Translations under genes and position numbers: made by a program | Origin: Candidatus Latescibacterota bacterium | GTDB taxonomy: Bacteria; Latescibacterota; UBA2968; UBA8231 | DNA length: 64,000 bases | NCBI GenBank assembly: GCA_965208105.1 | Contig: OZ242318.1 | Span: 4,288,001 to 4,352,000 of the forward strand | Direction: 5' to 3' | Part shown: positions 1-64,000 of the stretch, one piece after another | Position numbering within the stretch: the first letter of the stretch is position 1 | Layout of the letters: the number at the start of each line of letters is the position of its first letter | Notes under the pieces: model-generated | The model's database searches: none | What the model saw: the letters and a program-made list of their open reading frames with translations, nothing else | What the model was told of the DNA's origin: nothing

Positions 1-182
1 TTCCGGCCGATAACTTTCGCTGCGAGCCGGGCTCGACAGCTGCTTGGGTCAATCCATGAAGGGCTGCGCTGGATCAACCCCCGCTGCCGGCGGGAACCGG
101 GCCTGTTTCAGGCGTTTTTTGAGGGGCTGCGCACTGCGGCCCCAGAAAACATTTCCACTGCTGATCCTGGTCGAGCAGGAAC

Positions 183-215
183 AAAAAAAACCGCCGCGAG
201 CGGACTCGACGGCGG
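183..215 (-). terminator. Rho-independent terminator (minus strand)
   Basis: CCGCCG-CGAG/CTCG-A-CGGCGG hairpin preceded on + by A8 (U-tract on -). Confidence 0.55.
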
Positions 216-633
216 ATCGGAATGGTGCTTGCTGCTATATTCTACTCCTCGAGCAGCCGTCGAATCTCCCCCCGGTGCAGGGCGCACTTGTCGTTGCGTT
301 TGACCGGGCGTTTGGTGTCGAGAGATTTTTGCGAATTAGTCGTCATTTTTCAGTTCGTGGGTTCAGGAGACTTTCGACTTGCCAAAAATAGAAACAATCC
401 AAATTCGAGTCAAGCCTGCCCGGGCAGGCTCCCGCAAGCATGGGGCGTTCCCGGGCGGGTCGCATGACCCGCATCGCCCATTCCACCGGGGGCGGCCTGA
501 GGATTATCAGGGAGGATGGGAACCGTTCCTCGACGCAACCGTTCCTTGGGACTATTTTGATTGTTCCCAGGTGGTCGCGCCGGTTCGGGCGGCCCGGTTC
601 GTTGCCCCTGAACCCCCTGCAAGGAGGTTGTTC

Positions 634-1842
634 TTGCGAGTTCTCATTTCCCTCTGCACCCTGGCCGCTGTCCTGTGCGGCTGCGGCGACAGGGACCCTC
701 TCTCCAGCTCCGGGCCCCGCGCCGGCGAACCCTCAGCCAAGCTCACGGGCAGCGCCCTTGCGGTGGCCGGCCTGTCGGAGAACCACCCTGCCCACGTCAG
801 GATCGGCGTAATGTTCACCGCTCCGACCCGGAGCAACACCTTGAAAGGAGCGCAGTTGGCGGAAAGGCAACTGAACCTGGCGGGCGGTGTGGGCGGCCTG
901 CCCATCGCCATCATCCCTCGCGGGGATATAGGCGGAACCGAAGAGGCGGCGGAGGTAGCGGAGGAATTGATCACCAGGCAGGGGGTGGTGGCTATCGTCG
1001 GGCCCAACCGCTCCCTATATGCGGTGGCCGCCGGCGCGGTTGCCCAGGAACACGGCATTCCGATGGTGACCACCACCGCCACCAATCCTGGAGTTACCGC
1101 CGTAGGTGACTACGTCTTCATGGCCGCGTTCACCGACGACTTTCAAGGCAAGGTGATGGCGCGCTTCGCCGTCGGGGAGCTGGGAGCGAGGACCGCCGCG
1201 GTCCTGACCCGGCAGGAGTCCATCTATTCGGAGGGATTGTCGCGCACCTTCGTCGAGAACTTCGAGGATCTCGGCGGCGAAGTGGTCCACGCGCCCTTCT
1301 ACCAGGCGGGTGAAACCGAATTCTCGGAGCAGCTGGGTCCCATCGCCGAATCGGCGCCGGACGTCTTCTTCCTGCCCGGATTCTCAACTGAAATCCCCCT
1401 GGTGGTCCAGCAGGCGAAGGACCTCGGCATCGGGGGAATCCTCCTCGGCGGCGACAGCTGGGACAACTCCGCCCTGGTCGCCTCCCACGGCGCCATTCTG
1501 GAAGGAAGTTTTTTTTCGACCTTTTTCTCCTCCGAAGCACCGCCGGCAGCTTTGAGCGAAGAGGCCAACCGCTTCATCGCCGCTTACACCGGGATTTTCC
1601 GGGTCGTACCCGACGGCGGAGCGGCCCTGGGGTACGATGCCTTCAGGCTGGTCGCCCAGGCCCTCGGCCGGGCATCCGGCCCGGACCCGGCGGTGATTCG
1701 CGACGAGCTTGCGGCGACCAGGGACTACAGCGGGGCGACCTTCATCTCGGGTTTCGACGAGAACCGGCACACCTCGAAGAGCGCGGTCATCAACCGCATT
1801 GTCAACGGAGAGATACGTTTCCACCTGTTGATCGATCCCTGA
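634..1842 (+). CDS. ABC transporter substrate-binding lipoprotein, branched-chain amino acid (LivJ/LivK) family
   Basis: AAGGAGG RBS 621-627 before TTG 634; lipobox-like LAAVLCGC; 'GVVAIVGP', 'TATNPGVT..GDYVF', 'ALGYDA' motifs. Confidence 0.85.
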   Translation: MRVLISLCTLAAVLCGCGDRDPLSSSGPRAGEPSAKLTGSALAVAGLSENHPAHVRIGVMFTAPTRSNTLKGAQLAERQLNLAGGVGGLPIAIIPRGDIGGTEEAAEVAEELITRQGVVAIVGPNRSLYAVAAGAVAQEHGIPMVTTTATNPGVTAVGDYVFMAAFTDDFQGKVMARFAVGELGARTAAVLTRQESIYSEGLSRTFVENFEDLGGEVVHAPFYQAGETEFSEQLGPIAESAPDVFFLPGFSTEIPLVVQQAKDLGIGGILLGGDSWDNSALVASHGAILEGSFFSTFFSSEAPPAALSEEANRFIAAYTGIFRVVPDGGAALGYDAFRLVAQALGRASGPDPAVIRDELAATRDYSGATFISGFDENRHTSKSAVINRIVNGEIRFHLLIDP

Positions 1843-1987
1843 GAGGTCCGCGTCCGGGCTGCGGCGGGATTCACCCGTGGTGTATCTTCAAACCCGGTCC
1901 ATCCCCGGGACCTGGATGTCCGCGCGGGCCGGGGGGCGGTCCTGGTGACGGAATGGATGAAATGGACGGGGATGGATACAGTTGCGG

Positions 1988-4183
1988 ATGACGGTCGTTG
2001 AGGAGGAGATTCAGCTCCTGGCAAGGGGCGAGCACCCCGATCCCTTTCAGCTCCTGGGAGCGCACGAGGTCGGCGCGGACGACCGCCGCGTCGCGGTGCG
2101 CGCCTTTGTTCCATGGGCGCAATCGGTGTCGGTTCTGGGCGCCTCCGGGACAGCCCGTCCCCTGGCGCGCCTGCATCCTGACGGTTTCTTCGAGGCGATA
2201 TTGAGCCCCGCGCCGATGGTCCCCTACCAGTTGGAGATCACCCATCAAGGCGGAGCCGTCGAGAGCATCCACGACCCCTATTCCTTTCCTCCACGGTTCG
2301 GTGCCTCCGACCTGAACCTCTTCAGCGCCGGTACCCATCCGAATATCGGCGGCGAGCTCGGGGCCCATCCGCTGGTCTCCCATGGCGTCTCCGGAGTCGG
2401 GTTCGCCGTGTGGGCGCCCGCCGCCCGGCGCGTCAGCGTGGTCGGCGACTTCAATGCGTGGGACGGCAGGCGCCATCCCATGCGCCACCACGGCGGTTCC
2501 GGGGTTTGGGAGATCTTCCTCCCAGGAGTGGAACCCGGCGCTCTCTACAAATTCGAAATCAAGACGCAGGCAGGTGAAATCCTGTTGAAAAGCGATCCCT
2601 ATGGCTCCGGCATGGAACTGCGGCCGCAATCGGCGTCCATCGTGCAGGGCCGCGCCGAAGGGAGCCCGGGCGACGGCGAGTGGATGGAGGCAAGGGCGCG
2701 GACGGACCAGAGGCGGGCTCCGGTGGCCATCTACGAGGTCCACCTGGGGTCCTGGCGCCGGGGCGGGGACGACCGCCCGCTGACCTACCCGGAGCTTGCC
2801 CGCGAGCTGGTCCCATACGTGAAGGAGATGGGCTTCACCCACCTCGAGCTGCTGCCGGTGATGGAACATCCGCTGGACGAGTCCTGGGGCTATCAGGTGG
2901 TGGGCTATTTCGCCCCCACCAGCCGTCACGGCACCCCGGATGATTTCCGCTGCTTCGTCGACTGTTGCCACAGGAACGGGATCGGCGTCATCCTCGACTG
3001 GGTCCCCGCTCACTTCCCTCAAGACGGCCACGGACTCGCCCGGTTCGACGGCACCTGCCTCTACGAATACGCCGACCCGCGCCGGGGCTTCCACCCCGAC
3101 TGGGGCACGCTGATTTTCGACTACGGGCGCGCCGAAGTACGCAACTTCCTCTGTGCCAATGCACTATTCTGGCTCGAGGAATTCCGCGTGGACGGACTGC
3201 GGGTGGATGCGGTTTCCTCCATGCTCTACCTGGACTACTCCAGGGGAGAGGGAGAGTGGCTGCCCAACCGCCACGGAGGGCGCGAGAACCTGGAAGCCAT
3301 CGACTTCGTCAGGCAGCTCAACCGTGCGGTCAGCTCCCGGGTCCCCGGGGCCATGATGATCGCCGAAGAGTCGACTCCGTGGCCGGGGGTGTCGCGGCCA
3401 CCCGGCGCGGGAGGCCTGGGATTCGATTTCAAGTGGAACATGGGATGGATGAACGACACCCTTGAGTATTTCTCCAGGGAGCCCGCCGGGCGCACGGCGC
3501 ACCACGACCTGCTGACTTCCGGTCTGGGCAACGCGTTTCAGGAAAACTATGTCCTGCCCCTCTCCCATGACGAGGTGGTGCACGAGAAAGCTTCCCTGCT
3601 CGCGAAGATGCCCGGCGACAGCCGGGCGAGATTCGCCAACCTGCGCCTGCTCTACGGCTACATGTACGGCCATCCCGGCAAGAAGCATCTCTTCATGGGC
3701 GGAGAAATCGGCCAGGAGACAGAATGGGATTGCGGCCGCGGTCTCGACTGGCACCTGCTCGCCAGCGAGCCCCACGCCCGACTGCGGCGGTTCGTCGCCG
3801 ATTTGAACCGGCTCTACCGCTCCGAGCCGGCGTTCTTCGAGGGCGACTGCCACGGGGCGGGTTTCGAGTGGATAGACTTCAGCGACGCGGAGCACAGCGT
3901 TCTCGCCTTCATGCGCCACGCGCTTGGAGGGAGCCCTTCCCTCGTCTTCGTCTTCAACTTCGACCTGGCTGCCCGCCACGACTACCGGATCGGGGTGCCC
4001 GAAGCCGGCTATTACCGCGAGGTGCTCAACAGCGACGCAGAGTGCTACGGAGGAAGCGGTCTGGGCAACGGGGCCGGCCTCGCCTCGGCCCGTGTTCCCT
4101 GGCACGGGAAGCCCTGCTCGTTGCGGATGGCCCTGCCTCCGCTGGCTGTGGTGGTGCTCAAACCGGTCGAGGCCCTCCCCTGA
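1988..4183 (+). CDS. glgB: 1,4-alpha-glucan branching enzyme
   Basis: FAVWAP, IYEVHLGSW, SWGYQ, DWVPAHFP, DGLRVDAV, AEEST, KWNMGWMND, LSHDEVVH motifs. Confidence 0.97.
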   Translation: MTVVEEEIQLLARGEHPDPFQLLGAHEVGADDRRVAVRAFVPWAQSVSVLGASGTARPLARLHPDGFFEAILSPAPMVPYQLEITHQGGAVESIHDPYSFPPRFGASDLNLFSAGTHPNIGGELGAHPLVSHGVSGVGFAVWAPAARRVSVVGDFNAWDGRRHPMRHHGGSGVWEIFLPGVEPGALYKFEIKTQAGEILLKSDPYGSGMELRPQSASIVQGRAEGSPGDGEWMEARARTDQRRAPVAIYEVHLGSWRRGGDDRPLTYPELARELVPYVKEMGFTHLELLPVMEHPLDESWGYQVVGYFAPTSRHGTPDDFRCFVDCCHRNGIGVILDWVPAHFPQDGHGLARFDGTCLYEYADPRRGFHPDWGTLIFDYGRAEVRNFLCANALFWLEEFRVDGLRVDAVSSMLYLDYSRGEGEWLPNRHGGRENLEAIDFVRQLNRAVSSRVPGAMMIAEESTPWPGVSRPPGAGGLGFDFKWNMGWMNDTLEYFSREPAGRTAHHDLLTSGLGNAFQENYVLPLSHDEVVHEKASLLAKMPGDSRARFANLRLLYGYMYGHPGKKHLFMGGEIGQETEWDCGRGLDWHLLASEPHARLRRFVADLNRLYRSEPAFFEGDCHGAGFEWIDFSDAEHSVLAFMRHALGGSPSLVFVFNFDLAARHDYRIGVPEAGYYREVLNSDAECYGGSGLGNGAGLASARVPWHGKPCSLRMALPPLAVVVLKPVEALP

Positions 4184-4457
4184 ATGGCCGCGGGGCGGAA
4201 CCGCAAGGACGGCGCCCACTTGTCCGGATCCGCACCTTTGCGCGGATGCCCCGCGGACCCTGGCCGGGGAGCGCGGCATCCTGATCCCCGGGTTTTCCCG
4301 GGAGGGCTTCGGGCAGGCGGGAGGGGGAAGGATTCCCACCGGCTCCCCAAGGATGTTGCCGCTGCTCGCTCTTGCCGCACGGGCGTCCTTCCTCCATATT
4401 TGGCCTCTCAAAATTTCCTTCCTAAAGTTTGCACCGGGGCGAGGATACGAGCCTGGC

Positions 4458-6197
4458 ATGAGTTCGGTCATTCACGTAACCCACGAGGCGGTGGTCAAGG
4501 TGGGGGGAATCGGGGCGGTGCTTGAGGGATTGATCACGACCTCCTCCTACCAGGCGAACATCGGACGCACGATCCTGGTCGGACCCCTGTTCTCGCCGGA
4601 GGACGAGGACGCGCTCGCCGCGGAGGGGGAGATAGGCTACTCCTCTCCTTCGGGGAGGCGCAGCGGGGCAACGGGGGAAGGGCTGCATCTGGTTGAGCGG
4701 AAGTACCACACCCCTCTGGTCTACGGTTGGCGCAGGATGGTCGATAGTTCCGGCCATGCCAGCGCGGTGGAGGTGCTCCTGGTCGATGTGAGCCAGGTCG
4801 ACACGGAGCTTGAGAACCGGTTCAAATTCGAACTCTACCAGAGGTTCGGCCTGCAGTCCGACCGCTATGAATCCAACTGGGACTATCTCCAGTACCTGCG
4901 CCTGGCCGAGCCGGCCTACGAGGCGCTGCAGGCCATGCTGGGGGACAGTCCGGGACCCCACTTCGTGCTCTCCCACGAGTACATGGGAATGCCCCTCGCT
5001 CTCAAGTCCATCACCGCCGCCGACCCTCGCTTCCACACCATTTTTCACGCCCACGAGGTGGCCACCGTCCGCCCCATCGTGGAGAATGCGCCGGGCCGCG
5101 ACGCCATGTTCTACAACGTGATGGCGCTGGCCATGGAAGCCGGCCTCAGCATCGGGGACGTGTTCGGCGACCAGTCGGGGTTCTACCGCCACGCCCTGGT
5201 GGAGCGCTCGCACCGCTGCGACTCCGTCTTCGCCGTGGGAGATCGGATCGTCGATGAGCTGCGCTTTCTGGGTCCGGGGTTGCGGGACGCTGCCATCGAC
5301 CTGGTCTACAACGGGGTCCCGGCGGTGGAGATCAGCGCGGAGGAGAAGAAGGCCTCGGTTGACCGCATGAGAAGCTATGCCGAGGCTCTGACCGGGGTCC
5401 GGCCGCAGGTGGTCTTCACCCACGTTTCCAGGCCGGTGGCGAGCAAGGGGTTCTGGCGCGACCTGCGGATACTGGAACACCTGGACCGGGCATTCGCCGC
5501 CGATGGCCGCAGCGGAGTGCTCTACCTGCTCTCCACCGCCGCGGGCAGCCGGACTCCCGAGGATGTGCTGCGCATGGAGGCCGAGTACGGGTGGCCCCTG
5601 GACCACCGCGCCGGCTACCCCGATCTCGAGGGCCCGGAGGTGGACCTGTGGGCGGCGGCGAGCGCCTTCAACCAGAAGGCCAGGGCCATCCGCGTGGTCT
5701 TCGTCAACCAGTTCGGCTGGGACCGGGGGCTCTGCGGGCGGCGCATGCCCGCCGGGATGTCCTTCGCCGATCTGCGCCGGGGAACCCAGGTGGAGTTCGG
5801 CCTCTCCATCTACGAGCCCTTCGGAATCGCCCAGGTGGAGCCGCTGTCCTTCGGCGCCCTCTGCGTGGTCAGCGACGTGTGCGGATGCCGTGGATACGTC
5901 CGACGGGCGGCGGGAGAGCAGGACTTTGCCAACCTGATCGCGGCCGCCTACACGGACCTGGGCGGGACGCGCGGCATGGAAGACCTGATGCGAATGGAGG
6001 CCCCCGAGCTGGAGCGCATAGAAGCCGGCGCCAGCGCCGCGGCAGCCGGCGAGATCCTCGAACGCCTGCCGCGAAGCGAGGAGGAGGAGTGGAAGGCGGT
6101 GCAGCGGGGCTATGGCGTTGCCCGCAATATGAGCTGGGAACGGGTCTGCGAGGACTTCTTCCTTCCTGGACTGGGGAGGGCGGCGCGAAGGCGCTGA
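4458..6197 (+). CDS. Glycogen synthase-like GT-B glycosyltransferase (GT3-like)
   Basis: HEAVVKVGGIGAV, HEYM, FHAHE, YEPFG motifs; next to glgB; ATG 4458 preferred over ORF start 3924. Confidence 0.65.
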   Translation: MSSVIHVTHEAVVKVGGIGAVLEGLITTSSYQANIGRTILVGPLFSPEDEDALAAEGEIGYSSPSGRRSGATGEGLHLVERKYHTPLVYGWRRMVDSSGHASAVEVLLVDVSQVDTELENRFKFELYQRFGLQSDRYESNWDYLQYLRLAEPAYEALQAMLGDSPGPHFVLSHEYMGMPLALKSITAADPRFHTIFHAHEVATVRPIVENAPGRDAMFYNVMALAMEAGLSIGDVFGDQSGFYRHALVERSHRCDSVFAVGDRIVDELRFLGPGLRDAAIDLVYNGVPAVEISAEEKKASVDRMRSYAEALTGVRPQVVFTHVSRPVASKGFWRDLRILEHLDRAFAADGRSGVLYLLSTAAGSRTPEDVLRMEAEYGWPLDHRAGYPDLEGPEVDLWAAASAFNQKARAIRVVFVNQFGWDRGLCGRRMPAGMSFADLRRGTQVEFGLSIYEPFGIAQVEPLSFGALCVVSDVCGCRGYVRRAAGEQDFANLIAAAYTDLGGTRGMEDLMRMEAPELERIEAGASAAAAGEILERLPRSEEEEWKAVQRGYGVARNMSWERVCEDFFLPGLGRAARRR

Positions 6198-6296
6198 GGG
6201 GCATGGAACGGAGAGCCGGGGAATGAGCCCCATCGCCACCATAGACGTCACCCCGTCCCGCCGCCACAGCTGCGGGACCTGGAGGAAGGTTGATTC

Positions 6297-7049
6297 GTGG
6301 TCCGTCTGCAATCATTGAGTTTCCTTGCCTGTGTGCTGGCCGCCGCGTCCGTCCTGGCGCAGGAGAATTCGCCCGAGGGGATAATCGCAAGGGTGGACCA
6401 GCTCTATCGCAGGGATACCAGCTACAGCAAGGTCGAGATGACGATCGTCACCCCCCACTGGGAGCGCCGGCTCGAAATGGAGATGTGGACCGAGGGGATG
6501 GACAAGTCGTTCATCCACATCACCGCGCCCAGGAAGGAGGCGGGCATGTCCACCCTGCGCATCGACCGGGAGATGTGGAACTACTTTCCCAGGATCGACA
6601 AGGTGATGAAGGTGCCCCCTTCGATGATGATGAGTTCGTGGATGGGATCGGACTTCACCAACGACGACCTGGTCAAGGAATCGTCCATGCTCGAGGATTA
6701 TGTCGCCGAGTTCGCCGAACCCGAGGGGGCGGAGGCGGGATTCCACTACATCGCCCTCATCCCAAGGGAGCACACCCCGTCGGTATGGGCAAGGATCGAG
6801 GTGGTGGTGCGCAAGAAGGACCTGATTCCGCGGCGCCAGGTCTTCTTCGACGAAAAGGGCGACGAGGTGCGGGTGATGGAGTTCAGGGAGGTCACCCGCT
6901 TCGGAGAGTTGAATCTTCCCGCCGTGGTCGAGATGGCGCCTTTGCGCAAGGAGGGGCACAGGACCATATTCCGCTACGTGGAGGCGCGTTTCGACGAAGT
7001 CCTGGAGGAGGGCACCTTCACCTTGCGCAACCTGCGCAGGAAGCGATAG
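6297..7049 (+). CDS. Outer membrane lipoprotein-sorting (LolA-like) protein
   Basis: Signal peptide; 'SMMMSSWMGSDFTNDDL', 'FTLRNL' motifs; precedes ABC permeases. Confidence 0.85.
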   Translation: MVRLQSLSFLACVLAAASVLAQENSPEGIIARVDQLYRRDTSYSKVEMTIVTPHWERRLEMEMWTEGMDKSFIHITAPRKEAGMSTLRIDREMWNYFPRIDKVMKVPPSMMMSSWMGSDFTNDDLVKESSMLEDYVAEFAEPEGAEAGFHYIALIPREHTPSVWARIEVVVRKKDLIPRRQVFFDEKGDEVRVMEFREVTRFGELNLPAVVEMAPLRKEGHRTIFRYVEARFDEVLEEGTFTLRNLRRKR

Positions 7050-7213
7050 TGTCCCGCCGCAGAAATATGCCGCCATTTTTCCGCCGATCCATCCCGGCTC
7101 ACGGCGTTGCCTTCACTTGCCGTACACCACCGGTTCGACTCGCTCAGGCGCCTTGTGAGCCGGGCGCCTCAGCGGCCCAATTTTGTCAACCTATCTCTGC
7201 GGAGGGACACTAG
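7047..7213. mobile_element. MITE copy 1 (~167 bp)
   Basis: TIR TAGTGTCCCGCCGCAGA...TCTGCGGAGGGACACTAG; near-identical to 8437-8604 and 49806-49974. Confidence 0.85.
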
Positions 7214-8440
7214 GTGGGCGCCGCGGCCCTTGCTCGGATCGCCTTGAGGAACGTCCTCAGGCAAAAGCAGCGCTCCCTCCTTACGGCGATGATGATGGCG
7301 GGAGGGTTCGTCCTCTGTTCCATCTCCCTGGGAACCTCCTACGGCACCTACTCCCACATCATCGACACCTTCACGCGCAACTTCACCGGCCACATCCAGA
7401 TCCACGGCAGAGGCTACCTCGAAGGACCCTCTCTCTACAACACCATCAGCGACGGCGAGGCCCTGGGCGCCAGGCTCGCCGGCCTGCCCGAGGTGCAGGC
7501 ATGGACGACCCGGGTCTACTCTCCGGTGCTGGTCTTCCTGGGCCAGAAGACAGCCGCCGCCAGACTGGTGGGAGTCCATCCCCTCAGGGAAGGGAGGACA
7601 TCCCGGCTGAAGGAAAAGGTGAAGCGGGGGCGCTTCGTGGCGCAGGAGCCCACCCGGGAGGTAGTCATCGGGGAGGGCCTGGCCGCGGTCCTCCAGGCGG
7701 AGATAGGGGACGAAATCGCCCTCATCGCCCAGGGCGCGGACGGATCATTCGCCAACGATCTGTTCGAGGTGGTAGGCCTGGTGGGGGATGCGGCCGGCGC
7801 CGACGCGCGCACGGGCTGCTACGTGCACATCCGCGCCGCCCAGGACTTCCTGGCCCTGGACCGGCGCCTGCACGAGATGGCGGTGGTGCTCGAAGACCAT
7901 GCCCGGGCGGAGGAGGCAGCTCAGCGGCTGGCGGCGGTCCTGGACGACGAGACCCTTGAAGTTGCGCCCTGGCAGGTGGTGGAGAGAGGATTTCACCAGG
8001 CCATGCAGGCCGACGTCAAGGGGATGTGGGTGTCCTTCCTGATCATCATGATCATCGTGGCGGTGGGGGTGCTCAACACCGTGCTCATGGCCATCCTGGA
8101 GCGCACCAGGGAGCTCGGGGTCCTGCGCGCCCTGGGCACTAGGCCGCGGCAGATATTCCAGCTCGTGGTGCTGGAGACCGCCTTCCTGGCGGGCATGAGC
8201 ATCGCCGCGGGAGCGGTGATCAGCCTGGCCTGCAATTACCTGATCTCCATCTACGGCATTCCCATGCCCACTGCCGTAGACTACGGGGGCATGCAGTTCA
8301 GCCGCATCCGGAGCAGCATCGCCCCCGGGACTATCTGGATCCCCGCCGCCGTGACCCTGGGGACGGCGGTGGGAGTGAGCGTGTTTCCCGGCCTGCGCGC
8401 GGCGAGGATTGCCCCGGTCGAGGCGCTGCGCAGACACTAG
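7214..8440 (+). CDS. ABC transporter permease (FtsX/MacB/LolE family)
   Basis: IALRNVLRQKQRS start; 'LNTVLMAILERTRELGVLRALG'; 'PVEALR' end. Confidence 0.92.
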   Translation: MGAAALARIALRNVLRQKQRSLLTAMMMAGGFVLCSISLGTSYGTYSHIIDTFTRNFTGHIQIHGRGYLEGPSLYNTISDGEALGARLAGLPEVQAWTTRVYSPVLVFLGQKTAAARLVGVHPLREGRTSRLKEKVKRGRFVAQEPTREVVIGEGLAAVLQAEIGDEIALIAQGADGSFANDLFEVVGLVGDAAGADARTGCYVHIRAAQDFLALDRRLHEMAVVLEDHARAEEAAQRLAAVLDDETLEVAPWQVVERGFHQAMQADVKGMWVSFLIIMIIVAVGVLNTVLMAILERTRELGVLRALGTRPRQIFQLVVLETAFLAGMSIAAGAVISLACNYLISIYGIPMPTAVDYGGMQFSRIRSSIAPGTIWIPAAVTLGTAVGVSVFPGLRAARIAPVEALRRH

Positions 8441-8604
8441 GGTCCCGTCGCAGAAATATGTCGCCATTGTTCTGCCGATCCATCCCGGATCACGGCGTTG
8501 CCTTCACTCGCCGTACACCACTGGTACGACTCGCTCAGGCGCCTTGTGAGCCGGGCGCCTCGGCGGCCCAATTTCGTCAACCCATCTCTGCGACGGGACC
8601 CTAG
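8437..8604. mobile_element. MITE copy 2
   Basis: Perfect TIR CTAGGGTCCCGTCGCAGA...TCTGCGACGGGACCCTAG. Confidence 0.88.
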
Positions 8605-8692
8605 GGCCTGAAATAGGTGCGGATCATGCGCAAGGAATAGTGGGACACGTTCCCGCTGCCGCGGCCCGAGGGGCATGTACCCGCGCCCGTCT

Positions 8693-9076
8693 TCAGTCCA
8701 CCACCGCCATGGCTTCGATCTCCACCAGCAGGGTGGGCAACGCAAGCTGCACTCCCACGGTGGAGCGCGCCGGCAGGCTGTCCCCGAAAAACTCGCCGTA
8801 GACCTCGTTCATGGCCTTGAAGTTGGCGAAGTCGGTAATGAAAACCGTGGTCTTGACCACGTCGTCCAGGGTCGCGCCGGCCCCCTCAAGGGCGTTCTTC
8901 ACGTTCTCGAGGGTCTGGCGGGTCTGGGCGGCGATGTCGCCTTCGCCCACCAGGTTGCCCTGGGCATCGAAGGCGATCTGCCCGGCGGTGGTGACTACGT
9001 TGCCCTTGCGGACCACGGCGTGGTAGGGAGCGCCCGGGGTCATCAGGGTATCGGGATTGATTCGTTGAATCGACAT
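8693..9076 (-). CDS. ridA: RidA/YjgF family reactive-imine deaminase
   Basis: AGQI, DDVVKTTVF, MNEVY, PARSTV, VEIEA motifs; RBS AGGAGG. Confidence 0.9.
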   Translation of the reverse strand: MSIQRINPDTLMTPGAPYHAVVRKGNVVTTAGQIAFDAQGNLVGEGDIAAQTRQTLENVKNALEGAGATLDDVVKTTVFITDFANFKAMNEVYGEFFGDSLPARSTVGVQLALPTLLVEIEAMAVVD

Positions 9077-9333
9077 TGAGAGCCTCCTTTGAGGTAATGG
9101 TGAAATGTCTCGGGGGTTCCTGGTGATGATGTATTGCGCTTCGCGGGACCGGGGTCAATTGTGATTCCTGTCCAGCTCGGCAAGCAGATCCCAGCCTCTG
9201 GAGGTGAGGGGGTACTTCTGCTTGGTGCTTCGGGGCTTTTAGGGGATAGTCATCTTCGAGATGGGGCTTGTCTTGCCAATTTCATTTTTTGTCTATCTGC
9301 GGATCATCGCATGAATGATTTGGGATTGCTATA

Positions 9334-9738
9334 TCAGCGGACCCAGTTTTCCAGCATGAGTCCCGGAACTTTCTCAAACTCTTTTACATTATTGCTCACC
9401 AAAACAAGCCCGTACGCACGGGCCTGACCCGCGATCATCATATCGTAGGGGCCGATTGGAGCACCGACGCGATATAGTTCCGCACGGATTCGCCCGAAAT
9501 GACTGGCCGAAACATGGTCGAACGGCATGATCTCAAGCCTTGTGGCCAGCGATTCAATATCCGCCAGATTGCGCTCGGGCTGGGCGGAGCGTTCAACGCC
9601 ATAGATGAGTTCGCCCCAAGTTACGGAAGAAATCGCCATCTGACCTTGCGACCGATTGAATTTTTGCCGCAGCGATTGGGGGCGGTCCTTGATGGCATGA
9701 ATCACCACATTGGTATCTAGAAGATACCTGAGCATCAA
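9334..9738 (-). CDS. vapC: VapC PIN-domain toxin
   Basis: YLLDTN, ISSVTWGEL, PIGPYDMMIAGQA, EFEKVPGLMLENW. Confidence 0.93.
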   Translation of the reverse strand: MMLRYLLDTNVVIHAIKDRPQSLRQKFNRSQGQMAISSVTWGELIYGVERSAQPERNLADIESLATRLEIMPFDHVSASHFGRIRAELYRVGAPIGPYDMMIAGQARAYGLVLVSNNVKEFEKVPGLMLENWVR

Positions 9739-9971
9739 AGTTTTTCCCGCCGTGCATCGGCCGGCTGTTCCCGTACCGACATGAAATCAACTGAAACACC
9801 GGGTCCGTCGAACCACTCATCCCAACTCTCTCCGGCAGGTGTGATAACGCGCTTTGACCCTATTGCGACGATGTCGACCTCGCGCACTGATTCCGGCAGT
9901 TCAACGGCCTTGGGAAGCCGCACCGCCTGGCTCTTGTTGCTCATAAAAACTTTCGTGTGTGCAGTTGCCAT
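9735..9971 (-). CDS. vapB: VapB antitoxin (AbrB/VagC type)
   Basis: TKVFMSNKSQAVRLPK, SWDEWF, REQP; overlaps vapC start. Confidence 0.93.
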   Translation of the reverse strand: MATAHTKVFMSNKSQAVRLPKAVELPESVREVDIVAIGSKRVITPAGESWDEWFDGPGVSVDFMSVREQPADARREKL

Positions 9972-10004
9972 GCTATAACCTCGATTCACTTGCTTCAATT
10001 CGAT

Positions 10005-10025
10005 GGATATACGATAAGGATATAC
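10005..10025 (-). promoter_or_regulatory. Probable vapBC operator/promoter repeats
   Basis: GGATATAC twice (10005-10012, 10018-10025) just upstream of vapB. Confidence 0.4.
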
Positions 10026-10120
10026 AAAAATGGCGAGGTCGCAAACATAATTATTCGTCTCTGTGCAGTGGGCCCTCGGTGAAAGTTGTAGTGCGCGGTG
10101 GGAGGGGTGAATTCATTTTC

Positions 10121-10510
10121 CTACTTCTCGACCTGTTGAGCTTGGTCATAGGGCCAACTCAAATTCAGGCCGCGGGCTAAGGCTTCGAGGCGCTGGTCCC
10201 GGGTCCACAATAGCGCCGGCGGAGCCAGGGCCGCGGCCGCCAGCAGATGAACATCAATATAACCGATGCCCCTTCCCATCAACTGCTTTCGTTCGAGAAA
10301 ATACAGCGCTTCGGACTCGGTCGCCGGAGAAAGAACGGGTAAATCCATCAGGCTGGAAAGGATTTCACCTCGGCCCGTGAGGTTGCCGCAGGCGATTTCG
10401 CCGATTACGAAAGGATGGGTAAGTACCTGGTTTCCATCGAGCAGCCGGGCCAGGATATCGTCCCCGCGGCGCAGATGCTCGATCCATACCGAGGTATCAA
10501 CCAGAACCAT
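10121..10510 (-). CDS. vapC: PIN-domain (VapC) toxin 2
   Basis: MVLVDTSVWIEH, HPFVIGEIACG, GIGYIDVHLL, LWTRD. Confidence 0.9.
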   Translation of the reverse strand: MVLVDTSVWIEHLRRGDDILARLLDGNQVLTHPFVIGEIACGNLTGRGEILSSLMDLPVLSPATESEALYFLERKQLMGRGIGYIDVHLLAAAALAPPALLWTRDQRLEALARGLNLSWPYDQAQQVEK

Positions 10511-10700
10511 CGCTGACACGACGCCGTGGAGTGGACTGCAGTTCGGGTTGGCTTCCCCCCAGTCTGGCCAGGCGCCGCGCGCTTTCCCGCTCCACAAGGG
10601 CTTTCAAGGCCTCCCGGATCAACTCCGGCTTCGAGGCGATATTTGTAATGGACTGCGCTCGGGCAAAAAGTTCGTCGTCGATATTCAAGGTCGTCCTCAT
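10497..10700 (-). CDS. vapB: VapB antitoxin 2 (RHH type)
   Basis: MRTTLNIDDEL...REALKALVERESARRLARLGGS; overlaps toxin. Confidence 0.9.
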   Translation of the reverse strand: MRTTLNIDDELFARAQSITNIASKPELIREALKALVERESARRLARLGGSQPELQSTPRRRVSDGSG

Positions 10701-10928
10701 TCTCCATGCTCCCTGTTCGGTTGCCGGGTGGTAAAACGGCCTGCATCAAATTTAACATCAAAAGATGCCGAAAACAATGCTATGCGGATGGCCATTGAGG
10801 GCGGTTGAGCCAATATGCGGGCTATGGTAGCTTTGTAAGATGGTTGCCGGTCATTGCCGCGCAGGACGGGCAACCCCGGGAAAGGAGGCACCCGCCCGAT
10901 GGGGCTCGATAACCCGGCAGTTTCATCG

Positions 10929-12155
10929 ATGCTCATGCTGGTCCGGCTGGCCTGGAGAAATATCTTTCGCTGCGGGCGCAGGACCCTGCTGTCCGCGCTG
11001 GCCATAGGTCTCGGGATGGCGGCGCTGATCTTTACCGATGCCTTCACCATCGGCATGGAAGAAAGCGTCATCAGGACGGCCACCGATACCTTTCTGGGTC
11101 AGGGCCAGATCCACGCCGAGGGCTTCAGAAGCACCTACGAGGTGGAGAGGACGGTGCGCAACCGCGAGACACTCCTGGCGGCATTGGGGAGGGATCCGCA
11201 GGTGGCGTCCTTTGCGCCGCGGTCCCTGACCCACGGCATGCTCACCTCGGCGGCCAACGTCAGCTCCGTCCTCCTCTGCGGCATCGATCCGGAGCGCGAA
11301 AGGGAGGTCTCCAAGATCGACGAGGCCATCGTGCGGGGTGCCTACCTGGAGGCGGGTATTGCAGGCAGGATGCTCGTGGGCGCCAAGCTGGCCGAGACCC
11401 TTGAGGTTGGGTTGGGCGACCGCCTCGTGGTCACCGTGGCCCAGGCGGAGAGCGGCGCCCTGGCGCAGGAGATGTTCCGGGTCGGGGGGATATTCCGCTT
11501 CAACGTGCGCGATATGGACGCCGGAGTGGTTTTCGTCGATCTAAGCGCGGCGCAGGAGCTTTCCGGTCTGGGTGCGGAGGTCCACGAGATCGCTCTCCAC
11601 TTCGACGATATTGCCATGGCCGGAGATCCGGAGTTGGAGCTGTGGCGGCGCTACGGGCAGGACGGCAACGAGATTCTGGGATGGAAGGAGCTCCTCCCCG
11701 CCCTGGATGCGGTCCTGGAAATGTCGAACCTCTCCATGCTCATATTGAGTATTATTCTTTTCGCCGTGGTGGCCCTCACGATTGTCAATACCCTCCTGAT
11801 GTCGCTCTACGAGAGGATGTTCGAGTTCGGCATGCTGCGCGCCATGGGGACCCGTCCCCGCAGGCTGGCCCTGCTCATCTTCCTCGAGGTGGCCTCCCTT
11901 GCCCTGGTCAGTGTCGCCGTGGGCAGCGTCCTGGGCCTGGCGGTGACCGCTATATTCGCCGAGTACGGGATCGATTACGTCGGAATCGAGATGGCGGGGG
12001 TGACCCTGCGGGAGCTGATATACCCGGTGGCCGCGGCGCGGCAGTTCGTGATTTTTCCGCTGATGGTACTGGCCTTCGCCCTGGTGGCGGGGATCTATCC
12101 GGCGGTCCTGGCGGCGAGGGTGGAGCCGGTGGAGGCCATGAGAAAAGGCTTCTGA
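10929..12155 (+). CDS. ABC transporter permease (FtsX/MacB/LolE family)
   Basis: LAWRNIFR, NTLLMSLYERMFEFGMLRAMG, PVEAMR. Confidence 0.92.
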   Translation: MLMLVRLAWRNIFRCGRRTLLSALAIGLGMAALIFTDAFTIGMEESVIRTATDTFLGQGQIHAEGFRSTYEVERTVRNRETLLAALGRDPQVASFAPRSLTHGMLTSAANVSSVLLCGIDPEREREVSKIDEAIVRGAYLEAGIAGRMLVGAKLAETLEVGLGDRLVVTVAQAESGALAQEMFRVGGIFRFNVRDMDAGVVFVDLSAAQELSGLGAEVHEIALHFDDIAMAGDPELELWRRYGQDGNEILGWKELLPALDAVLEMSNLSMLILSIILFAVVALTIVNTLLMSLYERMFEFGMLRAMGTRPRRLALLIFLEVASLALVSVAVGSVLGLAVTAIFAEYGIDYVGIEMAGVTLRELIYPVAAARQFVIFPLMVLAFALVAGIYPAVLAARVEPVEAMRKGF

Positions 12156-12221
12156 GCCGGTCCTCGGGGCGGGTGGCGGCGCAATTGCGGATGAGCAGTT
12201 CACACGACGGAGAGTGGAGTT

Positions 12222-12923
12222 ATGAGTGAAGGCGCTGAAGAGGTGATCCGGACCGAAGCCCTCTCCAAGGTCTACCGCGAGGGCGAGGTCGAGGTGCGGG
12301 CGCTGCGGGAGGTCAGTCTCGGCATCGAGAGAGGGGAGTTCACGGCCATCGCCGGGCCCTCCGGGTCGGGGAAGTCGACCTTGCTCAACCTGATGGGAGG
12401 ACTGGACCGCCCTTCCTCGGGATCGGTGGCCCTGGCCGGGCGCTCCATCGTCGCCATGAGCGGCAACGAGCTGTCCGATTTCCGCCGCGACCGGGTGGGA
12501 TTCATCTTCCAGTCCTTCAACCTGATTCCGGTTCTCACGGCGATCGAGAACGTCGAGTACGTCATGCTCCTCCAGGGGGTCGAGGCGTCCGAGCGGCGCC
12601 GGCGCGCCAACGAGATCCTGGCCGAGGTCGGGCTCGAGGGCCTGGAGGGACGGCGGCCGCCGCAACTGTCGGGGGGCCAGCAGCAGCGTGTGGCCGTTGC
12701 CCGGGCCATCGTCTCGCGGCCCGACATCATCCTGGCTGACGAGCCCACCGCCAACCTGGATTCCGCCGCGGGGTCGGCCCTGCTGGATCTGATGCGCGGG
12801 TTGAACCGCAGCCGCGGAACCACCTTCGTCTTCTCCACCCACGACCGCATGATCATGGACCGGGCCCGCAGGCTGATGGTCCTCAAGGACGGCCGCATCG
12901 ACCGGGACGAGGTGAGGGATTGA
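12222..12923 (+). CDS. ABC transporter ATP-binding protein (LolD-like)
   Basis: GPSGSGKS, LSGGQQQRV, ADEPTANLD, STHD. Confidence 0.95.
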   Translation: MSEGAEEVIRTEALSKVYREGEVEVRALREVSLGIERGEFTAIAGPSGSGKSTLLNLMGGLDRPSSGSVALAGRSIVAMSGNELSDFRRDRVGFIFQSFNLIPVLTAIENVEYVMLLQGVEASERRRRANEILAEVGLEGLEGRRPPQLSGGQQQRVAVARAIVSRPDIILADEPTANLDSAAGSALLDLMRGLNRSRGTTFVFSTHDRMIMDRARRLMVLKDGRIDRDEVRD

Positions 12924-14158
12924 GGCGGGGACGGCTGCCCCTGCCGGTTGCGATGCTGCTGGCGGCGGCATCGGCGACCGGCGCCGGCGGAGAGGTGAGG
13001 ATCGGCGGCCATTTCAAGAACTTTTTCACGGCCCTGGACCCGCCGTCGCTGAGCGGGGTATCCCAGCCTCTCGAAGGGGAGGGGTACAGCCGCCTGCGGC
13101 TGGAGCTCTTCGGCCGGAGGGGCTCCTCGGTTGCCGCCGAAATAGCTTACGAGTTAGCCCCTCGCCTGCGGCAGGCAAGCCCCGCGGCCCTGGCGGTTGC
13201 AGCGTCGAGGCCGCCCCTGTCCTCCTACCGCGCCGTCGATTTTTCCGCCAGGATCTATCCAGGCGGAGGCGGGGGCAAGGGTTCCTTCGCCCTGCTGCAC
13301 AACCTCGACCGCGCCTTCGTGACCTTCTCCACCTCCTTCGCCGATTTCCACCTGGGCCGTCAGCCCGTGGCCTTCGGCTCTGCCCGGGTCGTGAATCCCA
13401 TCGACTTGCTGGAACCCTTCGCCTACGAGGCACTGGACAAGGAGGACCGGGTCGGGGTCGATGCGCTGCGCGCCCGCATTCCCGTGGGGGACCTCAGCGA
13501 GCTGGATGCGGGGCTGGTCTTCGGAGAAGATTTCGATCCCGGCGACAGCGCCGTGTTTCTTCGCGGCCACTTCTTCCTTGGCCAGGCCGACGTTGCGCCG
13601 GCGGCGGTGCTCTTCAGGGAAAACCTGCTGCTGGGGGTGGACCTGGCGCGGTCCCTCGGAGGCGCGGGATCATGGCTCGAGGCCGGATATACCCTGGCGG
13701 GGTTTCTGAGCGACGACCAGTCCGGGGAGAATTATCTGAGGCTCTCCACCGGACTGGACTACAGCTTCGGCAGCCGGCTCTACTGCTTTGTCGAGTACCA
13801 TCTCAACGGGGCCGGCAGCGCCCTGCCCGAGGCCTACCTGGAACAGGCGGGGGAGACCGCCTACCGGGAAGGTGGGGTCCATCTCTGGGGGCGCCACTAC
13901 GCCGCCCCGGGCATGACCGTTCAGGTCACTCCCCTGCTCAGCGCCGGCCTGCAAGCCCTGATCAATGTGAGAGACGGCTCGGCCCTGGTGGCGCCCAGGC
14001 TGGCCTACAGCTTCGCTGACAATGTGGCGGTGGCCGCGGGGGGATTCTTCAGCCTCGGCCGCCGGGCGAGGATCAGTCCCGGACCCGGGCTCGTGCCGCG
14101 CTCGGAGTTCGGGCTCTACCCGGGAGTCTACTTCACTTCCGTGGCCCTTTATTTCTAG
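12920..14158 (+). CDS. Exported/outer-membrane protein of the ABC operon
   Basis: Signal peptide, 'NLDRAF', 'GRQPVAFG', 'GVDALR', C-terminal YF; overlaps ATPase stop. Confidence 0.7.
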   Translation: MRRGRLPLPVAMLLAAASATGAGGEVRIGGHFKNFFTALDPPSLSGVSQPLEGEGYSRLRLELFGRRGSSVAAEIAYELAPRLRQASPAALAVAASRPPLSSYRAVDFSARIYPGGGGGKGSFALLHNLDRAFVTFSTSFADFHLGRQPVAFGSARVVNPIDLLEPFAYEALDKEDRVGVDALRARIPVGDLSELDAGLVFGEDFDPGDSAVFLRGHFFLGQADVAPAAVLFRENLLLGVDLARSLGGAGSWLEAGYTLAGFLSDDQSGENYLRLSTGLDYSFGSRLYCFVEYHLNGAGSALPEAYLEQAGETAYREGGVHLWGRHYAAPGMTVQVTPLLSAGLQALINVRDGSALVAPRLAYSFADNVAVAAGGFFSLGRRARISPGPGLVPRSEFGLYPGVYFTSVALYF

Positions 14159-14187
14159 GGACCGGCAGAATCCGGCGATCATTCCCA

Positions 14188-14370
14188 GATCCTCACCGAA
14201 CATTTGGAAACCTTCCTCCAGCAAGCCCGCAGGTCCGAGCACCGCCTGCCGCTCCACGTCGAGAAGGAGATGCGCGCCTACCTCGAATGCTGCATGCTGG
14301 CCTACGGGTTCGTTCGGGCTCGTTGTGAGGACTGCGGGACGGGTCGGGCTGTTGCCATTTCCTGCAAGTG
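14188..14370 (+). mobile_element. IS91-family transposase N-terminal (zinc-binding) fragment
   Basis: QILTEHLETFL...VEKEMRAYLECCMLAYGFVRARCEDCG...AISCK; similarity ends after SCK. Confidence 0.85.
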
Positions 14371-14497
14371 TTACATTCATCTGCCTTTCGATGCCCTGGT
14401 CGGAGTTGTAGCAGCCGCTTCTTGAAAACTGGCTGCCGCAGCATCCCCACAGGGTTAATAATTTATGCCTCACGAATCATTGAAATGGCGGTGAGTG

Positions 14498-15550
14498 ATG
14501 GAAGTGGTGGAAACCCAGGTGGTCTATAGCGACGGCCACCACAACGCCTGGACCGATCTGGCTCTTTTCCAGGGCCGCTGGTACGTCTTTTTCAAAAGCG
14601 GGTGGTGGCATGCCGGGCCCGGACACCGGCCGGTGTATGCCCGCTCTACTGATTTGACGGCCGCGAGCTGGGATAAACCCCGCGGGATTGCACCCGTTGA
14701 CAAATTGTGTTTGTTGGGTTCGGGACCGGCCAAGTTCTTCGTGTGGCAGGAGTCGCTCTGGGCTGTGGTGCACATGGCAGTTCCGACGGATTCCCATGCA
14801 GGCATTCCTCCGGGCAGGGCGGGCAGATCCCAGGCTTTTGTGACATGCTCGCCCGACGGCATGGTGTGGTCGGAGCCGCGGCCGTTGTTTGATCGAGGCC
14901 AATACCTTTGGCGCGTCCAGGAGCGCGACGGCTATCTCTACGCTGCGGTATTCGAGATCTCCTACGAACGCAACCGCGACATCTGGCTCCTGCGCAGCGA
15001 CGATGTCTTTCGCTGGTCCGAGGTGGCGCGCTGGTACGGCAGCCAGCCCGATCTGCTGTTCGACGATGATGGGGAAGCCATTTCGCTCGGGCTTTCGCCG
15101 CGCGACAGCGGTAACTTCCGCAACCTGGACACCCTGCGCCGCGCTCGACCGCCCTACACCCAGTGGGGTACGGAGGAGCTGGGTTTCACCGTGCATTCTC
15201 CGGTCCTGGCAAGGGCCGGAGGCAAGTTGCTGATGGCTGGCGTGGAGTGGCTCGCCAAACCTGGGCGCCAGATGACGCTGCGGGCCTACGAAGATGGTTC
15301 GTTTGGCGATCCCCTTGTACTGTTTCCGGACGGCGACTGTGGGTACCCCGGCATGATCTCGATTCCCGGCCGCGAGGATGAGGTCCTCGTTTCGTACTAC
15401 GGCGGCGTCGATCGGCCCGGACTCAGCTTCCGTCCGGTGACTGTGTCCCTCGAGATCGACGGCGACACCTTTTCGGGCTACACAGACGCGGCCGAGTATT
15501 ACTTCCGTCAGAAGTGCGACATCTTTGTGACTCGGGTACGAGTGAGTTAA
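14498..15550 (+). CDS. BNR/sialidase-like beta-propeller protein
   Basis: DGHHNAWTDL, Asp-box-like SPDGMVWS and SDDVFRWS, GDCGYPG, LVSYY. Confidence 0.65.
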   Translation: MEVVETQVVYSDGHHNAWTDLALFQGRWYVFFKSGWWHAGPGHRPVYARSTDLTAASWDKPRGIAPVDKLCLLGSGPAKFFVWQESLWAVVHMAVPTDSHAGIPPGRAGRSQAFVTCSPDGMVWSEPRPLFDRGQYLWRVQERDGYLYAAVFEISYERNRDIWLLRSDDVFRWSEVARWYGSQPDLLFDDDGEAISLGLSPRDSGNFRNLDTLRRARPPYTQWGTEELGFTVHSPVLARAGGKLLMAGVEWLAKPGRQMTLRAYEDGSFGDPLVLFPDGDCGYPGMISIPGREDEVLVSYYGGVDRPGLSFRPVTVSLEIDGDTFSGYTDAAEYYFRQKCDIFVTRVRVS

Positions 15551-15860
15551 TCAGCCGGAGCCGCGCGGCATCGGTCGCGTCGTCCGTTCGAAGCTGCGGC
15601 TTCCCGGGATGCAAACGAATCCGCCGCTTTCCTTACCAAACCCCGACGCCTCGTCGGGGAGCGCCCAGGCCACATTCACCTTTTCTACCATCGACCGGCC
15701 CTCCAGGCGGTAGAATCCCGCGGTGTTCTGACCGTGTAGGGAGCCGCCTGTAGTTCCCTTCGGGTACTCACAGCACATCGGCTCGCCGGTTTCGCGGTGA
15801 CCGTATCCAAGCATCCAGTTCAGCTGCTGGGTGATCGCCGGATGAGCACCCATGCGGTGA
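15551..15860 (-). pseudogene. PhyH-like dioxygenase fragment
   Basis: HPAITQQLNWMLG...GSLHG...VNVAWAL..GGFVCIPGS, then similarity lost. Confidence 0.55.
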
Positions 15861-16194
15861 AACGGCGCGCAGTGCGGCTTGGGCAGGAGATACAGGCTGC
15901 CCAATCTTGGGTGGTGGATGTCACCCCGCAACCGGATCGACCTCGCCGGGTCCGCCGGAAGGCATTGCACGCGCACTGCGGAACATACCCTCGACGAGTC
16001 GGCAGGAATCTCCCTGGGTGTGGTCGCCGGAGATGGGTTCGCTGGTTGCCCAGGTCGAGGGCGTGGGGCCGGCACCGCCGACCGAGCTCGACATGCCCCA
16101 GGCGGGACCGAAGCCCTTTTCCGGGATCGACCTGGACTCGGTGATCCAGGTCATTTCCGTCCCTACTGCTCCGTCCCTACTGCGAGCCCTGTCA

Positions 16195-16292
16195 AACGAC
16201 CTGCAAACGATCCTCCGCGAGCTTGCCCCGCCCCTTGCGTGTGTTCGGCGCCTTGACAAGAGGGCCGAAAAGGCGCCTCCTTTTTCCTATAC
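16195..16292 (+). mobile_element. IS91/ISCR oriIS-end remnant 1 (divergent variant)
   Basis: GCAAACGATCCTCCG...GCGCCTTGAC-N-AAAAGG/CCTTTT-TCCTATAC; matches family A ends. Confidence 0.65.
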
Positions 16293-16396
16293 TTTTATAC
16301 TTTTGCCGCTCCTGGTTGACCCCGTTCAGGGTGGAACAGCCTGCGTGCGTGAAGCGAACTGTGGAATCAAGTCCTCCAATGCGAAGGGAGTTTGCC

Positions 16397-17281
16397 GTGT
16401 CTGAATCAACTTACCGCAAAGCTCCGCCTGGCTTTACGAAAGAACAATGGGAGCAGTTCGATCGAGAAGGTTTACTGGTCATCGAAGACGCTCTGACGCA
16501 AGACGAGATTGATTGTTACTTGAGTGCGATTGACGAACTTATCGCCTCGGACTCGAACTACGAAGAAGGAGAATTCTATGGTCCGGACAATTTGGTGACA
16601 AAAGATCCCCTCTTCGCGGATTTAATCGATCACCCCCGCCATGTCGGTTATGGCTACGACGTCTACGGAGAATTGCTCAAGCTGCACATCTCTCAGGCCT
16701 TTGTTCGCCCACGCTGCCCTTCACCCCACGTATGGCATCCAGATGGGGCACGCGCTTTGCCTTACGGCGTGTTTTCGCCCAGACTACCGCTGCAAATCAA
16801 GGTCGGGTACTGGCTTACCGATCTGCCGCATGCAAAGATGGGGAATTTTGTATGTATGCCGGGCAGCCATCGCAGTCAGTATTTCGAAGAGTATGCAAAA
16901 CATACAAGCATGCCGGGCGAGAAGATTCTCTGCTGCCCCAAAGGAACGATGACGATCATGCACTGCGGGCTCTGGCACCGCGTTGAACCCAATGAGAGCG
17001 ATGTGGTGCGCAAGAATATCTTCATCGCTTATTGTCCGTCCTGGCTCTGCGAGGGGGACCGGCTTGAGAGCGACCCGGATTGGTTGAAAACATTGAACCG
17101 GGAGCAGCGCATTATCATGCGCAGCTACAATCACGGCTATGTTCGCTCCAAGCCGCCAAAGGAGGATTTTCCGCTGTTTTTGGATCGAAATACTGGACAG
17201 GCTTCGGATCCGGGATATTCCGACGATGTTCCGCCTAACTGGCGGAAGCGAAAAGTCGTGGTTGAACAGTGGGGATATTGA
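16397..17281 (+). CDS. Phytanoyl-CoA dioxygenase (PhyH) family protein
   Basis: EQFDREGLLV, WHPD, MPGSH, LWH..N, RK; RBS GAAGGGAG. Confidence 0.88.
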   Translation: MSESTYRKAPPGFTKEQWEQFDREGLLVIEDALTQDEIDCYLSAIDELIASDSNYEEGEFYGPDNLVTKDPLFADLIDHPRHVGYGYDVYGELLKLHISQAFVRPRCPSPHVWHPDGARALPYGVFSPRLPLQIKVGYWLTDLPHAKMGNFVCMPGSHRSQYFEEYAKHTSMPGEKILCCPKGTMTIMHCGLWHRVEPNESDVVRKNIFIAYCPSWLCEGDRLESDPDWLKTLNREQRIIMRSYNHGYVRSKPPKEDFPLFLDRNTGQASDPGYSDDVPPNWRKRKVVVEQWGY

Positions 17282-17297
17282 CCCCGGCCTGAGTTTG

Positions 17298-19964
17298 ATG
17301 CTTAAACCCGTTGCCAAAAACGCGCTCGTCGCCGCTTGGGTTGCGGCTGCAGAGGTCGGCGCAGCCCCCCTGCAAGATGTCGTCCCCCGAAGCGGGCACA
17401 TCCACGCCCTGACCATCTTTGCGCACTTTGCCGATGAGCGCGGCTTGGGTCGCGAAGTTCCGTCTTTTGCCGCCGAGATCTTCGCCGAGCAGCCGGGCAG
17501 CCTGACCCACTTCTACCGCGAGATGTCGCGCGGGCAGTTTGCTCTCACCGGCGAGGTGTTGCCCCGCTGGTACGCGTCCTCCAGCAATGCCGAGGTGTAC
17601 GCAGATGCAGAAGGCGGTTATGGTCGCTTTGCCCGCGAGATCATCCAGGCCGTTGATGCCGACGTGGACTTTAGCCGCTACGACAACGATGGCCCCGATG
17701 GAGTTCCCAACTCCGGCGACGACGATGGATACGTGGATTTTATTTTTCTTATTTCGGCCTCGAGCCCAACGGGCTTTATCGTCGAAGAGGCCACAGGCGT
17801 CGCCCATCTCGGGATGGACAAAGACTTCGTAAGCCAGGACCGCGCTCTCCGCGACGGCTTCATCCGGGTCAGCTCGGACAACGGTACTGTCCAGCGCGGG
17901 CGGTCTTTTGCCGAGGCCGTAGGCAGTATGGCACACGAGTTTGGGCACTTCCTGGGCCTGCCCGACCTGTACGACCGCGACTTTGAATCCGGTCCGGACG
18001 ACGACTCGGGCGGCATCGGCTATTGGGGGTTGATGGGGCACGGCAATCGAGGCTGGGGCGAGGTAGATGGCCCCAATCCCTTTTGCGCGTGGAGCCTGGG
18101 GCAACTCGGCTGGCTGGGGGAAAACAACCAACAGCTCGAGGTGCTGAGCGAGGACCGGAATGACGTGGTTTTTACCGATGTCAGTGCCGGCGGTGCCGTG
18201 TACTTATTGCCCGCGCCTGCGCCCGCCGAGCACTTTTTTCTCGTGGAGTTCCGCAGCCGCCAACACAGCTACTACGAGCGCAATCTGCCCGACGAGGGCT
18301 TGCTGATCTGGCGCATAAATCCCACTCGCATCGGCAATAATATGGAAGCCGTCAAACAGGTGGACTTGGTGTGTGCCGATGGGCTTTTTGGGGACGCGGG
18401 TTTTCCCCTGGGCCGCAAGGCATCCCCGTTTAGCGGCCGCGACAATCTCGACTTTTGGGCGCACGACACGCGCTATCGCACGGATTTCGGCGGCAACCTC
18501 GGGGATGCCACCGATGTGTTTGACGGCGAGCAATTTACCGACTTCTGGGCTGCGTCCAACCCGGCGTCCACGACGGGGATCAGCGTGACTGGCATCCGCC
18601 GCGAGGGCGACCAGATGGTGGCCAATCTCAAGCTGCAAGACCGTCGTCGCGCCGGCCCCATCGCCGACATGGAAATCTGGAGCGACCGCATTGAGGTTGT
18701 CGGCGACGTGACCGTCCTGCCCGGAGGGCATCTCGATGTCCGCGCCGGTACGCAGGTGCAGGTGGGGTCGGACGCGCTGGCTACGGGTGCGGATACGGCG
18801 CGCGTGGAACTGATTGTGTACGGCGGTCTCTTCGTCGGCGTTTCGGGGCAGGGACAAACCGCCTTCCACTCGGCCGCAGCCGATCCGCAGCCCGGAGATT
18901 GGCATGGCATCGTGCTGCACCCAACAGCCTCGGTCTATTTGCGCAGCGTCCTCATCGACCATTCCCACTATGGCCTATGGTCCAGGGAAATCGACCACGC
19001 CATTACCTTGGAAGATGTGACAATCCGCCGCGTCAGTGCGGACGGCATTCGCCTGGAAAGGGTCGAAGAGGAGGTTCTCTTTGATCGCGTGCAGGTCGAG
19101 GAAGTGGGTGGAGTGGGCATTTGGATCGCTGGCCCGGGTTTGACGCGGATAAATCGAGCCGAACTGAGCGCCAATGGCCGCGCTGGCCTCTGGCGCGAGG
19201 GTGGGTTTTTGTCGTTGCTCGACAGCCGCTTCAACGACAACGGCTCGGCTGCGCCCGAGGAGGCCAACTTGGTCTTGGGGTGGGCGACCAGCGGCAAGAT
19301 AGCGGGCAATTCGCTTACCGGTGGGATCGGGATTTACTGCGTGGAGACGCGAGAAGCCGAGATCGAGGGAAACGAGCTGTACAATCACGAAGTTGGCCTC
19401 TGGACTAGAAGCGCGCGTCCGCGCATTGTGCGCAATCAATTCTTCCGCAATGCGTTGGCCCTGCGGATAGAGGGGAGCGAGGTGCCGGCACAGCTGGTCT
19501 TGAACGGCGTCCAAGAGGGTGAGCAACTGGTCGATAATCAAGCTAATCAACCGTTGCAGGCGATCAACAACTGGTGGGGAAACGAGAACGAAGATTGGAT
19601 CGAGTCCCGGATCAGCGGCGATGTCAACTGGCGGCCCTTCCTCAACTTCGACCCGCGCACGCCCTTGGACTTTGCCTTGGGACAGAATTATCCCAACCCG
19701 TTCAACGAGGGTACGCAGATCGACTATCAGATCGGGATCAACGACCCCATTGTCGCCGGCGAGACCAGGGTCGAGTTGGAAGTCCGCACCTTGACCGGTG
19801 GTTTGGTGCGGCACCTGGTTGAGGGGTTGGCGGCTCCGGGGTTGTACAGCGCCTCTTGGGATGGCCGCGACGAGCGGGGCGAGCGCGTGGCCAGTGGCAT
19901 GTATTGCTATGTGTTGCGCGTCGGGCCGATCGCCCACGCCAAAAAAATGGTTTTTATAAAATGA
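17298..19964 (+). CDS. Secreted M6 (immune inhibitor A) family metalloprotease with beta-helix and FlgD-Ig C-terminal domain
   Basis: YDNDGPDGVPNSGDDDGYVD, HEFGHFLGLPDLYD, WGLMG, NNWWG, LGQNYPNPFN...WDGRDERGERVASGMY. Confidence 0.88.
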   Translation: MLKPVAKNALVAAWVAAAEVGAAPLQDVVPRSGHIHALTIFAHFADERGLGREVPSFAAEIFAEQPGSLTHFYREMSRGQFALTGEVLPRWYASSSNAEVYADAEGGYGRFAREIIQAVDADVDFSRYDNDGPDGVPNSGDDDGYVDFIFLISASSPTGFIVEEATGVAHLGMDKDFVSQDRALRDGFIRVSSDNGTVQRGRSFAEAVGSMAHEFGHFLGLPDLYDRDFESGPDDDSGGIGYWGLMGHGNRGWGEVDGPNPFCAWSLGQLGWLGENNQQLEVLSEDRNDVVFTDVSAGGAVYLLPAPAPAEHFFLVEFRSRQHSYYERNLPDEGLLIWRINPTRIGNNMEAVKQVDLVCADGLFGDAGFPLGRKASPFSGRDNLDFWAHDTRYRTDFGGNLGDATDVFDGEQFTDFWAASNPASTTGISVTGIRREGDQMVANLKLQDRRRAGPIADMEIWSDRIEVVGDVTVLPGGHLDVRAGTQVQVGSDALATGADTARVELIVYGGLFVGVSGQGQTAFHSAAADPQPGDWHGIVLHPTASVYLRSVLIDHSHYGLWSREIDHAITLEDVTIRRVSADGIRLERVEEEVLFDRVQVEEVGGVGIWIAGPGLTRINRAELSANGRAGLWREGGFLSLLDSRFNDNGSAAPEEANLVLGWATSGKIAGNSLTGGIGIYCVETREAEIEGNELYNHEVGLWTRSARPRIVRNQFFRNALALRIEGSEVPAQLVLNGVQEGEQLVDNQANQPLQAINNWWGNENEDWIESRISGDVNWRPFLNFDPRTPLDFALGQNYPNPFNEGTQIDYQIGINDPIVAGETRVELEVRTLTGGLVRHLVEGLAAPGLYSASWDGRDERGERVASGMYCYVLRVGPIAHAKKMVFIK

Positions 19965-20010
19965 AAATCGAGGCGGATTATCTCGTTCTCGGCAGCGGCA
20001 TTGCCGCGGT
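19961..20010 (+). pseudogene. N-terminal stub of an FAD oxidoreductase (NadB-like)
   Basis: MKIEADYLVLGSGIA overlapping the protease stop; similarity ends after ~15 codons. Confidence 0.5.
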
Positions 20011-20076
20011 CGTGGATGCGGCCGATTCGGTTGCGAGCCACGCGCGGGATACGCTTGCAGCCGGCTGGGAATCATC

Positions 20077-23000
20077 GTGAAACCGAAACAGAAATTGCTG
20101 CAATCGGGTGCCAGGCCTGGTACGACGATATGGACACTGGGGGCAGCGGTGATCCTTTGCTGGTTGTCGATGTCCCATGCCGAGCCGCTGCCGCTCTTCA
20201 TCGATGCCAATCACGGCGACGGCGACGCGCGCGAGGCAAAAGCCAGACAACCGCTATGGTTCGATGCGGGGGATCCCGCGTGGCAACCGCAGATACCGCC
20301 GCGCGGGGAAGGAAGCGGCGAAACGACGGTTCGAGTGAATTTCCCGGTAGCCGGACGTCGATTGCCCGTTCGCTTCGGCATACCCCTCGGCCAGGTGCCG
20401 TCGGCGCGCAATGTCGCCCTGTTCGATGAATCTGGCCGGGAGGTTCCCGCCGACGTCTTCCCCCTGGTGAATTTCGATACCTCACCGTTGCATTGGGTGC
20501 TGATCGCTACCGTGCTCGATGCGCCCGCTGCGGGGGAGTCGACTCTCTCGATTCGCTGGGGCCCCGGTGTGGAGCGGTCCGACCCCCAACGCTCTCTCAC
20601 GACCGTCGAATCTGCTACCGAGGTGTTTTTCTCGGGAGGCAGCGTAGATTTCACTTTGTCGGCTACCGGGCTCGTATCCAACGTGCGGGTGGGAGAAGAA
20701 CTCTTCGCTCCGAGTGGGGGGAAGGTGGGATTCGACATCAAAGCAGGGCAGAGCTCGCGATCGGCAGGGCCCGGAACTTATCGCCACATGGAGGACAGTA
20801 CCGTCATCGAAAAGCTCTTTGACGGTCCGTTCTACAAGCGCTACCGCGTCTCATCCGCATTCTTTCACAGCGACGCTCTCAATCGCCCCTTCCGTCTCCA
20901 TTTCGAGGTGGAAACCTGGGCCGACAGTCCCTACCTCGTGATCCATTCGCGCTTCATCAACGAAACCTTCAAAGAGATCATGAGCGACCTGGTTCTGTTT
21001 GCTTTCGAACCGGATGGGGGCGAATACGCGGCGGTGGTGTCGGGGGTGGGCGATGCGGAATTCTCTGGTGGGGCTGAGATGTCAGCGCGCCAACGACGCA
21101 ATGAGTGGGTCGTTCGTGCAGATGACACCGACCTGGCGACCGGTTTCGAAAACGATCTCGGGGAATGGGCGCGCATTTCTCGAGGTGGAGAGGCGGTCAC
21201 TTTGGTTGTGCCCGATTTCCAGGGCTTTGGCCCGGCGGAACCGGATCTAGAATCGGTGTTGAGCGCCACCGCTGACGGCGGCCTGGAACTGCGGCACTAC
21301 CGCCCCCTCGAAGGAGCACCGACTACCGACACCGGGGGAACAATCACCTTCTGGAATTCGGCGGCGCGCACCTTCCGCATGGCATTGCACGCCGGCCCTG
21401 ATTCGCTAACCGGGGCGGTAGTGGCTGTTCCGATACGAGAACCTCCATCGATTGTGTACGATCGAGACTTTCTAACCTCGCAGGGCACCTTTGTCGAAGA
21501 CCGCGTCACTTCGATCTACGACGAGGTCAGCCTCGAGGGCACGCGTTATTTCGACCGCGCGCGGGCGGTGCGTCAGGATTACCCTCGATTGGGACGGGGA
21601 ATGCCGCCGCAGAAGGGGGAAGGTTTCGAGAAGCCATACACCAACACCGGCGGCATGTTGTTTGGCGAGGTCTGGCAATACATGGAACCGAACGGCGCCT
21701 GGAACAAGACCTGGATTCGAAAACAAAAAAGCGAAGGAAATCTACCCGGCTGGTATGAGCCGGTACACCTCGAAGGGTTCGCCACCTATCGCGTGGGGGA
21801 CCATGCCATGGCGATGGCGATCAGCTATCTGCGCCGTGGCGACCGCCAGGTCTTCGACATCTTCCGCGACCACGCCATGCTCTACGCCGACTGGGCCGTA
21901 TCGCATCCCACCGGCAGTGTTCACTATTACGCTGACTGGACGGGCAAATCGCAGGTCTACGTGCGGTTGGCGGGACCAATCATCGCCTACCTTGTAGATG
22001 GAGATCCCTGGCTGCTGGAGACCGCCGAGCAGATGGGCGCCAACCTAACGCGGCGGTGGAACGGCGACAATCCGTCGGATCGGGAATCGCGTTCCGCCTA
22101 TCCCGCTCGTGGGTTGACCTGGCTCTACGAAGTGACCGGTCATCGGGGATATTGGAACGAGGCGGTCGACCGGGTTCTGTGGTTCCTCGACGGAGCGCTC
22201 ACCCCCGGTGGCCAGGTTCGCGGGGTCATCAAAGACGATGGCCGCCTGAGCATGCTGTATGCCGGTTATTCCCTGGTCGGGTTGAGCAATGTACACGAAA
22301 GGACGGGAAACGAATCCCTGTTGGCCGCTATGAAGAAAGTGGGCGACTGGCTCATTCGCGTTCAAGGCAAGTACGACGGGTCCTTCAGCGTCAACACCGG
22401 CACCTGGGCTGCGGACGAAAAGCGGGGTTCCCGATCGATGGTAGGTCCAGGGAATGTGGGAACGACCACCTTGTGCGCCGAAGTCCAGACCTACCTGGCA
22501 CAGGTGACAGGTGAGCAGCAGTATTTCTACAGCGGGGCCGCCGCCTGGGCGAACATGGTGACCTCCAGCCGCCACAATTGGATCAAAGGGGGGCTGCCGA
22601 TGCAGACGGAGAACCGCTGGCGAACTGGCACCTGGTCGGACAAGCTGGCGCCGTATTTACACCGGATGCCGGCCCTCGCGGAGAAAAAAGGGTGGCCTTT
22701 TGTGGTGGAAGGCGTCTTCGACCCAGACGCCAAGGAAGGGAAAACGGTTGTTGTCTTCGTTGGTGCCGAGGGACATTTCGAAAACAGGGCCTTGATACAG
22801 CCGATGTTCACTGGGAACAAGGTGCCGGTACAGATTCCGTTGTGGTCGCCGAGCCAGCCGACGAGAGCGACCTACAACGAAAAGGAGATCGAGATCTCGT
22901 CGGGGATCAAAAGAGGAATCTCACTTCTCACTCTGCCCGGAAACGCTCCGCCAGGTATTTTACGGGTCGACTTCGGGCCTGCCGTCCCCACATCAGTGGA

Positions 23001-23298
23001 AGCCCCGGCGGCTCGCCCATTGCGATCGACGCTGGAGCAGAGCTACCCCAACCCATTCAACAGCGGTACGCTCATCCCGTATTCCGTTCATGAGCCCACC
23101 GAGATCGAGCTCGCCGTCTACAATCTCTCCGGTCAGAAGCTGATCGCGCTCCGACGCGGACCGTCCCAACCGGGACGGCACATCGTCCCCTGGGATGGGC
23201 GCGACGAGGCCGGAAACCAGCTGGCCAGCGGGGTCTACCTGTACCGGTTGCGAGTCGGCGATTGGGAACGCGTGCGCAAGCTTCTTCTCCTGCGCTAG
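20077..23298 (+). CDS. Large secreted protein, PcRGLX/YetA-like lyase architecture with FlgD-Ig C-terminal domain
   Basis: Signal peptide; PVRFGIPLG..VALFDESGREVPA; alpha-barrel-like region; LEQSYPNPFN...WDGRDEAGNQLASGVY. Confidence 0.6.
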   Translation: MKPKQKLLQSGARPGTTIWTLGAAVILCWLSMSHAEPLPLFIDANHGDGDAREAKARQPLWFDAGDPAWQPQIPPRGEGSGETTVRVNFPVAGRRLPVRFGIPLGQVPSARNVALFDESGREVPADVFPLVNFDTSPLHWVLIATVLDAPAAGESTLSIRWGPGVERSDPQRSLTTVESATEVFFSGGSVDFTLSATGLVSNVRVGEELFAPSGGKVGFDIKAGQSSRSAGPGTYRHMEDSTVIEKLFDGPFYKRYRVSSAFFHSDALNRPFRLHFEVETWADSPYLVIHSRFINETFKEIMSDLVLFAFEPDGGEYAAVVSGVGDAEFSGGAEMSARQRRNEWVVRADDTDLATGFENDLGEWARISRGGEAVTLVVPDFQGFGPAEPDLESVLSATADGGLELRHYRPLEGAPTTDTGGTITFWNSAARTFRMALHAGPDSLTGAVVAVPIREPPSIVYDRDFLTSQGTFVEDRVTSIYDEVSLEGTRYFDRARAVRQDYPRLGRGMPPQKGEGFEKPYTNTGGMLFGEVWQYMEPNGAWNKTWIRKQKSEGNLPGWYEPVHLEGFATYRVGDHAMAMAISYLRRGDRQVFDIFRDHAMLYADWAVSHPTGSVHYYADWTGKSQVYVRLAGPIIAYLVDGDPWLLETAEQMGANLTRRWNGDNPSDRESRSAYPARGLTWLYEVTGHRGYWNEAVDRVLWFLDGALTPGGQVRGVIKDDGRLSMLYAGYSLVGLSNVHERTGNESLLAAMKKVGDWLIRVQGKYDGSFSVNTGTWAADEKRGSRSMVGPGNVGTTTLCAEVQTYLAQVTGEQQYFYSGAAAWANMVTSSRHNWIKGGLPMQTENRWRTGTWSDKLAPYLHRMPALAEKKGWPFVVEGVFDPDAKEGKTVVVFVGAEGHFENRALIQPMFTGNKVPVQIPLWSPSQPTRATYNEKEIEISSGIKRGISLLTLPGNAPPGILRVDFGPAVPTSVEAPAARPLRSTLEQSYPNPFNSGTLIPYSVHEPTEIELAVYNLSGQKLIALRRGPSQPGRHIVPWDGRDEAGNQLASGVYLYRLRVGDWERVRKLLLLR

Positions 23299-23378
23299 CC
23301 ACACCAATCGCCAGGCATAGCAGAACGACCATGCTCACCGCTTGACGCCTCCAACGGACAGTCTCAGACATCTCAAGA

Positions 23379-24692
23379 ATGGAGATCCATACAATGGCGG
23401 TAAGTTCCACCGACCGGCCTAACGTCGACTATGCACAGAATCAGGCTCGACTCCTTCAGAAAGCTGTTGCGGAGGCAGATCCGAAGGCCATCGCCCGCGT
23501 CCGGGCAAACATTACTCAACGACCCAACACATCGGATGAAGACATTGCCACCTGCGATCTTACCGACTGGGAGGCCCTGCGCATCGTCGCCAGAGAGCAC
23601 GGCTTTGCCGAGTGGTTCGCCCTCGCACGTCACGTCGGAGAGGGCAAGGATCTCCCACCGGAGGGCACTCTTGCTTCACTGGTTCAGGCGGTGGAGGAGC
23701 CTGATCCCTCAACCGTCCAAGCGGTTCTTGCCGAGTATCCTCACCTGGTTCACGCCAGGCTCTATTCCGAACACGACACCGGCGACACTATCTTGCATCG
23801 GGCCGACCCGGGACTCAGGCTCCCAAAGAACGACCAAGGCTGGTCGCTCGATGATGGGACTACTGATGCTCATCTCGAGGTGGCCGGCATCCTTATCGAC
23901 TACGGGGCTGACGTTAACGCCACCGGAGGTTCCGACAACACGGCCGGCGAAACCCCAATCGGCGCTGCTGGATGGGCTGGCAACCTACGCATGTGCCAAC
24001 TACTTTTGGAACGGGGTGCGGACCCAAATCACGTAAGTGACTGGGGGTTCGACGCTCTCGGCACGATTACCGACCACAAGAATGCCGACATCTTCAAGGC
24101 AATAGTCGCCGCGGGAGCACGGTACGAGCCCCGACACTTACTTCAATGCAACATGAAGGACCAACTCGTCGAGGTCTTGGATCGCGAACCCGAGCGGGTG
24201 GAAGAACTCATCGACTTGGGCCACTTCGACGGAGAGAACGGCACTCTCATCCACGTCGCCGTTGAGGAGGGGCTGGAGGAGATGGTCGCCTTGCTTCTCG
24301 ATCGCGGCGCTGACGTGCAAGCCCTTGACAACCGCGGACGCACTCCCCTTCACCGCGCGCTGAACCCCGGCCACGCCAAACGTTCCGAAAAGGTCATCAA
24401 CATGCTCATAAGCTACGGGGCTCAGATCGACATAAGAGCGGCCATCGGGATTGGAGACGTTGCCGGAGTTTCGCAACTGCTCGACGAGGACCCGAGCATT
24501 ATCACGACACGCGGAGTGGGCGGTATGACACTGCTGCATTTTGCCGCCGAATACAACCAGCCGGAGCTGGCGAGCATGCTGCTCGAGAGAGGCGCTGTGG
24601 CGGACATCGTCTCCGACGCGGGCGACATTCCTTTCGATCTTGCCTCAAGGAGGGGCCATCATGTGGTGGCCGAAATCTTGCGGGTCGGGTAG
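23379..24692 (+). CDS. Ankyrin repeat protein
   Basis: Repeated TPLH/LLxxGADV; N-terminal 'AREHGFAEW' domain. Confidence 0.88.
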   Translation: MEIHTMAVSSTDRPNVDYAQNQARLLQKAVAEADPKAIARVRANITQRPNTSDEDIATCDLTDWEALRIVAREHGFAEWFALARHVGEGKDLPPEGTLASLVQAVEEPDPSTVQAVLAEYPHLVHARLYSEHDTGDTILHRADPGLRLPKNDQGWSLDDGTTDAHLEVAGILIDYGADVNATGGSDNTAGETPIGAAGWAGNLRMCQLLLERGADPNHVSDWGFDALGTITDHKNADIFKAIVAAGARYEPRHLLQCNMKDQLVEVLDREPERVEELIDLGHFDGENGTLIHVAVEEGLEEMVALLLDRGADVQALDNRGRTPLHRALNPGHAKRSEKVINMLISYGAQIDIRAAIGIGDVAGVSQLLDEDPSIITTRGVGGMTLLHFAAEYNQPELASMLLERGAVADIVSDAGDIPFDLASRRGHHVVAEILRVG

Positions 24693-24872
24693 GTTTCTCC
24701 CTTCGGGGCTAGCACGCCGGTCGAATGCGGATAGGGAAAATAAATGGCATTGTCGCTAACAGCGGCAAGGTAGGCGAGTTTGTGGGGTCGCTTGGCGGGC
24801 GTGCGGCCGGCGACTCAGGAAACGCGTCAAAGCGGCGCAGTACTTGAACCTCTGGCAAGGAGATAATAGACA

Positions 24873-25637
24873 ATGGCTAAATACCTAGAACCCCGACGGC
24901 ACTTGGAGTTGGAAGGAGCCTATAACATCCGAGATATAGGTGGTTACGCCACTTCAGATGGACGACGCACACGTTGGAAAACGTTTCTACGCGCCGACAA
25001 CCTCAACAATCTGACACCCGGCTCTCAGGCTGCTCTCATCGAATACGGGGTGCGCACGGTCATTGATCTCAGATCCACCGCGGGCATCCAGAAAGAGCCA
25101 AATGTCTTCGCAAACTCATCTGTCGTTACCTACTACAACCACAATATGAATGGAGACGAGCCGCTTCCTGACATGCCAGAGTTCCCCGAATTTACGGTAC
25201 CGCCAGATGCTTCCATGAAGTCCTACGCCAAGGTATTAAGGCACAGGCGGCCTCAACTGATTGAGACCCTGGCGACGCTGGCATCCCCTGGTGTGCTGCC
25301 TGCGTTGGTCCACTGCTGGGCGGGGATGGGGCGCACCGGTGTGATAACCGCTCTGGTACTTGGGTTGGCAGGTGTGCCAGCGGAGGTCATAGCCGAAGAT
25401 TTTGCGTTGAGTGCCTGCTTCTTCGTGAACCGCGATTCGGCAGGGCTCCCGCCTCCACCTGGCGTAACTCCTCGTGAGACCCTAGAGGAGTATCGGCAAC
25501 ACCATTGCCCTCCCGAGGGTATGTTCGAACTGCTTCAGCACTTTGAAGAACGATACGGTGGAGTAGAGGCGTACGCATTGGGTGGGGGCCTCACCCAAGA
25601 GCGAGTAGACATGCTGCGCAGTGCCTTGATTGAATAG
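24873..25637 (+). CDS. Tyrosine-protein phosphatase family protein
   Basis: NIRDIGGY, VIDLRS, P-loop HCWAGMGRTG. Confidence 0.9.
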   Translation: MAKYLEPRRHLELEGAYNIRDIGGYATSDGRRTRWKTFLRADNLNNLTPGSQAALIEYGVRTVIDLRSTAGIQKEPNVFANSSVVTYYNHNMNGDEPLPDMPEFPEFTVPPDASMKSYAKVLRHRRPQLIETLATLASPGVLPALVHCWAGMGRTGVITALVLGLAGVPAEVIAEDFALSACFFVNRDSAGLPPPPGVTPRETLEEYRQHHCPPEGMFELLQHFEERYGGVEAYALGGGLTQERVDMLRSALIE

Positions 25638-25699
25638 CTCCAACCGCGCTTGCCGACCCGGCGGCGGACGGCGATACGAGCGCTCCGTCCTGCATCCAT

Positions 25700-25741
25700 C
25701 GCCTTGACCGAGAGTCCAAAAAGGACCCATTTTACCTATAC
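25700..25741 (+). mobile_element. oriIS remnant 2 (family A, 42 bp)
   Basis: CGCCTTGACCGAGAGTCCAAAAAGGACCCATTTTACCTATAC. Confidence 0.8.
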
Positions 25742-25797
25742 TTGGGAGTGCGGATGAGGTTTTTTCCAAGGCAACGCGAACCTGAAAGGAAGGTGCT

Positions 25798-26982
25798 ATG
25801 AAAGAAGAAACATACCGCGTCGCCATCCTCGGGTGCCGGGGCCGGGGCGGGGCAGCCGCGCGCGCCTACTTCGCGCATCCGCGCACGGAGCTGGTCGGCC
25901 TCTGCGACCTCGTGGGGGAGCGCCGCGATCAGCTGGGAGAGGAACTGGGCATCGGGGCCCGCTACGAGGACCTCGACGCCATGATCGGGGAGACTTCTCC
26001 CGACATCGTCGCCATTCCGACGGGAACCGAGTTCCACCACGACCTCGCAATGCGGGTGCTCGACCACGGCGTCCACATCGATATCGAGAAGCCGTTGTGC
26101 GTCGACCTGGAGGAGGGGGACGAGATCGTCGCCAGGGCCGCGCAAAAGGGGGTGCGGACAGCCGTTCATCACCAGGGCCGGACCGGAGCCGTCATGCGAG
26201 CCATCGCCATCGCTCTCGCGGAAGGGCGCATCGGGGAGGTGCAGCACCTGCACGGATACGGAAAGGGGTACTACGGCGGCTACGGGTTGATGAACATCGG
26301 AACCCACATGATCAACATGATGCTGAAGGTTGCCGGGCACTGCCGGGCGGTCTCCGCGACGGCGATGACGGGCGGGGGCCCGGTCGCTCCCGGGGACGTG
26401 CTGCGCTCCCCACTAGGCATGGGGGTGATTGCCGGGGAACGGCTCAGCGCCATCCTCGAATTCGACCGCGGGGTTACGGCCACCCTGCTTCACCACCGCT
26501 ACCCGGAACGGGTAACCCCGATGATCGAAATCGCCGGGAGCGAAGGCCGCCTGATGATCGAGAGCCTGCTCTACAGAAAGGACCGCCGGAACGCCCTCTA
26601 CCTGGCGGGGCGGTACTTCACCCCGGGCCTCGATGAATGGGAAGAACTCGAACCGGTGCTTCCTCCCGGGTTCGACCCGGATGGGCCGGCGGATACCGAG
26701 GATTTCTGGTTCGTGGAGGAGTACGTTTCAGCCCTCGACGAGGGGCGTGACCACGAATGCAGCGGCGCCGAAGGGCTGCACGTACTGGAGGTCATGATGG
26801 GGCTGTTCGAGTCGGCCGCGTACGGCCGCCGGATCGGGATACCCCAGGAAGACCGGAGCCATCCCCTGCTGCGCTGGCGCCGGGAACACGGCCTCGAGGA
26901 CCCCGGCCCCATGCCGAGGGACTACGGAGAGTGGCTGGCGACCGAAGATGACCGGCTCGCCCGCAGGGACTCTGTCGCGTAA
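25798..26982 (+). CDS. Gfo/Idh/MocA oxidoreductase
   Basis: VAILGCRGRG, IEKP, IGTH; paralog of 29669-30838. Confidence 0.9.
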   Translation: MKEETYRVAILGCRGRGGAAARAYFAHPRTELVGLCDLVGERRDQLGEELGIGARYEDLDAMIGETSPDIVAIPTGTEFHHDLAMRVLDHGVHIDIEKPLCVDLEEGDEIVARAAQKGVRTAVHHQGRTGAVMRAIAIALAEGRIGEVQHLHGYGKGYYGGYGLMNIGTHMINMMLKVAGHCRAVSATAMTGGGPVAPGDVLRSPLGMGVIAGERLSAILEFDRGVTATLLHHRYPERVTPMIEIAGSEGRLMIESLLYRKDRRNALYLAGRYFTPGLDEWEELEPVLPPGFDPDGPADTEDFWFVEEYVSALDEGRDHECSGAEGLHVLEVMMGLFESAAYGRRIGIPQEDRSHPLLRWRREHGLEDPGPMPRDYGEWLATEDDRLARRDSVA

Positions 26983-27233
26983 ATCGGGTGGAACGAGGCC
27001 GGGAATGCCGAGGGCAGCGGCCCCGGGGCTGAAGAACCGCGCACGCAGTCACCGACCGCAAGGATCAGGCCGCTTCGGGCAGGTTCTCCGGCATGTTTTC
27101 GAGCCTCGTCAGCCAGTAGTGGGCGTCGAAATTGATGAGTTCGAGGTGGGGAAGAGTCCGTTCTGGGTAATGGCGGCTAAATTGTAGCTACGCAACAGAC
27201 GTTAGATACTCTCTAAAAAGTCAAGGAGGTCAC

Positions 27234-28013
27234 GTGCATACACTGAGCCTTGAACAGGTCGATTCCTTCAGACTCAAAGGTTTTCTCACCGTCGATGACG
27301 TGCTCACTGACGACGAGCTCGAGATTCTGGCGAAGCGTACCGACCTGATCGCCTCAGGGAAGGCGGAGCATATCCCTGAGAGGTGCATTCAGCAGGAAGC
27401 GGTCTTTCGCCGCGGGGAACGCGAGGTTGACGACCAGGTGCTGTCCGTGCGTAAGCTGCACATGCTGGCGGCGCACGACGAGTTGATGTGGCAGCACGCC
27501 ACCAACACGAAGATCGTCGATATCATCGCTGACCTGCTGGACACCGACGACATCAAGCTCTACAGCGATCAGCTGTTCATGAAGGCGCCCGAAACCGGCT
27601 CGGCGCAGCCCTGGCACCAGGATTCAGCATCTTGGCGCGACATTTTTCCGATGGACCTGGTTTCCGCGTGGACCGCCATCGATGACGCGACGCCGGAGAA
27701 CGGTTGTTTGGAGTTTGCTGTTGGAACGCATCGTTGGGGTGTGCTCCCCCGAACGACGCGCGGACAGCTCATGGAGGAACTGGAAGACGGCAGCTGGCCA
27801 ATACAACCGGCCCCCCTCAAGCGCGGCAGCGTCAGCTTTCATCACAGCCTCACGTTTCATCGCAGTGCTGCCAACAGCTCCGCCCAGCGCCGCCGCGGGT
27901 ACGCCACCCATTACATGCGCGCTACGTCTGTCAAAGACGAAACAGTTACCGATGTGCCGAAGGTGCCGCCCTTCAAGCAGGTGCGCGGCCGCTCCTTTCC
28001 TGGACGAGTCTAG
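27234..28013 (+). CDS. PhyH family dioxygenase
   Basis: DQLFMK, WHQD, AWTAIDDATPENGCL, HSLTFHRS, RR. Confidence 0.9.
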   Translation: MHTLSLEQVDSFRLKGFLTVDDVLTDDELEILAKRTDLIASGKAEHIPERCIQQEAVFRRGEREVDDQVLSVRKLHMLAAHDELMWQHATNTKIVDIIADLLDTDDIKLYSDQLFMKAPETGSAQPWHQDSASWRDIFPMDLVSAWTAIDDATPENGCLEFAVGTHRWGVLPRTTRGQLMEELEDGSWPIQPAPLKRGSVSFHHSLTFHRSAANSSAQRRRGYATHYMRATSVKDETVTDVPKVPPFKQVRGRSFPGRV

Positions 28014-28084
28014 TCTCGCCAACGGCCACGAAGGTCTGATTTCCGGCTCCCTGGACTCGAGGCGCAAAGCGAGATCGGGAACTG

Positions 28085-28123
28085 CTTGCCCCACCCCTAA
28101 AAGGCCCTTAATATTTCCTAAAC
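28085..28123 (+). mobile_element. oriIS remnant 3 (divergent)
   Basis: CTTGCC-N-AAAAGGCCCTTAATATTTCCTAAAC; same layout as the others, abuts a 5'-truncated GNAT gene. Confidence 0.45.
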
Positions 28124-28481
28124 TCCGGTCATTCAAGAGAAGCTCGATCGCGATCTGCCCGTCCTCCTCGAAGAAGCGCCCAACACGACGCGCTGGGCGA
28201 TTAGACTGCGGAAGGACGATGCCTTTATCGGGCTGCTGACGCTTGGCCCCCACCACGATGGAGCAGATACGGAGGTGTCTTACGAACTGCTGCCCGAGTA
28301 TTGGGGCAAGGGCTGCGCGACAGAAGCAGTCGAAGCAGCTATTGGGTATGCCTTCGTGGATCTCGGCCTAGAACGGGTTGTTGCCGAAACACAGGCCGCG
28401 AATGAACGATCGTGTCGCCTGCTTGAAAGGTTAGGTATGAAGGCTGAGAGAAAACTCGAACGGTTTGGGGCAAACAGGTGA
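28124..28481 (+). pseudogene. RimJ/RimL GNAT acetyltransferase, truncated
   Basis: In frame WAIRL..FIGLLTL..TEVSYELLPEYWGKG..ETQAANERSCRLLERLG; no N-terminus. Confidence 0.7.
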
Positions 28482-29623
28482 TTTACCCGAGAAAGCTGAA
28501 AGACACTGTGCCAGCCAACCAGTTGAAAGCGGTCACTATCGCCGACACCCATCGCGGCGGCGCCGGCCATCGCATGCACCGGGCCTTCGAGTTAGACTCA
28601 CGCGTGACGATGGTCGCCATCTCCGATCCTGACGAAGAGGGCAGGTCCAAGCTCACCGCCGAGTGCGGAGCTACTGGGACCTACTCGGACTATCGTGAAA
28701 TGCTCGAGCGCGAGAAGCCGGACATCGCGGTAATCGCCCGGCACTGGTTCGATGACGGCCGCGTTGATGAGTTTCTTGCCGCCCTTGACGCCGGGGTGAG
28801 AGGCTTGTTCGTCGAGAAGTCCGTCGCCGCCTGGCCCGATCAGGCCCGACGCATGCAGCAGGCCGCTGCGGAACGAGACGTGCCCGTCCTGCTCGCCCAT
28901 CGCAGTCGCGAGCACCCTACAATGCAAGAGATTCGCCGGCGCGCTCGGGAGGGCGAATGGGGTCCCCTGACGCGTGTGCGCGCCATGGACAAGGGCGATC
29001 ACCGCGTCGGCGTTCACGAAGCGATGATCCACACGCCACACGTCTTCGACGCCATGCTCTACCTCGTCGACGAGGCCCCCACCTCATGCTGGGGCTCCGT
29101 CACGCTCGAGGGACGTCCGGCCACCCGTGACGACGCACGCGGCGTCGAGTACCTCGGCGCCGGCCCCATGGCGGGCGACAAGATTTCGGCGCAGTACCAG
29201 TTCCCAAGTGGCGTCGTAGGAACGTTCGAATCCATGCCCGTTGGCGACGGCAGCTACGGCAGCGATCGGCTCGGCGTCGACTTCATCTTCCAGGATGCCG
29301 TCGTGACCGCCCGCAATCAGCCCCTCGGCAAGTTTCACGTCTTTCCGCGTGGCGACGTTTTTCCGACAGATCTCGACGCAGAGTGGACGACGCTTGGCGT
29401 GGATTCATGGATTCCTGAGGGCGTCCATCCAACAGACTGGAGCAATCACGTCATCTGTGAAGATCTCGTCAGGCTCATCGACGGCGGTGAGCCGCGACCT
29501 GAGTCTCCTACCATCGATCTCGGCGTTGTCGGCGTTGAGATGCTCGTGGGCGCCTATCGATCCCACCTTGAAGGCAGGCGCATCGATCTGCCGCTCGCCG
29601 ATCCGAACAATCCCTGGCTATGA
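28478..29623 (+). CDS. Gfo/Idh/MocA oxidoreductase
   Basis: YSDYREMLEREKPDI, FVEKS, HVFD; start uncertain. Confidence 0.85.
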   Translation: MIYPRKLKDTVPANQLKAVTIADTHRGGAGHRMHRAFELDSRVTMVAISDPDEEGRSKLTAECGATGTYSDYREMLEREKPDIAVIARHWFDDGRVDEFLAALDAGVRGLFVEKSVAAWPDQARRMQQAAAERDVPVLLAHRSREHPTMQEIRRRAREGEWGPLTRVRAMDKGDHRVGVHEAMIHTPHVFDAMLYLVDEAPTSCWGSVTLEGRPATRDDARGVEYLGAGPMAGDKISAQYQFPSGVVGTFESMPVGDGSYGSDRLGVDFIFQDAVVTARNQPLGKFHVFPRGDVFPTDLDAEWTTLGVDSWIPEGVHPTDWSNHVICEDLVRLIDGGEPRPESPTIDLGVVGVEMLVGAYRSHLEGRRIDLPLADPNNPWL

Positions 29624-29668
29624 CGATCACACGTGTTCTGAGGATCGAATCGTAGAAAGTGAGGAAGG

Positions 29669-30838
29669 ATGAAGACGTATCGAGTTGCCATTCTCGGCTG
29701 CCGATCACGTGGCACGGCAGCCGCCAGAGTCTACCACGCCCATCCGCGAACCGAGGTCGTCGGGCTCTGCGACCTGCTGGAGGATCGGCTGAACACGCTC
29801 AGCGACGAGCTCGGCGTCTCGGCCCGTTTCACGGATCTGGACGAGATGATCCGTCAGGTACAGCCAGACATCGTCGCCATTCCGACGGCCCCCGCCCTGC
29901 ACGCGCCGCTGGCCCTTCGGGTGCTCGAGCACGGCGTGAACATCGAAGTCGAGAAACCCATGGGCATGGACTTGCTCGAAGCCGATGCGGTCATGCAGAA
30001 GGCCGAAGAGAAGGGCGTCCAGGTCGCGATCCATCATCAGTGGCGCTTGCACAGTTGGGCACAAGCCGTCAGTCAGGCCTACGAAGCCGGAAAGATCGGC
30101 AACCTGCGCTACATCTACGCCAGCGGCAAGGGCTACTACGGGGGCTTCGGCCTGATGGAAATCGGCACACATCTCCTGAACAGCGTGATCAAGTTCGGCG
30201 GGCACTGTCAGAGTGTCTCGGCCTATGCGACCCGAAGGGGCCGTCCGATCACGCCAGAAGACGTGCTGCCGGCGCCCCGTGGGAACGGCACCATCGCTGG
30301 GGACCACGTCACCGCCACCCTACAGTTTCCCGACGGTGTCACCGGCACGCTCCTCCAGCACCACTTCAGTCAGAACGAAATCGATGCTCACGTGATCGAG
30401 CTCTATGGCAGCGAGGGGCGGCTGCTCTGGCACACGAGTGGCGCCTGGCACGTGCCAAACCCACACCCCGTGCCCAAGGACAACCAGGATAACTGGGAGC
30501 TGTTGACGCCCCTCCATCCCAACACCTTTGAAGAAGCGGCCAAGGAAATCCCCGACGGGAACATGACCGACGGCGACTACTGGTTCGTCGACGAGTACGT
30601 CAGGGCGCTGGATGAAGGACGGGAGCACGAGTGCAGCGGCTACGAAGGTCGTCACGTGGTGGAGATCATCATGGGCATCTTCGAGTCCGCCGCCTACCGG
30701 ACCCACGTCGCCCTCCCTCAGCCCGATCGCGAGCATCCGCTGCAGCGCTGGCGCAGAGAGTCAGGCCTGGAGCCGCCCGAACCCATGCCCCTCTTGGACA
30801 AAGACTGGCACGTGGAGGAGCAGAAACGACTGGGCTGA
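29669..30838 (+). CDS. Gfo/Idh/MocA oxidoreductase
   Basis: VAILGCRSRG, VEKP, IGTH. Confidence 0.9.
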   Translation: MKTYRVAILGCRSRGTAAARVYHAHPRTEVVGLCDLLEDRLNTLSDELGVSARFTDLDEMIRQVQPDIVAIPTAPALHAPLALRVLEHGVNIEVEKPMGMDLLEADAVMQKAEEKGVQVAIHHQWRLHSWAQAVSQAYEAGKIGNLRYIYASGKGYYGGFGLMEIGTHLLNSVIKFGGHCQSVSAYATRRGRPITPEDVLPAPRGNGTIAGDHVTATLQFPDGVTGTLLQHHFSQNEIDAHVIELYGSEGRLLWHTSGAWHVPNPHPVPKDNQDNWELLTPLHPNTFEEAAKEIPDGNMTDGDYWFVDEYVRALDEGREHECSGYEGRHVVEIIMGIFESAAYRTHVALPQPDREHPLQRWRRESGLEPPEPMPLLDKDWHVEEQKRLG

Positions 30839-31244
30839 TTGCGAAGGCGCGACATCGCGACGACGAGCTAACGGTGGGCTGGTCAGAACCTGTCCCGAGC
30901 GGAGTCGAGGGAGACCGGGAACCCATCGGAGTTCGCAGTCTGTAGACTGCTCCCACCGCAATCACACGTTTAGGCACTACCCAGAGCAATCGGACCAATG
31001 CTGAGACACGCCCTCAAATTTGGACTTTGCATTCTTCCTTGCAAACGCACAAAGTAAACCGGGAAGCGAGTCCTTAACATGATCGCGAATCACCGGTGGA
31101 CGTATCACCTGCCGTGAAGACCATGAACCCTCCTTCATAGCCCCGTTCAACGGTCACTACCGCGATCGCGAAAAAACCCACCGGAAAGGCTACCACCACC
31201 GCCGCCGTCACCCACCAGGGCTGCTCCCGCAGTGAAAAGATGCG

Positions 31245-31630
31245 CAGGTGTCTTCCTCCGACCTCAGCGCATGCGCGACCTGTGGCGGGCGCCTGAGGAT
31301 CGTCGCCGACCTGACCGATCCGGCCTCGATGCGGACCTATCTGGAGGGGGTAGGGCTGCCGGCGGTGCCTCCGCCGAGGGCCCCGACGCAGCCGCAGTTC
31401 GAGTTCGCCGCCTGACCTGCCTTCTCGACCCGGCGCCGGGCGTACGGCGAGGTGTGCCCTCAACGCTCCCTCAGGCCCCGAATTGATCCGGATCCGGGCC
31501 GACAGGCAACCAGAATGGACTCCGAGCTCGGTCGAAGGACGGGCAAACGATCCTCCGGGAGCTGCCTGACCCTGGCGGTACGCTCAGCGCCTTGACCGAG
31601 AACCCGAAAAGGTCCTCATTTTACCTATAC
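31245..31630 (+). mobile_element. IS91 transposase C-terminal fragment plus oriIS end (family A, longest copy; remnant 4)
   Basis: DLSACATCGGRLRIVADLTDPASMRTYLEGVGLPAVPPPRAPTQPQFEFAA* (stop 31415), then 215 bp ending TTTTACCTATAC. Confidence 0.88.
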
Positions 31631-31896
31631 TTCTGAACGTGCTTCCTCAATTCCGCAGGCGAGGAATCGCCACCGCTCTTGTCGACGAAAGCGAGCGGCT
31701 GATTCGGGAGCGGTCCGCGATTGCCGGGATTGGCGTTGGCCTGCATCCTGGGTACAACGCGGCGCAGCGAATGTACGTTCTCCGTGGGTACGTTCCCGAT
31801 GCCCGGGGTGTCACCTACAAGAATCGGTACGTGGTTGAGGGCGAGACGTTGCCCTTCGACGACGACCTGGTGCTCTACCTCACAAAAGACCAGTAA
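31631..31896 (+). pseudogene. GNAT acetyltransferase, 5'-truncated at oriIS end
   Basis: Begins mid-domain LNVLPQFRRRGIAT...GVGLHPGYNAAQRMY..RGYVPD. Confidence 0.75.
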
Positions 31897-31908
31897 GCGC
31901 GGTGTGAA

Positions 31909-32814
31909 ATGGCGTTATCCATTGAGCGCAGGTTCGAAAGACTTCGCCCCAACGAAATCTGGCGCACCCTCAGCGAGTTCCCTTGCGTCTACGTGCCTTC
32001 AGGACCACTGGAATGGCACGGGTTACAAAATCCGATCGGCCTGGACGCGGTCAAAGCCCAAGCCTTGTGCCTTCGCGCCGCGGGCATTTCGGGCGGGCTC
32101 GTATTTCCCCCGACACACGTGCACGCTCACACGGTGCCGTGGCCGCTCGGGATGCCGGCGCAACCGGAGTTGGTGGAAGCACAGGCCAACACCATTCTCG
32201 GCTACCTGTCACGTAATGGCGCGCGGGCTGTTGTCTGGCTCTCCGGCCATGGCGGCACCGAGGATTACCTCGCGATCCGCAAAGCGGCGCTGACGGCGAT
32301 GCGCGAATCAGATTGCGTCATCTGGGCTGGAGTCGACGCTCATCTCATTGCGGATTTGGAGAAACCGATGGATCACGCGGCGGCGATCGAGACCTCGCTG
32401 CTTCTTCACCTGGCGCCCGACACTGTCGACCTCGGCGAGTTGGATCCAGATCCGGCCGCCTGGCCGCAAGGGGTTGGCGGTGACGATCCACGCACCAATG
32501 CCAGCGAAACGTTCGGCAGGGAGCACGCCAAGCTACTTGTCAACCGCATGGCCGCGTTGGCAACCCGGCTGGTCGCGGTCAGCAAGGAGGATCCCGTCGC
32601 CAAGGGCCGGCACCGGGAGTGCCTGGCCCAACAGGTCGAGCTGGATGGTATGATCGCGCACGCGCGGGCGTTTCTGCCGGCGAATGATCAACCGAGCAAG
32701 GAGCCGGATGGTTGGTCCGAGCACCTGGAAGCGTTTCGTTGCGGCGATTACGATGCAGCGTACGAGGCGGGCGCAGCGGTCATTGCGCGGGTGCGCGCCC
32801 ACGTGCGCCGATGA
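31909..32814 (+). CDS. Creatininase family protein
   Basis: PSGPLEWHG..PIGLD, SGHGG, DHAAAIETS. Confidence 0.88.
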   Translation: MALSIERRFERLRPNEIWRTLSEFPCVYVPSGPLEWHGLQNPIGLDAVKAQALCLRAAGISGGLVFPPTHVHAHTVPWPLGMPAQPELVEAQANTILGYLSRNGARAVVWLSGHGGTEDYLAIRKAALTAMRESDCVIWAGVDAHLIADLEKPMDHAAAIETSLLLHLAPDTVDLGELDPDPAAWPQGVGGDDPRTNASETFGREHAKLLVNRMAALATRLVAVSKEDPVAKGRHRECLAQQVELDGMIAHARAFLPANDQPSKEPDGWSEHLEAFRCGDYDAAYEAGAAVIARVRAHVRR

Positions 32815-32875
32815 CTCGACAACCCGGGGCGATTTCCGGCACAATGCCGGCGCCGCAGACTTCGCCATGGATCGG

Positions 32876-34387
32876 TTACTCCAACCAGAACGAATAGAGC
32901 CGCGCCTGCCGCATGATAAACCGGATCTGAACCGGCCGATCGGTGGGCGGCTGCGGGTCCCCGTTCCACGACATCGCCCGCTGCCGGTGGTCGCCGGTCA
33001 TGGGCACGGTCTCGCCCTTGTAGGAGACAAATCCGGGAATCGCATCGAAGGTATCGGGCCCGGCATTGCCCTCGGACTCAGCCGGCAGGGTCTCCGCATC
33101 GAGGATCTCGGCGTGGACCTCGCCCCAGCGGGCGTCGGCATTGATGCGCAGCTTCTGTCCATTCCACATGAACGGCTTGGTGACCACCCATCCGACCTCG
33201 GCCGCGTCCAGAGAGACGAACCGATCCCGGTCGAGCTTGGCCAGGCAGAGACCGCTGGAATCCTGGAAGTACGACGGGTCGATGTTCAACCGGAACAGCT
33301 CTTTGTTGCCGTTGAACTGTCTATAGCGCTCCTGGTCTCCGGACATGCGGTGGCCGTTGTAGTAGACCCAGATCTGGTTGTCGCGCAGGATCGGCCGGTC
33401 GTTCACGCTGATCTGGTTGGTTCCATAATTCACTCCGTTCCACGGTTGGATCCCCAGGAAGACAGCGCGGTCGGCTACCCGCTTCCAGTTGCGCAGGTCG
33501 CGGGATATGGCCAGCTCGTTCTGGTTGATTCGGGTAAAGTTCATGTGGGGTGGGGGAACGGCACCGAACGGATTGAAGATGAGCGGAAAACCGATATACA
33601 TGCCTTCGTAGGGCAATATCGACATCTTATACGCCTCGGCGATGTAATCTTCGTCGTCGATGATGGGAGGGGTGAGAAAAGCCGGGTTCTCGATGATCTC
33701 GCGCACGCGCCGCCGGCGATTCTCCCGGTCGATCTCATCGGTGTGGAAGATCAGCTCCGGTTTGCCGAAGTCTCCAAACTTCTTGGCGGTGCTCAACCAG
33801 ACCGACCGGCCCCACTTGGTTCCGTGTTTGACCGTCAGCACGTACTGCTCGCCGATCGGATCGTAGGTAAAACATGACGTGTCAGCGCTGGGGACGGGCG
33901 GCACGTCGAGCATGGTCCACTCAAAGCCATCCGCTGATACGGCCGGCTTGCGCCCGTTGCTGCCGAAGAGCGCCTTGTAGCGCCGCTGAGGGTCGGGGTC
34001 GGTTTCGTCGCGGATGATGTGGGCGAGGTGCTCGGACCCCGGGGCGAGGGCGATGTTGTTCTTCTTGCTCCCCCGCCACTCGTAGAAGCCAAGCTCCGGA
34101 TTCTCCCAACTGACACCGTCTTCCGACGTACTGTAGAGCATCGGACTGGGGGAACCGTCGATTTGGTGGGCGTAATACCACCACTCCCAAAGGTTCTTCT
34201 CCGAATTCCACTGCGGCACCGACGAGGTCTGCGTGCCGCTCTGCCCCAGCGACTGATCGGGACGGATGATGGCGCCGCAGTCTAGTGGTTGGTGTAGCGT
34301 TCGTTCGATCCCGACGGTTTTCGCCACAGCATGATCGTCGAGGAACAGTTGCCGGTGGCTCTTGGGATCGATGAGTTCTCGGTCCAT
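32876..34387 (-). CDS. Five-bladed beta-propeller glycoside hydrolase-like protein
   Basis: RQLFLDD, SEDGVSWENP, DPDPQRRYKA, SRDLRNW, DRFVSLDA, RLYSFW; paralog of 60905-62401. Confidence 0.7.
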   Translation of the reverse strand: MDRELIDPKSHRQLFLDDHAVAKTVGIERTLHQPLDCGAIIRPDQSLGQSGTQTSSVPQWNSEKNLWEWWYYAHQIDGSPSPMLYSTSEDGVSWENPELGFYEWRGSKKNNIALAPGSEHLAHIIRDETDPDPQRRYKALFGSNGRKPAVSADGFEWTMLDVPPVPSADTSCFTYDPIGEQYVLTVKHGTKWGRSVWLSTAKKFGDFGKPELIFHTDEIDRENRRRRVREIIENPAFLTPPIIDDEDYIAEAYKMSILPYEGMYIGFPLIFNPFGAVPPPHMNFTRINQNELAISRDLRNWKRVADRAVFLGIQPWNGVNYGTNQISVNDRPILRDNQIWVYYNGHRMSGDQERYRQFNGNKELFRLNIDPSYFQDSSGLCLAKLDRDRFVSLDAAEVGWVVTKPFMWNGQKLRINADARWGEVHAEILDAETLPAESEGNAGPDTFDAIPGFVSYKGETVPMTGDHRQRAMSWNGDPQPPTDRPVQIRFIMRQARLYSFWLE

Positions 34388-34486
34388 GTCAGTTCTCCTT
34401 TGCAAAATCGGTCACTCCGCGCTTTTCGCTGCATGCGGCGACGCGGGTCGAGGGCCCTGACCGGCGAGGACTCGAACGCTTGTGCC

Positions 34487-34519
34487 GCCCCGAGGCCAGG
34501 CCGTTCCTGGCCTCGGGGC
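34487..34519. repeat. Perfect 14-bp inverted repeat
   Basis: GCCCCGAGGCCAGG-CCGTT-CCTGGCCTCGGGGC. Confidence 0.7.
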
Positions 34520-34558
34520 GCCTGCGCCTCCTCGCTTCGCAACGTCTTTGTTTCGCGC

Positions 34559-34750
34559 TCAAAACGCCGTTCCCCTGGCTGCAAGCCAGTTAGCATCGCG
34601 TCCCGAGCCGGCGCCGATGTCGCAGGCGAATCCAGGTTCTTCACGCAGGTGCGCCTGTGCCCAGTCTGCGTGGACTTCGGCAGGGTCGACTCCGTCATAC
34701 TGGGCGACGAGGGCGTCGGCGTTGAGGTCGTAGTAGCTGGTGCTACTCAT
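34559..34750 (-). pseudogene. Class I SAM methyltransferase N-terminal fragment
   Basis: YYDLNA..QYD, CDIGAGSGRDANWLAARG, then premature end. Confidence 0.7.
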
Positions 34751-35141
34751 GCGGTTAGGCAAGACGGTCGCGGGTAGCCAGGATAGGCGTGGTTGGACTG
34801 ATTGACGTTTCCCGCTTCATGTGAGTGGTATTCATCCTTGCCGGGAATCCTGCGCGTGCGGTACAATCGGGAAAACTGTTGATTGTTCCATGTCGAAGCC
34901 ATAATCTATGATCTTGTCATGATAGTCGGAAGGCGCGAGATGTCAAGCAATCCAATACGCCACGGGTAGTTTCGCGACGACTACCGGAGCCATGTTTCGA
35001 GCTCAACGCGCGCGTCTGTGCGATCTTTGCGGTACTTGACGAGGACGGGTGTTGCGAAAGACAGGCCCCAGGAGGGTCGGTCGCCGCGGCATGCACGAGC
35101 CGTTAGATTCCCGCCGGTTGACGTAACCCGAGGAAAATCCA

Positions 35142-36977
35142 ATGACAGAAGCAATCCTGCGCGCCGAAGGCCGCACGGCTCCGCCCCACTGGGCGGTGCG
35201 CCAGCGCCACCTGATCGACCTGATGGACCGGGCCGCGGTCCCCTTCACCAGGCACGCGACCCGTCCCGACGGAACCCTGATCCAGCGCACCGTCTGGACG
35301 AGCATGGACGGCACCGACAACGGATACGAGGCCTTCCTGTCGTTTCCCCTCTTCTACCTCCTTGGGGGCAGCGAGTTCATCCACCGCACCGCCCGCAGGG
35401 AGTGGGACGCCATAACCTGGCAGTACGCCAACTACGGCACCGTCGACCGCGAGTTCGTCACCGGCTTCGACTGGTTCCACCACAGCGAGAGCTACACCTA
35501 CATCTACTATCTCGCCATGGCCGACCCCGGGCATTACATCGACCGCACCCGCGCCCTGCGCTACGCCGCCATGTACACCGGGGAGGATCCCCTGGCTCCG
35601 AACTGGGACGCGGAGAAGCGGATGATACGCAGCCCCCTGAACGGCAGCCGCGGCCCGCGCTTCGTCACCACCCGGACCGACTGGGAGTACCACCGGCCGA
35701 TCCTGGCCGGGTACCTCTCCCCGTTCGAGGACATACCCGGCGCCGACAGCCGGGACCCGATGTTCAAGGTCGACTGGACCGACGACGAAACCTTCGCCAG
35801 GGTCCTCGCCCTCATCAACGAGCGCATGACCCGCTGCGACGTGCCCCTGAACCTCAGCGCCGCCAGCATGATCACCAACGCCTACCTGTACACCGGCGAG
35901 GAGAAGTACAGGAGGTGGGTGCTCGACTACCTGGCGAGGTGGGTCGAGCACCGCGACGCCAACGGCGGCATCATGCCGGACAACATCGGGCCCGGCGGCG
36001 GAATCGGGGAGCTCAACAACGGCAAGTGGTGGGGCGGGTACTACGGCTGGCGCTGGCCCCACGGGGCCCGCAACGTCGTCGAGCCGGCCTTCGTCGCCGG
36101 CAGTTGCGCCGCGCTGATGACGGGGGACATGTCGCATCTCGACCTTTGCCGCTCTCAGCTCGACATGCTGTGGTCCCAGCGCCGCGAGATCGACGGGGTG
36201 CCTATGGTCCCGTCCCGGCACGGCGACCGGGGCTGGTTCGACTACCGGCCGCCGGATCCCTACTACTACATCCACCTCTATTATTTGAGCCAGAGCGAGG
36301 AGGACCTCGCCCGCCTCGACGAGCTGTTCCCGGACCGGGACGGGTTCGCCGGCCTGCCGGAAGACTGGGGCGCCGGCAAGGCGGGGATATGTCCGCCCGG
36401 GGCATGGGCGGCTTTCGTCGAGGGGAAGAACCCGGGGTTTCCGGAGCAGGTCCTCGATACGACCTACGGCAGCGTCTGCCGCGCCCTCGACCGGCTCGAG
36501 GCGGACGACAGCGACCCGGAAACGCGGGAGTGCTACCACTTCCAGCAGCTCTGCCCGGTGCTGCCGGAGGGCCTCGTGCAGATGGCCATGGGGACGCCGG
36601 CGGCGGTGTACAACGGCGGCCTGCTGCAGGCTCACCTGCGCTACTTCGACCCGGAGCAGCGGCGCGCCGGGCTGCCCCCGCACGTGGCCGCCCTCGCCGA
36701 CCGCGCCGGCGCGGACCGGGCCCGGGTGACCCTCGTCAACACCGATCCGGTGCAGTCCCGCCCGGTGCTGATTCAGGCCGGCTCCTTCGGCGAGCACGAG
36801 TTCACCGGGGCTTGCGGAACGGACGGCCGCGGGGTAGAGCAGCGGGTGACCGTGGGGGGCAGGCACCTACTCGTCGAGCTGGGAGCGGCGGCGCGCATCG
36901 AGCTCGACCTCGGGATGAAGCGGTTCGTCCACCGGCCTTCGTACGACTTCCCGCCCATGGAGGGAGCATCCGGCTGA
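35142..36977 (+). CDS. Hypothetical protein (611 aa, aromatic-rich)
   Basis: Long ORF with strong GC3 bias, RBS GAGG; no function recognised. Confidence 0.8.
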   Translation: MTEAILRAEGRTAPPHWAVRQRHLIDLMDRAAVPFTRHATRPDGTLIQRTVWTSMDGTDNGYEAFLSFPLFYLLGGSEFIHRTARREWDAITWQYANYGTVDREFVTGFDWFHHSESYTYIYYLAMADPGHYIDRTRALRYAAMYTGEDPLAPNWDAEKRMIRSPLNGSRGPRFVTTRTDWEYHRPILAGYLSPFEDIPGADSRDPMFKVDWTDDETFARVLALINERMTRCDVPLNLSAASMITNAYLYTGEEKYRRWVLDYLARWVEHRDANGGIMPDNIGPGGGIGELNNGKWWGGYYGWRWPHGARNVVEPAFVAGSCAALMTGDMSHLDLCRSQLDMLWSQRREIDGVPMVPSRHGDRGWFDYRPPDPYYYIHLYYLSQSEEDLARLDELFPDRDGFAGLPEDWGAGKAGICPPGAWAAFVEGKNPGFPEQVLDTTYGSVCRALDRLEADDSDPETRECYHFQQLCPVLPEGLVQMAMGTPAAVYNGGLLQAHLRYFDPEQRRAGLPPHVAALADRAGADRARVTLVNTDPVQSRPVLIQAGSFGEHEFTGACGTDGRGVEQRVTVGGRHLLVELGAAARIELDLGMKRFVHRPSYDFPPMEGASG

Positions 36978-37119
36978 TCCGGGTCCGGGCCGGCAGGCAA
37001 CCAGAATGGATTCGAAGTGTGTCCACGGTGGTGAGGCCGCCCAGTCCGAAGTGCGCCACCCTGGCGCTGCGCTCAGCGCCTTGACCGAGAATCCAAAAAG
37101 GTCCTCATTTCACCTATAC
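36975..37119 (+). mobile_element. oriIS remnant 5 (family A)
   Basis: TGATCCGG.TCCGGGCCG.CAGGCAACCAGAATGGA...CGCCTTGACCGAGAATCCAAAAAGGTCCTCATTTCACCTATAC. Confidence 0.85.
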
Positions 37120-37165
37120 TTCCGTTTCATGAGTCATTCAGGGTAACACGCAAGAGGATCGCACA

Positions 37166-37978
37166 ATGGAAATCTCATTATGTACAGGAGTGTTTGGGCC
37201 GGAAACCAGAGATGCATCCGGCTTTGAGCGCGCTGCAGGAATGGCAGCCGCTGCCGGCTATCGCCTGATCGAACCTTCAAGCTGGCACCTGAGATTGCCA
37301 AATAGCCATTCGGCACTTGCGGCCGCAGGACTCGGGGTCTGGGCGGTGCATGGCAGCTTCGGTTGCGTCGAACCTGGGGCAATCTCCGAATCTGCAGACG
37401 AGCGCCGACATACGCTCGACCGGGAACTGGAATTGCTGCACATGGCGGCAGCTTACGCACCATGCCCCTACGTAATACATTACCTCAACCGTCACAACGA
37501 CCCTGCCGTGGCTGAACGCTGGCGCGACAGTGTTCAGGATCTACTCGTACATGCGGCGGCGCTGCAGTTGACACTGGCAGTGGAAACCGTGCCGTTCAAG
37601 CCTGAAGAGAACGAGCGGTATGCGGATACTGCGGAGGTCGCCGCATTCGTGCGAGCGTTCGATTCGGAGTACCTGCGCGTGTGTGTGGATGTGAATCACT
37701 CTAATCTGCACGAGGATCTTGGCCAGGCAATCAGCAACTGCAGCGGGCAGATATCGGACATTCACATATCCGACAATCATGGAGTGAGGGAACAACACCT
37801 GCAACCGGGCGAGGGCGTGATCGACATGCCCTTTGCACTCGCAGCATTGCGGGAAGCAGGCTACTCCGGCCCGTGCAACCTTGAGAGCAACATTCCTGGC
37901 GGTCTCACCGTCGAATCGCTGAGCGCCCTACGAGTTGCTGCCGAAGAACTTGTGGCTAAGAGCATGTCGGTCTTGTGA
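37166..37978 (+). CDS. Sugar phosphate isomerase/epimerase (TIM barrel)
   Basis: LAVET, DVNH, IHISDN, HLQPGEG, LE. Confidence 0.85.
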   Translation: MEISLCTGVFGPETRDASGFERAAGMAAAAGYRLIEPSSWHLRLPNSHSALAAAGLGVWAVHGSFGCVEPGAISESADERRHTLDRELELLHMAAAYAPCPYVIHYLNRHNDPAVAERWRDSVQDLLVHAAALQLTLAVETVPFKPEENERYADTAEVAAFVRAFDSEYLRVCVDVNHSNLHEDLGQAISNCSGQISDIHISDNHGVREQHLQPGEGVIDMPFALAALREAGYSGPCNLESNIPGGLTVESLSALRVAAEELVAKSMSVL

Positions 37979-38126
37979 AGCAAGCCGCGTAATCGCGGCG
38001 GAGCTGATATTCCCAGCTTTGAAGCCTTGGACCTGGGCACCCAGGCGCGTTCCCCTGGCTGTGCGCGTCGATAACATCCGAAGCGTCCCGCAGGTTGGGC
38101 AATCGACCTTGGAAAGGAGTCTTTCA

Positions 38127-39293
38127 TTGAAGGTTACGAAAATAAAAAGCTACAGCGTCGCGGAAGGCGAGGGACGCCCCTACTTCATTGTAAAGGTGGA
38201 GACGGACGAGGGTATTTACGGGCTAGGCGAGGTCGGCATTAGCTTCTGGGGCGAGGCGATTGCGAAGGCCATTGACCACCTTGCCGAAATAGTCGTTGGG
38301 GAAGACCCTTTCTGCACTGAGAAGCTGTGGCAGCACATGTTTCGCGGCGGATTCTTTCCTGCCGACAAGGTGTACTGCTGTGCGATCAGCGCCATCGACA
38401 TTGCGCTGTGGGACATCAAGGGCAAGGCGCTGAACATGCCGACCTACAAGCTGCTTGGCGGCCCGGTGCGCGACAAGGTCGTCTGCTACCCGCACGCCCA
38501 GGGCAGGACGAACGAGGAGCTTGTCGAGAACAGCGTGAGCTTGGTCGAGGAGGGCTGGAAGTTCGTGCGATGGGGCCAGCCGGAGACGGGCGGCACCTTC
38601 GAGTATCAGGGCAGTGAAGGACGGCTCGAACCCGTCGAATCGATGCGCATCGCCGAGCAGCAGATGGCAATGGTTCGCGAGGCGGTCGGCCCGGACATTC
38701 AGCTTTGCTTCGACGTGCACACCCGTCTGGATACGGCGCATGTCGTGGCCATGTGCAAAACGCTTGAGCCGTACAGACCGTTCTTCATCGAGGACCCGCT
38801 GCGCTCGGAGAATCCGGCAAGCTACAGGACGCTGGCGCGCCATGTATCGCTGCCCATCGCGGCGGGCGAGCAGTGGGCGACCAAATGGCCTTTTCGCGAG
38901 GTGATCGAGGAAGAGCTCATCAACTACGCCCGCATCGATCTGTGTATTGTGGGCGGGCTTACCGAGGCGCTGAAGATTACCCACTGGTGCGAGACGCACT
39001 ACATCGACATCGTGCCGCACAATCCGCTTGGCCCGGTAAGCGCGGCGGCATGTGTGGCGCTGTGTATGGCATCCACGAACGTGGGCGTTCAGGAGATGCC
39101 GCGTCGCCCGGGAAGTTTCGCGACTGATCTGTTCCCGCAGCAGATCGAGTGGGAGGAAGGTTATGCCTTCAATCCCGGTCGTCCCGGGCTTGGCGTCGAT
39201 TTCGATGAGGCCGTCGTTGAAACGAGACAGGTAAGCGCCAGGGGCTGGCCGCCGCAACTTCGCCGCAACGATGGGGCGTTTACGAACTGGTAA
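38127..39293 (+). CDS. Mandelate racemase/galactonate dehydratase-like enolase superfamily enzyme
   Basis: VKVETDEGIYGLGE, SAIDIALWDIKGK, DVH, FIEDP, GE, PHNP; RBS AAAGGAG before TTG. Confidence 0.92.
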   Translation: MKVTKIKSYSVAEGEGRPYFIVKVETDEGIYGLGEVGISFWGEAIAKAIDHLAEIVVGEDPFCTEKLWQHMFRGGFFPADKVYCCAISAIDIALWDIKGKALNMPTYKLLGGPVRDKVVCYPHAQGRTNEELVENSVSLVEEGWKFVRWGQPETGGTFEYQGSEGRLEPVESMRIAEQQMAMVREAVGPDIQLCFDVHTRLDTAHVVAMCKTLEPYRPFFIEDPLRSENPASYRTLARHVSLPIAAGEQWATKWPFREVIEEELINYARIDLCIVGGLTEALKITHWCETHYIDIVPHNPLGPVSAAACVALCMASTNVGVQEMPRRPGSFATDLFPQQIEWEEGYAFNPGRPGLGVDFDEAVVETRQVSARGWPPQLRRNDGAFTNW

Positions 39294-39396
39294 GGGCTCG
39301 GGGATGAAGCTTGGCATCAGGCCAGGAAGGTGCCAGATCCCGTTTTTCGCGCCGGCGCCGGCGGAGATTGAGCAGGGGCCCGCCTGGTCAACCTCC

Positions 39397-39436
39397 AAAG
39401 AAGAAGCCCCCGGCTAAGGTGAGTTAACCGAGGGCT
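39397..39436 (-). terminator. Terminator hairpin between convergent genes
   Basis: Minus-strand stem AGCCCTCGGTTAA/TTAGCCGGGGGCT followed by TCTTCTTT. Confidence 0.55.
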
Positions 39437-39482
39437 GTCTGCCTGAGGACAGATTAGCGGTTTTCGTCTCCCTCACACCACT

Positions 39483-40322
39483 CTACGCATTCTCCATCTC
39501 GGTCAGTATTTCCAGGGTCTCGTTCGCAGAGATCTCTTCGCGTCCCGCTGCGCGCTTCACAAATTCCCGCGTTTTGTCATTGAGAACGCCATAGAAACCC
39601 CGCACTTCCTCGTCCGGATGGTCCCGCCACAGAGACGGTGGTATGTACGAGGCTTCGAAGATTTCCCCACGCCGCCGATGCCCGTAGAGGATCCCTACGG
39701 ATTGTCGCGCCATCTTTGTCGGACGTACGGTGGCCGTATGTAAGCATGATATGTTGAACAATATGGCAGTACCCGCACAACCGTGCAGATCGCAGACTCC
39801 GCCCCGCGCCAGCTGCGCTTCCTTATCCACCATTTCCTCGTCGATCGATTGGGGCGAAATGGACAGGCAATGGCTTGCGGCGCTCACGTCGGACAGGTAG
39901 AGGATCATCCGCATGTAGCCTATGCGCAACGGATGTTCAGGATACATGAGCCGTTCCCCACCATCGCGATGCCAGCGGCGCCCTATGGACCCTTCCCATG
40001 ATGTCATTCCCGGAACCGCCTCACCCGCGTACGGCCACATGTGATTGAGGTGGATTTGCGCGAAACAGACTTCGTCGCCCATCAAACCCTTGAGGGGTTC
40101 CATCACCTTTGGGTGACGAATGATCTCATCGAGCTCGGGCGCCGTCAGCAGCGAGTGGCAGTACTGGATTTGCCAGATACCGTTGTCGGTCCAATAACGG
40201 CTGAAGTCCCGTCGCTCGCGTTCGAAAACATCTGAAAAACGGGCTACTTCCTCATCGTTCAAGATCTTGCCCAGCGACAGGTAGCCGTTCTCCTTGAAGA
40301 ACTCGTAGTCCTTCTGTTTCAT
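39483..40322 (-). CDS. PhyH family dioxygenase
   Basis: FFKENGYL, WHRD, YLSDV, AGTAILFN..CLH, R. Confidence 0.85.
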   Translation of the reverse strand: MKQKDYEFFKENGYLSLGKILNDEEVARFSDVFERERRDFSRYWTDNGIWQIQYCHSLLTAPELDEIIRHPKVMEPLKGLMGDEVCFAQIHLNHMWPYAGEAVPGMTSWEGSIGRRWHRDGGERLMYPEHPLRIGYMRMILYLSDVSAASHCLSISPQSIDEEMVDKEAQLARGGVCDLHGCAGTAILFNISCLHTATVRPTKMARQSVGILYGHRRRGEIFEASYIPPSLWRDHPDEEVRGFYGVLNDKTREFVKRAAGREEISANETLEILTEMENA

Positions 40323-40406
40323 AGCGCCTTCTTCTTTTGGGACAAGCTGCCGTCAGAGCCACATCCAACGTCCGCCGCACCTGCTTCTGCCACCATCTCG
40401 TTGAAA

Positions 40407-42011
40407 TCAACCGGCGCGCACATACAATAGCGCGCAGTCGAGCGCGATCGGTTTCGCTATGGAGTCAGCCCGCGTGTTCAGACTGATTTCGAGCCTGTTT
40501 TCACCGTTTATGACCCGATCCGGCTGCACTTCGCACTCCAGCCAACGGCCAGCCGGCGCCGCGTCCAGTGTCTTCTGCGGCCGCAGGTCGTTCAATGCGA
40601 CATCGTTGAATCTCACTGCTATCTCATCGCTCGCGGTGAGCTCCCACAAGTGCAGGCGAAGGCGAAAGGGGCCCTTCCTCGAGCTCAGATCTTCGCCGAC
40701 CTGAAAGTGCGCTTTGGCGGTCTTTCCGGGCTGCAGCTCCAGTTCGCGAAACCGCTCGAAGGTATCGCTACCGTGGAAATCGTCGATGCCGAAGAGCTTG
40801 TCTTTGCCTGCCATCGTTTCGAGGTCTCCGATCTCCATCCACACCTCATCGTCGACGAAGGCGCCGTTGAAGACGTAGATGCCATCCGCCCCGGCAGCGA
40901 GCAGATTGGTCGCTGCGCCGCGCCAGGCGGGCAGCATGCCTTCCCACTTATTCATCTCGATCGTAAACGACGAGCCGATCTCCTTCAGGGAGCTGGCCCA
41001 GGATTTGTAATCCCTGTACTCCCCGTCCGTGAGATCGAGGAACGTCCATTGATGCCAGAACCCCCAGCCGATGCAGGGATACACCGGCACGTCATGGTCG
41101 TGTCCTAATTTGATCATGGGACCGAACGACTCGGTCATGTGCGACTCGACGCCGCCTCCGGCTATCAGCAGGTCCAACAGATCCTCCGCCAGCCAGGTCT
41201 CCACGTCCAGGCCGATGAAACGCGCATCCGCCAAATTGCACGGCAGGCGCGCCGCCACCAGCAGCGGTCGCCCGCGCTGCCGGCCCACTTCGTCGGCCAG
41301 CTTCCGTACTCGCCGCACCAGAGCCGTCATCATCTCCACGTGCTCCGCCTCCACCGGAACCATCTCACGGGTCTCACGGAAAAAGGGATAGTGCCGGAAG
41401 AAGTCCAACTCTATCCCCTCGATGTCGTAGTTGCGTGCTACCTCATCTATATTGCCGAAGACGTGATCGCGGACCTCGGGAAAGCTGAAATCCATGCCCG
41501 ACCAGAGTTTCTTCGGACCGTCCTCCTTTTCCCAGTCTGCCGGATCGCCCATGAGAAATTCCGGGTGGTCGCGTTTGAAGGGCGCCAGACCATAGGTCCA
41601 GTAGGGCGACGACCCGTCAGGGTGGGAATCGTGCACGTCGTTCATGCGCAACGACCAGAAGGCTTCCAGCCCGTTCTCGTGACAGAAATCTGTCTGAATC
41701 TGCAGACTGTCGCGCCCGTAGGTTTCGACCAGCTCCAGGGGAATCCCCTTACCGTGGAACCCACCCCGCTTGGTATGGTGGGAGAAGCGAACACCCGCCA
41801 TGCAGCTGCAATACCAGCTGCTGTCCACCTGAGTTCCGAGCAGCGTCCGGGCGCGGGCGTCGAGAAAGTCATCGATCAGCTCGCCGCTTTCGCGCTCCGC
41901 CAAACCTTGAGCGGTCTCCTGCGGCGTCCTCGCCTGGATTACGTCGTCGCCGTCGTTGTTGTAAATGATCCGCCGCCGGCGCCACCGCGCGTCTCTTCTG
42001 GTCTGGTTCAT
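40407..42011 (-). CDS. Glycoside hydrolase-like TIM-barrel protein
   Basis: RRIIYNNDG, SLRMNDVH, DFSFPEVRD, IEGIELDFFR, GADGIYVFN. Confidence 0.65.
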   Translation of the reverse strand: MNQTRRDARWRRRRIIYNNDGDDVIQARTPQETAQGLAERESGELIDDFLDARARTLLGTQVDSSWYCSCMAGVRFSHHTKRGGFHGKGIPLELVETYGRDSLQIQTDFCHENGLEAFWSLRMNDVHDSHPDGSSPYWTYGLAPFKRDHPEFLMGDPADWEKEDGPKKLWSGMDFSFPEVRDHVFGNIDEVARNYDIEGIELDFFRHYPFFRETREMVPVEAEHVEMMTALVRRVRKLADEVGRQRGRPLLVAARLPCNLADARFIGLDVETWLAEDLLDLLIAGGGVESHMTESFGPMIKLGHDHDVPVYPCIGWGFWHQWTFLDLTDGEYRDYKSWASSLKEIGSSFTIEMNKWEGMLPAWRGAATNLLAAGADGIYVFNGAFVDDEVWMEIGDLETMAGKDKLFGIDDFHGSDTFERFRELELQPGKTAKAHFQVGEDLSSRKGPFRLRLHLWELTASDEIAVRFNDVALNDLRPQKTLDAAPAGRWLECEVQPDRVINGENRLEISLNTRADSIAKPIALDCALLYVRAG

Positions 42012-42145
42012 CGATTTCTGCCTTTGCTGGTTGACGTTCCCGCGTTTTCCCTACGCTTCCTCAAAATCTCACTACCTTCGCTGCCTGCGCCGCCGCAAGA
42101 GTGGCTCTATCATGTGCACTTGCAGGCCTTCCTGGTCGATCGTCG

Positions 42146-42529
42146 TTACGTCTGCATTATCTGGATCAGGTTGCCGCAGGTGTCGTCAAAGACCGCAATG
42201 GTGACGTTGGGCAATTCTGTTGGCTCCATCGTAAAAGCTACGCCCAGTGACTTCAGTTTCTCATACTCTGCATGGATGTCCGTAACGCTAAAGGACGCCG
42301 CTGGGATGCCTTGGTCGAATATCCCCTTCTGAAATTCTTGTGCTACCGGGTTTTCATTTGGTTCAAGCAGGAGCTCGGTCCCATCTGGCTCATCGGGCGA
42401 GACGACGGTAAGCCACTTGAATTCCCCCACAGGCAAGTCATGCTTCTTCACAAAGCCGAGGGTCTCCGTGTAGAACCTCAGGGCTTCGTCCTGGTCACTT
42501 ACGAAAACGCCGGTGAGTGTAATGCGCAT
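42146..42529 (-). CDS. VOC/glyoxalase family protein
   Basis: DQDEALRFYTETLGF, WLTVVSP, DDTCGNLIQ. Confidence 0.92.
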   Translation of the reverse strand: MRITLTGVFVSDQDEALRFYTETLGFVKKHDLPVGEFKWLTVVSPDEPDGTELLLEPNENPVAQEFQKGIFDQGIPAASFSVTDIHAEYEKLKSLGVAFTMEPTELPNVTIAVFDDTCGNLIQIMQT

Positions 42530-42556
42530 ATCTGGCCTCCCTTTCTATTGATAGCG

Positions 42557-42829
42557 TCACTTGAGCCATCGGTTCATTACAGTCCTGAGGGGTTCATCGT
42601 TGAAGACAAGTATCCGATACTTGCCACGCTTCTCTGAGCTTACGAGCCCTGCTTGTTCCAGGAGATCAATGTGCTTGGCCAGAGCCTGTCGGGAGATGGC
42701 GATTTCATGCCGCATGATCAAGCGCGCGGTGAGTTCGTAAAGCGTCTGCTCCTTGCGCTCAGAGAGCTCGTCCAGCATCAACCTCCGTGTTGGGTCAGCG
42801 AGTGCCTTGAAGACCAGGTCTTTGTGCAT
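42557..42829 (-). CDS. ArsR family transcriptional regulator
   Basis: FKALADPTRR, SRQALAKHI..LEQAGLV. Confidence 0.9.
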   Translation of the reverse strand: MHKDLVFKALADPTRRLMLDELSERKEQTLYELTARLIMRHEIAISRQALAKHIDLLEQAGLVSSEKRGKYRILVFNDEPLRTVMNRWLK

Positions 42830-42837
42830 GCGCACAT

Positions 42838-42867
42838 ACAATACGCAACCACAGAGTTGCATGTCAA
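42838..42867 (-). promoter_or_regulatory. Sigma70-type promoter with ArsR operator
   Basis: TTGACA-18-TATTGT on minus strand with GCAAC/GTTGC inverted repeat in the spacer. Confidence 0.6.
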
Positions 42868-42919
42868 GGGGCGATCTCCCAGGCTGGAAGGAACCACATG
42901 CCCAGCCATTTGCAGGATT

Positions 42920-43188
42920 GGGTGAAGAGGAGCCCGTGCTGGCGGCTCTCGCCGCGGCTTGGTGCGAGGGCTCATCGCCACCGGGGCCCGCGCCGGGCGG
43001 TACGGCGGGGTGTGCCATCAACGCTCCCTCAGGCCCCGAATTGATCCGGATCCGGGCCGACAGGCAACCAGAATGGACTCCGGGCTCGGTCGAAGGACGG
43101 GCAACCGATCCTCCGGGAGCTGCCTGACCCTGGCGCTACGCCCAGCGCCTTGACCGAGAGTCCAAAAAGGTCCTCATTCTACCTATAC
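42920..43188 (+). mobile_element. Internal IS91 transposase fragment fused to oriIS end (family A; remnant 6)
   Basis: EEEPVLAALAAA / VRGLIATGARAG (frameshifted) joined at CGCCGGGCG to 200 bp ending CTACCTATAC. Confidence 0.8.
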
Positions 43189-43223
43189 TTCTCACTCAAA
43201 AACCGGAACAGGACGGACCAAAA

Positions 43224-44048
43224 ATGGGAACCTACACAGCTCAGGAAATCCGCGATCGTCTATCCATCTCCACCTTTGTCTTCTGGGGTCATCGGCCCAT
43301 AGACAAGGGAGCGTTTGACGAGCTCAGCCGCCATGGCATCACGCGCATCGAGCTTCTGGAGAGTCCGGAGCAGTTCACCATGAGCGATGTCAGCTCGATG
43401 AAGCTGGTGGGAGAAGCCTGTCGCTCAAGCGGCATCGAGGTCGTGGCTTATCACTGTTTCAGGACAGATTTCAATGATGTCGACACGGAGAGCACGCGGC
43501 TCGAGCGCACCGACAAATGCCGGCGTCAGATCGATACCATGCTGGAGATGGGGGGCACGCTGTGGGGTTCTCACGCCAAGGAAACCAATTCGTTCGTGGT
43601 AAAATCCTATGAAGAGTTGGCCAGGCACATCGAAGGGACGGACGCGGCAATCACCGTAGAGAACACAACCACCGGACCCAACGTCGAAGACCGCATCGAG
43701 TTCCTCGACGCCATGGACCATCCCCAGGTCGGCATGATTCTCGACATCGGCCACGTGCGCAACCAGGAGCGCGTCAATCCGATGACGCTGAAGGGTGGGC
43801 CGACGAAGGTTCTCGAAACCTGCGGCCACCGGCTGCGCCACATCCATCTGCACGGTTTCAAAGAGGGTGCTGACCACCATCCCCCTCTGGTCGAAGGGGA
43901 CGAGATTCAGTGGGCAGAATTGTTCGGAATGCTTCGCAAGGTGGAGTACCCCGGTGCCATCAACTTCGAGCCGCGCCGGCACGATGACGCCATCGAGTAC
44001 ACCGCCCGCGCGCCGGACGGGATTGCGGAGCGGCTGGCAGCTGCTTAA
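43224..44048 (+). CDS. Sugar phosphate isomerase/epimerase (TIM barrel)
   Basis: VEN, LDIGH, HIHLHG, DHHPP, FEP. Confidence 0.85.
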   Translation: MGTYTAQEIRDRLSISTFVFWGHRPIDKGAFDELSRHGITRIELLESPEQFTMSDVSSMKLVGEACRSSGIEVVAYHCFRTDFNDVDTESTRLERTDKCRRQIDTMLEMGGTLWGSHAKETNSFVVKSYEELARHIEGTDAAITVENTTTGPNVEDRIEFLDAMDHPQVGMILDIGHVRNQERVNPMTLKGGPTKVLETCGHRLRHIHLHGFKEGADHHPPLVEGDEIQWAELFGMLRKVEYPGAINFEPRRHDDAIEYTARAPDGIAERLAAA

Positions 44049-44194
44049 CCGCCTGTCATTGCCCGACGTCGGCCGGGTGCCTGATCTCCGCTAGCCTGTC
44101 GACGTGGATCGGGCCCAGACGAACAGCGTTTTGTCCGGCGATGCGATCTCATCAACGCTGGGTAGTAGTAGTCCTCCCTCTCAGCTTAAAGAAA

Positions 44195-45424
44195 ATGGCA
44201 GAACAAACAGAAGTTGTAATTGTCGGTGGCGGGATATGGGGACTGAGCACCGCCTACCATTTGGCAAAGTTCGGACAAAAAGATATTCTCGTTCTGGAGC
44301 GCAACGATGAAATCGCTGCGGAGACGACGCCCCAAGCTGCAGGGTTCGTCGGTCAAATTCGCCCATCGGTTACTATGTTGCAGGCGATCCGATATGCACT
44401 TGAATTGTTCTCTCAGTTTCCGAAGGAGACCGGACATGACCCCGGTCTGCGTCAGGTCGGGAGCTTGATGGTAGCTCTCACGCCAGAACGGATGGACGCC
44501 TACGCACGTCAAATTGAGCGGTCACACCAGAATGGGATCGAAGCGGATTTTGTTTCCCACGCGGAGATGGCTCGCCTCGCCCCTGAGTTGGATGTGACCA
44601 GGATTGAGGGCGGATATTTCGTCCCCAACGACGGATATGTCGATCCCCAGCAGTGCGCTCGCGCTTATGCCGCCGCAGCGAGGGATTTGGGGGTTCAAAT
44701 CCAACTGAATACACCCGTAACCGGCTTTCGGCAGCACAATGGGGAGATCCTTGGGGTAGAAATAGAAAACGGCTTTATCGGGTCAAACCGCGTCGTGATT
44801 ACCGCGGGACCGTGGGGGGCTGGGCTCGCCAAAGGAGTTGGAACGACTGCGGCGGTGCAACCGATCCGCCATCAACGCGTTCGCACGGTTCCGAGTTCCG
44901 GAATCCCCGACCATCACCCAGCGGTGCGCGTTACCGATGTCAGTTGCTATCTGAGACCTGACAAAGGGGGCTACCTCTACGGGTTCTATGAACCGGAGCC
45001 AGTCAGCATTGATCTGGAAGCGATGCCCCCCAACTTCAGGACGGGGGATATTGAACCACCCGTGGAGGTTATGGCAGAGGCGCAAAGACGGCTTGCCCCA
45101 ACCTTCCCGATTCTGAAAGACTTGGAAATCGCCGAGTATCGACCCGGCATGACCACATTCGCGCCCGACGGTGCTTATCTGATTGGTCCGGTGCCAGGGA
45201 TTGATCGACTCTACTTAGCTACCGGTTGCGCTGCTTTGGGGATTGCCGGCTCCCCTGCCATTGGTCAGTGGCTGGCGAAGTGGATCATTGACGGAGATCC
45301 CGGCGAAGATTTGGCTGTTTTCTCGCACCAGCGGTTCGGGGCTCAAGCTGCCGATCAGGAATGGCTGCGTCGAGAGAGCGAACAATTTTACGCGAACTAT
45401 TACGGTATCCGATCCGATGAATGA
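44195..45424 (+). CDS. FAD-dependent oxidoreductase (sarcosine/dimethylglycine oxidase-like)
   Basis: VIVGGGIWG, TTPQAAG, DGYVDP, TFAPDG. Confidence 0.9.
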   Translation: MAEQTEVVIVGGGIWGLSTAYHLAKFGQKDILVLERNDEIAAETTPQAAGFVGQIRPSVTMLQAIRYALELFSQFPKETGHDPGLRQVGSLMVALTPERMDAYARQIERSHQNGIEADFVSHAEMARLAPELDVTRIEGGYFVPNDGYVDPQQCARAYAAAARDLGVQIQLNTPVTGFRQHNGEILGVEIENGFIGSNRVVITAGPWGAGLAKGVGTTAAVQPIRHQRVRTVPSSGIPDHHPAVRVTDVSCYLRPDKGGYLYGFYEPEPVSIDLEAMPPNFRTGDIEPPVEVMAEAQRRLAPTFPILKDLEIAEYRPGMTTFAPDGAYLIGPVPGIDRLYLATGCAALGIAGSPAIGQWLAKWIIDGDPGEDLAVFSHQRFGAQAADQEWLRRESEQFYANYYGIRSDE

Positions 45425-45435
45425 GAAGAAGATAA

Positions 45436-46245
45436 ATGCGTTCCAAACTATATGATCTCCCTGAGATCTATGATGTAGCGTTTTCTTGGGATCTTTCTGA
45501 GGAGATTGGCTTTTTCAATCGAGTTTTCAGAACGCACGCGCCATTTCCAGTGCGACAGATTCTTGAACCAGCTTGCGGCACAGGTCGATTTCTAAGGACA
45601 CTGCCTGCTTATGGGTTCCACGTTACTGGCTACGACATCAACCCGACAATGCTCCAATACGCTGAGAACTCAATTGCAGCCGCCGGCTACGAAGGGAGTG
45701 TGCAGACGACACTGGCCGATATGATCTTCGCTGATATACCTGGTCGGTTCGATGCAGCGTTCAATTCGATCAACAGTATTGGACACCTTCACTCGAATGA
45801 TGAAATAATTTCCCATTTGAAAGCTACAGGTTCATCACTCCGCGAAGGCGGAATTTACGTCGTCCATCTGAACTTCGCCCATCAAGGCAAGCTCCCGGAT
45901 GGTAATCGTTGGACGATGGAGCGTAGCGGCATAAGGGTGAAGACTTGGTGGCGAATCCTCAATGAAGACAGAGAATCCAGATTGAGTCACCAAATCGGCT
46001 CGTTTGAAGTCGAAAGGGATGGCAAGATCGATCGTTTTGATGATCGCTATTCTATGAGACTTTGGCTGTTCATTGATTTCGAAGATTTGCTCCGTCGTTC
46101 TGGTCAGTTTGAAATCGCGGCGATCTATGGAGAGGATTTTGGGGAACTGAGACACGACGAGCGCCTGTCAGGGGAACTTGGGAACGTCTATGTGATACTC
46201 CGGAAAACCTGTGCCATCTGGTCTGCCTTTCCCAGCGATCGATAG
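45436..46245 (+). CDS. Class I SAM-dependent methyltransferase
   Basis: LEPACGTGR, GYDINPTML, FDAAF, GGIYV. Confidence 0.88.
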   Translation: MRSKLYDLPEIYDVAFSWDLSEEIGFFNRVFRTHAPFPVRQILEPACGTGRFLRTLPAYGFHVTGYDINPTMLQYAENSIAAAGYEGSVQTTLADMIFADIPGRFDAAFNSINSIGHLHSNDEIISHLKATGSSLREGGIYVVHLNFAHQGKLPDGNRWTMERSGIRVKTWWRILNEDRESRLSHQIGSFEVERDGKIDRFDDRYSMRLWLFIDFEDLLRRSGQFEIAAIYGEDFGELRHDERLSGELGNVYVILRKTCAIWSAFPSDR

Positions 46246-46365
46246 TATCCCCTGACCGGGCGACAGGTGCATCTTCTGAGCGAAGCGGAGCAGGTGGCCG
46301 GAAGAGTGGCCCTGGAATGGGACGGACGCGGCCACGCCGGCGGTCTGGTCGCACCGGGACACTAG
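46243..46365. mobile_element. Possible second MITE type
   Basis: Starts TAGTATCCC at a stop codon and ends GGGACACTAG like the 167-bp MITE; interior unrelated. Confidence 0.35.
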
Positions 46366-46415
46366 TCAGTCAGATCGTTTCTGTAGCCTGCTGGACCCGC
46401 CCTCTCCTGATCCAA

Positions 46416-47291
46416 TCAAATAGCGCTACTTGTCTCCATCACCCCCAACCCTTCCTCCAGTTCCTCGACGCTGGCAAAGGCCACCAAGGTGCAATGCACC
46501 CCTGCGGTCGCCAGCACCCACTGTATAGCCCGCTCGGTGCGCGGCACCAACTCGCCCGGCTCGGCTAGTTCGTGCCACGGGCCTGAGACAATCGGATAGA
46601 CCAGCGGCAGCTCTCCGCGAATGCCTTCCCCCCTGGGCGATAGCTCCTCGACCTTTGACTCGTCCACGGCCGACCAGTCGGTCTGCGTCTTGTCGGCCCA
46701 GCTAAGCCACTGGCCGCCCAAGGCCTTCATGATCAGCACGCCTTTCCCAACCTGCGCTGACGCCGCAATGCCCGGAGCCTGCCAGCGGCAGACGTAGTTG
46801 TAGATGACCAAATCGGCGTCCGCTCCGGGTTCGGGACCGCGCTCGGCATAGGCTTGTTGATCGGCCAGCATGTGCCGAATCAAGCACAGGGCGCGCACTT
46901 TGCCTTTGGCCTTGCACTCGGCGATGCGCTCGGCCAAGCCTTCGTTTTGCAGATAGGCATAGTGTTGTACCCGCAAAATATCGATGGCCTCGCGGCGCAC
47001 ATTGGCGAGGTGCTTGTCGATAGTTCCCTCCACCTCAGCGGCTGCGGGCGCAGCCACCTTGAGCGAGAAGAAGCGGTCGTCCCTCGGACCTTTCAGCTCG
47101 TCCGGAATATGGACCTCGTCGCCGTAGCCCATGTCGAAGAGATTGACGCCCAACTCGGCGGCCTGCAGGTAAATCCGGCGCTTCTCCTCGGGCGGCGGAT
47201 GGCCGTTGACGCCCTCGTAGCGGGCCAACAGCCCACCCAAGCCGATAGTGCTCAGCTCCATGTCCGTTTGTCCAAAGCGACGGTATTCCAC
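46416..47291 (-). CDS. Aldo/keto reductase family protein
   Basis: EYRRFGQTDMELSTIGLGG, GVNLFD, KGKVRAL, MKALGG. Confidence 0.8.
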   Translation of the reverse strand: MEYRRFGQTDMELSTIGLGGLLARYEGVNGHPPPEEKRRIYLQAAELGVNLFDMGYGDEVHIPDELKGPRDDRFFSLKVAAPAAAEVEGTIDKHLANVRREAIDILRVQHYAYLQNEGLAERIAECKAKGKVRALCLIRHMLADQQAYAERGPEPGADADLVIYNYVCRWQAPGIAASAQVGKGVLIMKALGGQWLSWADKTQTDWSAVDESKVEELSPRGEGIRGELPLVYPIVSGPWHELAEPGELVPRTERAIQWVLATAGVHCTLVAFASVEELEEGLGVMETSSAI

Positions 47292-47409
47292 GATAACCTC
47301 CTTGCGTCCTTGCGATGCGCTCACAGCTTGCTGCGTCCAATATGGCACATTAGTTTCTCCGGCGCGAGAAATTTATCCCATCAGCCTACATCGTCCAAGG
47401 GAGAATGCC

Positions 47410-48006
47410 GTGACCGCCAAAGTCCTCATCATCATCGGCGACGCCACCGAAACCGTCGATACGCTCTATCCCTACCTGCGCGTCCAGGAAGAGGGATTCG
47501 CGCCCGTGGTGGCCGGGCCGGAAGCCCGCCGCTACAACATGGTCCTGCACGAGGTCCCGGCGGAAGGTTGGGACATCACCCGCGAGATTGAGGGCTATAC
47601 AATCCAGGCGGACATCGCCTTCCGCCACGTCGTGCCCGAAGAGTACGTGGGAATCTTTATCTCCGGAGGGCGCGCTCCCGAATACATTCGCGACGACCCT
47701 GACCTGATTCGCATAACCCGCTACTTTTTCGACCGCGACAAGCCCGTAGGCTGCGTCTGCCACGGCGTCGAAATCCCCGCCCGCGCCGGTTGCGTCAAAG
47801 GGCGGCGCATGGCCACCGTGCCCAAGTGCCAATTCGATCTCGAGGTTTGCGGCGGCACCTTTGTCGACGCGCCCTGCGTCGTCGATGGCAACCTCATCAG
47901 CGGCCGCACCTGGCACGACCACGGGCACTACATGAAACACTGGATCAATTTGCTGATCGCCGAGCGCGAGCGCATGGGCGCAAAACAGAAGGCCGTCACC
48001 GGGTGA
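47410..48006 (+). CDS. DJ-1/PfpI family protein
   Basis: GDATE, SGGRAPEY, CHG, VDGNLISGRTW. Confidence 0.92.
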   Translation: MTAKVLIIIGDATETVDTLYPYLRVQEEGFAPVVAGPEARRYNMVLHEVPAEGWDITREIEGYTIQADIAFRHVVPEEYVGIFISGGRAPEYIRDDPDLIRITRYFFDRDKPVGCVCHGVEIPARAGCVKGRRMATVPKCQFDLEVCGGTFVDAPCVVDGNLISGRTWHDHGHYMKHWINLLIAERERMGAKQKAVTG

Positions 48007-48830
48007 AGCTCTACTACAGCACCTATGGCATGAAGCAACTCGACGTCTTCGAAGCCCTGCCGCGCCTCGCCGACATGGGCTATGAGGGCATGGAAATCGC
48101 CGTTACCCCCGGCTGGCCGACCGAGCCGGCCAAAATGGACGCGGCCGCGCGCAAAAGACTCGCCGACCTCTTCCTCCAGCTCGGCTTCCCCACGCCAGCG
48201 CTAATGGCCCTGCTCTCGCCCTGCGTCGAAGGCGAGGAGCGCGCGGCCGCACTCGCGCAGTTCAGTGCGACCTTTGAACTGAGCCGCTCACTCCGGCTCG
48301 ACGACCGCCCAATGGTCGTCAGCACCACCCTCGGTGACAAACCCGCCTGGGAGACCGGCAAAGACCGCATCGTCGAGCTGGTACTCGAACTGGGCGACAT
48401 GGCCGCCGAATACGACGTCATCGTCGCCATCGAGCCGCATGCCGGCGACGACTTCGAGACGCCGGAAAAGGCCGCCTGGCTCATGCAGCAAACCAATCAT
48501 CCCAACCTCGGCCTCAACTTCGACTACAGCCAATTCTGGGTTGAGGGCATCGACTTGCAGCACTCCATTGACCTGATTCTCCAGTACTCGGTCCACAATC
48601 ACATCAAGGACGGCTATCTCGACGAAGAGGGGCGGGTCCGCTATCTCCTGCCCGGCAGCGGCAAGCTGGACATGAAGGCCTACTACAAGGCCCTGCAAGA
48701 CGCCGGCTGGGACAATTACATCTGCCCGGAGGTCACCGGCCAGATATGGAACGCAGATGGGTACGACGCCTGGAGCACGGCGCAGTTTTGCTACGACGTG
48801 GTGAGCGCGGCGCGGGCGTCTTCAGGCTAA
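48003..48830 (+). CDS. Sugar phosphate isomerase/epimerase (TIM barrel)
   Basis: GYEGMEI, IEPH, LNFD, HIKD, PGSG; GTG overlaps upstream stop. Confidence 0.88.
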   Translation: MKLYYSTYGMKQLDVFEALPRLADMGYEGMEIAVTPGWPTEPAKMDAAARKRLADLFLQLGFPTPALMALLSPCVEGEERAAALAQFSATFELSRSLRLDDRPMVVSTTLGDKPAWETGKDRIVELVLELGDMAAEYDVIVAIEPHAGDDFETPEKAAWLMQQTNHPNLGLNFDYSQFWVEGIDLQHSIDLILQYSVHNHIKDGYLDEEGRVRYLLPGSGKLDMKAYYKALQDAGWDNYICPEVTGQIWNADGYDAWSTAQFCYDVVSAARASSG

Positions 48831-48888
48831 ATGCAGATCAGCCCTCAACCATCGATGATTAACAGCAAGCACACTTCTTAGGCTTCTT

Positions 48889-49731
48889 ATGATTATCGAC
48901 TCTCATACCCACGCTTGGGAATACTGGCCCTACGAGCCGCCCGTGCCCGATCACAACAGCCGCGGCCGGGTTGAGCAACTGCTGTGGGAAATGGACCGCA
49001 ACGGCGTCGATAAGGCCGTGCTGGTCTGCGCTCGCATCGAGCACAATCCCCACAACAACGACTACGTCGCCGACCAAATCCGCGTCTATCCAGATCGCTT
49101 GGTGCAATTCGCCGACGTGGATTGCTCCTGGTCGGCAGAATACCACACCCCGGGAGCGGCCGAGCGGCTCAAAGCGGCCGCGGCAAAGTACCAGCTCAAA
49201 GGCTATACTCACTACCTGAATACCGACACCGAGTGGTTTGCATCAGAGGAAGGGCTCGCGTTTTTCAGCGCCACAGCCGATCTGAACCTGATCGCCAGCC
49301 TGGCTTTGGGGCCGCAGTGGCAGCCGGCGTTGCGCGAGTTGGCTCGGCGCTTTCCGTCGGTGACTTTTCTCTGTCACCACATGGCCGGGGCCAAAGCGCG
49401 CGAGGAAGCGCCGCACCCCAATCTGCAGGAGATTCTGCGCTCGGCCGAGGTGCCCAACATTTACATCAAGCTCTCGGGTTTTCACTATGCTTCGCACGTC
49501 TCGTGGGACTACCCCTACTCGGACACGCACCATGTCGTGCGCCAGCTCTACGAGCACTTCGGCTCCCAAAGGCTGTGCTGGGGCTCGGACTATCCGGTAG
49601 TGCGATCCAATATGACCTACCAGCACGCGCTCGAAGTATTCCGCACGCACTGCACGTTCGTACCAGACGAGCACAAGCGCTTGATCTTGGGGCAGAACCT
49701 GGCCGACCTGCTCGACAAAGCCGGTACCTGA
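48889..49731 (+). CDS. Amidohydrolase family protein
   Basis: IIDSHTH, GVDKAVLV, HHMA, IKLSG, WGSDYP. Confidence 0.92.
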   Translation: MIIDSHTHAWEYWPYEPPVPDHNSRGRVEQLLWEMDRNGVDKAVLVCARIEHNPHNNDYVADQIRVYPDRLVQFADVDCSWSAEYHTPGAAERLKAAAAKYQLKGYTHYLNTDTEWFASEEGLAFFSATADLNLIASLALGPQWQPALRELARRFPSVTFLCHHMAGAKAREEAPHPNLQEILRSAEVPNIYIKLSGFHYASHVSWDYPYSDTHHVVRQLYEHFGSQRLCWGSDYPVVRSNMTYQHALEVFRTHCTFVPDEHKRLILGQNLADLLDKAGT

Positions 49732-49805
49732 CCGCAGATGATCATGCTAACGCCCGCATATAGCACGATCCGCCGCTGCTTGCCCAAAGGCTCGTACGCA
49801 TGATG

Positions 49806-49974
49806 CTAAGTGTCCCGTCGCAGAAATATGTCGCCATTATTCCGCCGATCCATCCCGGCTCACGGCGTTGCCTTCACTCGCCGTACACCACAGGTACGAC
49901 TCGCTCAGGCGCCTTGTGAGCCGGGCGCCTCGGCGGCCCAATTTCGTCAACCTATCTCTGCGACGGGACACTAG
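49806..49974. mobile_element. MITE copy 3
   Basis: AGTGTCCCGTCGCAGA...TCTGCGACGGGACACT TIR; same interior as copies 1-2. Confidence 0.88.
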
Positions 49975-50006
49975 CCCGAGATCTTAAAGTGGATGTCGAG
50001 GTGACG

Positions 50007-50132
50007 GTGCTCGGAGCATTGGCGAACGATTCGGTGCGACGACCAGCGATTCATCAGGGATTCTACCGGACCATTGACAACGGTTTCGGCGAATTACATA
50101 GTACCGATATCGGTGCCTTATTTTTCCTATAC
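50007..50132 (+). mobile_element. oriIS remnant 7 (family B)
   Basis: Matches 59036-59161 and 60612-60703; ACCGATATCGGT palindrome, ends TTTTTCCTATAC. Confidence 0.82.
50074..50102 (+). promoter_or_regulatory. Outward-facing sigma70-type promoter within family B end
   Basis: TTGACA-17-CATAGT; also at 59103-59131 and 60658-60686. Confidence 0.55.
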
Positions 50133-50161
50133 ATCCCCCAACCCACCAGGAGATCGAGGCC

Positions 50162-51634
50162 ATGCTGGAAGTACACAACGCCTTTCCCGTCAACAAAGTC
50201 GACGAAGCGGTCCTGTTTCCATTCGATACCTACAGCATCCCGTTCAGCACCGGGCTGCGGTTGCAGCTGGTGCCGGGAAAGACTCCCTACAACAAGCCCC
50301 CCATCGTACTGCGTACAGGCGAGCCGGGCTCGATCGATGACGAGAAGGTCGTTTTCTACGGCACGGTGATCGATTTCGATGGCGAGCTGCGCATGTGGTA
50401 CCAGGCCAAGAGCAGGCAGGACACGGAAGGGGGCCGCCGCCTGGGTTATGCGGTCAGTCGGGATGGGTACAATTGGGAACGACCGAACCTGGGTTTGATC
50501 GAGTTCAACGGCAACAAAAACAACAACATCGTCGACCTGTTCGACGGCAATCCCTGTCTGACCAGCGCGCCGGTGCTCTACGATCCGGACGACCCCGATC
50601 CCAACCGCCGCTTCAAGATGTGCATCGAGGCCAGCCAGTTCGTCAACAGCCTGGCGGTGGCCTACAGCCCCGACGGCTTGCGCTGGACGGAATCGCCCAA
50701 CAACCCGGTGGGTCCGGCCCAGGAGACTGGTAGCGTGGTCAAACACAACGGCTGTTATTACGTCACCTCCCAGGACGAGCTGGGCTACCACGGATCCCAC
50801 TTCGGCATCACCCGCAAGATGGTCACCTTCGCCTCCTACGACTTCGAGACCTGGACCCAGGCTTCCTGTCTCAGTTTCCGCCGCGACGACGTGCCGCCGC
50901 GGCGCATGGAGCCGCACCACAACATGGCCGAGGAAGCCCATCAGGGCGCGATGTTGCAGAGCCGGGGCAATGTGATCATCGGGTGCTACGACATGTGGCA
51001 CGGCAACCCGATGGGCGAGCAGAACCGCATCGACATGGACCTGGGCCTGGTGGTCTCCAACGATGCCATGCACTATCGCGAGCCGATTCCCGACTTCAAG
51101 TTTATCCCCGCCGCGGTCGAGCTGGAGCAACCCGATGGGATGGGCCGGGCGCTCACCCATGCCCACGGGCCGGCGATGGTCAACCGGGGCGACCGGACCC
51201 TGATGTGGTACGGGATGTTCTTCGGCAGCGACGTGCGCTGCGCCAGCTGGCACCTGGACCGGCTCGGCTGCTTCGAGACCTTCGACGAGATCATCTTCGG
51301 CGAGGGGGAGTTCTTTCCGATCACGCGGCCGAAGCCCCACTTCATAAGCTGCCCCATGCGCGGCGACGGTCCGCAGAAGGTGTTCGCCAATGCCGATCTG
51401 ACCGAGCACTGTCCGGTGACGGTGGAGGTGCTGGGCGAGGGGTTCCATCCGCTGCCGGGGTACTCCGGGGATGCTTGTGTACCGCTGAGCGAGGATGGTT
51501 TCCGGTTGCCGGTGCGCTGGAAGGAAAGGGATGAGCTGCCAGCGGGGGAGACGTTCCGCCTGCAGGTGAACTACGGCAACGGGCTGCGGCCGGAGGATGC
51601 CAAGGTCTACGCGCTGTACGTGGCGAAGGAGTAG
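50162..51634 (+). CDS. Beta-propeller glycoside hydrolase-like protein
   Basis: FYGTVI..GELRMWY, SRDGYNWERPNLG, DPDPNRRFKM, SPDGLRW, SNDAMHY. Confidence 0.7.
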   Translation: MLEVHNAFPVNKVDEAVLFPFDTYSIPFSTGLRLQLVPGKTPYNKPPIVLRTGEPGSIDDEKVVFYGTVIDFDGELRMWYQAKSRQDTEGGRRLGYAVSRDGYNWERPNLGLIEFNGNKNNNIVDLFDGNPCLTSAPVLYDPDDPDPNRRFKMCIEASQFVNSLAVAYSPDGLRWTESPNNPVGPAQETGSVVKHNGCYYVTSQDELGYHGSHFGITRKMVTFASYDFETWTQASCLSFRRDDVPPRRMEPHHNMAEEAHQGAMLQSRGNVIIGCYDMWHGNPMGEQNRIDMDLGLVVSNDAMHYREPIPDFKFIPAAVELEQPDGMGRALTHAHGPAMVNRGDRTLMWYGMFFGSDVRCASWHLDRLGCFETFDEIIFGEGEFFPITRPKPHFISCPMRGDGPQKVFANADLTEHCPVTVEVLGEGFHPLPGYSGDACVPLSEDGFRLPVRWKERDELPAGETFRLQVNYGNGLRPEDAKVYALYVAKE

Positions 51635-51706
51635 CGGGCTTTTTCCGGAATAGGACAGGATTGATCGCCCCGGTGCCTGGAGCAATCCGTCGAAAGGAGG
51701 ATCGCC

Positions 51707-53623
51707 ATGCGTCGCGACCTGCCCCTAGTACCCAACCTCCAGCAGCAGAAGACCCTCTCCAAAACCCTGCGCAAGCAGTGGACGGAGGCCGATCCGGATG
51801 CCTGCCAGCGCATCCGGGAGAGCCATCCGAAACTGCTCGAAGCGACCGACGCCGAGGTGGCGGCGTTCCCGTTCAAGCTCAGCGATGCGCAGCTGGTGAT
51901 CGCGCGTGAATACGGCATTACCAGCTGGCAAAAGCTCATCGACCGGATCGCCGAACGCCGGCCGGCAGTCGGGCTGAGCAGCCAGGAGAAGGCGCGGCTC
52001 CTGGTGGAGGACCCCTTCCTGGTGACGCACGGGACGACCCTGGGTGCGGATGCCGCAAAGGTCTGGCCGTTGATTGTGGCGGCGATGCGCGGGGACACAG
52101 AAACCCTCGAGTCCCACCTGGACGCCGACCCGAATCTGGTCAACGAGGAGTTTTTCTACTGTCCGCCGATTGTTTTCGCGGCGCAGGAAGGGCACACCCG
52201 GGCGGTGCAGGCGTTGATCGAGCGCGGCGCCAGTCCGACCGCCCACTCCTGGTACGGCGAGGATACGATCCTCAAGCTGGCGGAAGATCGCGGCCACCAG
52301 GAGACCGCCCGCATCATCCGCCATGCGGTTGCGGAACGGCACCGGTACGACGGGGGGGCGGAACGATTTCACGATGCCGTGGCCCAGGCGGATCGCGCAG
52401 GGGTTGCCGAGTTGTTGGCGGACAATCCGGAACTGGTCGACCAATCGGACCGCGAGGGGATCTCACCGCTTCACAAGGCGATCATCAACCGGGACCATGA
52501 ACTGGTCGAGCTGCTGATCGAGGGTGGTGCCGACCTCAATCAACCGGATGGCAGGGCGCGGATGCGGCCGATCGACCATGCCATCTGGAACGACTATTAC
52601 GGGCACGGATCAGAGGACCTGGATCTGGCGGAGCGGCTGTTGTCGAAGGGGGCAGATTACACCATCGATGTGGCGGTGGCCCGGAACGACCTCGATGGGG
52701 TCGAAGCGATGCTGAGGGCCGATCCGGAATCGGTGAATTTCGAATCCCCCATGGGCATGACGCCGAAGGCAGCCGCTGCCCAGCGCGGCAACCTGGAGAT
52801 GCTGCGTTTCTTGATCGATCACGGCGCTGACGCCACCCGGTGCGAAGGGCGCTGGGGGTTCGCGCTGCATGCGGCGGTCGCCAACGACCATTACCAGGTC
52901 GCCGAGCTCCTGCTCCAGCACGGCGCCGATCCCAACGCCTACGGTCAGGACTCCTCCGGGACCGCCACGTGGATGGCGACGTGGCATAGAAACAAAGCGC
53001 AAGGCAAGAATCGAAAGATGCTCGAGCTGCTGTACAGCTATGGTGGAGAGAACCAGGACCTGAGCGATACCGAACGGTTGCAGCAGATGTACGACCGCAA
53101 TCCGAACGATCCGCGCATGAGCGAGATGTACGTGTGGGTCGACAAGGATCCCGAACTGCTGGAGCGGATGCTGAAGCTTGGCATCCCGATGCCGTCGGCC
53201 CTCACCGCGTGCCAGGGGTATCTGTGGCGAGGCGGGATTGGCGCCTTTCGAACCCTTCTCGAGCATGGACTGGACCCGAACCTGCCGAATTACCTGCGGA
53301 TCACTCCATTGCACAAGCTGGCGGCGAGCCAGCATAACTATACTCCCACCGCCCGGCGTGAGGATGAAGACGAGAACGCAGAAAAAGCGGAGCTGGCACT
53401 GGAGTTCGGGGCCGATATCGACGCCATCGAGCTCCACCACGACGCAACGCCACTGGGGTGGGCAGCGCGTTTCGGAAGTTACAAGATGGCGGAGTTTCTG
53501 CTGAAGAAGGGAGCGGATCCGAATCTGGCCGGCGCATCCTGGGCACGGCCGATTGCGGTAGCAGCCAGGGAAGGGCACGAAAAGGTGGCCGAGCTATTGA
53601 AGCGTCATGGAGCAACGAACTAG
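51707..53623 (+). CDS. Ankyrin repeat protein
   Basis: PNLQQQK..LSDAQLVIAREYG..SW N-terminal domain; many ankyrin repeats. Confidence 0.9.
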   Translation: MRRDLPLVPNLQQQKTLSKTLRKQWTEADPDACQRIRESHPKLLEATDAEVAAFPFKLSDAQLVIAREYGITSWQKLIDRIAERRPAVGLSSQEKARLLVEDPFLVTHGTTLGADAAKVWPLIVAAMRGDTETLESHLDADPNLVNEEFFYCPPIVFAAQEGHTRAVQALIERGASPTAHSWYGEDTILKLAEDRGHQETARIIRHAVAERHRYDGGAERFHDAVAQADRAGVAELLADNPELVDQSDREGISPLHKAIINRDHELVELLIEGGADLNQPDGRARMRPIDHAIWNDYYGHGSEDLDLAERLLSKGADYTIDVAVARNDLDGVEAMLRADPESVNFESPMGMTPKAAAAQRGNLEMLRFLIDHGADATRCEGRWGFALHAAVANDHYQVAELLLQHGADPNAYGQDSSGTATWMATWHRNKAQGKNRKMLELLYSYGGENQDLSDTERLQQMYDRNPNDPRMSEMYVWVDKDPELLERMLKLGIPMPSALTACQGYLWRGGIGAFRTLLEHGLDPNLPNYLRITPLHKLAASQHNYTPTARREDEDENAEKAELALEFGADIDAIELHHDATPLGWAARFGSYKMAEFLLKKGADPNLAGASWARPIAVAAREGHEKVAELLKRHGATN

Positions 53624-53631
53624 AGAATCCG

Positions 53632-53680
53632 ATGACTGACTGTGTCTTCTGCGACATCTTGTCAGATAGGACGCCATCGA
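53632..53680 (+). pseudogene. HIT family protein N-terminal stub
   Basis: MTDCVFCDIL...PSS cut by oriIS remnant. Confidence 0.65.
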
Positions 53681-53785
53681 GCACGGTCGAAGGACGGGCA
53701 AACGATGCTTCGGGAGCTGCCTGACCCAGGCGGTACGCTCAGCGCCTTGACCGAGAGTCCAAAAAGGTCCCCATTTTACCTATAT
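53678..53785 (+). mobile_element. oriIS remnant 8 (family A)
   Basis: CGGTCGAAGGACGGGCAAACGAT...CGCCTTGACCGAGAGTCCAAAAAGGTCCCCATTTTACCTATA. Confidence 0.85.
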
Positions 53786-53864
53786 GTAGGATGTGACTAG
53801 GGTCGTAGAGCGGATAATAGCCGAGCCGTTCGAGTGACGCGCATCCGACTCATGGAGCAGTTGC

Positions 53865-55064
53865 GTGTTCGTATTAGAGAGTTCGATACCAAAGCGTCTG
53901 ATGAAGGCGCTGGAAATGAACTACCGAGCCTATAGGCATCGCGAGTGCCGCCGAGCAGGTGGAGAGGTGTGTTCCCGAGGAGGGCTCTCGTGGACTCGGC
54001 AAGAGAATGCAACTGAGCTTTTGTTTCCACGACTCCCAGCAGAGAAAGCAGATGCTGAATTATGCCGATTCCTGAGGGACCAGATACGCGGCAGGTCGTC
54101 GGAGGTGGAAGCAACTCTTGGCACGGAATGCACGCCAAGAGGCATCGTCGCTCACTTGATTTCGGTGGGATTCGAGATTCCGCCAGGTGGAGGAATTCCC
54201 GGGATGGCTGCGAGGATACGGCAGATTCCGAACCGTCCTCCTACGGATGGTATAGTTCTGCAACCGACGCTCGATTCCGAGAGTACTTTTCGCCTTGAGG
54301 CGCGGTCGCGTCAGTCGTTCGTGGGAACGGTGTTGGTCGAGTGCGCCTCCGGAGTTGCGGGTATCTACGACTTGAGGGTGGAAAGTCGCTTCCGCTTGCG
54401 CGGCATCGGATCGCGGTTGATGGAAGGTGCAATGCGCTGGGCTCGAAGGCGTGGCTTCAAGATCGCTGTGCTCGCAGCCAATCCTCTGGCGGCCTCGCTG
54501 TATGCGAGGCTTGGGTTCGGTGAAGTCGGTCGCATCTGGTATTGCAGCCTTTCAAAGGGAGCCCTGTCTAACAAACCAATGAATTCGAGGCAGCGGCGAA
54601 TGGTTGTTGCCTCCTACATGGGTAGACTATCCGAATTGATGAAGATTGCAAAGAGAGAGTCGTTCCGATTCACTACTCCAGTTGGCCTGAACCTCATGCA
54701 AGTTGCGGCCTCTAAACGCCAGATTCGAGTGGGAAGGTGGCTTCTTGAAAGAGGCGTAGCTCTGGATCCCCTCTCAGCCTGGGACCTGGGATGGGGTGAC
54801 CGGTTGCCGGATGTGTGCGCAAATGATCGTGGAGCGATCGATCGAAAAATCTCCGGTATGACGCCGCTACATCAGGCCGTGCTTCGGAGGGACACGAACG
54901 TGGATAGCGATCTGAGCTTGCTCAAGGTGCTTCTGAAAGCCGGGGCGGATACGACCATCACCGATGATGAGTTCAACGCAACAGCACTGGGGTGGGCTAA
55001 AGTGTTTGGCGACGCCGAGGCAGAGGAGCTCCTGTCTGGGGCAGGGGTAAGCAATAACGCTTAG
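53865..55064 (+). CDS. GNAT acetyltransferase-ankyrin fusion
   Basis: AGIYDLRV..FRLRGIGS..LYARLGF, then TPLHQAV..LLKAGAD..TALGWA; start uncertain. Confidence 0.75.
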   Translation: MFVLESSIPKRLMKALEMNYRAYRHRECRRAGGEVCSRGGLSWTRQENATELLFPRLPAEKADAELCRFLRDQIRGRSSEVEATLGTECTPRGIVAHLISVGFEIPPGGGIPGMAARIRQIPNRPPTDGIVLQPTLDSESTFRLEARSRQSFVGTVLVECASGVAGIYDLRVESRFRLRGIGSRLMEGAMRWARRRGFKIAVLAANPLAASLYARLGFGEVGRIWYCSLSKGALSNKPMNSRQRRMVVASYMGRLSELMKIAKRESFRFTTPVGLNLMQVAASKRQIRVGRWLLERGVALDPLSAWDLGWGDRLPDVCANDRGAIDRKISGMTPLHQAVLRRDTNVDSDLSLLKVLLKAGADTTITDDEFNATALGWAKVFGDAEAEELLSGAGVSNNA

Positions 55065-55264
55065 TCTGCGGTGAGAAGCCGCCCCGATGACCGCAGCCAT
55101 ATGGATCGATTTGATCCTCGGCGTATCATTCTATGCCGCCCCGATCAAATTCACCGCCAATGGGGTTAGCTTCGAACACCTTCTCCTGGTTGGCCAGGTC
55201 ACGTTTCAAACCTTTACGGGATAGAATTTGCTGCCTTCGTGCTGCTCGTCATTGCATCGATAGG

Positions 55265-55500
55265 TCGACGGACACACCGGATCACGATGGGTACCGGACA
55301 TATCGACCGGGGCGACTCGGCCTTTCCCACCCTGGTTCCGTTGGACAACGGAGAGATCGTCTGTGGTTTTAGTCGCGGCGGCGGAGCTCATGTCAGTGGG
55401 GGCACCCACTGCGCGCGTTCTGCCGATGGTGGCTCAACCTGGACCTATACGGGAGTGATTCTCGATCGGGCCGAGGATCCGGTAAAGACGAACCATCTGC
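55265..55500 (+). pseudogene. BNR/sialidase-like fragment
   Basis: SAFPTLVPLDNGEIVCGF..RSADGGSTW; cut by transposase remnant. Confidence 0.6.
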
Positions 55501-55770
55501 GCCTCCGCCGAGGGGCCCGCCGCATCCGCAGTTCGAGTTCGTAGCCTGATCTGCCTTCTCGACCCGGCGCCGGGCGTATGGCGAGGTGTGCCCTCAACGC
55601 TCCCTCAGGCCCCGAATTGATCCGGATCCGGGCCGACAGGCAACCAGAATGGACTCCGAGCTCGGTCGAAGGATGGGCAAACGATGCTCCGGGAGCTGCC
55701 TGACCCTGGCGGTACGCTCAGCGCCTTGACCGAGAGTCCAAAAAGGTCCCCATTTTAATTTTACCTATAC
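55499..55770 (+). mobile_element. Transposase tail plus oriIS remnant 9 (family A)
   Basis: PPPR..PHPQFEFVA* then near-identity to 31416-31630; ends TTACCTATAC. Confidence 0.88.
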
Positions 55771-55910
55771 TAATGATAACCTTTCACGCCCCCTGAAAAG
55801 AACCGAAGAAACTTGAATGTGGTGCCACGAAGGAGGCAATAAAGATCAGCGTAGGTGAACTGGCCATGTGGTCAATCGTTGAGATCGATATTTAGATTGC
55901 GAAGGAGGCC

Positions 55911-56465
55911 ATGATGATCGAACAGAATCACCTGGACCTTTTACTCGACCTGAACACTGACGAAAACCCTCACAGCGGTGGGGATCTAATAGACCATCTT
56001 CGGGGAACACACGACTTTCTCCAGGCCTGGGGCAACGACCAGGCCGTGTGTCTTGGAGGTTTGTTTCATAGCATCTACGGCACGCAATCCTACAAGACAG
56101 AGTCAGCGTCCCTTGAAGACCGGCAACGCATCCGCGAAGTGATTGGCGAGAGGGCCGAGCGATTGGCTTTTCTCTTCAGCGTTTCGATCCGCAGTGGGTT
56201 TTTCGAAGGGATAGGAAAGGAGGGGGCAACTGTGTGGAACCGTGTTCACGAGGAGGACACACCCATCGCGCAAGCGGATCTTCGCGACCTCATCGAAATG
56301 GAGGTTGCCAACTATCTGGAATTCATGCCGAGATCCCATTTCACGGTTGAGGAACTTGACACGTTCGAGGCCAAAGTTGAGCGAGGAAAGCCCTTTCTCT
56401 CACCCCTGGCCTACGAAGCGATCAAGGCAGGAATCAGATCGAAACGCCTTGCCATAGCCTCGTAG
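55911..56465 (+). CDS. HD-like/DUF6817 domain protein
   Basis: PHSGGDLIDHLRGT, GLFHSIYGT, IGERAERL; RBS AAGGAGG. Confidence 0.75.
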   Translation: MMIEQNHLDLLLDLNTDENPHSGGDLIDHLRGTHDFLQAWGNDQAVCLGGLFHSIYGTQSYKTESASLEDRQRIREVIGERAERLAFLFSVSIRSGFFEGIGKEGATVWNRVHEEDTPIAQADLRDLIEMEVANYLEFMPRSHFTVEELDTFEAKVERGKPFLSPLAYEAIKAGIRSKRLAIAS

Positions 56466-56715
56466 GGAGAGAAGTGACTTCACATAACACGACTGTACCT
56501 GGCTTCGGGCCGCCATGCGCCTTCGCCGAATTCCTTTACAACGGTGCACGGGGCCGGCGGCAACTGTCCGACGGGGAACGGGGCCGCATAAGAGAGCAGT
56601 ATCGGTCTCCCCATATCGGTCCGGGACTCGGAGAGGTTATCGACAACAGTCGTCAGAGCCCGGAGGAGACACTGGCGCTGATCCGTACTTCCTTGGGCGT
56701 GAAGGAGGTGTAAGG

Positions 56716-57654
56716 ATGCTGTCGCAGGCTCAACTGGACGAGTTCAAGGCCGAAGGGGCGGTCCCTGTACCGGGCCTGGTGCCTCCCGATGTGCTGGAGG
56801 GATGGCAGGCTGAGTTCCGCCGCGCCTGCTCCGACGACGGCGTCGACCTCGGCGACCCGGCCACCTGGCCTGCCGGGCGGTATGCGCCCGAGGGCGGGTG
56901 GCCCGAGCTGAGCCCGTGCCTGTACGACCTGCCCGACCTCCAGTCGATCGTGGAGCAGCTTGGCGGCGGCGCTTTCGCTCCCTCCCACCCGGCGGGGCAG
57001 CCGTGGTCGCCGCAGGTGCCGATGACGCGGGTGATCCTGCCGAGCGAGCCGGGCACGGAGTGGACGCCGCCTGTTGACGGCCACCTCGATGGGTACGCGA
57101 CGGGCTGGGGCGGTGGGTTCATGGCGTTCTTCGTGGTGCTGCTGTGGGACGTGAGCAGCCCAAGGGGCGGGGGCACGGCCTGGTGGCCGCGGTCGCACCT
57201 GGCGAACCACCGCTACTTCCTCGAATACCCGGAGCGCTTCGACGGCTCCTATCTTTTCACGGAGCCGGTGCGCAGCGGCGGACACCGGGCGATTCTGGAA
57301 GGGGACCCGCGTGTGGGCGAGGTGGAATGCATGACCGGCCGGGCAGGGGACGCGCTGCTGCTGCACGGCCTCACCACCCACGTCAACTCGGCGAACGAGG
57401 CGGGGTCACGGCAACCGCGGGTGGCGCAGTTCGCGCGCTATTCCCACAGGAAGATGCGCGAGCAGGCGCCGATGGTCATGTTCCCCGACAAGGACGGGAA
57501 GCCATGGTCGCCCCCGCCTCGGGGCAAGGACACGCCCGAAGAGGAAGTGACTGGGACGGGCTTTCTGCCGCCAGATCACCCGGGGCGGAAGTTCGAGCGC
57601 TACGACGTGCCGCGGAACCTCTGGAAGTACTGGGGTCCCGCTCTCAACACCTGA
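56716..57654 (+). CDS. PhyH family dioxygenase
   Basis: QLDEFKAEG, GHLDG, GGGTAWWPRSH, AGDALLLH...H, PR. Confidence 0.82.
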   Translation: MLSQAQLDEFKAEGAVPVPGLVPPDVLEGWQAEFRRACSDDGVDLGDPATWPAGRYAPEGGWPELSPCLYDLPDLQSIVEQLGGGAFAPSHPAGQPWSPQVPMTRVILPSEPGTEWTPPVDGHLDGYATGWGGGFMAFFVVLLWDVSSPRGGGTAWWPRSHLANHRYFLEYPERFDGSYLFTEPVRSGGHRAILEGDPRVGEVECMTGRAGDALLLHGLTTHVNSANEAGSRQPRVAQFARYSHRKMREQAPMVMFPDKDGKPWSPPPRGKDTPEEEVTGTGFLPPDHPGRKFERYDVPRNLWKYWGPALNT

Positions 57655-58672
57655 CTCCTCGCAGCGCAGGCATATCGACCGCGTCGTCGCGGCGCTCGTG
57701 CATGTTCGCTTCCATGGCTTCAGGGTAGCGATGCGGGAGGTGGGAAACCTGGTCGAGCCGGGCGCGGGCATCGTCCGGAAGACAAAAGCTGCCGGCGAGC
57801 ATGTTGTCTCGCGCCTGCTCGACCGTGCGCGCGCCAATGATGACCGAAGTGATGGCCGGTTGTTCCAGCACCCAGCGCAGGGCAACTTGCGCCGGTGAAC
57901 GGCCCATCTCGTCGGCTACCGCCAAGAGCGTCTCCAAGGTCTCGTCGGCATTGGCGGCAAAATAGCTTTGCGGGTAGGCCCAGGCATCCGCGGAACGCGT
58001 GCCCGCTACGGTGCGCTCGCCGGGCTTGTACTTGCCGGAGAGAAAGCCGCCGCCGAGCGGACTCCACACCACCACGCCCAATCCCTTGAGCTGACAGACG
58101 GGAATCAGCTCCTGCTCAATGTCGCGCACGACCAGGCTGTATTGCGGTTGATAGCACTCGAAGCGCGCCAGGCCATTCGCGTCCGATATCCACAACGCCT
58201 CCATCAAACGCCAGGCCTGATAGTTGGAACAGGCGGTATAGCGCACCTTGCCTTGGCGAACCAAATCGTCGAGCGCGCGCAGCATCTCCTCCAACGGGGT
58301 CTGAGTATCCACGTGGTGAATGTAATAGAGGTCGATGTAATCTGTCTGGAGCCGATGGAGACTGTCTTCGACGGCGTTCATAATGCGCACCCGCGACATC
58401 CCCGAGTCGTTGGGACCAGGCCCCATAGGGTTGAAGAACTTGGTGGCAATGACCGCATCGCGGCGGCGGCCCTTGAGCGCCTTGCCGGTGAAGACCTCGG
58501 ACTCGCCGCCGCCATAAGAATCGGCCGTGTCGAAGAAATTGATGCCTGCGTCAAACGCCAGATCGACGATCCGCCGGGACTCCTTCTCGTCGGTGCTGTG
58601 GCCAAAAGTCATAGTGCCCAGGCAAACTTCCGATGCTTTGAGGCCCGTGCGACCCATTCTGCGGTATTCCAT
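57644..58672 (-). CDS. Aldo/keto reductase
   Basis: GTMTFG, FFDTADSY, IATK, DYIDLY, GKVRY, WSPLGGG. Confidence 0.95.
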   Translation of the reverse strand: MEYRRMGRTGLKASEVCLGTMTFGHSTDEKESRRIVDLAFDAGINFFDTADSYGGGESEVFTGKALKGRRRDAVIATKFFNPMGPGPNDSGMSRVRIMNAVEDSLHRLQTDYIDLYYIHHVDTQTPLEEMLRALDDLVRQGKVRYTACSNYQAWRLMEALWISDANGLARFECYQPQYSLVVRDIEQELIPVCQLKGLGVVVWSPLGGGFLSGKYKPGERTVAGTRSADAWAYPQSYFAANADETLETLLAVADEMGRSPAQVALRWVLEQPAITSVIIGARTVEQARDNMLAGSFCLPDDARARLDQVSHLPHRYPEAMEANMHERRDDAVDMPALRGVRC

Positions 58673-58714
58673 TATCTGAATCCCTTATCTATTGGATGTG
58701 AACGCGGATGAAGG

Positions 58715-58819
58715 ATGAGGAGGAATGCTCCTTGTCCATGTGGCAGCGGTAAAGAATACAAGAAATGCCACGGTAGTACTTCGTGGTGTGTTTCCCCCGT
58801 TTTGTCAAGGGCTTGGTAA
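58715..58819 (+). pseudogene. SEC-C motif mini-ORF or fragment
   Basis: [20 protein letters not shown]. Confidence 0.6.
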
Positions 58820-58888
58820 GAAATTGCAACTGCTGAGCCGTCATTAACCTGGAGGGGTGTGTCGTAGCGCAAGTTCCTTTTTTACCTT

Positions 58889-59161
58889 GCCCCGCCGAGG
58901 GCCCCGCCGCAGCCTCAGTTCGAGTTCATAGCCTGACCTCCTCCGTGATTCGCTCCCTGCGCCGAGAGCCGTACGGCGGAGTGCGCCCTCAAAAACCAGG
59001 TTGACTCCTGAACCGCGCCGAAATCCTTTACAACCGTGCTCGGAGCATTCCGGAACGATTCGGTGCGACGACCAGCGATTCATCAGGGACCCTACCGGAC
59101 CCTTGACAACGGTTTCAGCGAATGGCATGGTACCGATATCGGCGCCTTATTTTTTCTTTAC
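58889..59161 (+). mobile_element. Transposase tail plus oriIS remnant 10 (family B)
   Basis: PPRAPPQPQFEFIA* (same tail as family A), then family B end ...CCTTATTTTTTCTTTAC. Confidence 0.85.
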
Positions 59162-59178
59162 ATTGGAGCCAGTGAAGA

Positions 59179-59570
59179 ATGATTGCACTGGACACCAACG
59201 TCCTCGTTCGGTTTCTCGTGCGGGACAACGAGGCGCAGGCCGCGGCCGCCGGGACTCTACTGTCTTCGCTGACGGCTGACCAACCCAGGTTTGTCTGCCG
59301 GGAAGTCATTGTCGAGCTCGTCTGGGTCCTGGAACGGGCTTACGGCTTTTCCACGGAACATGTTGCCGGCGTACTGGAGCACCTGGTCTCAACGGACGTA
59401 CTGGTGGTGGAGGCCGCCACCGATGTCGCGCGTGTTGCGTTCGGATACGGGACGGGCAGCGCGGGATTCTCCGACCTGATGATACTGGCTGCCGCCGAAC
59501 GATCGAACGCCCTGCATCAGTAAACTTTCGACCAGAAGGCCGCAAGGCCGGAAGGAGCTACTTTATTACA
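59179..59570 (+). pseudogene. PIN-domain (VapC-like) gene with in-frame stop
   Basis: MIALDTNVLVRFL..ELVWVL..GFSDLMI; TAA at 59521 followed in frame by TFDQKAAR. Confidence 0.75.
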
Positions 59571-60428
59571 ATGTTCAAAAGCGTAATGCAGGATGTATGG
59601 GCCTTCGACGCGGAATGGGTCCCCGACCCCGATGCGGGACGATTGCTCTATGACCTGCCGGCCGACCTGCCCGATCGCGAAGTCGTCCAGGAAATGTGGC
59701 GCCTGAACGGGGCCACCGAAGAAGCGCCCCGGCCCTTCCTCAAGTACGCCATGTCCCGCCTGGTATCCATTGCCATGGTGACCCGAAGCCAGGATTCCAA
59801 CGGAGATGTTACGCTCGACCTGCGGGTACAGCCCCGGGACCCCGACAACCCCGATGACTGCGACGAAGCCACGATCCTTTCCCGGTTCCTGGAAAGCGTG
59901 GGCCGCCGCCTGCCCCAGCTCGTCGGCTTCAATTCCGCCGGATCCGACTTGCCGGTCATGATTCAGCGGGGGATCATCAAGGGTATCACCGCGGCCGGGT
60001 TCTGCAAGCGGCCGGACAAACCCTGGGAGGGCTACGATTACTTCTCGCGGGCCAGCGAGTGGAACGTGGACCTGATGTCGGCCCTCGGGGAGTGGGGCAA
60101 GGCGCGCCCGTCTCTGAAGGAGATGGCGGTGCTGTCGGGCATACCAGGCAAAATGGGCGGATTCGACGGCGACAGCGTCGCCGAGGCCTGGCTCGACGGC
60201 GGTATCCGGCGCATTGCCCAGTACAACCAGCACGACGCTGTGACGACCTACCTCGTCTGGCTGCGCATGGCCCATTTCGCCGGATTCTTCAACGACGACC
60301 AGTACCGCGAAGAACAGGACCTTGTGCGGTCTACGCTCGAAGAAAAGGCGAAATCACCGGAGAACGGGCACCTGGCCGAATATGTCCGGGAATGGGACCG
60401 GTTGAAGGGGATGGTGGGGGAAGGGTAA
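59571..60428 (+). CDS. PolB-like 3'-5' exonuclease family protein
   Basis: AFDAEWVPD, LVGFNS...DLP, VDLM, GIPGK, YNQHDAVTTY. Confidence 0.88.
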   Translation: MFKSVMQDVWAFDAEWVPDPDAGRLLYDLPADLPDREVVQEMWRLNGATEEAPRPFLKYAMSRLVSIAMVTRSQDSNGDVTLDLRVQPRDPDNPDDCDEATILSRFLESVGRRLPQLVGFNSAGSDLPVMIQRGIIKGITAAGFCKRPDKPWEGYDYFSRASEWNVDLMSALGEWGKARPSLKEMAVLSGIPGKMGGFDGDSVAEAWLDGGIRRIAQYNQHDAVTTYLVWLRMAHFAGFFNDDQYREEQDLVRSTLEEKAKSPENGHLAEYVREWDRLKGMVGEG

Positions 60429-60454
60429 GTGGGGGTAACGGTGAAAGGTAGCGG

Positions 60455-60609
60455 GTCAATTCGTTGTCGTTGAGAGCAAGCACCTGCAAACTCGTCAGGT
60501 TGCCCAGCGAAGAAGGGATGGAACCCGTCAATTCGTTGTGGTCAAGGTTGAGATTTTCAAGGTTGGATAGATCGCCTAATGTCGTAGGGATCGAACCTGA
60601 CAGTGTCAT
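60455..60609 (-). pseudogene. Leucine-rich repeat fragment (plant-type LRR)
   Basis: LSGSIPTTLGDLSNLENLNLDHNELTGSIPSSLGNLTSLQVLALNDNELT; cut on both sides. Confidence 0.8.
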
Positions 60610-60611
60610 GT

Positions 60612-60703
60612 GAGTCGGTGCGACGACCAGCGATCCATCAGGGATTCTACCGAGCCCTTGACAACGGTTTCAGCGAATGGCATAGTACCGATATCGGTGC
60701 CTT
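60612..60703 (+). mobile_element. oriIS remnant 11 (family B, lacking terminal CCTATA)
   Basis: TCGGTGCGACGACCAGCGAT...ACCGATATCGGTGCCTT. Confidence 0.82.
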
Positions 60704-60741
60704 CGGGGGAGGAGCCCGGGTGACTCGGCTCCTCTACCCAC
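60702..60741 (+). ncRNA. Group II intron 3' end remnant (domain VI-like)
   Basis: TTCGGGGGAGGAGCC-CGGGTGACTC-GGCTCCTCTACCCAC: stem, GNRA loop, bulged A, AY end. Confidence 0.55.
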
Positions 60742-60749
60742 TCTTTGGG

Positions 60750-60896
60750 TCGAGGCGTTCAAACACTGGTCTCTTCGCAGTCTGCTGGTTAAAGCTGATC
60801 AAGATCGGCGCGAGGGTGGTCAGGCACAATAGATTTACCACGTTTCAGATGGCCGCGGTGGCGATAGGCCAGCCGTTATTTGCCGAGATAGCTTGA
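60750..60896 (+). mobile_element. IS1380-family transposase C-terminal fragment
   Basis: KHWSLRSLLV / KLIKIGARVVRH.RFTTFQMA.VAI...LFAEI (frameshifted). Confidence 0.75.
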
Positions 60897-60904
60897 AGAA
60901 GACC

Positions 60905-62401
60905 ATGGACATTCCGCTAATCGAACCTCACAAACACCGTCAGCTGTTCGTGGACGACGCCGCGTTGGAAACGGGGGGAGGAGCACAAAACCACGGTTGG
61001 ACGCGGACTATGCATCCACCCAAGAAGTGCGGCCCCGTCATCCGTCCTGATCTATCCCGCGGGCAACGGTCGCTGCAAAGCCGTAGCGCGCCGCAATGGA
61101 ATTCCGAAAAGGGTGTCTGGGAATGGTGGTATTTCGGCGAGCACGTCTACTATGCGACCTCGACCGACGGTGAGAACTGGGATCGTCCATCCCTGGGGCG
61201 TTACGAGTGGGAGGGTTCGAAAGAGAACAACATCGCGGACGATCCCGGCACCGGCGAAAACCAGCGATTGACCCACGTCATTCGCGACGAAGCCGAAAAC
61301 GATCCGGGGCGACGGTACAAAGCGCTCTTCACCCGAAGGGCGGTCATCAATGCGAGCAACCGCTTCCTGGCAACGTCCCCCGACGGGTTCGACTGGGCCA
61401 TTCTGGATCGCCCTCCAATACCCAGCAGCGACGAATGCCACTTCACTTACGACGAGTTCGGCCAGCAGTACCTGGCGCTCGTTAAGCACGGCACTGAATG
61501 GGGGCGCTCGGTTTTTCTTTCCACCAGCAAGGACTTCGAGCAGTTCACCGAACCACAGCTCATCTTTCACTCCGACGAGATCGACCGAGCGAACTGCCGG
61601 CGACGTGTGCGCGAAGTGATCGAAAACCCGGACTATATTACACCGCCCATCGTGGACGATGTGGACTACATAGCCGAAGTCTACCAAATGGCGGTCATGC
61701 CGTACGAGGGATGTTATTTCGGGTTCCCCGGCCTGTTCAATCCGTTCGGAGCCATCGCCCCACCCCTCGGGAACTTCACCCGCATCAACCAGGTGGAGCT
61801 GGCGTTTTCCCGCGACCTCCACAACTGGGATCGGCTCGGGGATCGACAGGTGTTTGTCGGCATCGACCGGTGGGACGGCGAAAGCTACGGCACGAGCCAG
61901 ATCCTGTTGACCGGCCGTCCGGTTGTGCGCCCCGATCTTGGTGAGATCTGGGTTTATTACAACGCCCTGCGCATGCCGGGAGACCGGGAACAATACCAGC
62001 AGCTGGACCGCAACCGGGAACTCTTCAGACTCAATGTGGATCCGGAGCTCTTCGAGGACGGGGGCGCGCTGTCGTTGGCAAAGCTGCGCCTGGACGGTTT
62101 TATCTCGCTCGACGGAGGTGAAGCGGCGACCATTACCACCAAACCGTTCATGCTGAGAGGTGAAGAGGTATACATCAACGTCGACGCCAAATGGGGGGCG
62201 ATCTTTGCCGAAATCGTCGATGGGGAATCCATGGGACGTTTCCCTGGCTTCACCGTCATTGGCGAACCGATCAGCGGCGATCACCTGCGCGCGAAGATAA
62301 TTTGGCAGGGAGAGCACGATCGGGTCTTCGAGCGGCCGGTTCGCATCATCTTCGACCTGCACCAGACGCGCCTCTACTCCTTCTGGCTGCAAAAGGAATG
62401 A
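60905..62401 (+). CDS. Beta-propeller glycoside hydrolase-like protein
   Basis: Close paralog of 32876-34387 (PQWNSEK, VKHGT.WGRSV, NFTRINQ, RLYSFW). Confidence 0.75.
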   Translation: MDIPLIEPHKHRQLFVDDAALETGGGAQNHGWTRTMHPPKKCGPVIRPDLSRGQRSLQSRSAPQWNSEKGVWEWWYFGEHVYYATSTDGENWDRPSLGRYEWEGSKENNIADDPGTGENQRLTHVIRDEAENDPGRRYKALFTRRAVINASNRFLATSPDGFDWAILDRPPIPSSDECHFTYDEFGQQYLALVKHGTEWGRSVFLSTSKDFEQFTEPQLIFHSDEIDRANCRRRVREVIENPDYITPPIVDDVDYIAEVYQMAVMPYEGCYFGFPGLFNPFGAIAPPLGNFTRINQVELAFSRDLHNWDRLGDRQVFVGIDRWDGESYGTSQILLTGRPVVRPDLGEIWVYYNALRMPGDREQYQQLDRNRELFRLNVDPELFEDGGALSLAKLRLDGFISLDGGEAATITTKPFMLRGEEVYINVDAKWGAIFAEIVDGESMGRFPGFTVIGEPISGDHLRAKIIWQGEHDRVFERPVRIIFDLHQTRLYSFWLQKE

Positions 62402-62540
62402 GGCCACGCGGGGGGGTCGAGGAGGCCACGGCTCAACGCCCTGCTTGCACCGACGAGCGATAACACGGTTGATGCCGGCGGCGTTTCGACCGTCGCGGTG
62501 CGCTTGACCTGCGGAACCGGTTCTGAACAAAGGAGCTATC

Positions 62541-63830
62541 ATGACCGTCTTGAGTACTCGCGATCGGGACTTCTGGGAAGAAAACGGCTACGTCGTCATA
62601 CCGAATGCCGTCCCTCAGGAAAACCTGGATGCCGTCATTGAAGCCATGCAGGTGTTCTGCGGTCGCGACTTCTCGAAGCCGGAGGAATGGTACGGCATTC
62701 CCCGCAACCCGGGCAGCAGCCTCATCAACATGATGCGCCACCAAACCCTTTGGGAGAATCGCCAGTGTCCGCGCATCCACCAGGCCTTTGCCGAGATTCT
62801 GGGCACCGAGGCCTTGATCGTCTCGCAGGACCGGGTCGCCATGAATCCGCCCAACCACGGCGACTGGCAGTATGACGGGTTCATACACTGGGACATGGAT
62901 TCGACTCAGAGCCCCATCCCACTGCAAGTGCAGGGTGTCCTCTACCTGGCCGATACCGACGCTAATCAGGGAGGATTTCAATGCGTGCCCGGTTTCCATC
63001 GGAAGCTGGAGGAATGGTCGAAAACCCAACCACCCGACCGCCATCCCAAGTGGCCCGAGGATATGGCAGCCTTCGACGTTCAGCCCATTCCCGGGGAAGC
63101 CGGCGACCTGCTCATATGGCACAGCGCCTTACTCCACGGCAATGGCGCCAACTGCTCCAGCCGCCCCCGCCTGTCCCAGTTTATGCTGATGATGCCGGCC
63201 CGGGATCGAACTGGCAGCGGCGTGTTGCCCCTGGCTCGGACCCACGAGGAGGTCGTCGGTGAAGCCCTCGGTACCCCGCAGGTTCTGGTGGAGCGCTGGT
63301 TGGCTGAACATCGCGGCAGTGACCTGGTGCATGCTCGGATCGAGGAGATACTCGGGGAACACCCCAGCTACCCGGCCTGGAAGATTCGCTCCAACGGCGA
63401 CCTGTTCTTCGCCAAGAAATCGTTGGTAAAGCCGGTAGACGAGACCACCGTGGAGCTTACTCGCTCCGATGCTGAGAGTTTTGGCCTGCCAATCTTGCGC
63501 CACCTGGAAGAAGGCCTGATCGAATCGATCCTGCGCATTCCGCAGCCGCAGCACGAGCCGAAACTCAGTTCCGACCAGCTGGCTCGCTTGCCCGATCTAC
63601 TGCGACAGACTCCGGCCGCTTTCGACCTTGGCGACAGCACCATCTGGAATGAACACCATTGGCAGCACACGATTTCCGGAGGAGCGGCCTTTGGATGCGG
63701 CGACGACCGCATCTGGAACGAGCGGGATGTCGCCTACCTGATGCACGTCGAGTTCGGTCTGGAGCTCGATGTCCGGGACGCCGTGCTCACACCCTTGGGC
63801 CGCAAGCTCGCTGGCGTCGATTCCTGGTAA
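62541..63830 (+). CDS. PhyH family dioxygenase with C-terminal extension
   Basis: FWEENGYVV, IHWD, QGVLYLADT..GGFQCVPGFH, GDLLIWH..LHG, LTPLGRKL. Confidence 0.9.
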   Translation: MTVLSTRDRDFWEENGYVVIPNAVPQENLDAVIEAMQVFCGRDFSKPEEWYGIPRNPGSSLINMMRHQTLWENRQCPRIHQAFAEILGTEALIVSQDRVAMNPPNHGDWQYDGFIHWDMDSTQSPIPLQVQGVLYLADTDANQGGFQCVPGFHRKLEEWSKTQPPDRHPKWPEDMAAFDVQPIPGEAGDLLIWHSALLHGNGANCSSRPRLSQFMLMMPARDRTGSGVLPLARTHEEVVGEALGTPQVLVERWLAEHRGSDLVHARIEEILGEHPSYPAWKIRSNGDLFFAKKSLVKPVDETTVELTRSDAESFGLPILRHLEEGLIESILRIPQPQHEPKLSSDQLARLPDLLRQTPAAFDLGDSTIWNEHHWQHTISGGAAFGCGDDRIWNERDVAYLMHVEFGLELDVRDAVLTPLGRKLAGVDSW

Positions 63831-63932
63831 TCGCAACTTCCCGCTTCACGCCGCGAGCCGGGATGGGTCGGCGGCAGCATGTCAGCATGGGGAATGCCCA
63901 GTAACATTTTCGCCGAAAACTGGAGGAAGCTC

Positions 63933-64000
63933 ATGTCCGAATTCGTTTTTCCCGACCTGCAGGGCATAAGCGACGCCTACGATCGAGACGGTTACGCCAT
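63933..64000 (+). CDS. Probable PhyH family gene, runs off the window
   Basis: RBS GGAGG; MSEFVF...AYDRDGYA. Confidence 0.5.
   Translation, partial: MSEFVFPDLQGISDAYDRDGYA

Follow-up and report, generated by a model that had tools for sequence, protein, structure and literature searches.

Transposon ends that all point the same way over some 50 kb of one chromosome raise the question of whether the element itself assembled the gene blocks lying between them. Such ends are spread over most of the window, the 64,000-nt stretch of DNA analysed here, which comes from a sponge-associated bacterium labelled Candidatus Latescibacterota. An initial annotation had listed 11 co-oriented IS91/ISCR-type oriIS ends in this stretch and proposed that repeated oriIS-driven events had built a polarised array at a single locus.

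Repeat ends and the transposase

Searching with an nhmmer profile made from 12 long copies (E<=0.01) revealed ten + strand matches in the window, positions 1-14158 being free of them (Table 1), in agreement with the strand and extent given for the listed ends, and a repeat finder recovered the same families. Similarity among the copies is 62-95%, and none is longer than 280 nt. Nine of the 11 listed ends are true termini of the type ..CCTATA followed by C[T/A]TN, seven of them reading ..CCTATAC (16292, 25741, 31630, 37119, 43188, 50132, and 55770), one reading ..CCTATA (53784/5), and one being degenerate (..TTCTTTAC, 59161), while 60703 is the edge of a 3'-cut remnant and 28123 could not be upheld. 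The latter was considered as a decayed end and rejected, given that it has no nhmmer match (E<=0.01) and that the matching region of the sister species is without transposase or repeat signal; a weak resemblance to the repeats by eye is all that remains. Among 48 termini of two islands, the tetranucleotide after ..CCTATA is CTTN in 29, CATN in 14, and another in 5, so that C[T/A]TN follows 43 of them; CATN has A in second place, not T. In each of the three end subtypes, prediction places hairpins at 17-22 nt from the nick, with a stability no greater than in shuffled sequences (z -0.08 to -1.51).

Table 1. Features of the island within the window, with the matches to the repeat profile; bases given after "then" follow the terminus directly, and G001 is the sister species.
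Feature	Position	Strand	nhmmer match	Evidence and neighbourhood
Left ~50 kb of the island	14159..64000	+		Island = G000:4302159 to about 4399000
Transposase 5' fragment	14186..14368	+		aa 23-83 of the G001 protein; tblastn 87% identity; Zn_Tnp_IS91 E=1.3e-8; adjoins core DNA at the island's left edge; core homology to G001 stops at 14186
oriIS remnant, C-like type	16122..16292	+	16122-16298	E=2.2e-25; terminus ..TTTTTCCTATAC, then TTTT; TATAC of the end recurs 8 nt beyond the terminus
Short oriIS remnant, A type, 47 nt	25695..25741	+	25695-25748	E=2.2e-5; terminus CCTATAC, then TTGG; GFO/IDH/MocA gene begins 57 nt after the terminus
Listed "end at 28123"	28060..28123	+		Unsupported as family member
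Transposase 3' end and 215-nt oriIS region, A type	31242..31630	+	31367-31638	31242-31412 = aa 420-476, ..PQFEFAA and stop (tblastn with the G001 transposase); terminus CCTATAC, then TTCT
Isolated internal transposase fragment	34423..34680	+		aa 293-373; tblastn E=9.6e-17; 611-aa ORF stands between it and the next oriIS remnant
oriIS remnant, A type	36975..37119	+	36975-37124	Terminus CCTATAC, then TTCC; orthologous to the 3' end of the near-complete G001 copy
oriIS remnant, A type	42925..43188	+	42938-43194	Terminus CCTATAC, then TTCT
oriIS remnant, B type	50004..50132	+	50005-50138	ACCGATATCGGT palindrome and T-run; terminus CCTATAC, then ATCC
oriIS remnant, A type	53664..53785	+	53664-53788	Terminus CCTATA, then TGTA; junction bridged by metagenome contigs
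Transposase last codons and oriIS, A type	55501..55770	+	55501-55770	Internal 8-nt repeat (TTTTAATTTTACC); terminus CCTATAC, then TAAT
Cassette found in two contexts	55812..59161	+		DUF6817 gene, 379-aa ORF, aldo/keto reductase (- strand), own B-type remnant
Transposase last codons and oriIS, B type	58891..59161	+	58891-59167	Degenerate terminus ..TTCTTTAC, then ATTG; PIN gene begins 18 nt after the terminus
B-type remnant, 3'-cut, without terminus	60613..60703	+	60613-60703	Stops ..GGTGCCT; without T-run and CCTATA

Regarding the transposase, an intact protein of 476 aa is present only in the sister species (G001), and the genome of the window (G000) keeps fragments only. Three copies in the window had been said to retain the last transposase codons, and the motif ..P[QH]FEF.. 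before the stop was indeed found at 31236-31415, 55373-55549, and 58868-58936; these remnants carry the same C-terminal codons as the G001 transposase, and tblastn with the latter detected two further pieces (14186-14368 and 34423-34680). The 476-aa protein matches the Pfam domains Y2_Tnp (E=1e-28, 101 bits, cut-off 20.9) and, at its N-terminus, Zn_Tnp_IS91 (E=1.4e-20, 73.5 bits, cut-off 26.3), a helicase domain being absent from its Pfam matches, and the motif NPHVHVL can be read off its translation. Among NCBIfam models it matches "ISCR element clade Ia" best (NF052416, E=9.6e-106), scoring 354 bits where the curated cut-off is 925, and its score against the IS91 family (NF033538, 103.9 bits) also falls short of the cut-off of 125; it is accordingly a separate lineage, with ISCR clade Ia as the nearest named group. 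Judging from these domains and the shared codons, the island repeats are what remains of the 3' end of a rolling-circle element that is ISCR-like and belongs to the IS91 family, as the initial annotation had held. The full element of ~1.8 kb consists of a terIS of ~125 nt, the gene of the 476-aa HUH transposase, and an oriIS of ~224 nt that ends ..CCTATA followed by C[T/A]TN, and by far most copies have decayed down to the 3' oriIS end.

That all copies were 5'-truncated had been taken as a mark of one-ended transposition, but in the G001 island there are also copies with aa 1-162 or aa 1-87 that have lost internal parts, and one near-complete copy spans aa 38-476. Internal deletions occurring as well as 5' cuts indicate decay of full copies and not the mechanism of insertion. 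The G001 counterpart of the remnant at 60703 has an intact end followed by a group II intron of ~504 nt and then the same cargo, and both the tail and the intron are deleted in G000.

Site-specific insertion at ..CCTATA had been suggested by two G001 ends with an identical downstream sequence, but this sequence is a group II intron (RF02005, 134.9 and 78.5 bits) and so gives no evidence for it. An outward promoter rule was not upheld, the sigma-70-like TTGACA-17-CATAGT being found in two B-type ends only, with counts not above those of shuffles. The gene that follows a terminus shares its strand in 12/12 cases here and in 24 of 36 in G001, where a crude GC3-based gene caller was used and the baseline is 62%; the G001 value is near this baseline, which argues against a general cassette or promoter rule.

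An island at one locus in two species

Across the G000 genome 50 nhmmer matches were detected, and they are clustered and co-oriented, not scattered. The segment 4304122-4377161, ~2% of the genome, holds 14 of them where ~1 would be expected by arithmetic, all on the + strand (p ~1e-4 for 14/14 on one strand), and a second island at 2488476-2550034 holds 15, all on the - strand. All 36 remnants of the G001 island are on the + strand, and more co-oriented runs are present in G001, G016, and G038; arrays occur in genus g16 as well. Orientation set by the direction of replication was rejected, because clusters at 0.79-2.40 Mb (+) and 2.49-2.55 Mb (-) lie on the same replichore, with replichores placed by dnaA at 2.98 Mb and a cumulative GC-skew maximum near 0.35 Mb.

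The 14 remnants lie in an island of ~97 kb, of which the window covers the left two thirds, and G001 has an island of ~151 kb between the same core flanks. Core homology between the two genomes ends at an identical base on the left and, on the right, starts again from G000 4399040, equivalent to G001 3762347, while island content differs and is reshuffled. In the window the cargo includes four PhyH, three xylose-isomerase-like TIM, three GFO/IDH/MocA, and three ankyrin genes, together with genes for aldo/keto reductases, GNAT, T9SS-tailed proteins, and PIN, and every block is bracketed by two co-oriented oriIS ends.

In this comparison, which rests on one sister genome, 25 island matches of at least 500 nt are 90.4-98.9% identical between the two species, and one G000 block is 97.7-99.5% identical to another, different G001 locus, whereas core identity is 82-89% in the flanks and 76-86% in two distant core regions; the jump in identity coincides exactly with the island edge. 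Island DNA at 90-99.5% against core DNA at 76-89% implies that gene blocks have been gained and exchanged at this locus, and on the strength of these identities island content has been exchanged recently between the two species. A candidate empty site in another genus (G008) has homologues of the two flanking genes at a distance of 4.5 kb from each other, with just 39% identity for the left one.

As had been claimed, the array is without an integrase, in that no tyrosine recombinase (PF00589) was detected within G000 4302159-4399000 or G001 3610752-3762300, nor in any of the 61 window ORFs scanned. With no integrase in either island and no tRNA at the edges, an island bounded by a tRNA or an integrase was rejected. 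The region is a hypervariable accessory-gene island around many same-orientation ISCR-like copies.

Block boundaries and the origin of the array

In one or both genomes, nine of 25 block starts lie -150 to +70 nt from a terminus, with ~2 expected by arithmetic, and the other 16 lie away from termini. The cassette at 55812-59161 stands behind an A-type end in G000 and behind a non-orthologous B-type end in G001, where it begins 3 nt after the terminus; the DNA common to both genomes starts CTTGAATG in each, the neighbours differ on both sides, and the order relative to the block at 60704 is swapped in G001. In contigs of run X5 there are joints from 55589 to 58985 and from 58907 back to 55545, which might reflect loss of a cassette and a circle or tandem junction; as their sides fall inside the repeat, they were left out of the evidence.

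All six G001-specific inserts examined enclose their oriIS terminus, which is followed by 24, 499, 977, 3315, 3522, and 5004 nt of insert DNA, and one remnant-bearing insert, not bounded by a terminus, has a 12-nt direct flanking duplication. Target duplication is not expected of IS91-type insertion, a clean pair of filled and empty sites was found for no complete copy, and flanking duplications of the ISCR1/3'CS kind were found around none of four inserts. Insertion simply ended by oriIS predicts neither the internal termini nor the 12-nt duplication, which argues against simple oriIS-driven accretion. Regarding the proposed polarised array, the clustering, the polarity, and the gain and exchange of blocks are borne out, while the internal termini and the lack of an intact transposase count against its construction from oriIS ends as originally described; accretion through repeated oriIS-driven events is plausible.

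With moderate confidence we regard the island as an array of ISCR-type captures and translocatable units that has been reshuffled by recombination and is decaying here without its transposase. The analysis establishes which family the repeats belong to, that they are clustered and polarised, that the two islands occupy an orthologous locus, that island content is more alike than core DNA, and that block boundaries are linked to termini; rolling-circle capture, the formation of circles, and a role for recombination we infer. Successive co-oriented oriIS ends would delimit gene blocks acting as translocatable units, for which a transposase provided in trans would start at one oriIS and stop at the next upstream, a scheme put forward for ISCR2 and ISCR28, and homologous recombination among the direct-repeat remnants could insert, delete, and reorder blocks with polarity kept, with blocks passing horizontally between species. 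As no intact transposase is left in G000, the array would now be frozen and shrinking.

It is possible, though on balance somewhat unlikely, that the locus is instead an IS graveyard, in which many independent insertions entered a tolerant variable region with a regional and strand preference and then decayed, the blocks never having been moved by the element. Remnants with internal deletions and cuts of all sizes would fit this, as would the 16 of 25 block boundaries away from termini, the termini inside all six species-specific inserts, and ends adjoining cut genes as insertion plus deletion would leave them (G001 3757283 and 3748425, and the 31630 end, which adjoins a 5'-cut GNAT gene matched by the GNAT profile only from position 68). 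Neither the excess of island over core identity nor its onset exactly at the island edge is explained in this way, nor is the cassette at 55812-59161 behind non-orthologous ends, and the choice of strand is independent of replication direction.

An integron-like cassette system run by a rolling-circle transposase in place of an integrase is an unlikely reading. Each oriIS end would then be the origin of its own block and the terminator of the next, a trans-acting transposase would excise single-strand circles, and these would re-enter at or beside resident ends, giving a polarised "super-array" at one chromosomal site fed by a cassette pool common to sponge-symbiont species.

It is rather improbable that the blocks were moved and reshuffled by other means, through uptake with homologous or microhomology recombination or on an unseen larger mobile element, the leftovers serving as homology patches or passengers. 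The 12-nt duplication around one remnant-bearing insert, inserts placed between genes in which unique DNA flanks the remnant on either side, and recent blocks in common despite the lack of an intact transposase in G000 are all compatible with this; the absence of an integrase from both islands and of a tRNA at the edges counts against it, and the strict polarity in every cluster of four genomes, together with block starts falling at termini more often than expected, argues that the ends have a role.

Regarding the assembly, the 53785 junction is bridged by contigs of three runs from three studies (X1 record 4, X10 record 13, and X5 record 18, X1 being possibly the source sample of G000), while the remaining junctions are without bridging among these short contigs. 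A chimeric join at repeats is very improbable even for a metagenome-assembled genome with an estimated contamination of 8% and most junctions unbridged by short public contigs, given that the copies have just 62-95% similarity and reach 280 nt at most, the three studies bridging 53785, and an independent single-contig G001 assembly with the same architecture and locus in long collinear stretches.

Comparison with known systems

Helitrons share with the present system the HUH rolling-circle logic and gene capture beside one end, but differ in that the transposase here is without a helicase domain, the host is bacterial, and the termini are of another kind. Sedentary chromosomal integrons resemble it in having a polarised array at a fixed site, with cassette-like blocks that vary among relatives and are horizontally shared. 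Here, however, there is no integrase, the repeats are transposon ends and not attC sites, and blocks of 1-13 kb contain several genes on both strands, with boundaries often off the repeats.

The IS91 family is defined, in the portion of a recent account drawn on here, by a conserved oriIS terminus, a tetranucleotide with T in second place, and subterminal palindromes (bioRxiv 10.1101/2025.01.24.634351). From the descriptions drawn on, IS91, IS801, and IS1294 resemble the present element in having distinct ori and ter ends, their subterminal palindromes have possible counterparts in the hairpins predicted here, and the tetranucleotide beside oriIS is CTTG in IS91 compared with CTTN or CATN here. 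One-ended transposition of these elements carries DNA from the terIS side, whereas here DNA specific to one species flanks the ends on either side, and one-ended events could not be traced among the species-specific inserts examined.

The closest parallels are with ISCR elements. According to the sections of the literature drawn on, ISCR1 has variable DNA downstream of oriIS and outward promoters (PMC6218425), ISVsa3/ISCR2 forms circular units between three same-orientation copies (PMC9557058), and ISCR28 is described by a citing paper as a two-oriIS "sandwich" (PMC12772301); a passage of the first of these states that no ISCR transposition had been shown experimentally as of 2018 (PMC6218425). 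As far as these descriptions extend, ISCR1, ISCR2, and ISCR28 share with the present system an HUH transposase with a zinc-binding N-terminus, an oriIS ~224-232 nt after the gene, variable cargo on the oriIS side, and same-orientation truncated or complete copies that bracket blocks. The present system differs in that it sits on the chromosome, at a site orthologous between two species from an uncultured phylum, and carries metabolic and eukaryote-like genes. It has no link to integrons, and antibiotic-resistance families were absent from the Pfam matches of 61 ORFs in the window and 54 in the second G000 island. The island suggests a route by which sponge symbionts may trade ankyrin, serpin, sulfatase, and PhyH genes, and, with an apparently intact transposase in the sister species and blocks common to both species, the system provides numerous junctions for telling apart capture, termination at a second oriIS, and recombination. 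ISCR/IS91 elements are blamed for building antibiotic-resistance regions in arrangements of two or three copies; with 14 and 36 ends over ~97 and ~151 kb, the system described here would be a far larger natural analogue of these gene-capturing arrangements on antibiotic-resistance plasmids, comprising dozens of units.

Co-oriented ends and the element that carries them

A profile made from 12 long copies of the repeat and run with nhmmer against the window (G000:C1:4288001-4352000, within a 4.85-Mb single-contig genome, G000) gave ten family matches, every one of them on +, and left 1-14158 empty; a repeat search agrees on the family. The initial annotation, whose observation is essentially right, had reported this polarity and listed 11 ends, nine of which are real termini, while the copy that stops at 60703 is 3'-truncated and the end at 28123 was undetectable as a family member, both with nhmmer and in the matching region of the sister species (G001). 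Three subtypes (A, B and C) differ in their interiors and have in common the terminus and the final protein codons, ..PPRAPxQPQFEFxA*.

Regarding the transposase, G000 has the IS91-type gene as fragments only, with six weak Y2_Tnp matches and a sole Zn_Tnp_IS91 match (window 14189-14371), and the transposase has been lost from this genome. In G001, a 5.9-Mb single-contig genome of the same genus, a full copy encodes a 476-aa protein ending ..PFEFAA with Y2_Tnp (E=1e-28) and Zn_Tnp_IS91 (E=1.4e-20) domains; this copy, together with termini directly followed by C[T/A]TN in 43 of 48 cases in both islands (CTTN 29, CATN 14; the others CGTC once, a group II intron twice, other sequences twice), bears out the proposed IS91/ISCR assignment. 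The CTTN form agrees with the IS91-family rule, as given in bioRxiv 10.1101/2025.01.24.634351, that the tetranucleotide beside oriIS has T in second place. The best NCBIfam match of the G001 protein, 'ISCR element clade Ia', scored 354 bits against a cut-off of 925 and the IS91 equivalog 104 against 125, and since both fall under their cut-offs the element is ISCR-like but a separate lineage; the relatives found outside Latescibacterota are at most 57% identical (36-45% for 63 of 71 loci). The element is ~1.8 kb long, from a left end placed ~125 nt ahead of the start codon by aligning four copies that lie in different contexts, to a terminus 224 nt past the stop codon. The stability of the end hairpins was not significant.

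Termini, transposase fragments and associated features (window positions unless another genome or locus is named)
Feature	Position	Strand	Basis
True termini, ..CCTATAC	16292, 25741, 31630, 37119, 43188, 50132, 55770	+	read from sequence
True terminus, ..CCTATA	53784/5	+	read from sequence
True terminus, degenerate ..TTCTTTAC	59161	+	read from sequence
Copy cut on 3' side, without terminus	ends 60703	+	read from sequence
Transposase fragment, aa 23-83	14186-14368	+	tblastn
Transposase fragment, aa 420-476	31242-31412	+	tblastn
Transposase fragment, aa 293-373	34423-34680	+	tblastn
Group II introns	L011:2906-3510 (G001 3657906..); L012:15275-15778 (G001 3690275..)		Rfam RF02005
Tyrosine recombinase gene beyond other array	G000 2574270-2574782; G001 1829182-1829694	- in both	

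The terminus itself is tandemly repeated in miniature at 16286-16300 and 55745-55770 (e.g. TTTTAATTTTACCTATA, CCTATACTTTTATAC), G010:C2:3679298-3679357 in another genome is a further site of this kind, and an intact copy (locus L024, reverse strand) has another mini-terminus 78 nt beyond its own; repeated cutting and joining at the end may have left these traces. At two G001 ends, one A type and one B type, an ORF-less group II intron (~504-605 nt; 134.9 and 78.5 bits) opens with GTGCG exactly past CCTATA, which looks like homing to a hairpin-plus-T-run motif; at 60703/60704 the end's tail and the intron were deleted together. An ORF of 611 aa (35142-36977, +; GC3 0.92) separates an internal transposase fragment from the oriIS remnant that follows. 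It has no Pfam or NCBIfam match, 16 genomes from two families contain it with 70-90% DNA identity, and a feature search of a protein atlas suggests DUF8034, as a lead only.

Clustering across genomes and exchange at the island

Genome-wide, G000 has 50 family matches (nhmmer) grouped by strand, with 14/14 on + within 4304122-4377161, 15/15 on - within 2488476-2550034 and the remainder in smaller same-strand groups. Replication direction as the cause of strand is ruled out by opposite-strand clusters on one replichore (dnaA at 2.98 Mb, GC-skew turn near 0.35 Mb). Of 168 genomes in the phylum, 22 contain the exact 16-nt terminus pattern (reversed pattern as control: three matches in total), with heavy loads only in G001 (66), G016 (16), G000 (15) and G038 (15); more same-strand runs occur among the listed matches to this pattern, e.g. 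16/16 on - at G001 1.736-1.804 Mb. Assembly error behind the array is unlikely, because two independent assemblies, G000 and G001, share the architecture and the 53785 junction is bridged by contigs from three studies (one metagenome run, X1, may be the source sample). Runs carrying the window stretch come from ten studies and mostly have sponge or marine metagenome labels.

The same core flanks enclose the island in both species. Core homology reaches window 14186 at 83% identity, ending at the same base in both, and returns at G000 4399040 = G001 3762347 (86-89%), leaving ~97 kb with 14 remnants in G000 and ~151 kb with 36 remnants, all +, in G001. Island matches of at least 500 nt (n=25) are 90.4-98.9% identical and window 27134-31040 matches another G001 locus, inverted, at 97.7-99.5%, while two distant core regions are just 76-86% identical; island identity thus exceeds core identity, changing exactly at the island edge, and island content has therefore been exchanged far more recently than the species split. 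As to the gene accretion originally proposed, gain, exchange and reshuffling of genes at one locus are supported; its specific mechanism we only infer.

At the left edge G000 has an IS91-type gene fragment and G001 a transposase N-terminal fragment (MRKFKKFVALDIHKDSITVA..; L008:15752-16190 = G001 3610752-3611190), presumably IS110-like by that motif. No tyrosine recombinase was found in either island and no tRNA gene at the edges of either; in both species, however far from these islands, the other large array of the same ends has such a gene 18-25 kb outside it. Window cargo includes PhyH (4), xylose-isomerase-like TIM (3), GFO/IDH/MocA (3) and ankyrin (3) genes, aldo/keto reductases, GNAT, PIN and T9SS-tailed proteins, and among the genes of the second G000 island are PhyH (8), sulfatases, GNAT, ankyrin and a serpin. 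The 1073-aa protein encoded at 20077-23298, which bears a T9SS sorting tail (TIGR04183), is missing from an otherwise collinear G001 block, where 17283-20007 and 23379-24605 are directly adjacent. Within the island, intergenic spacers at 51676/51682, 46359/46364 and 49794-50122 are hypervariable between populations, metagenome contigs holding 230, 47 and 98 other letters there between flanking genes 96-99% alike. A dispersed repeat of ~166 nt (7048-7213, 8439-8604, 49809-49974 and, at another locus, L113:5832-6002; 91-96% alike) is probably a MITE that has nothing to do with the IS91-type ends; for each query 12-15 G001 copies are listed, from both strands, and depth spikes to 460-990 over the repeat in each of the four metagenome runs.

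Proposed role of the ends, with recombination and decay

In 9 of 25 cases a block starts between -150 and +70 nt from a terminus in one genome or both, against ~2 expected (rough binomial p ~1e-4, the blocks not being independent). The clearest case is the cassette 55812-59161 (DUF6817 gene, 379-aa ORF and aldo/keto reductase, plus a B-type end of its own), which begins 42 nt past an A-type terminus in G000 and 3 nt past a B-type terminus in G001; the DNA common to both copies opens with CTTGAATG in each genome, the cassette has different neighbours on either side in the two genomes, and it and the 60704 block stand in opposite order. A 2.3-kb PhyH block is duplicated inside G001, one copy lying 47 nt past a terminus. 

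Recombination and decay clearly contribute, and several observations count against a simple oriIS-driven model. In G000 all 12 genes that follow a terminus share its strand, but in G001 only 24 of 36 do, vs a 62% baseline. The 5' truncation of all copies had been taken as a mark of mechanism; G001 remnants with internal deletions (aa 1-162 + 337-458; aa 1-87 + 272-476), a near-complete copy (aa 38-476) and varied 5' cut points indicate decay instead. In all six G001-specific inserts examined, the terminus is inside the insert, each opening with either unique DNA or a truncated transposase gene and continuing past the terminus for 24, 499, 977, 3315, 3522 or 5004 nt. Three of the six lie exactly between the stop codon and next ribosome-binding site of genes adjacent in G000, and one, a remnant-bearing insert of ~310 nt (G001 3731676-3731988 vs window-frame 91920-91931, G000 4379920-4379931), is bounded by a 12-nt direct duplication, AGCGCGGTCCGA / AGCGCTGGTCCGA. 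Target duplication is absent in the IS91 family according to bioRxiv 10.1101/2025.01.24.634351, and the duplication is unexplained by any IS91-type mechanism.

Comparison with known ISCR systems

A limited full-text literature search found neither arrays of such size nor any IS91-type element in Latescibacterota. ISCR1 has variable DNA on its oriIS side, driven by outward promoters in a 232-bp oriIS region (PMC6218425, PMC13393415); in an Acinetobacter island three ISVsa3/ISCR2 copies, two complete and one truncated, share one orientation and give circular units each of cargo plus one copy (PMC9557058); and for ISCR28 a citing paper describes how a gene lying between two successive oriIS ends is captured (PMC12772301). 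The architecture of these ISCR1, ISCR2 and ISCR28 arrangements is the same here, but repeated 14 to 36 times on a chromosome.
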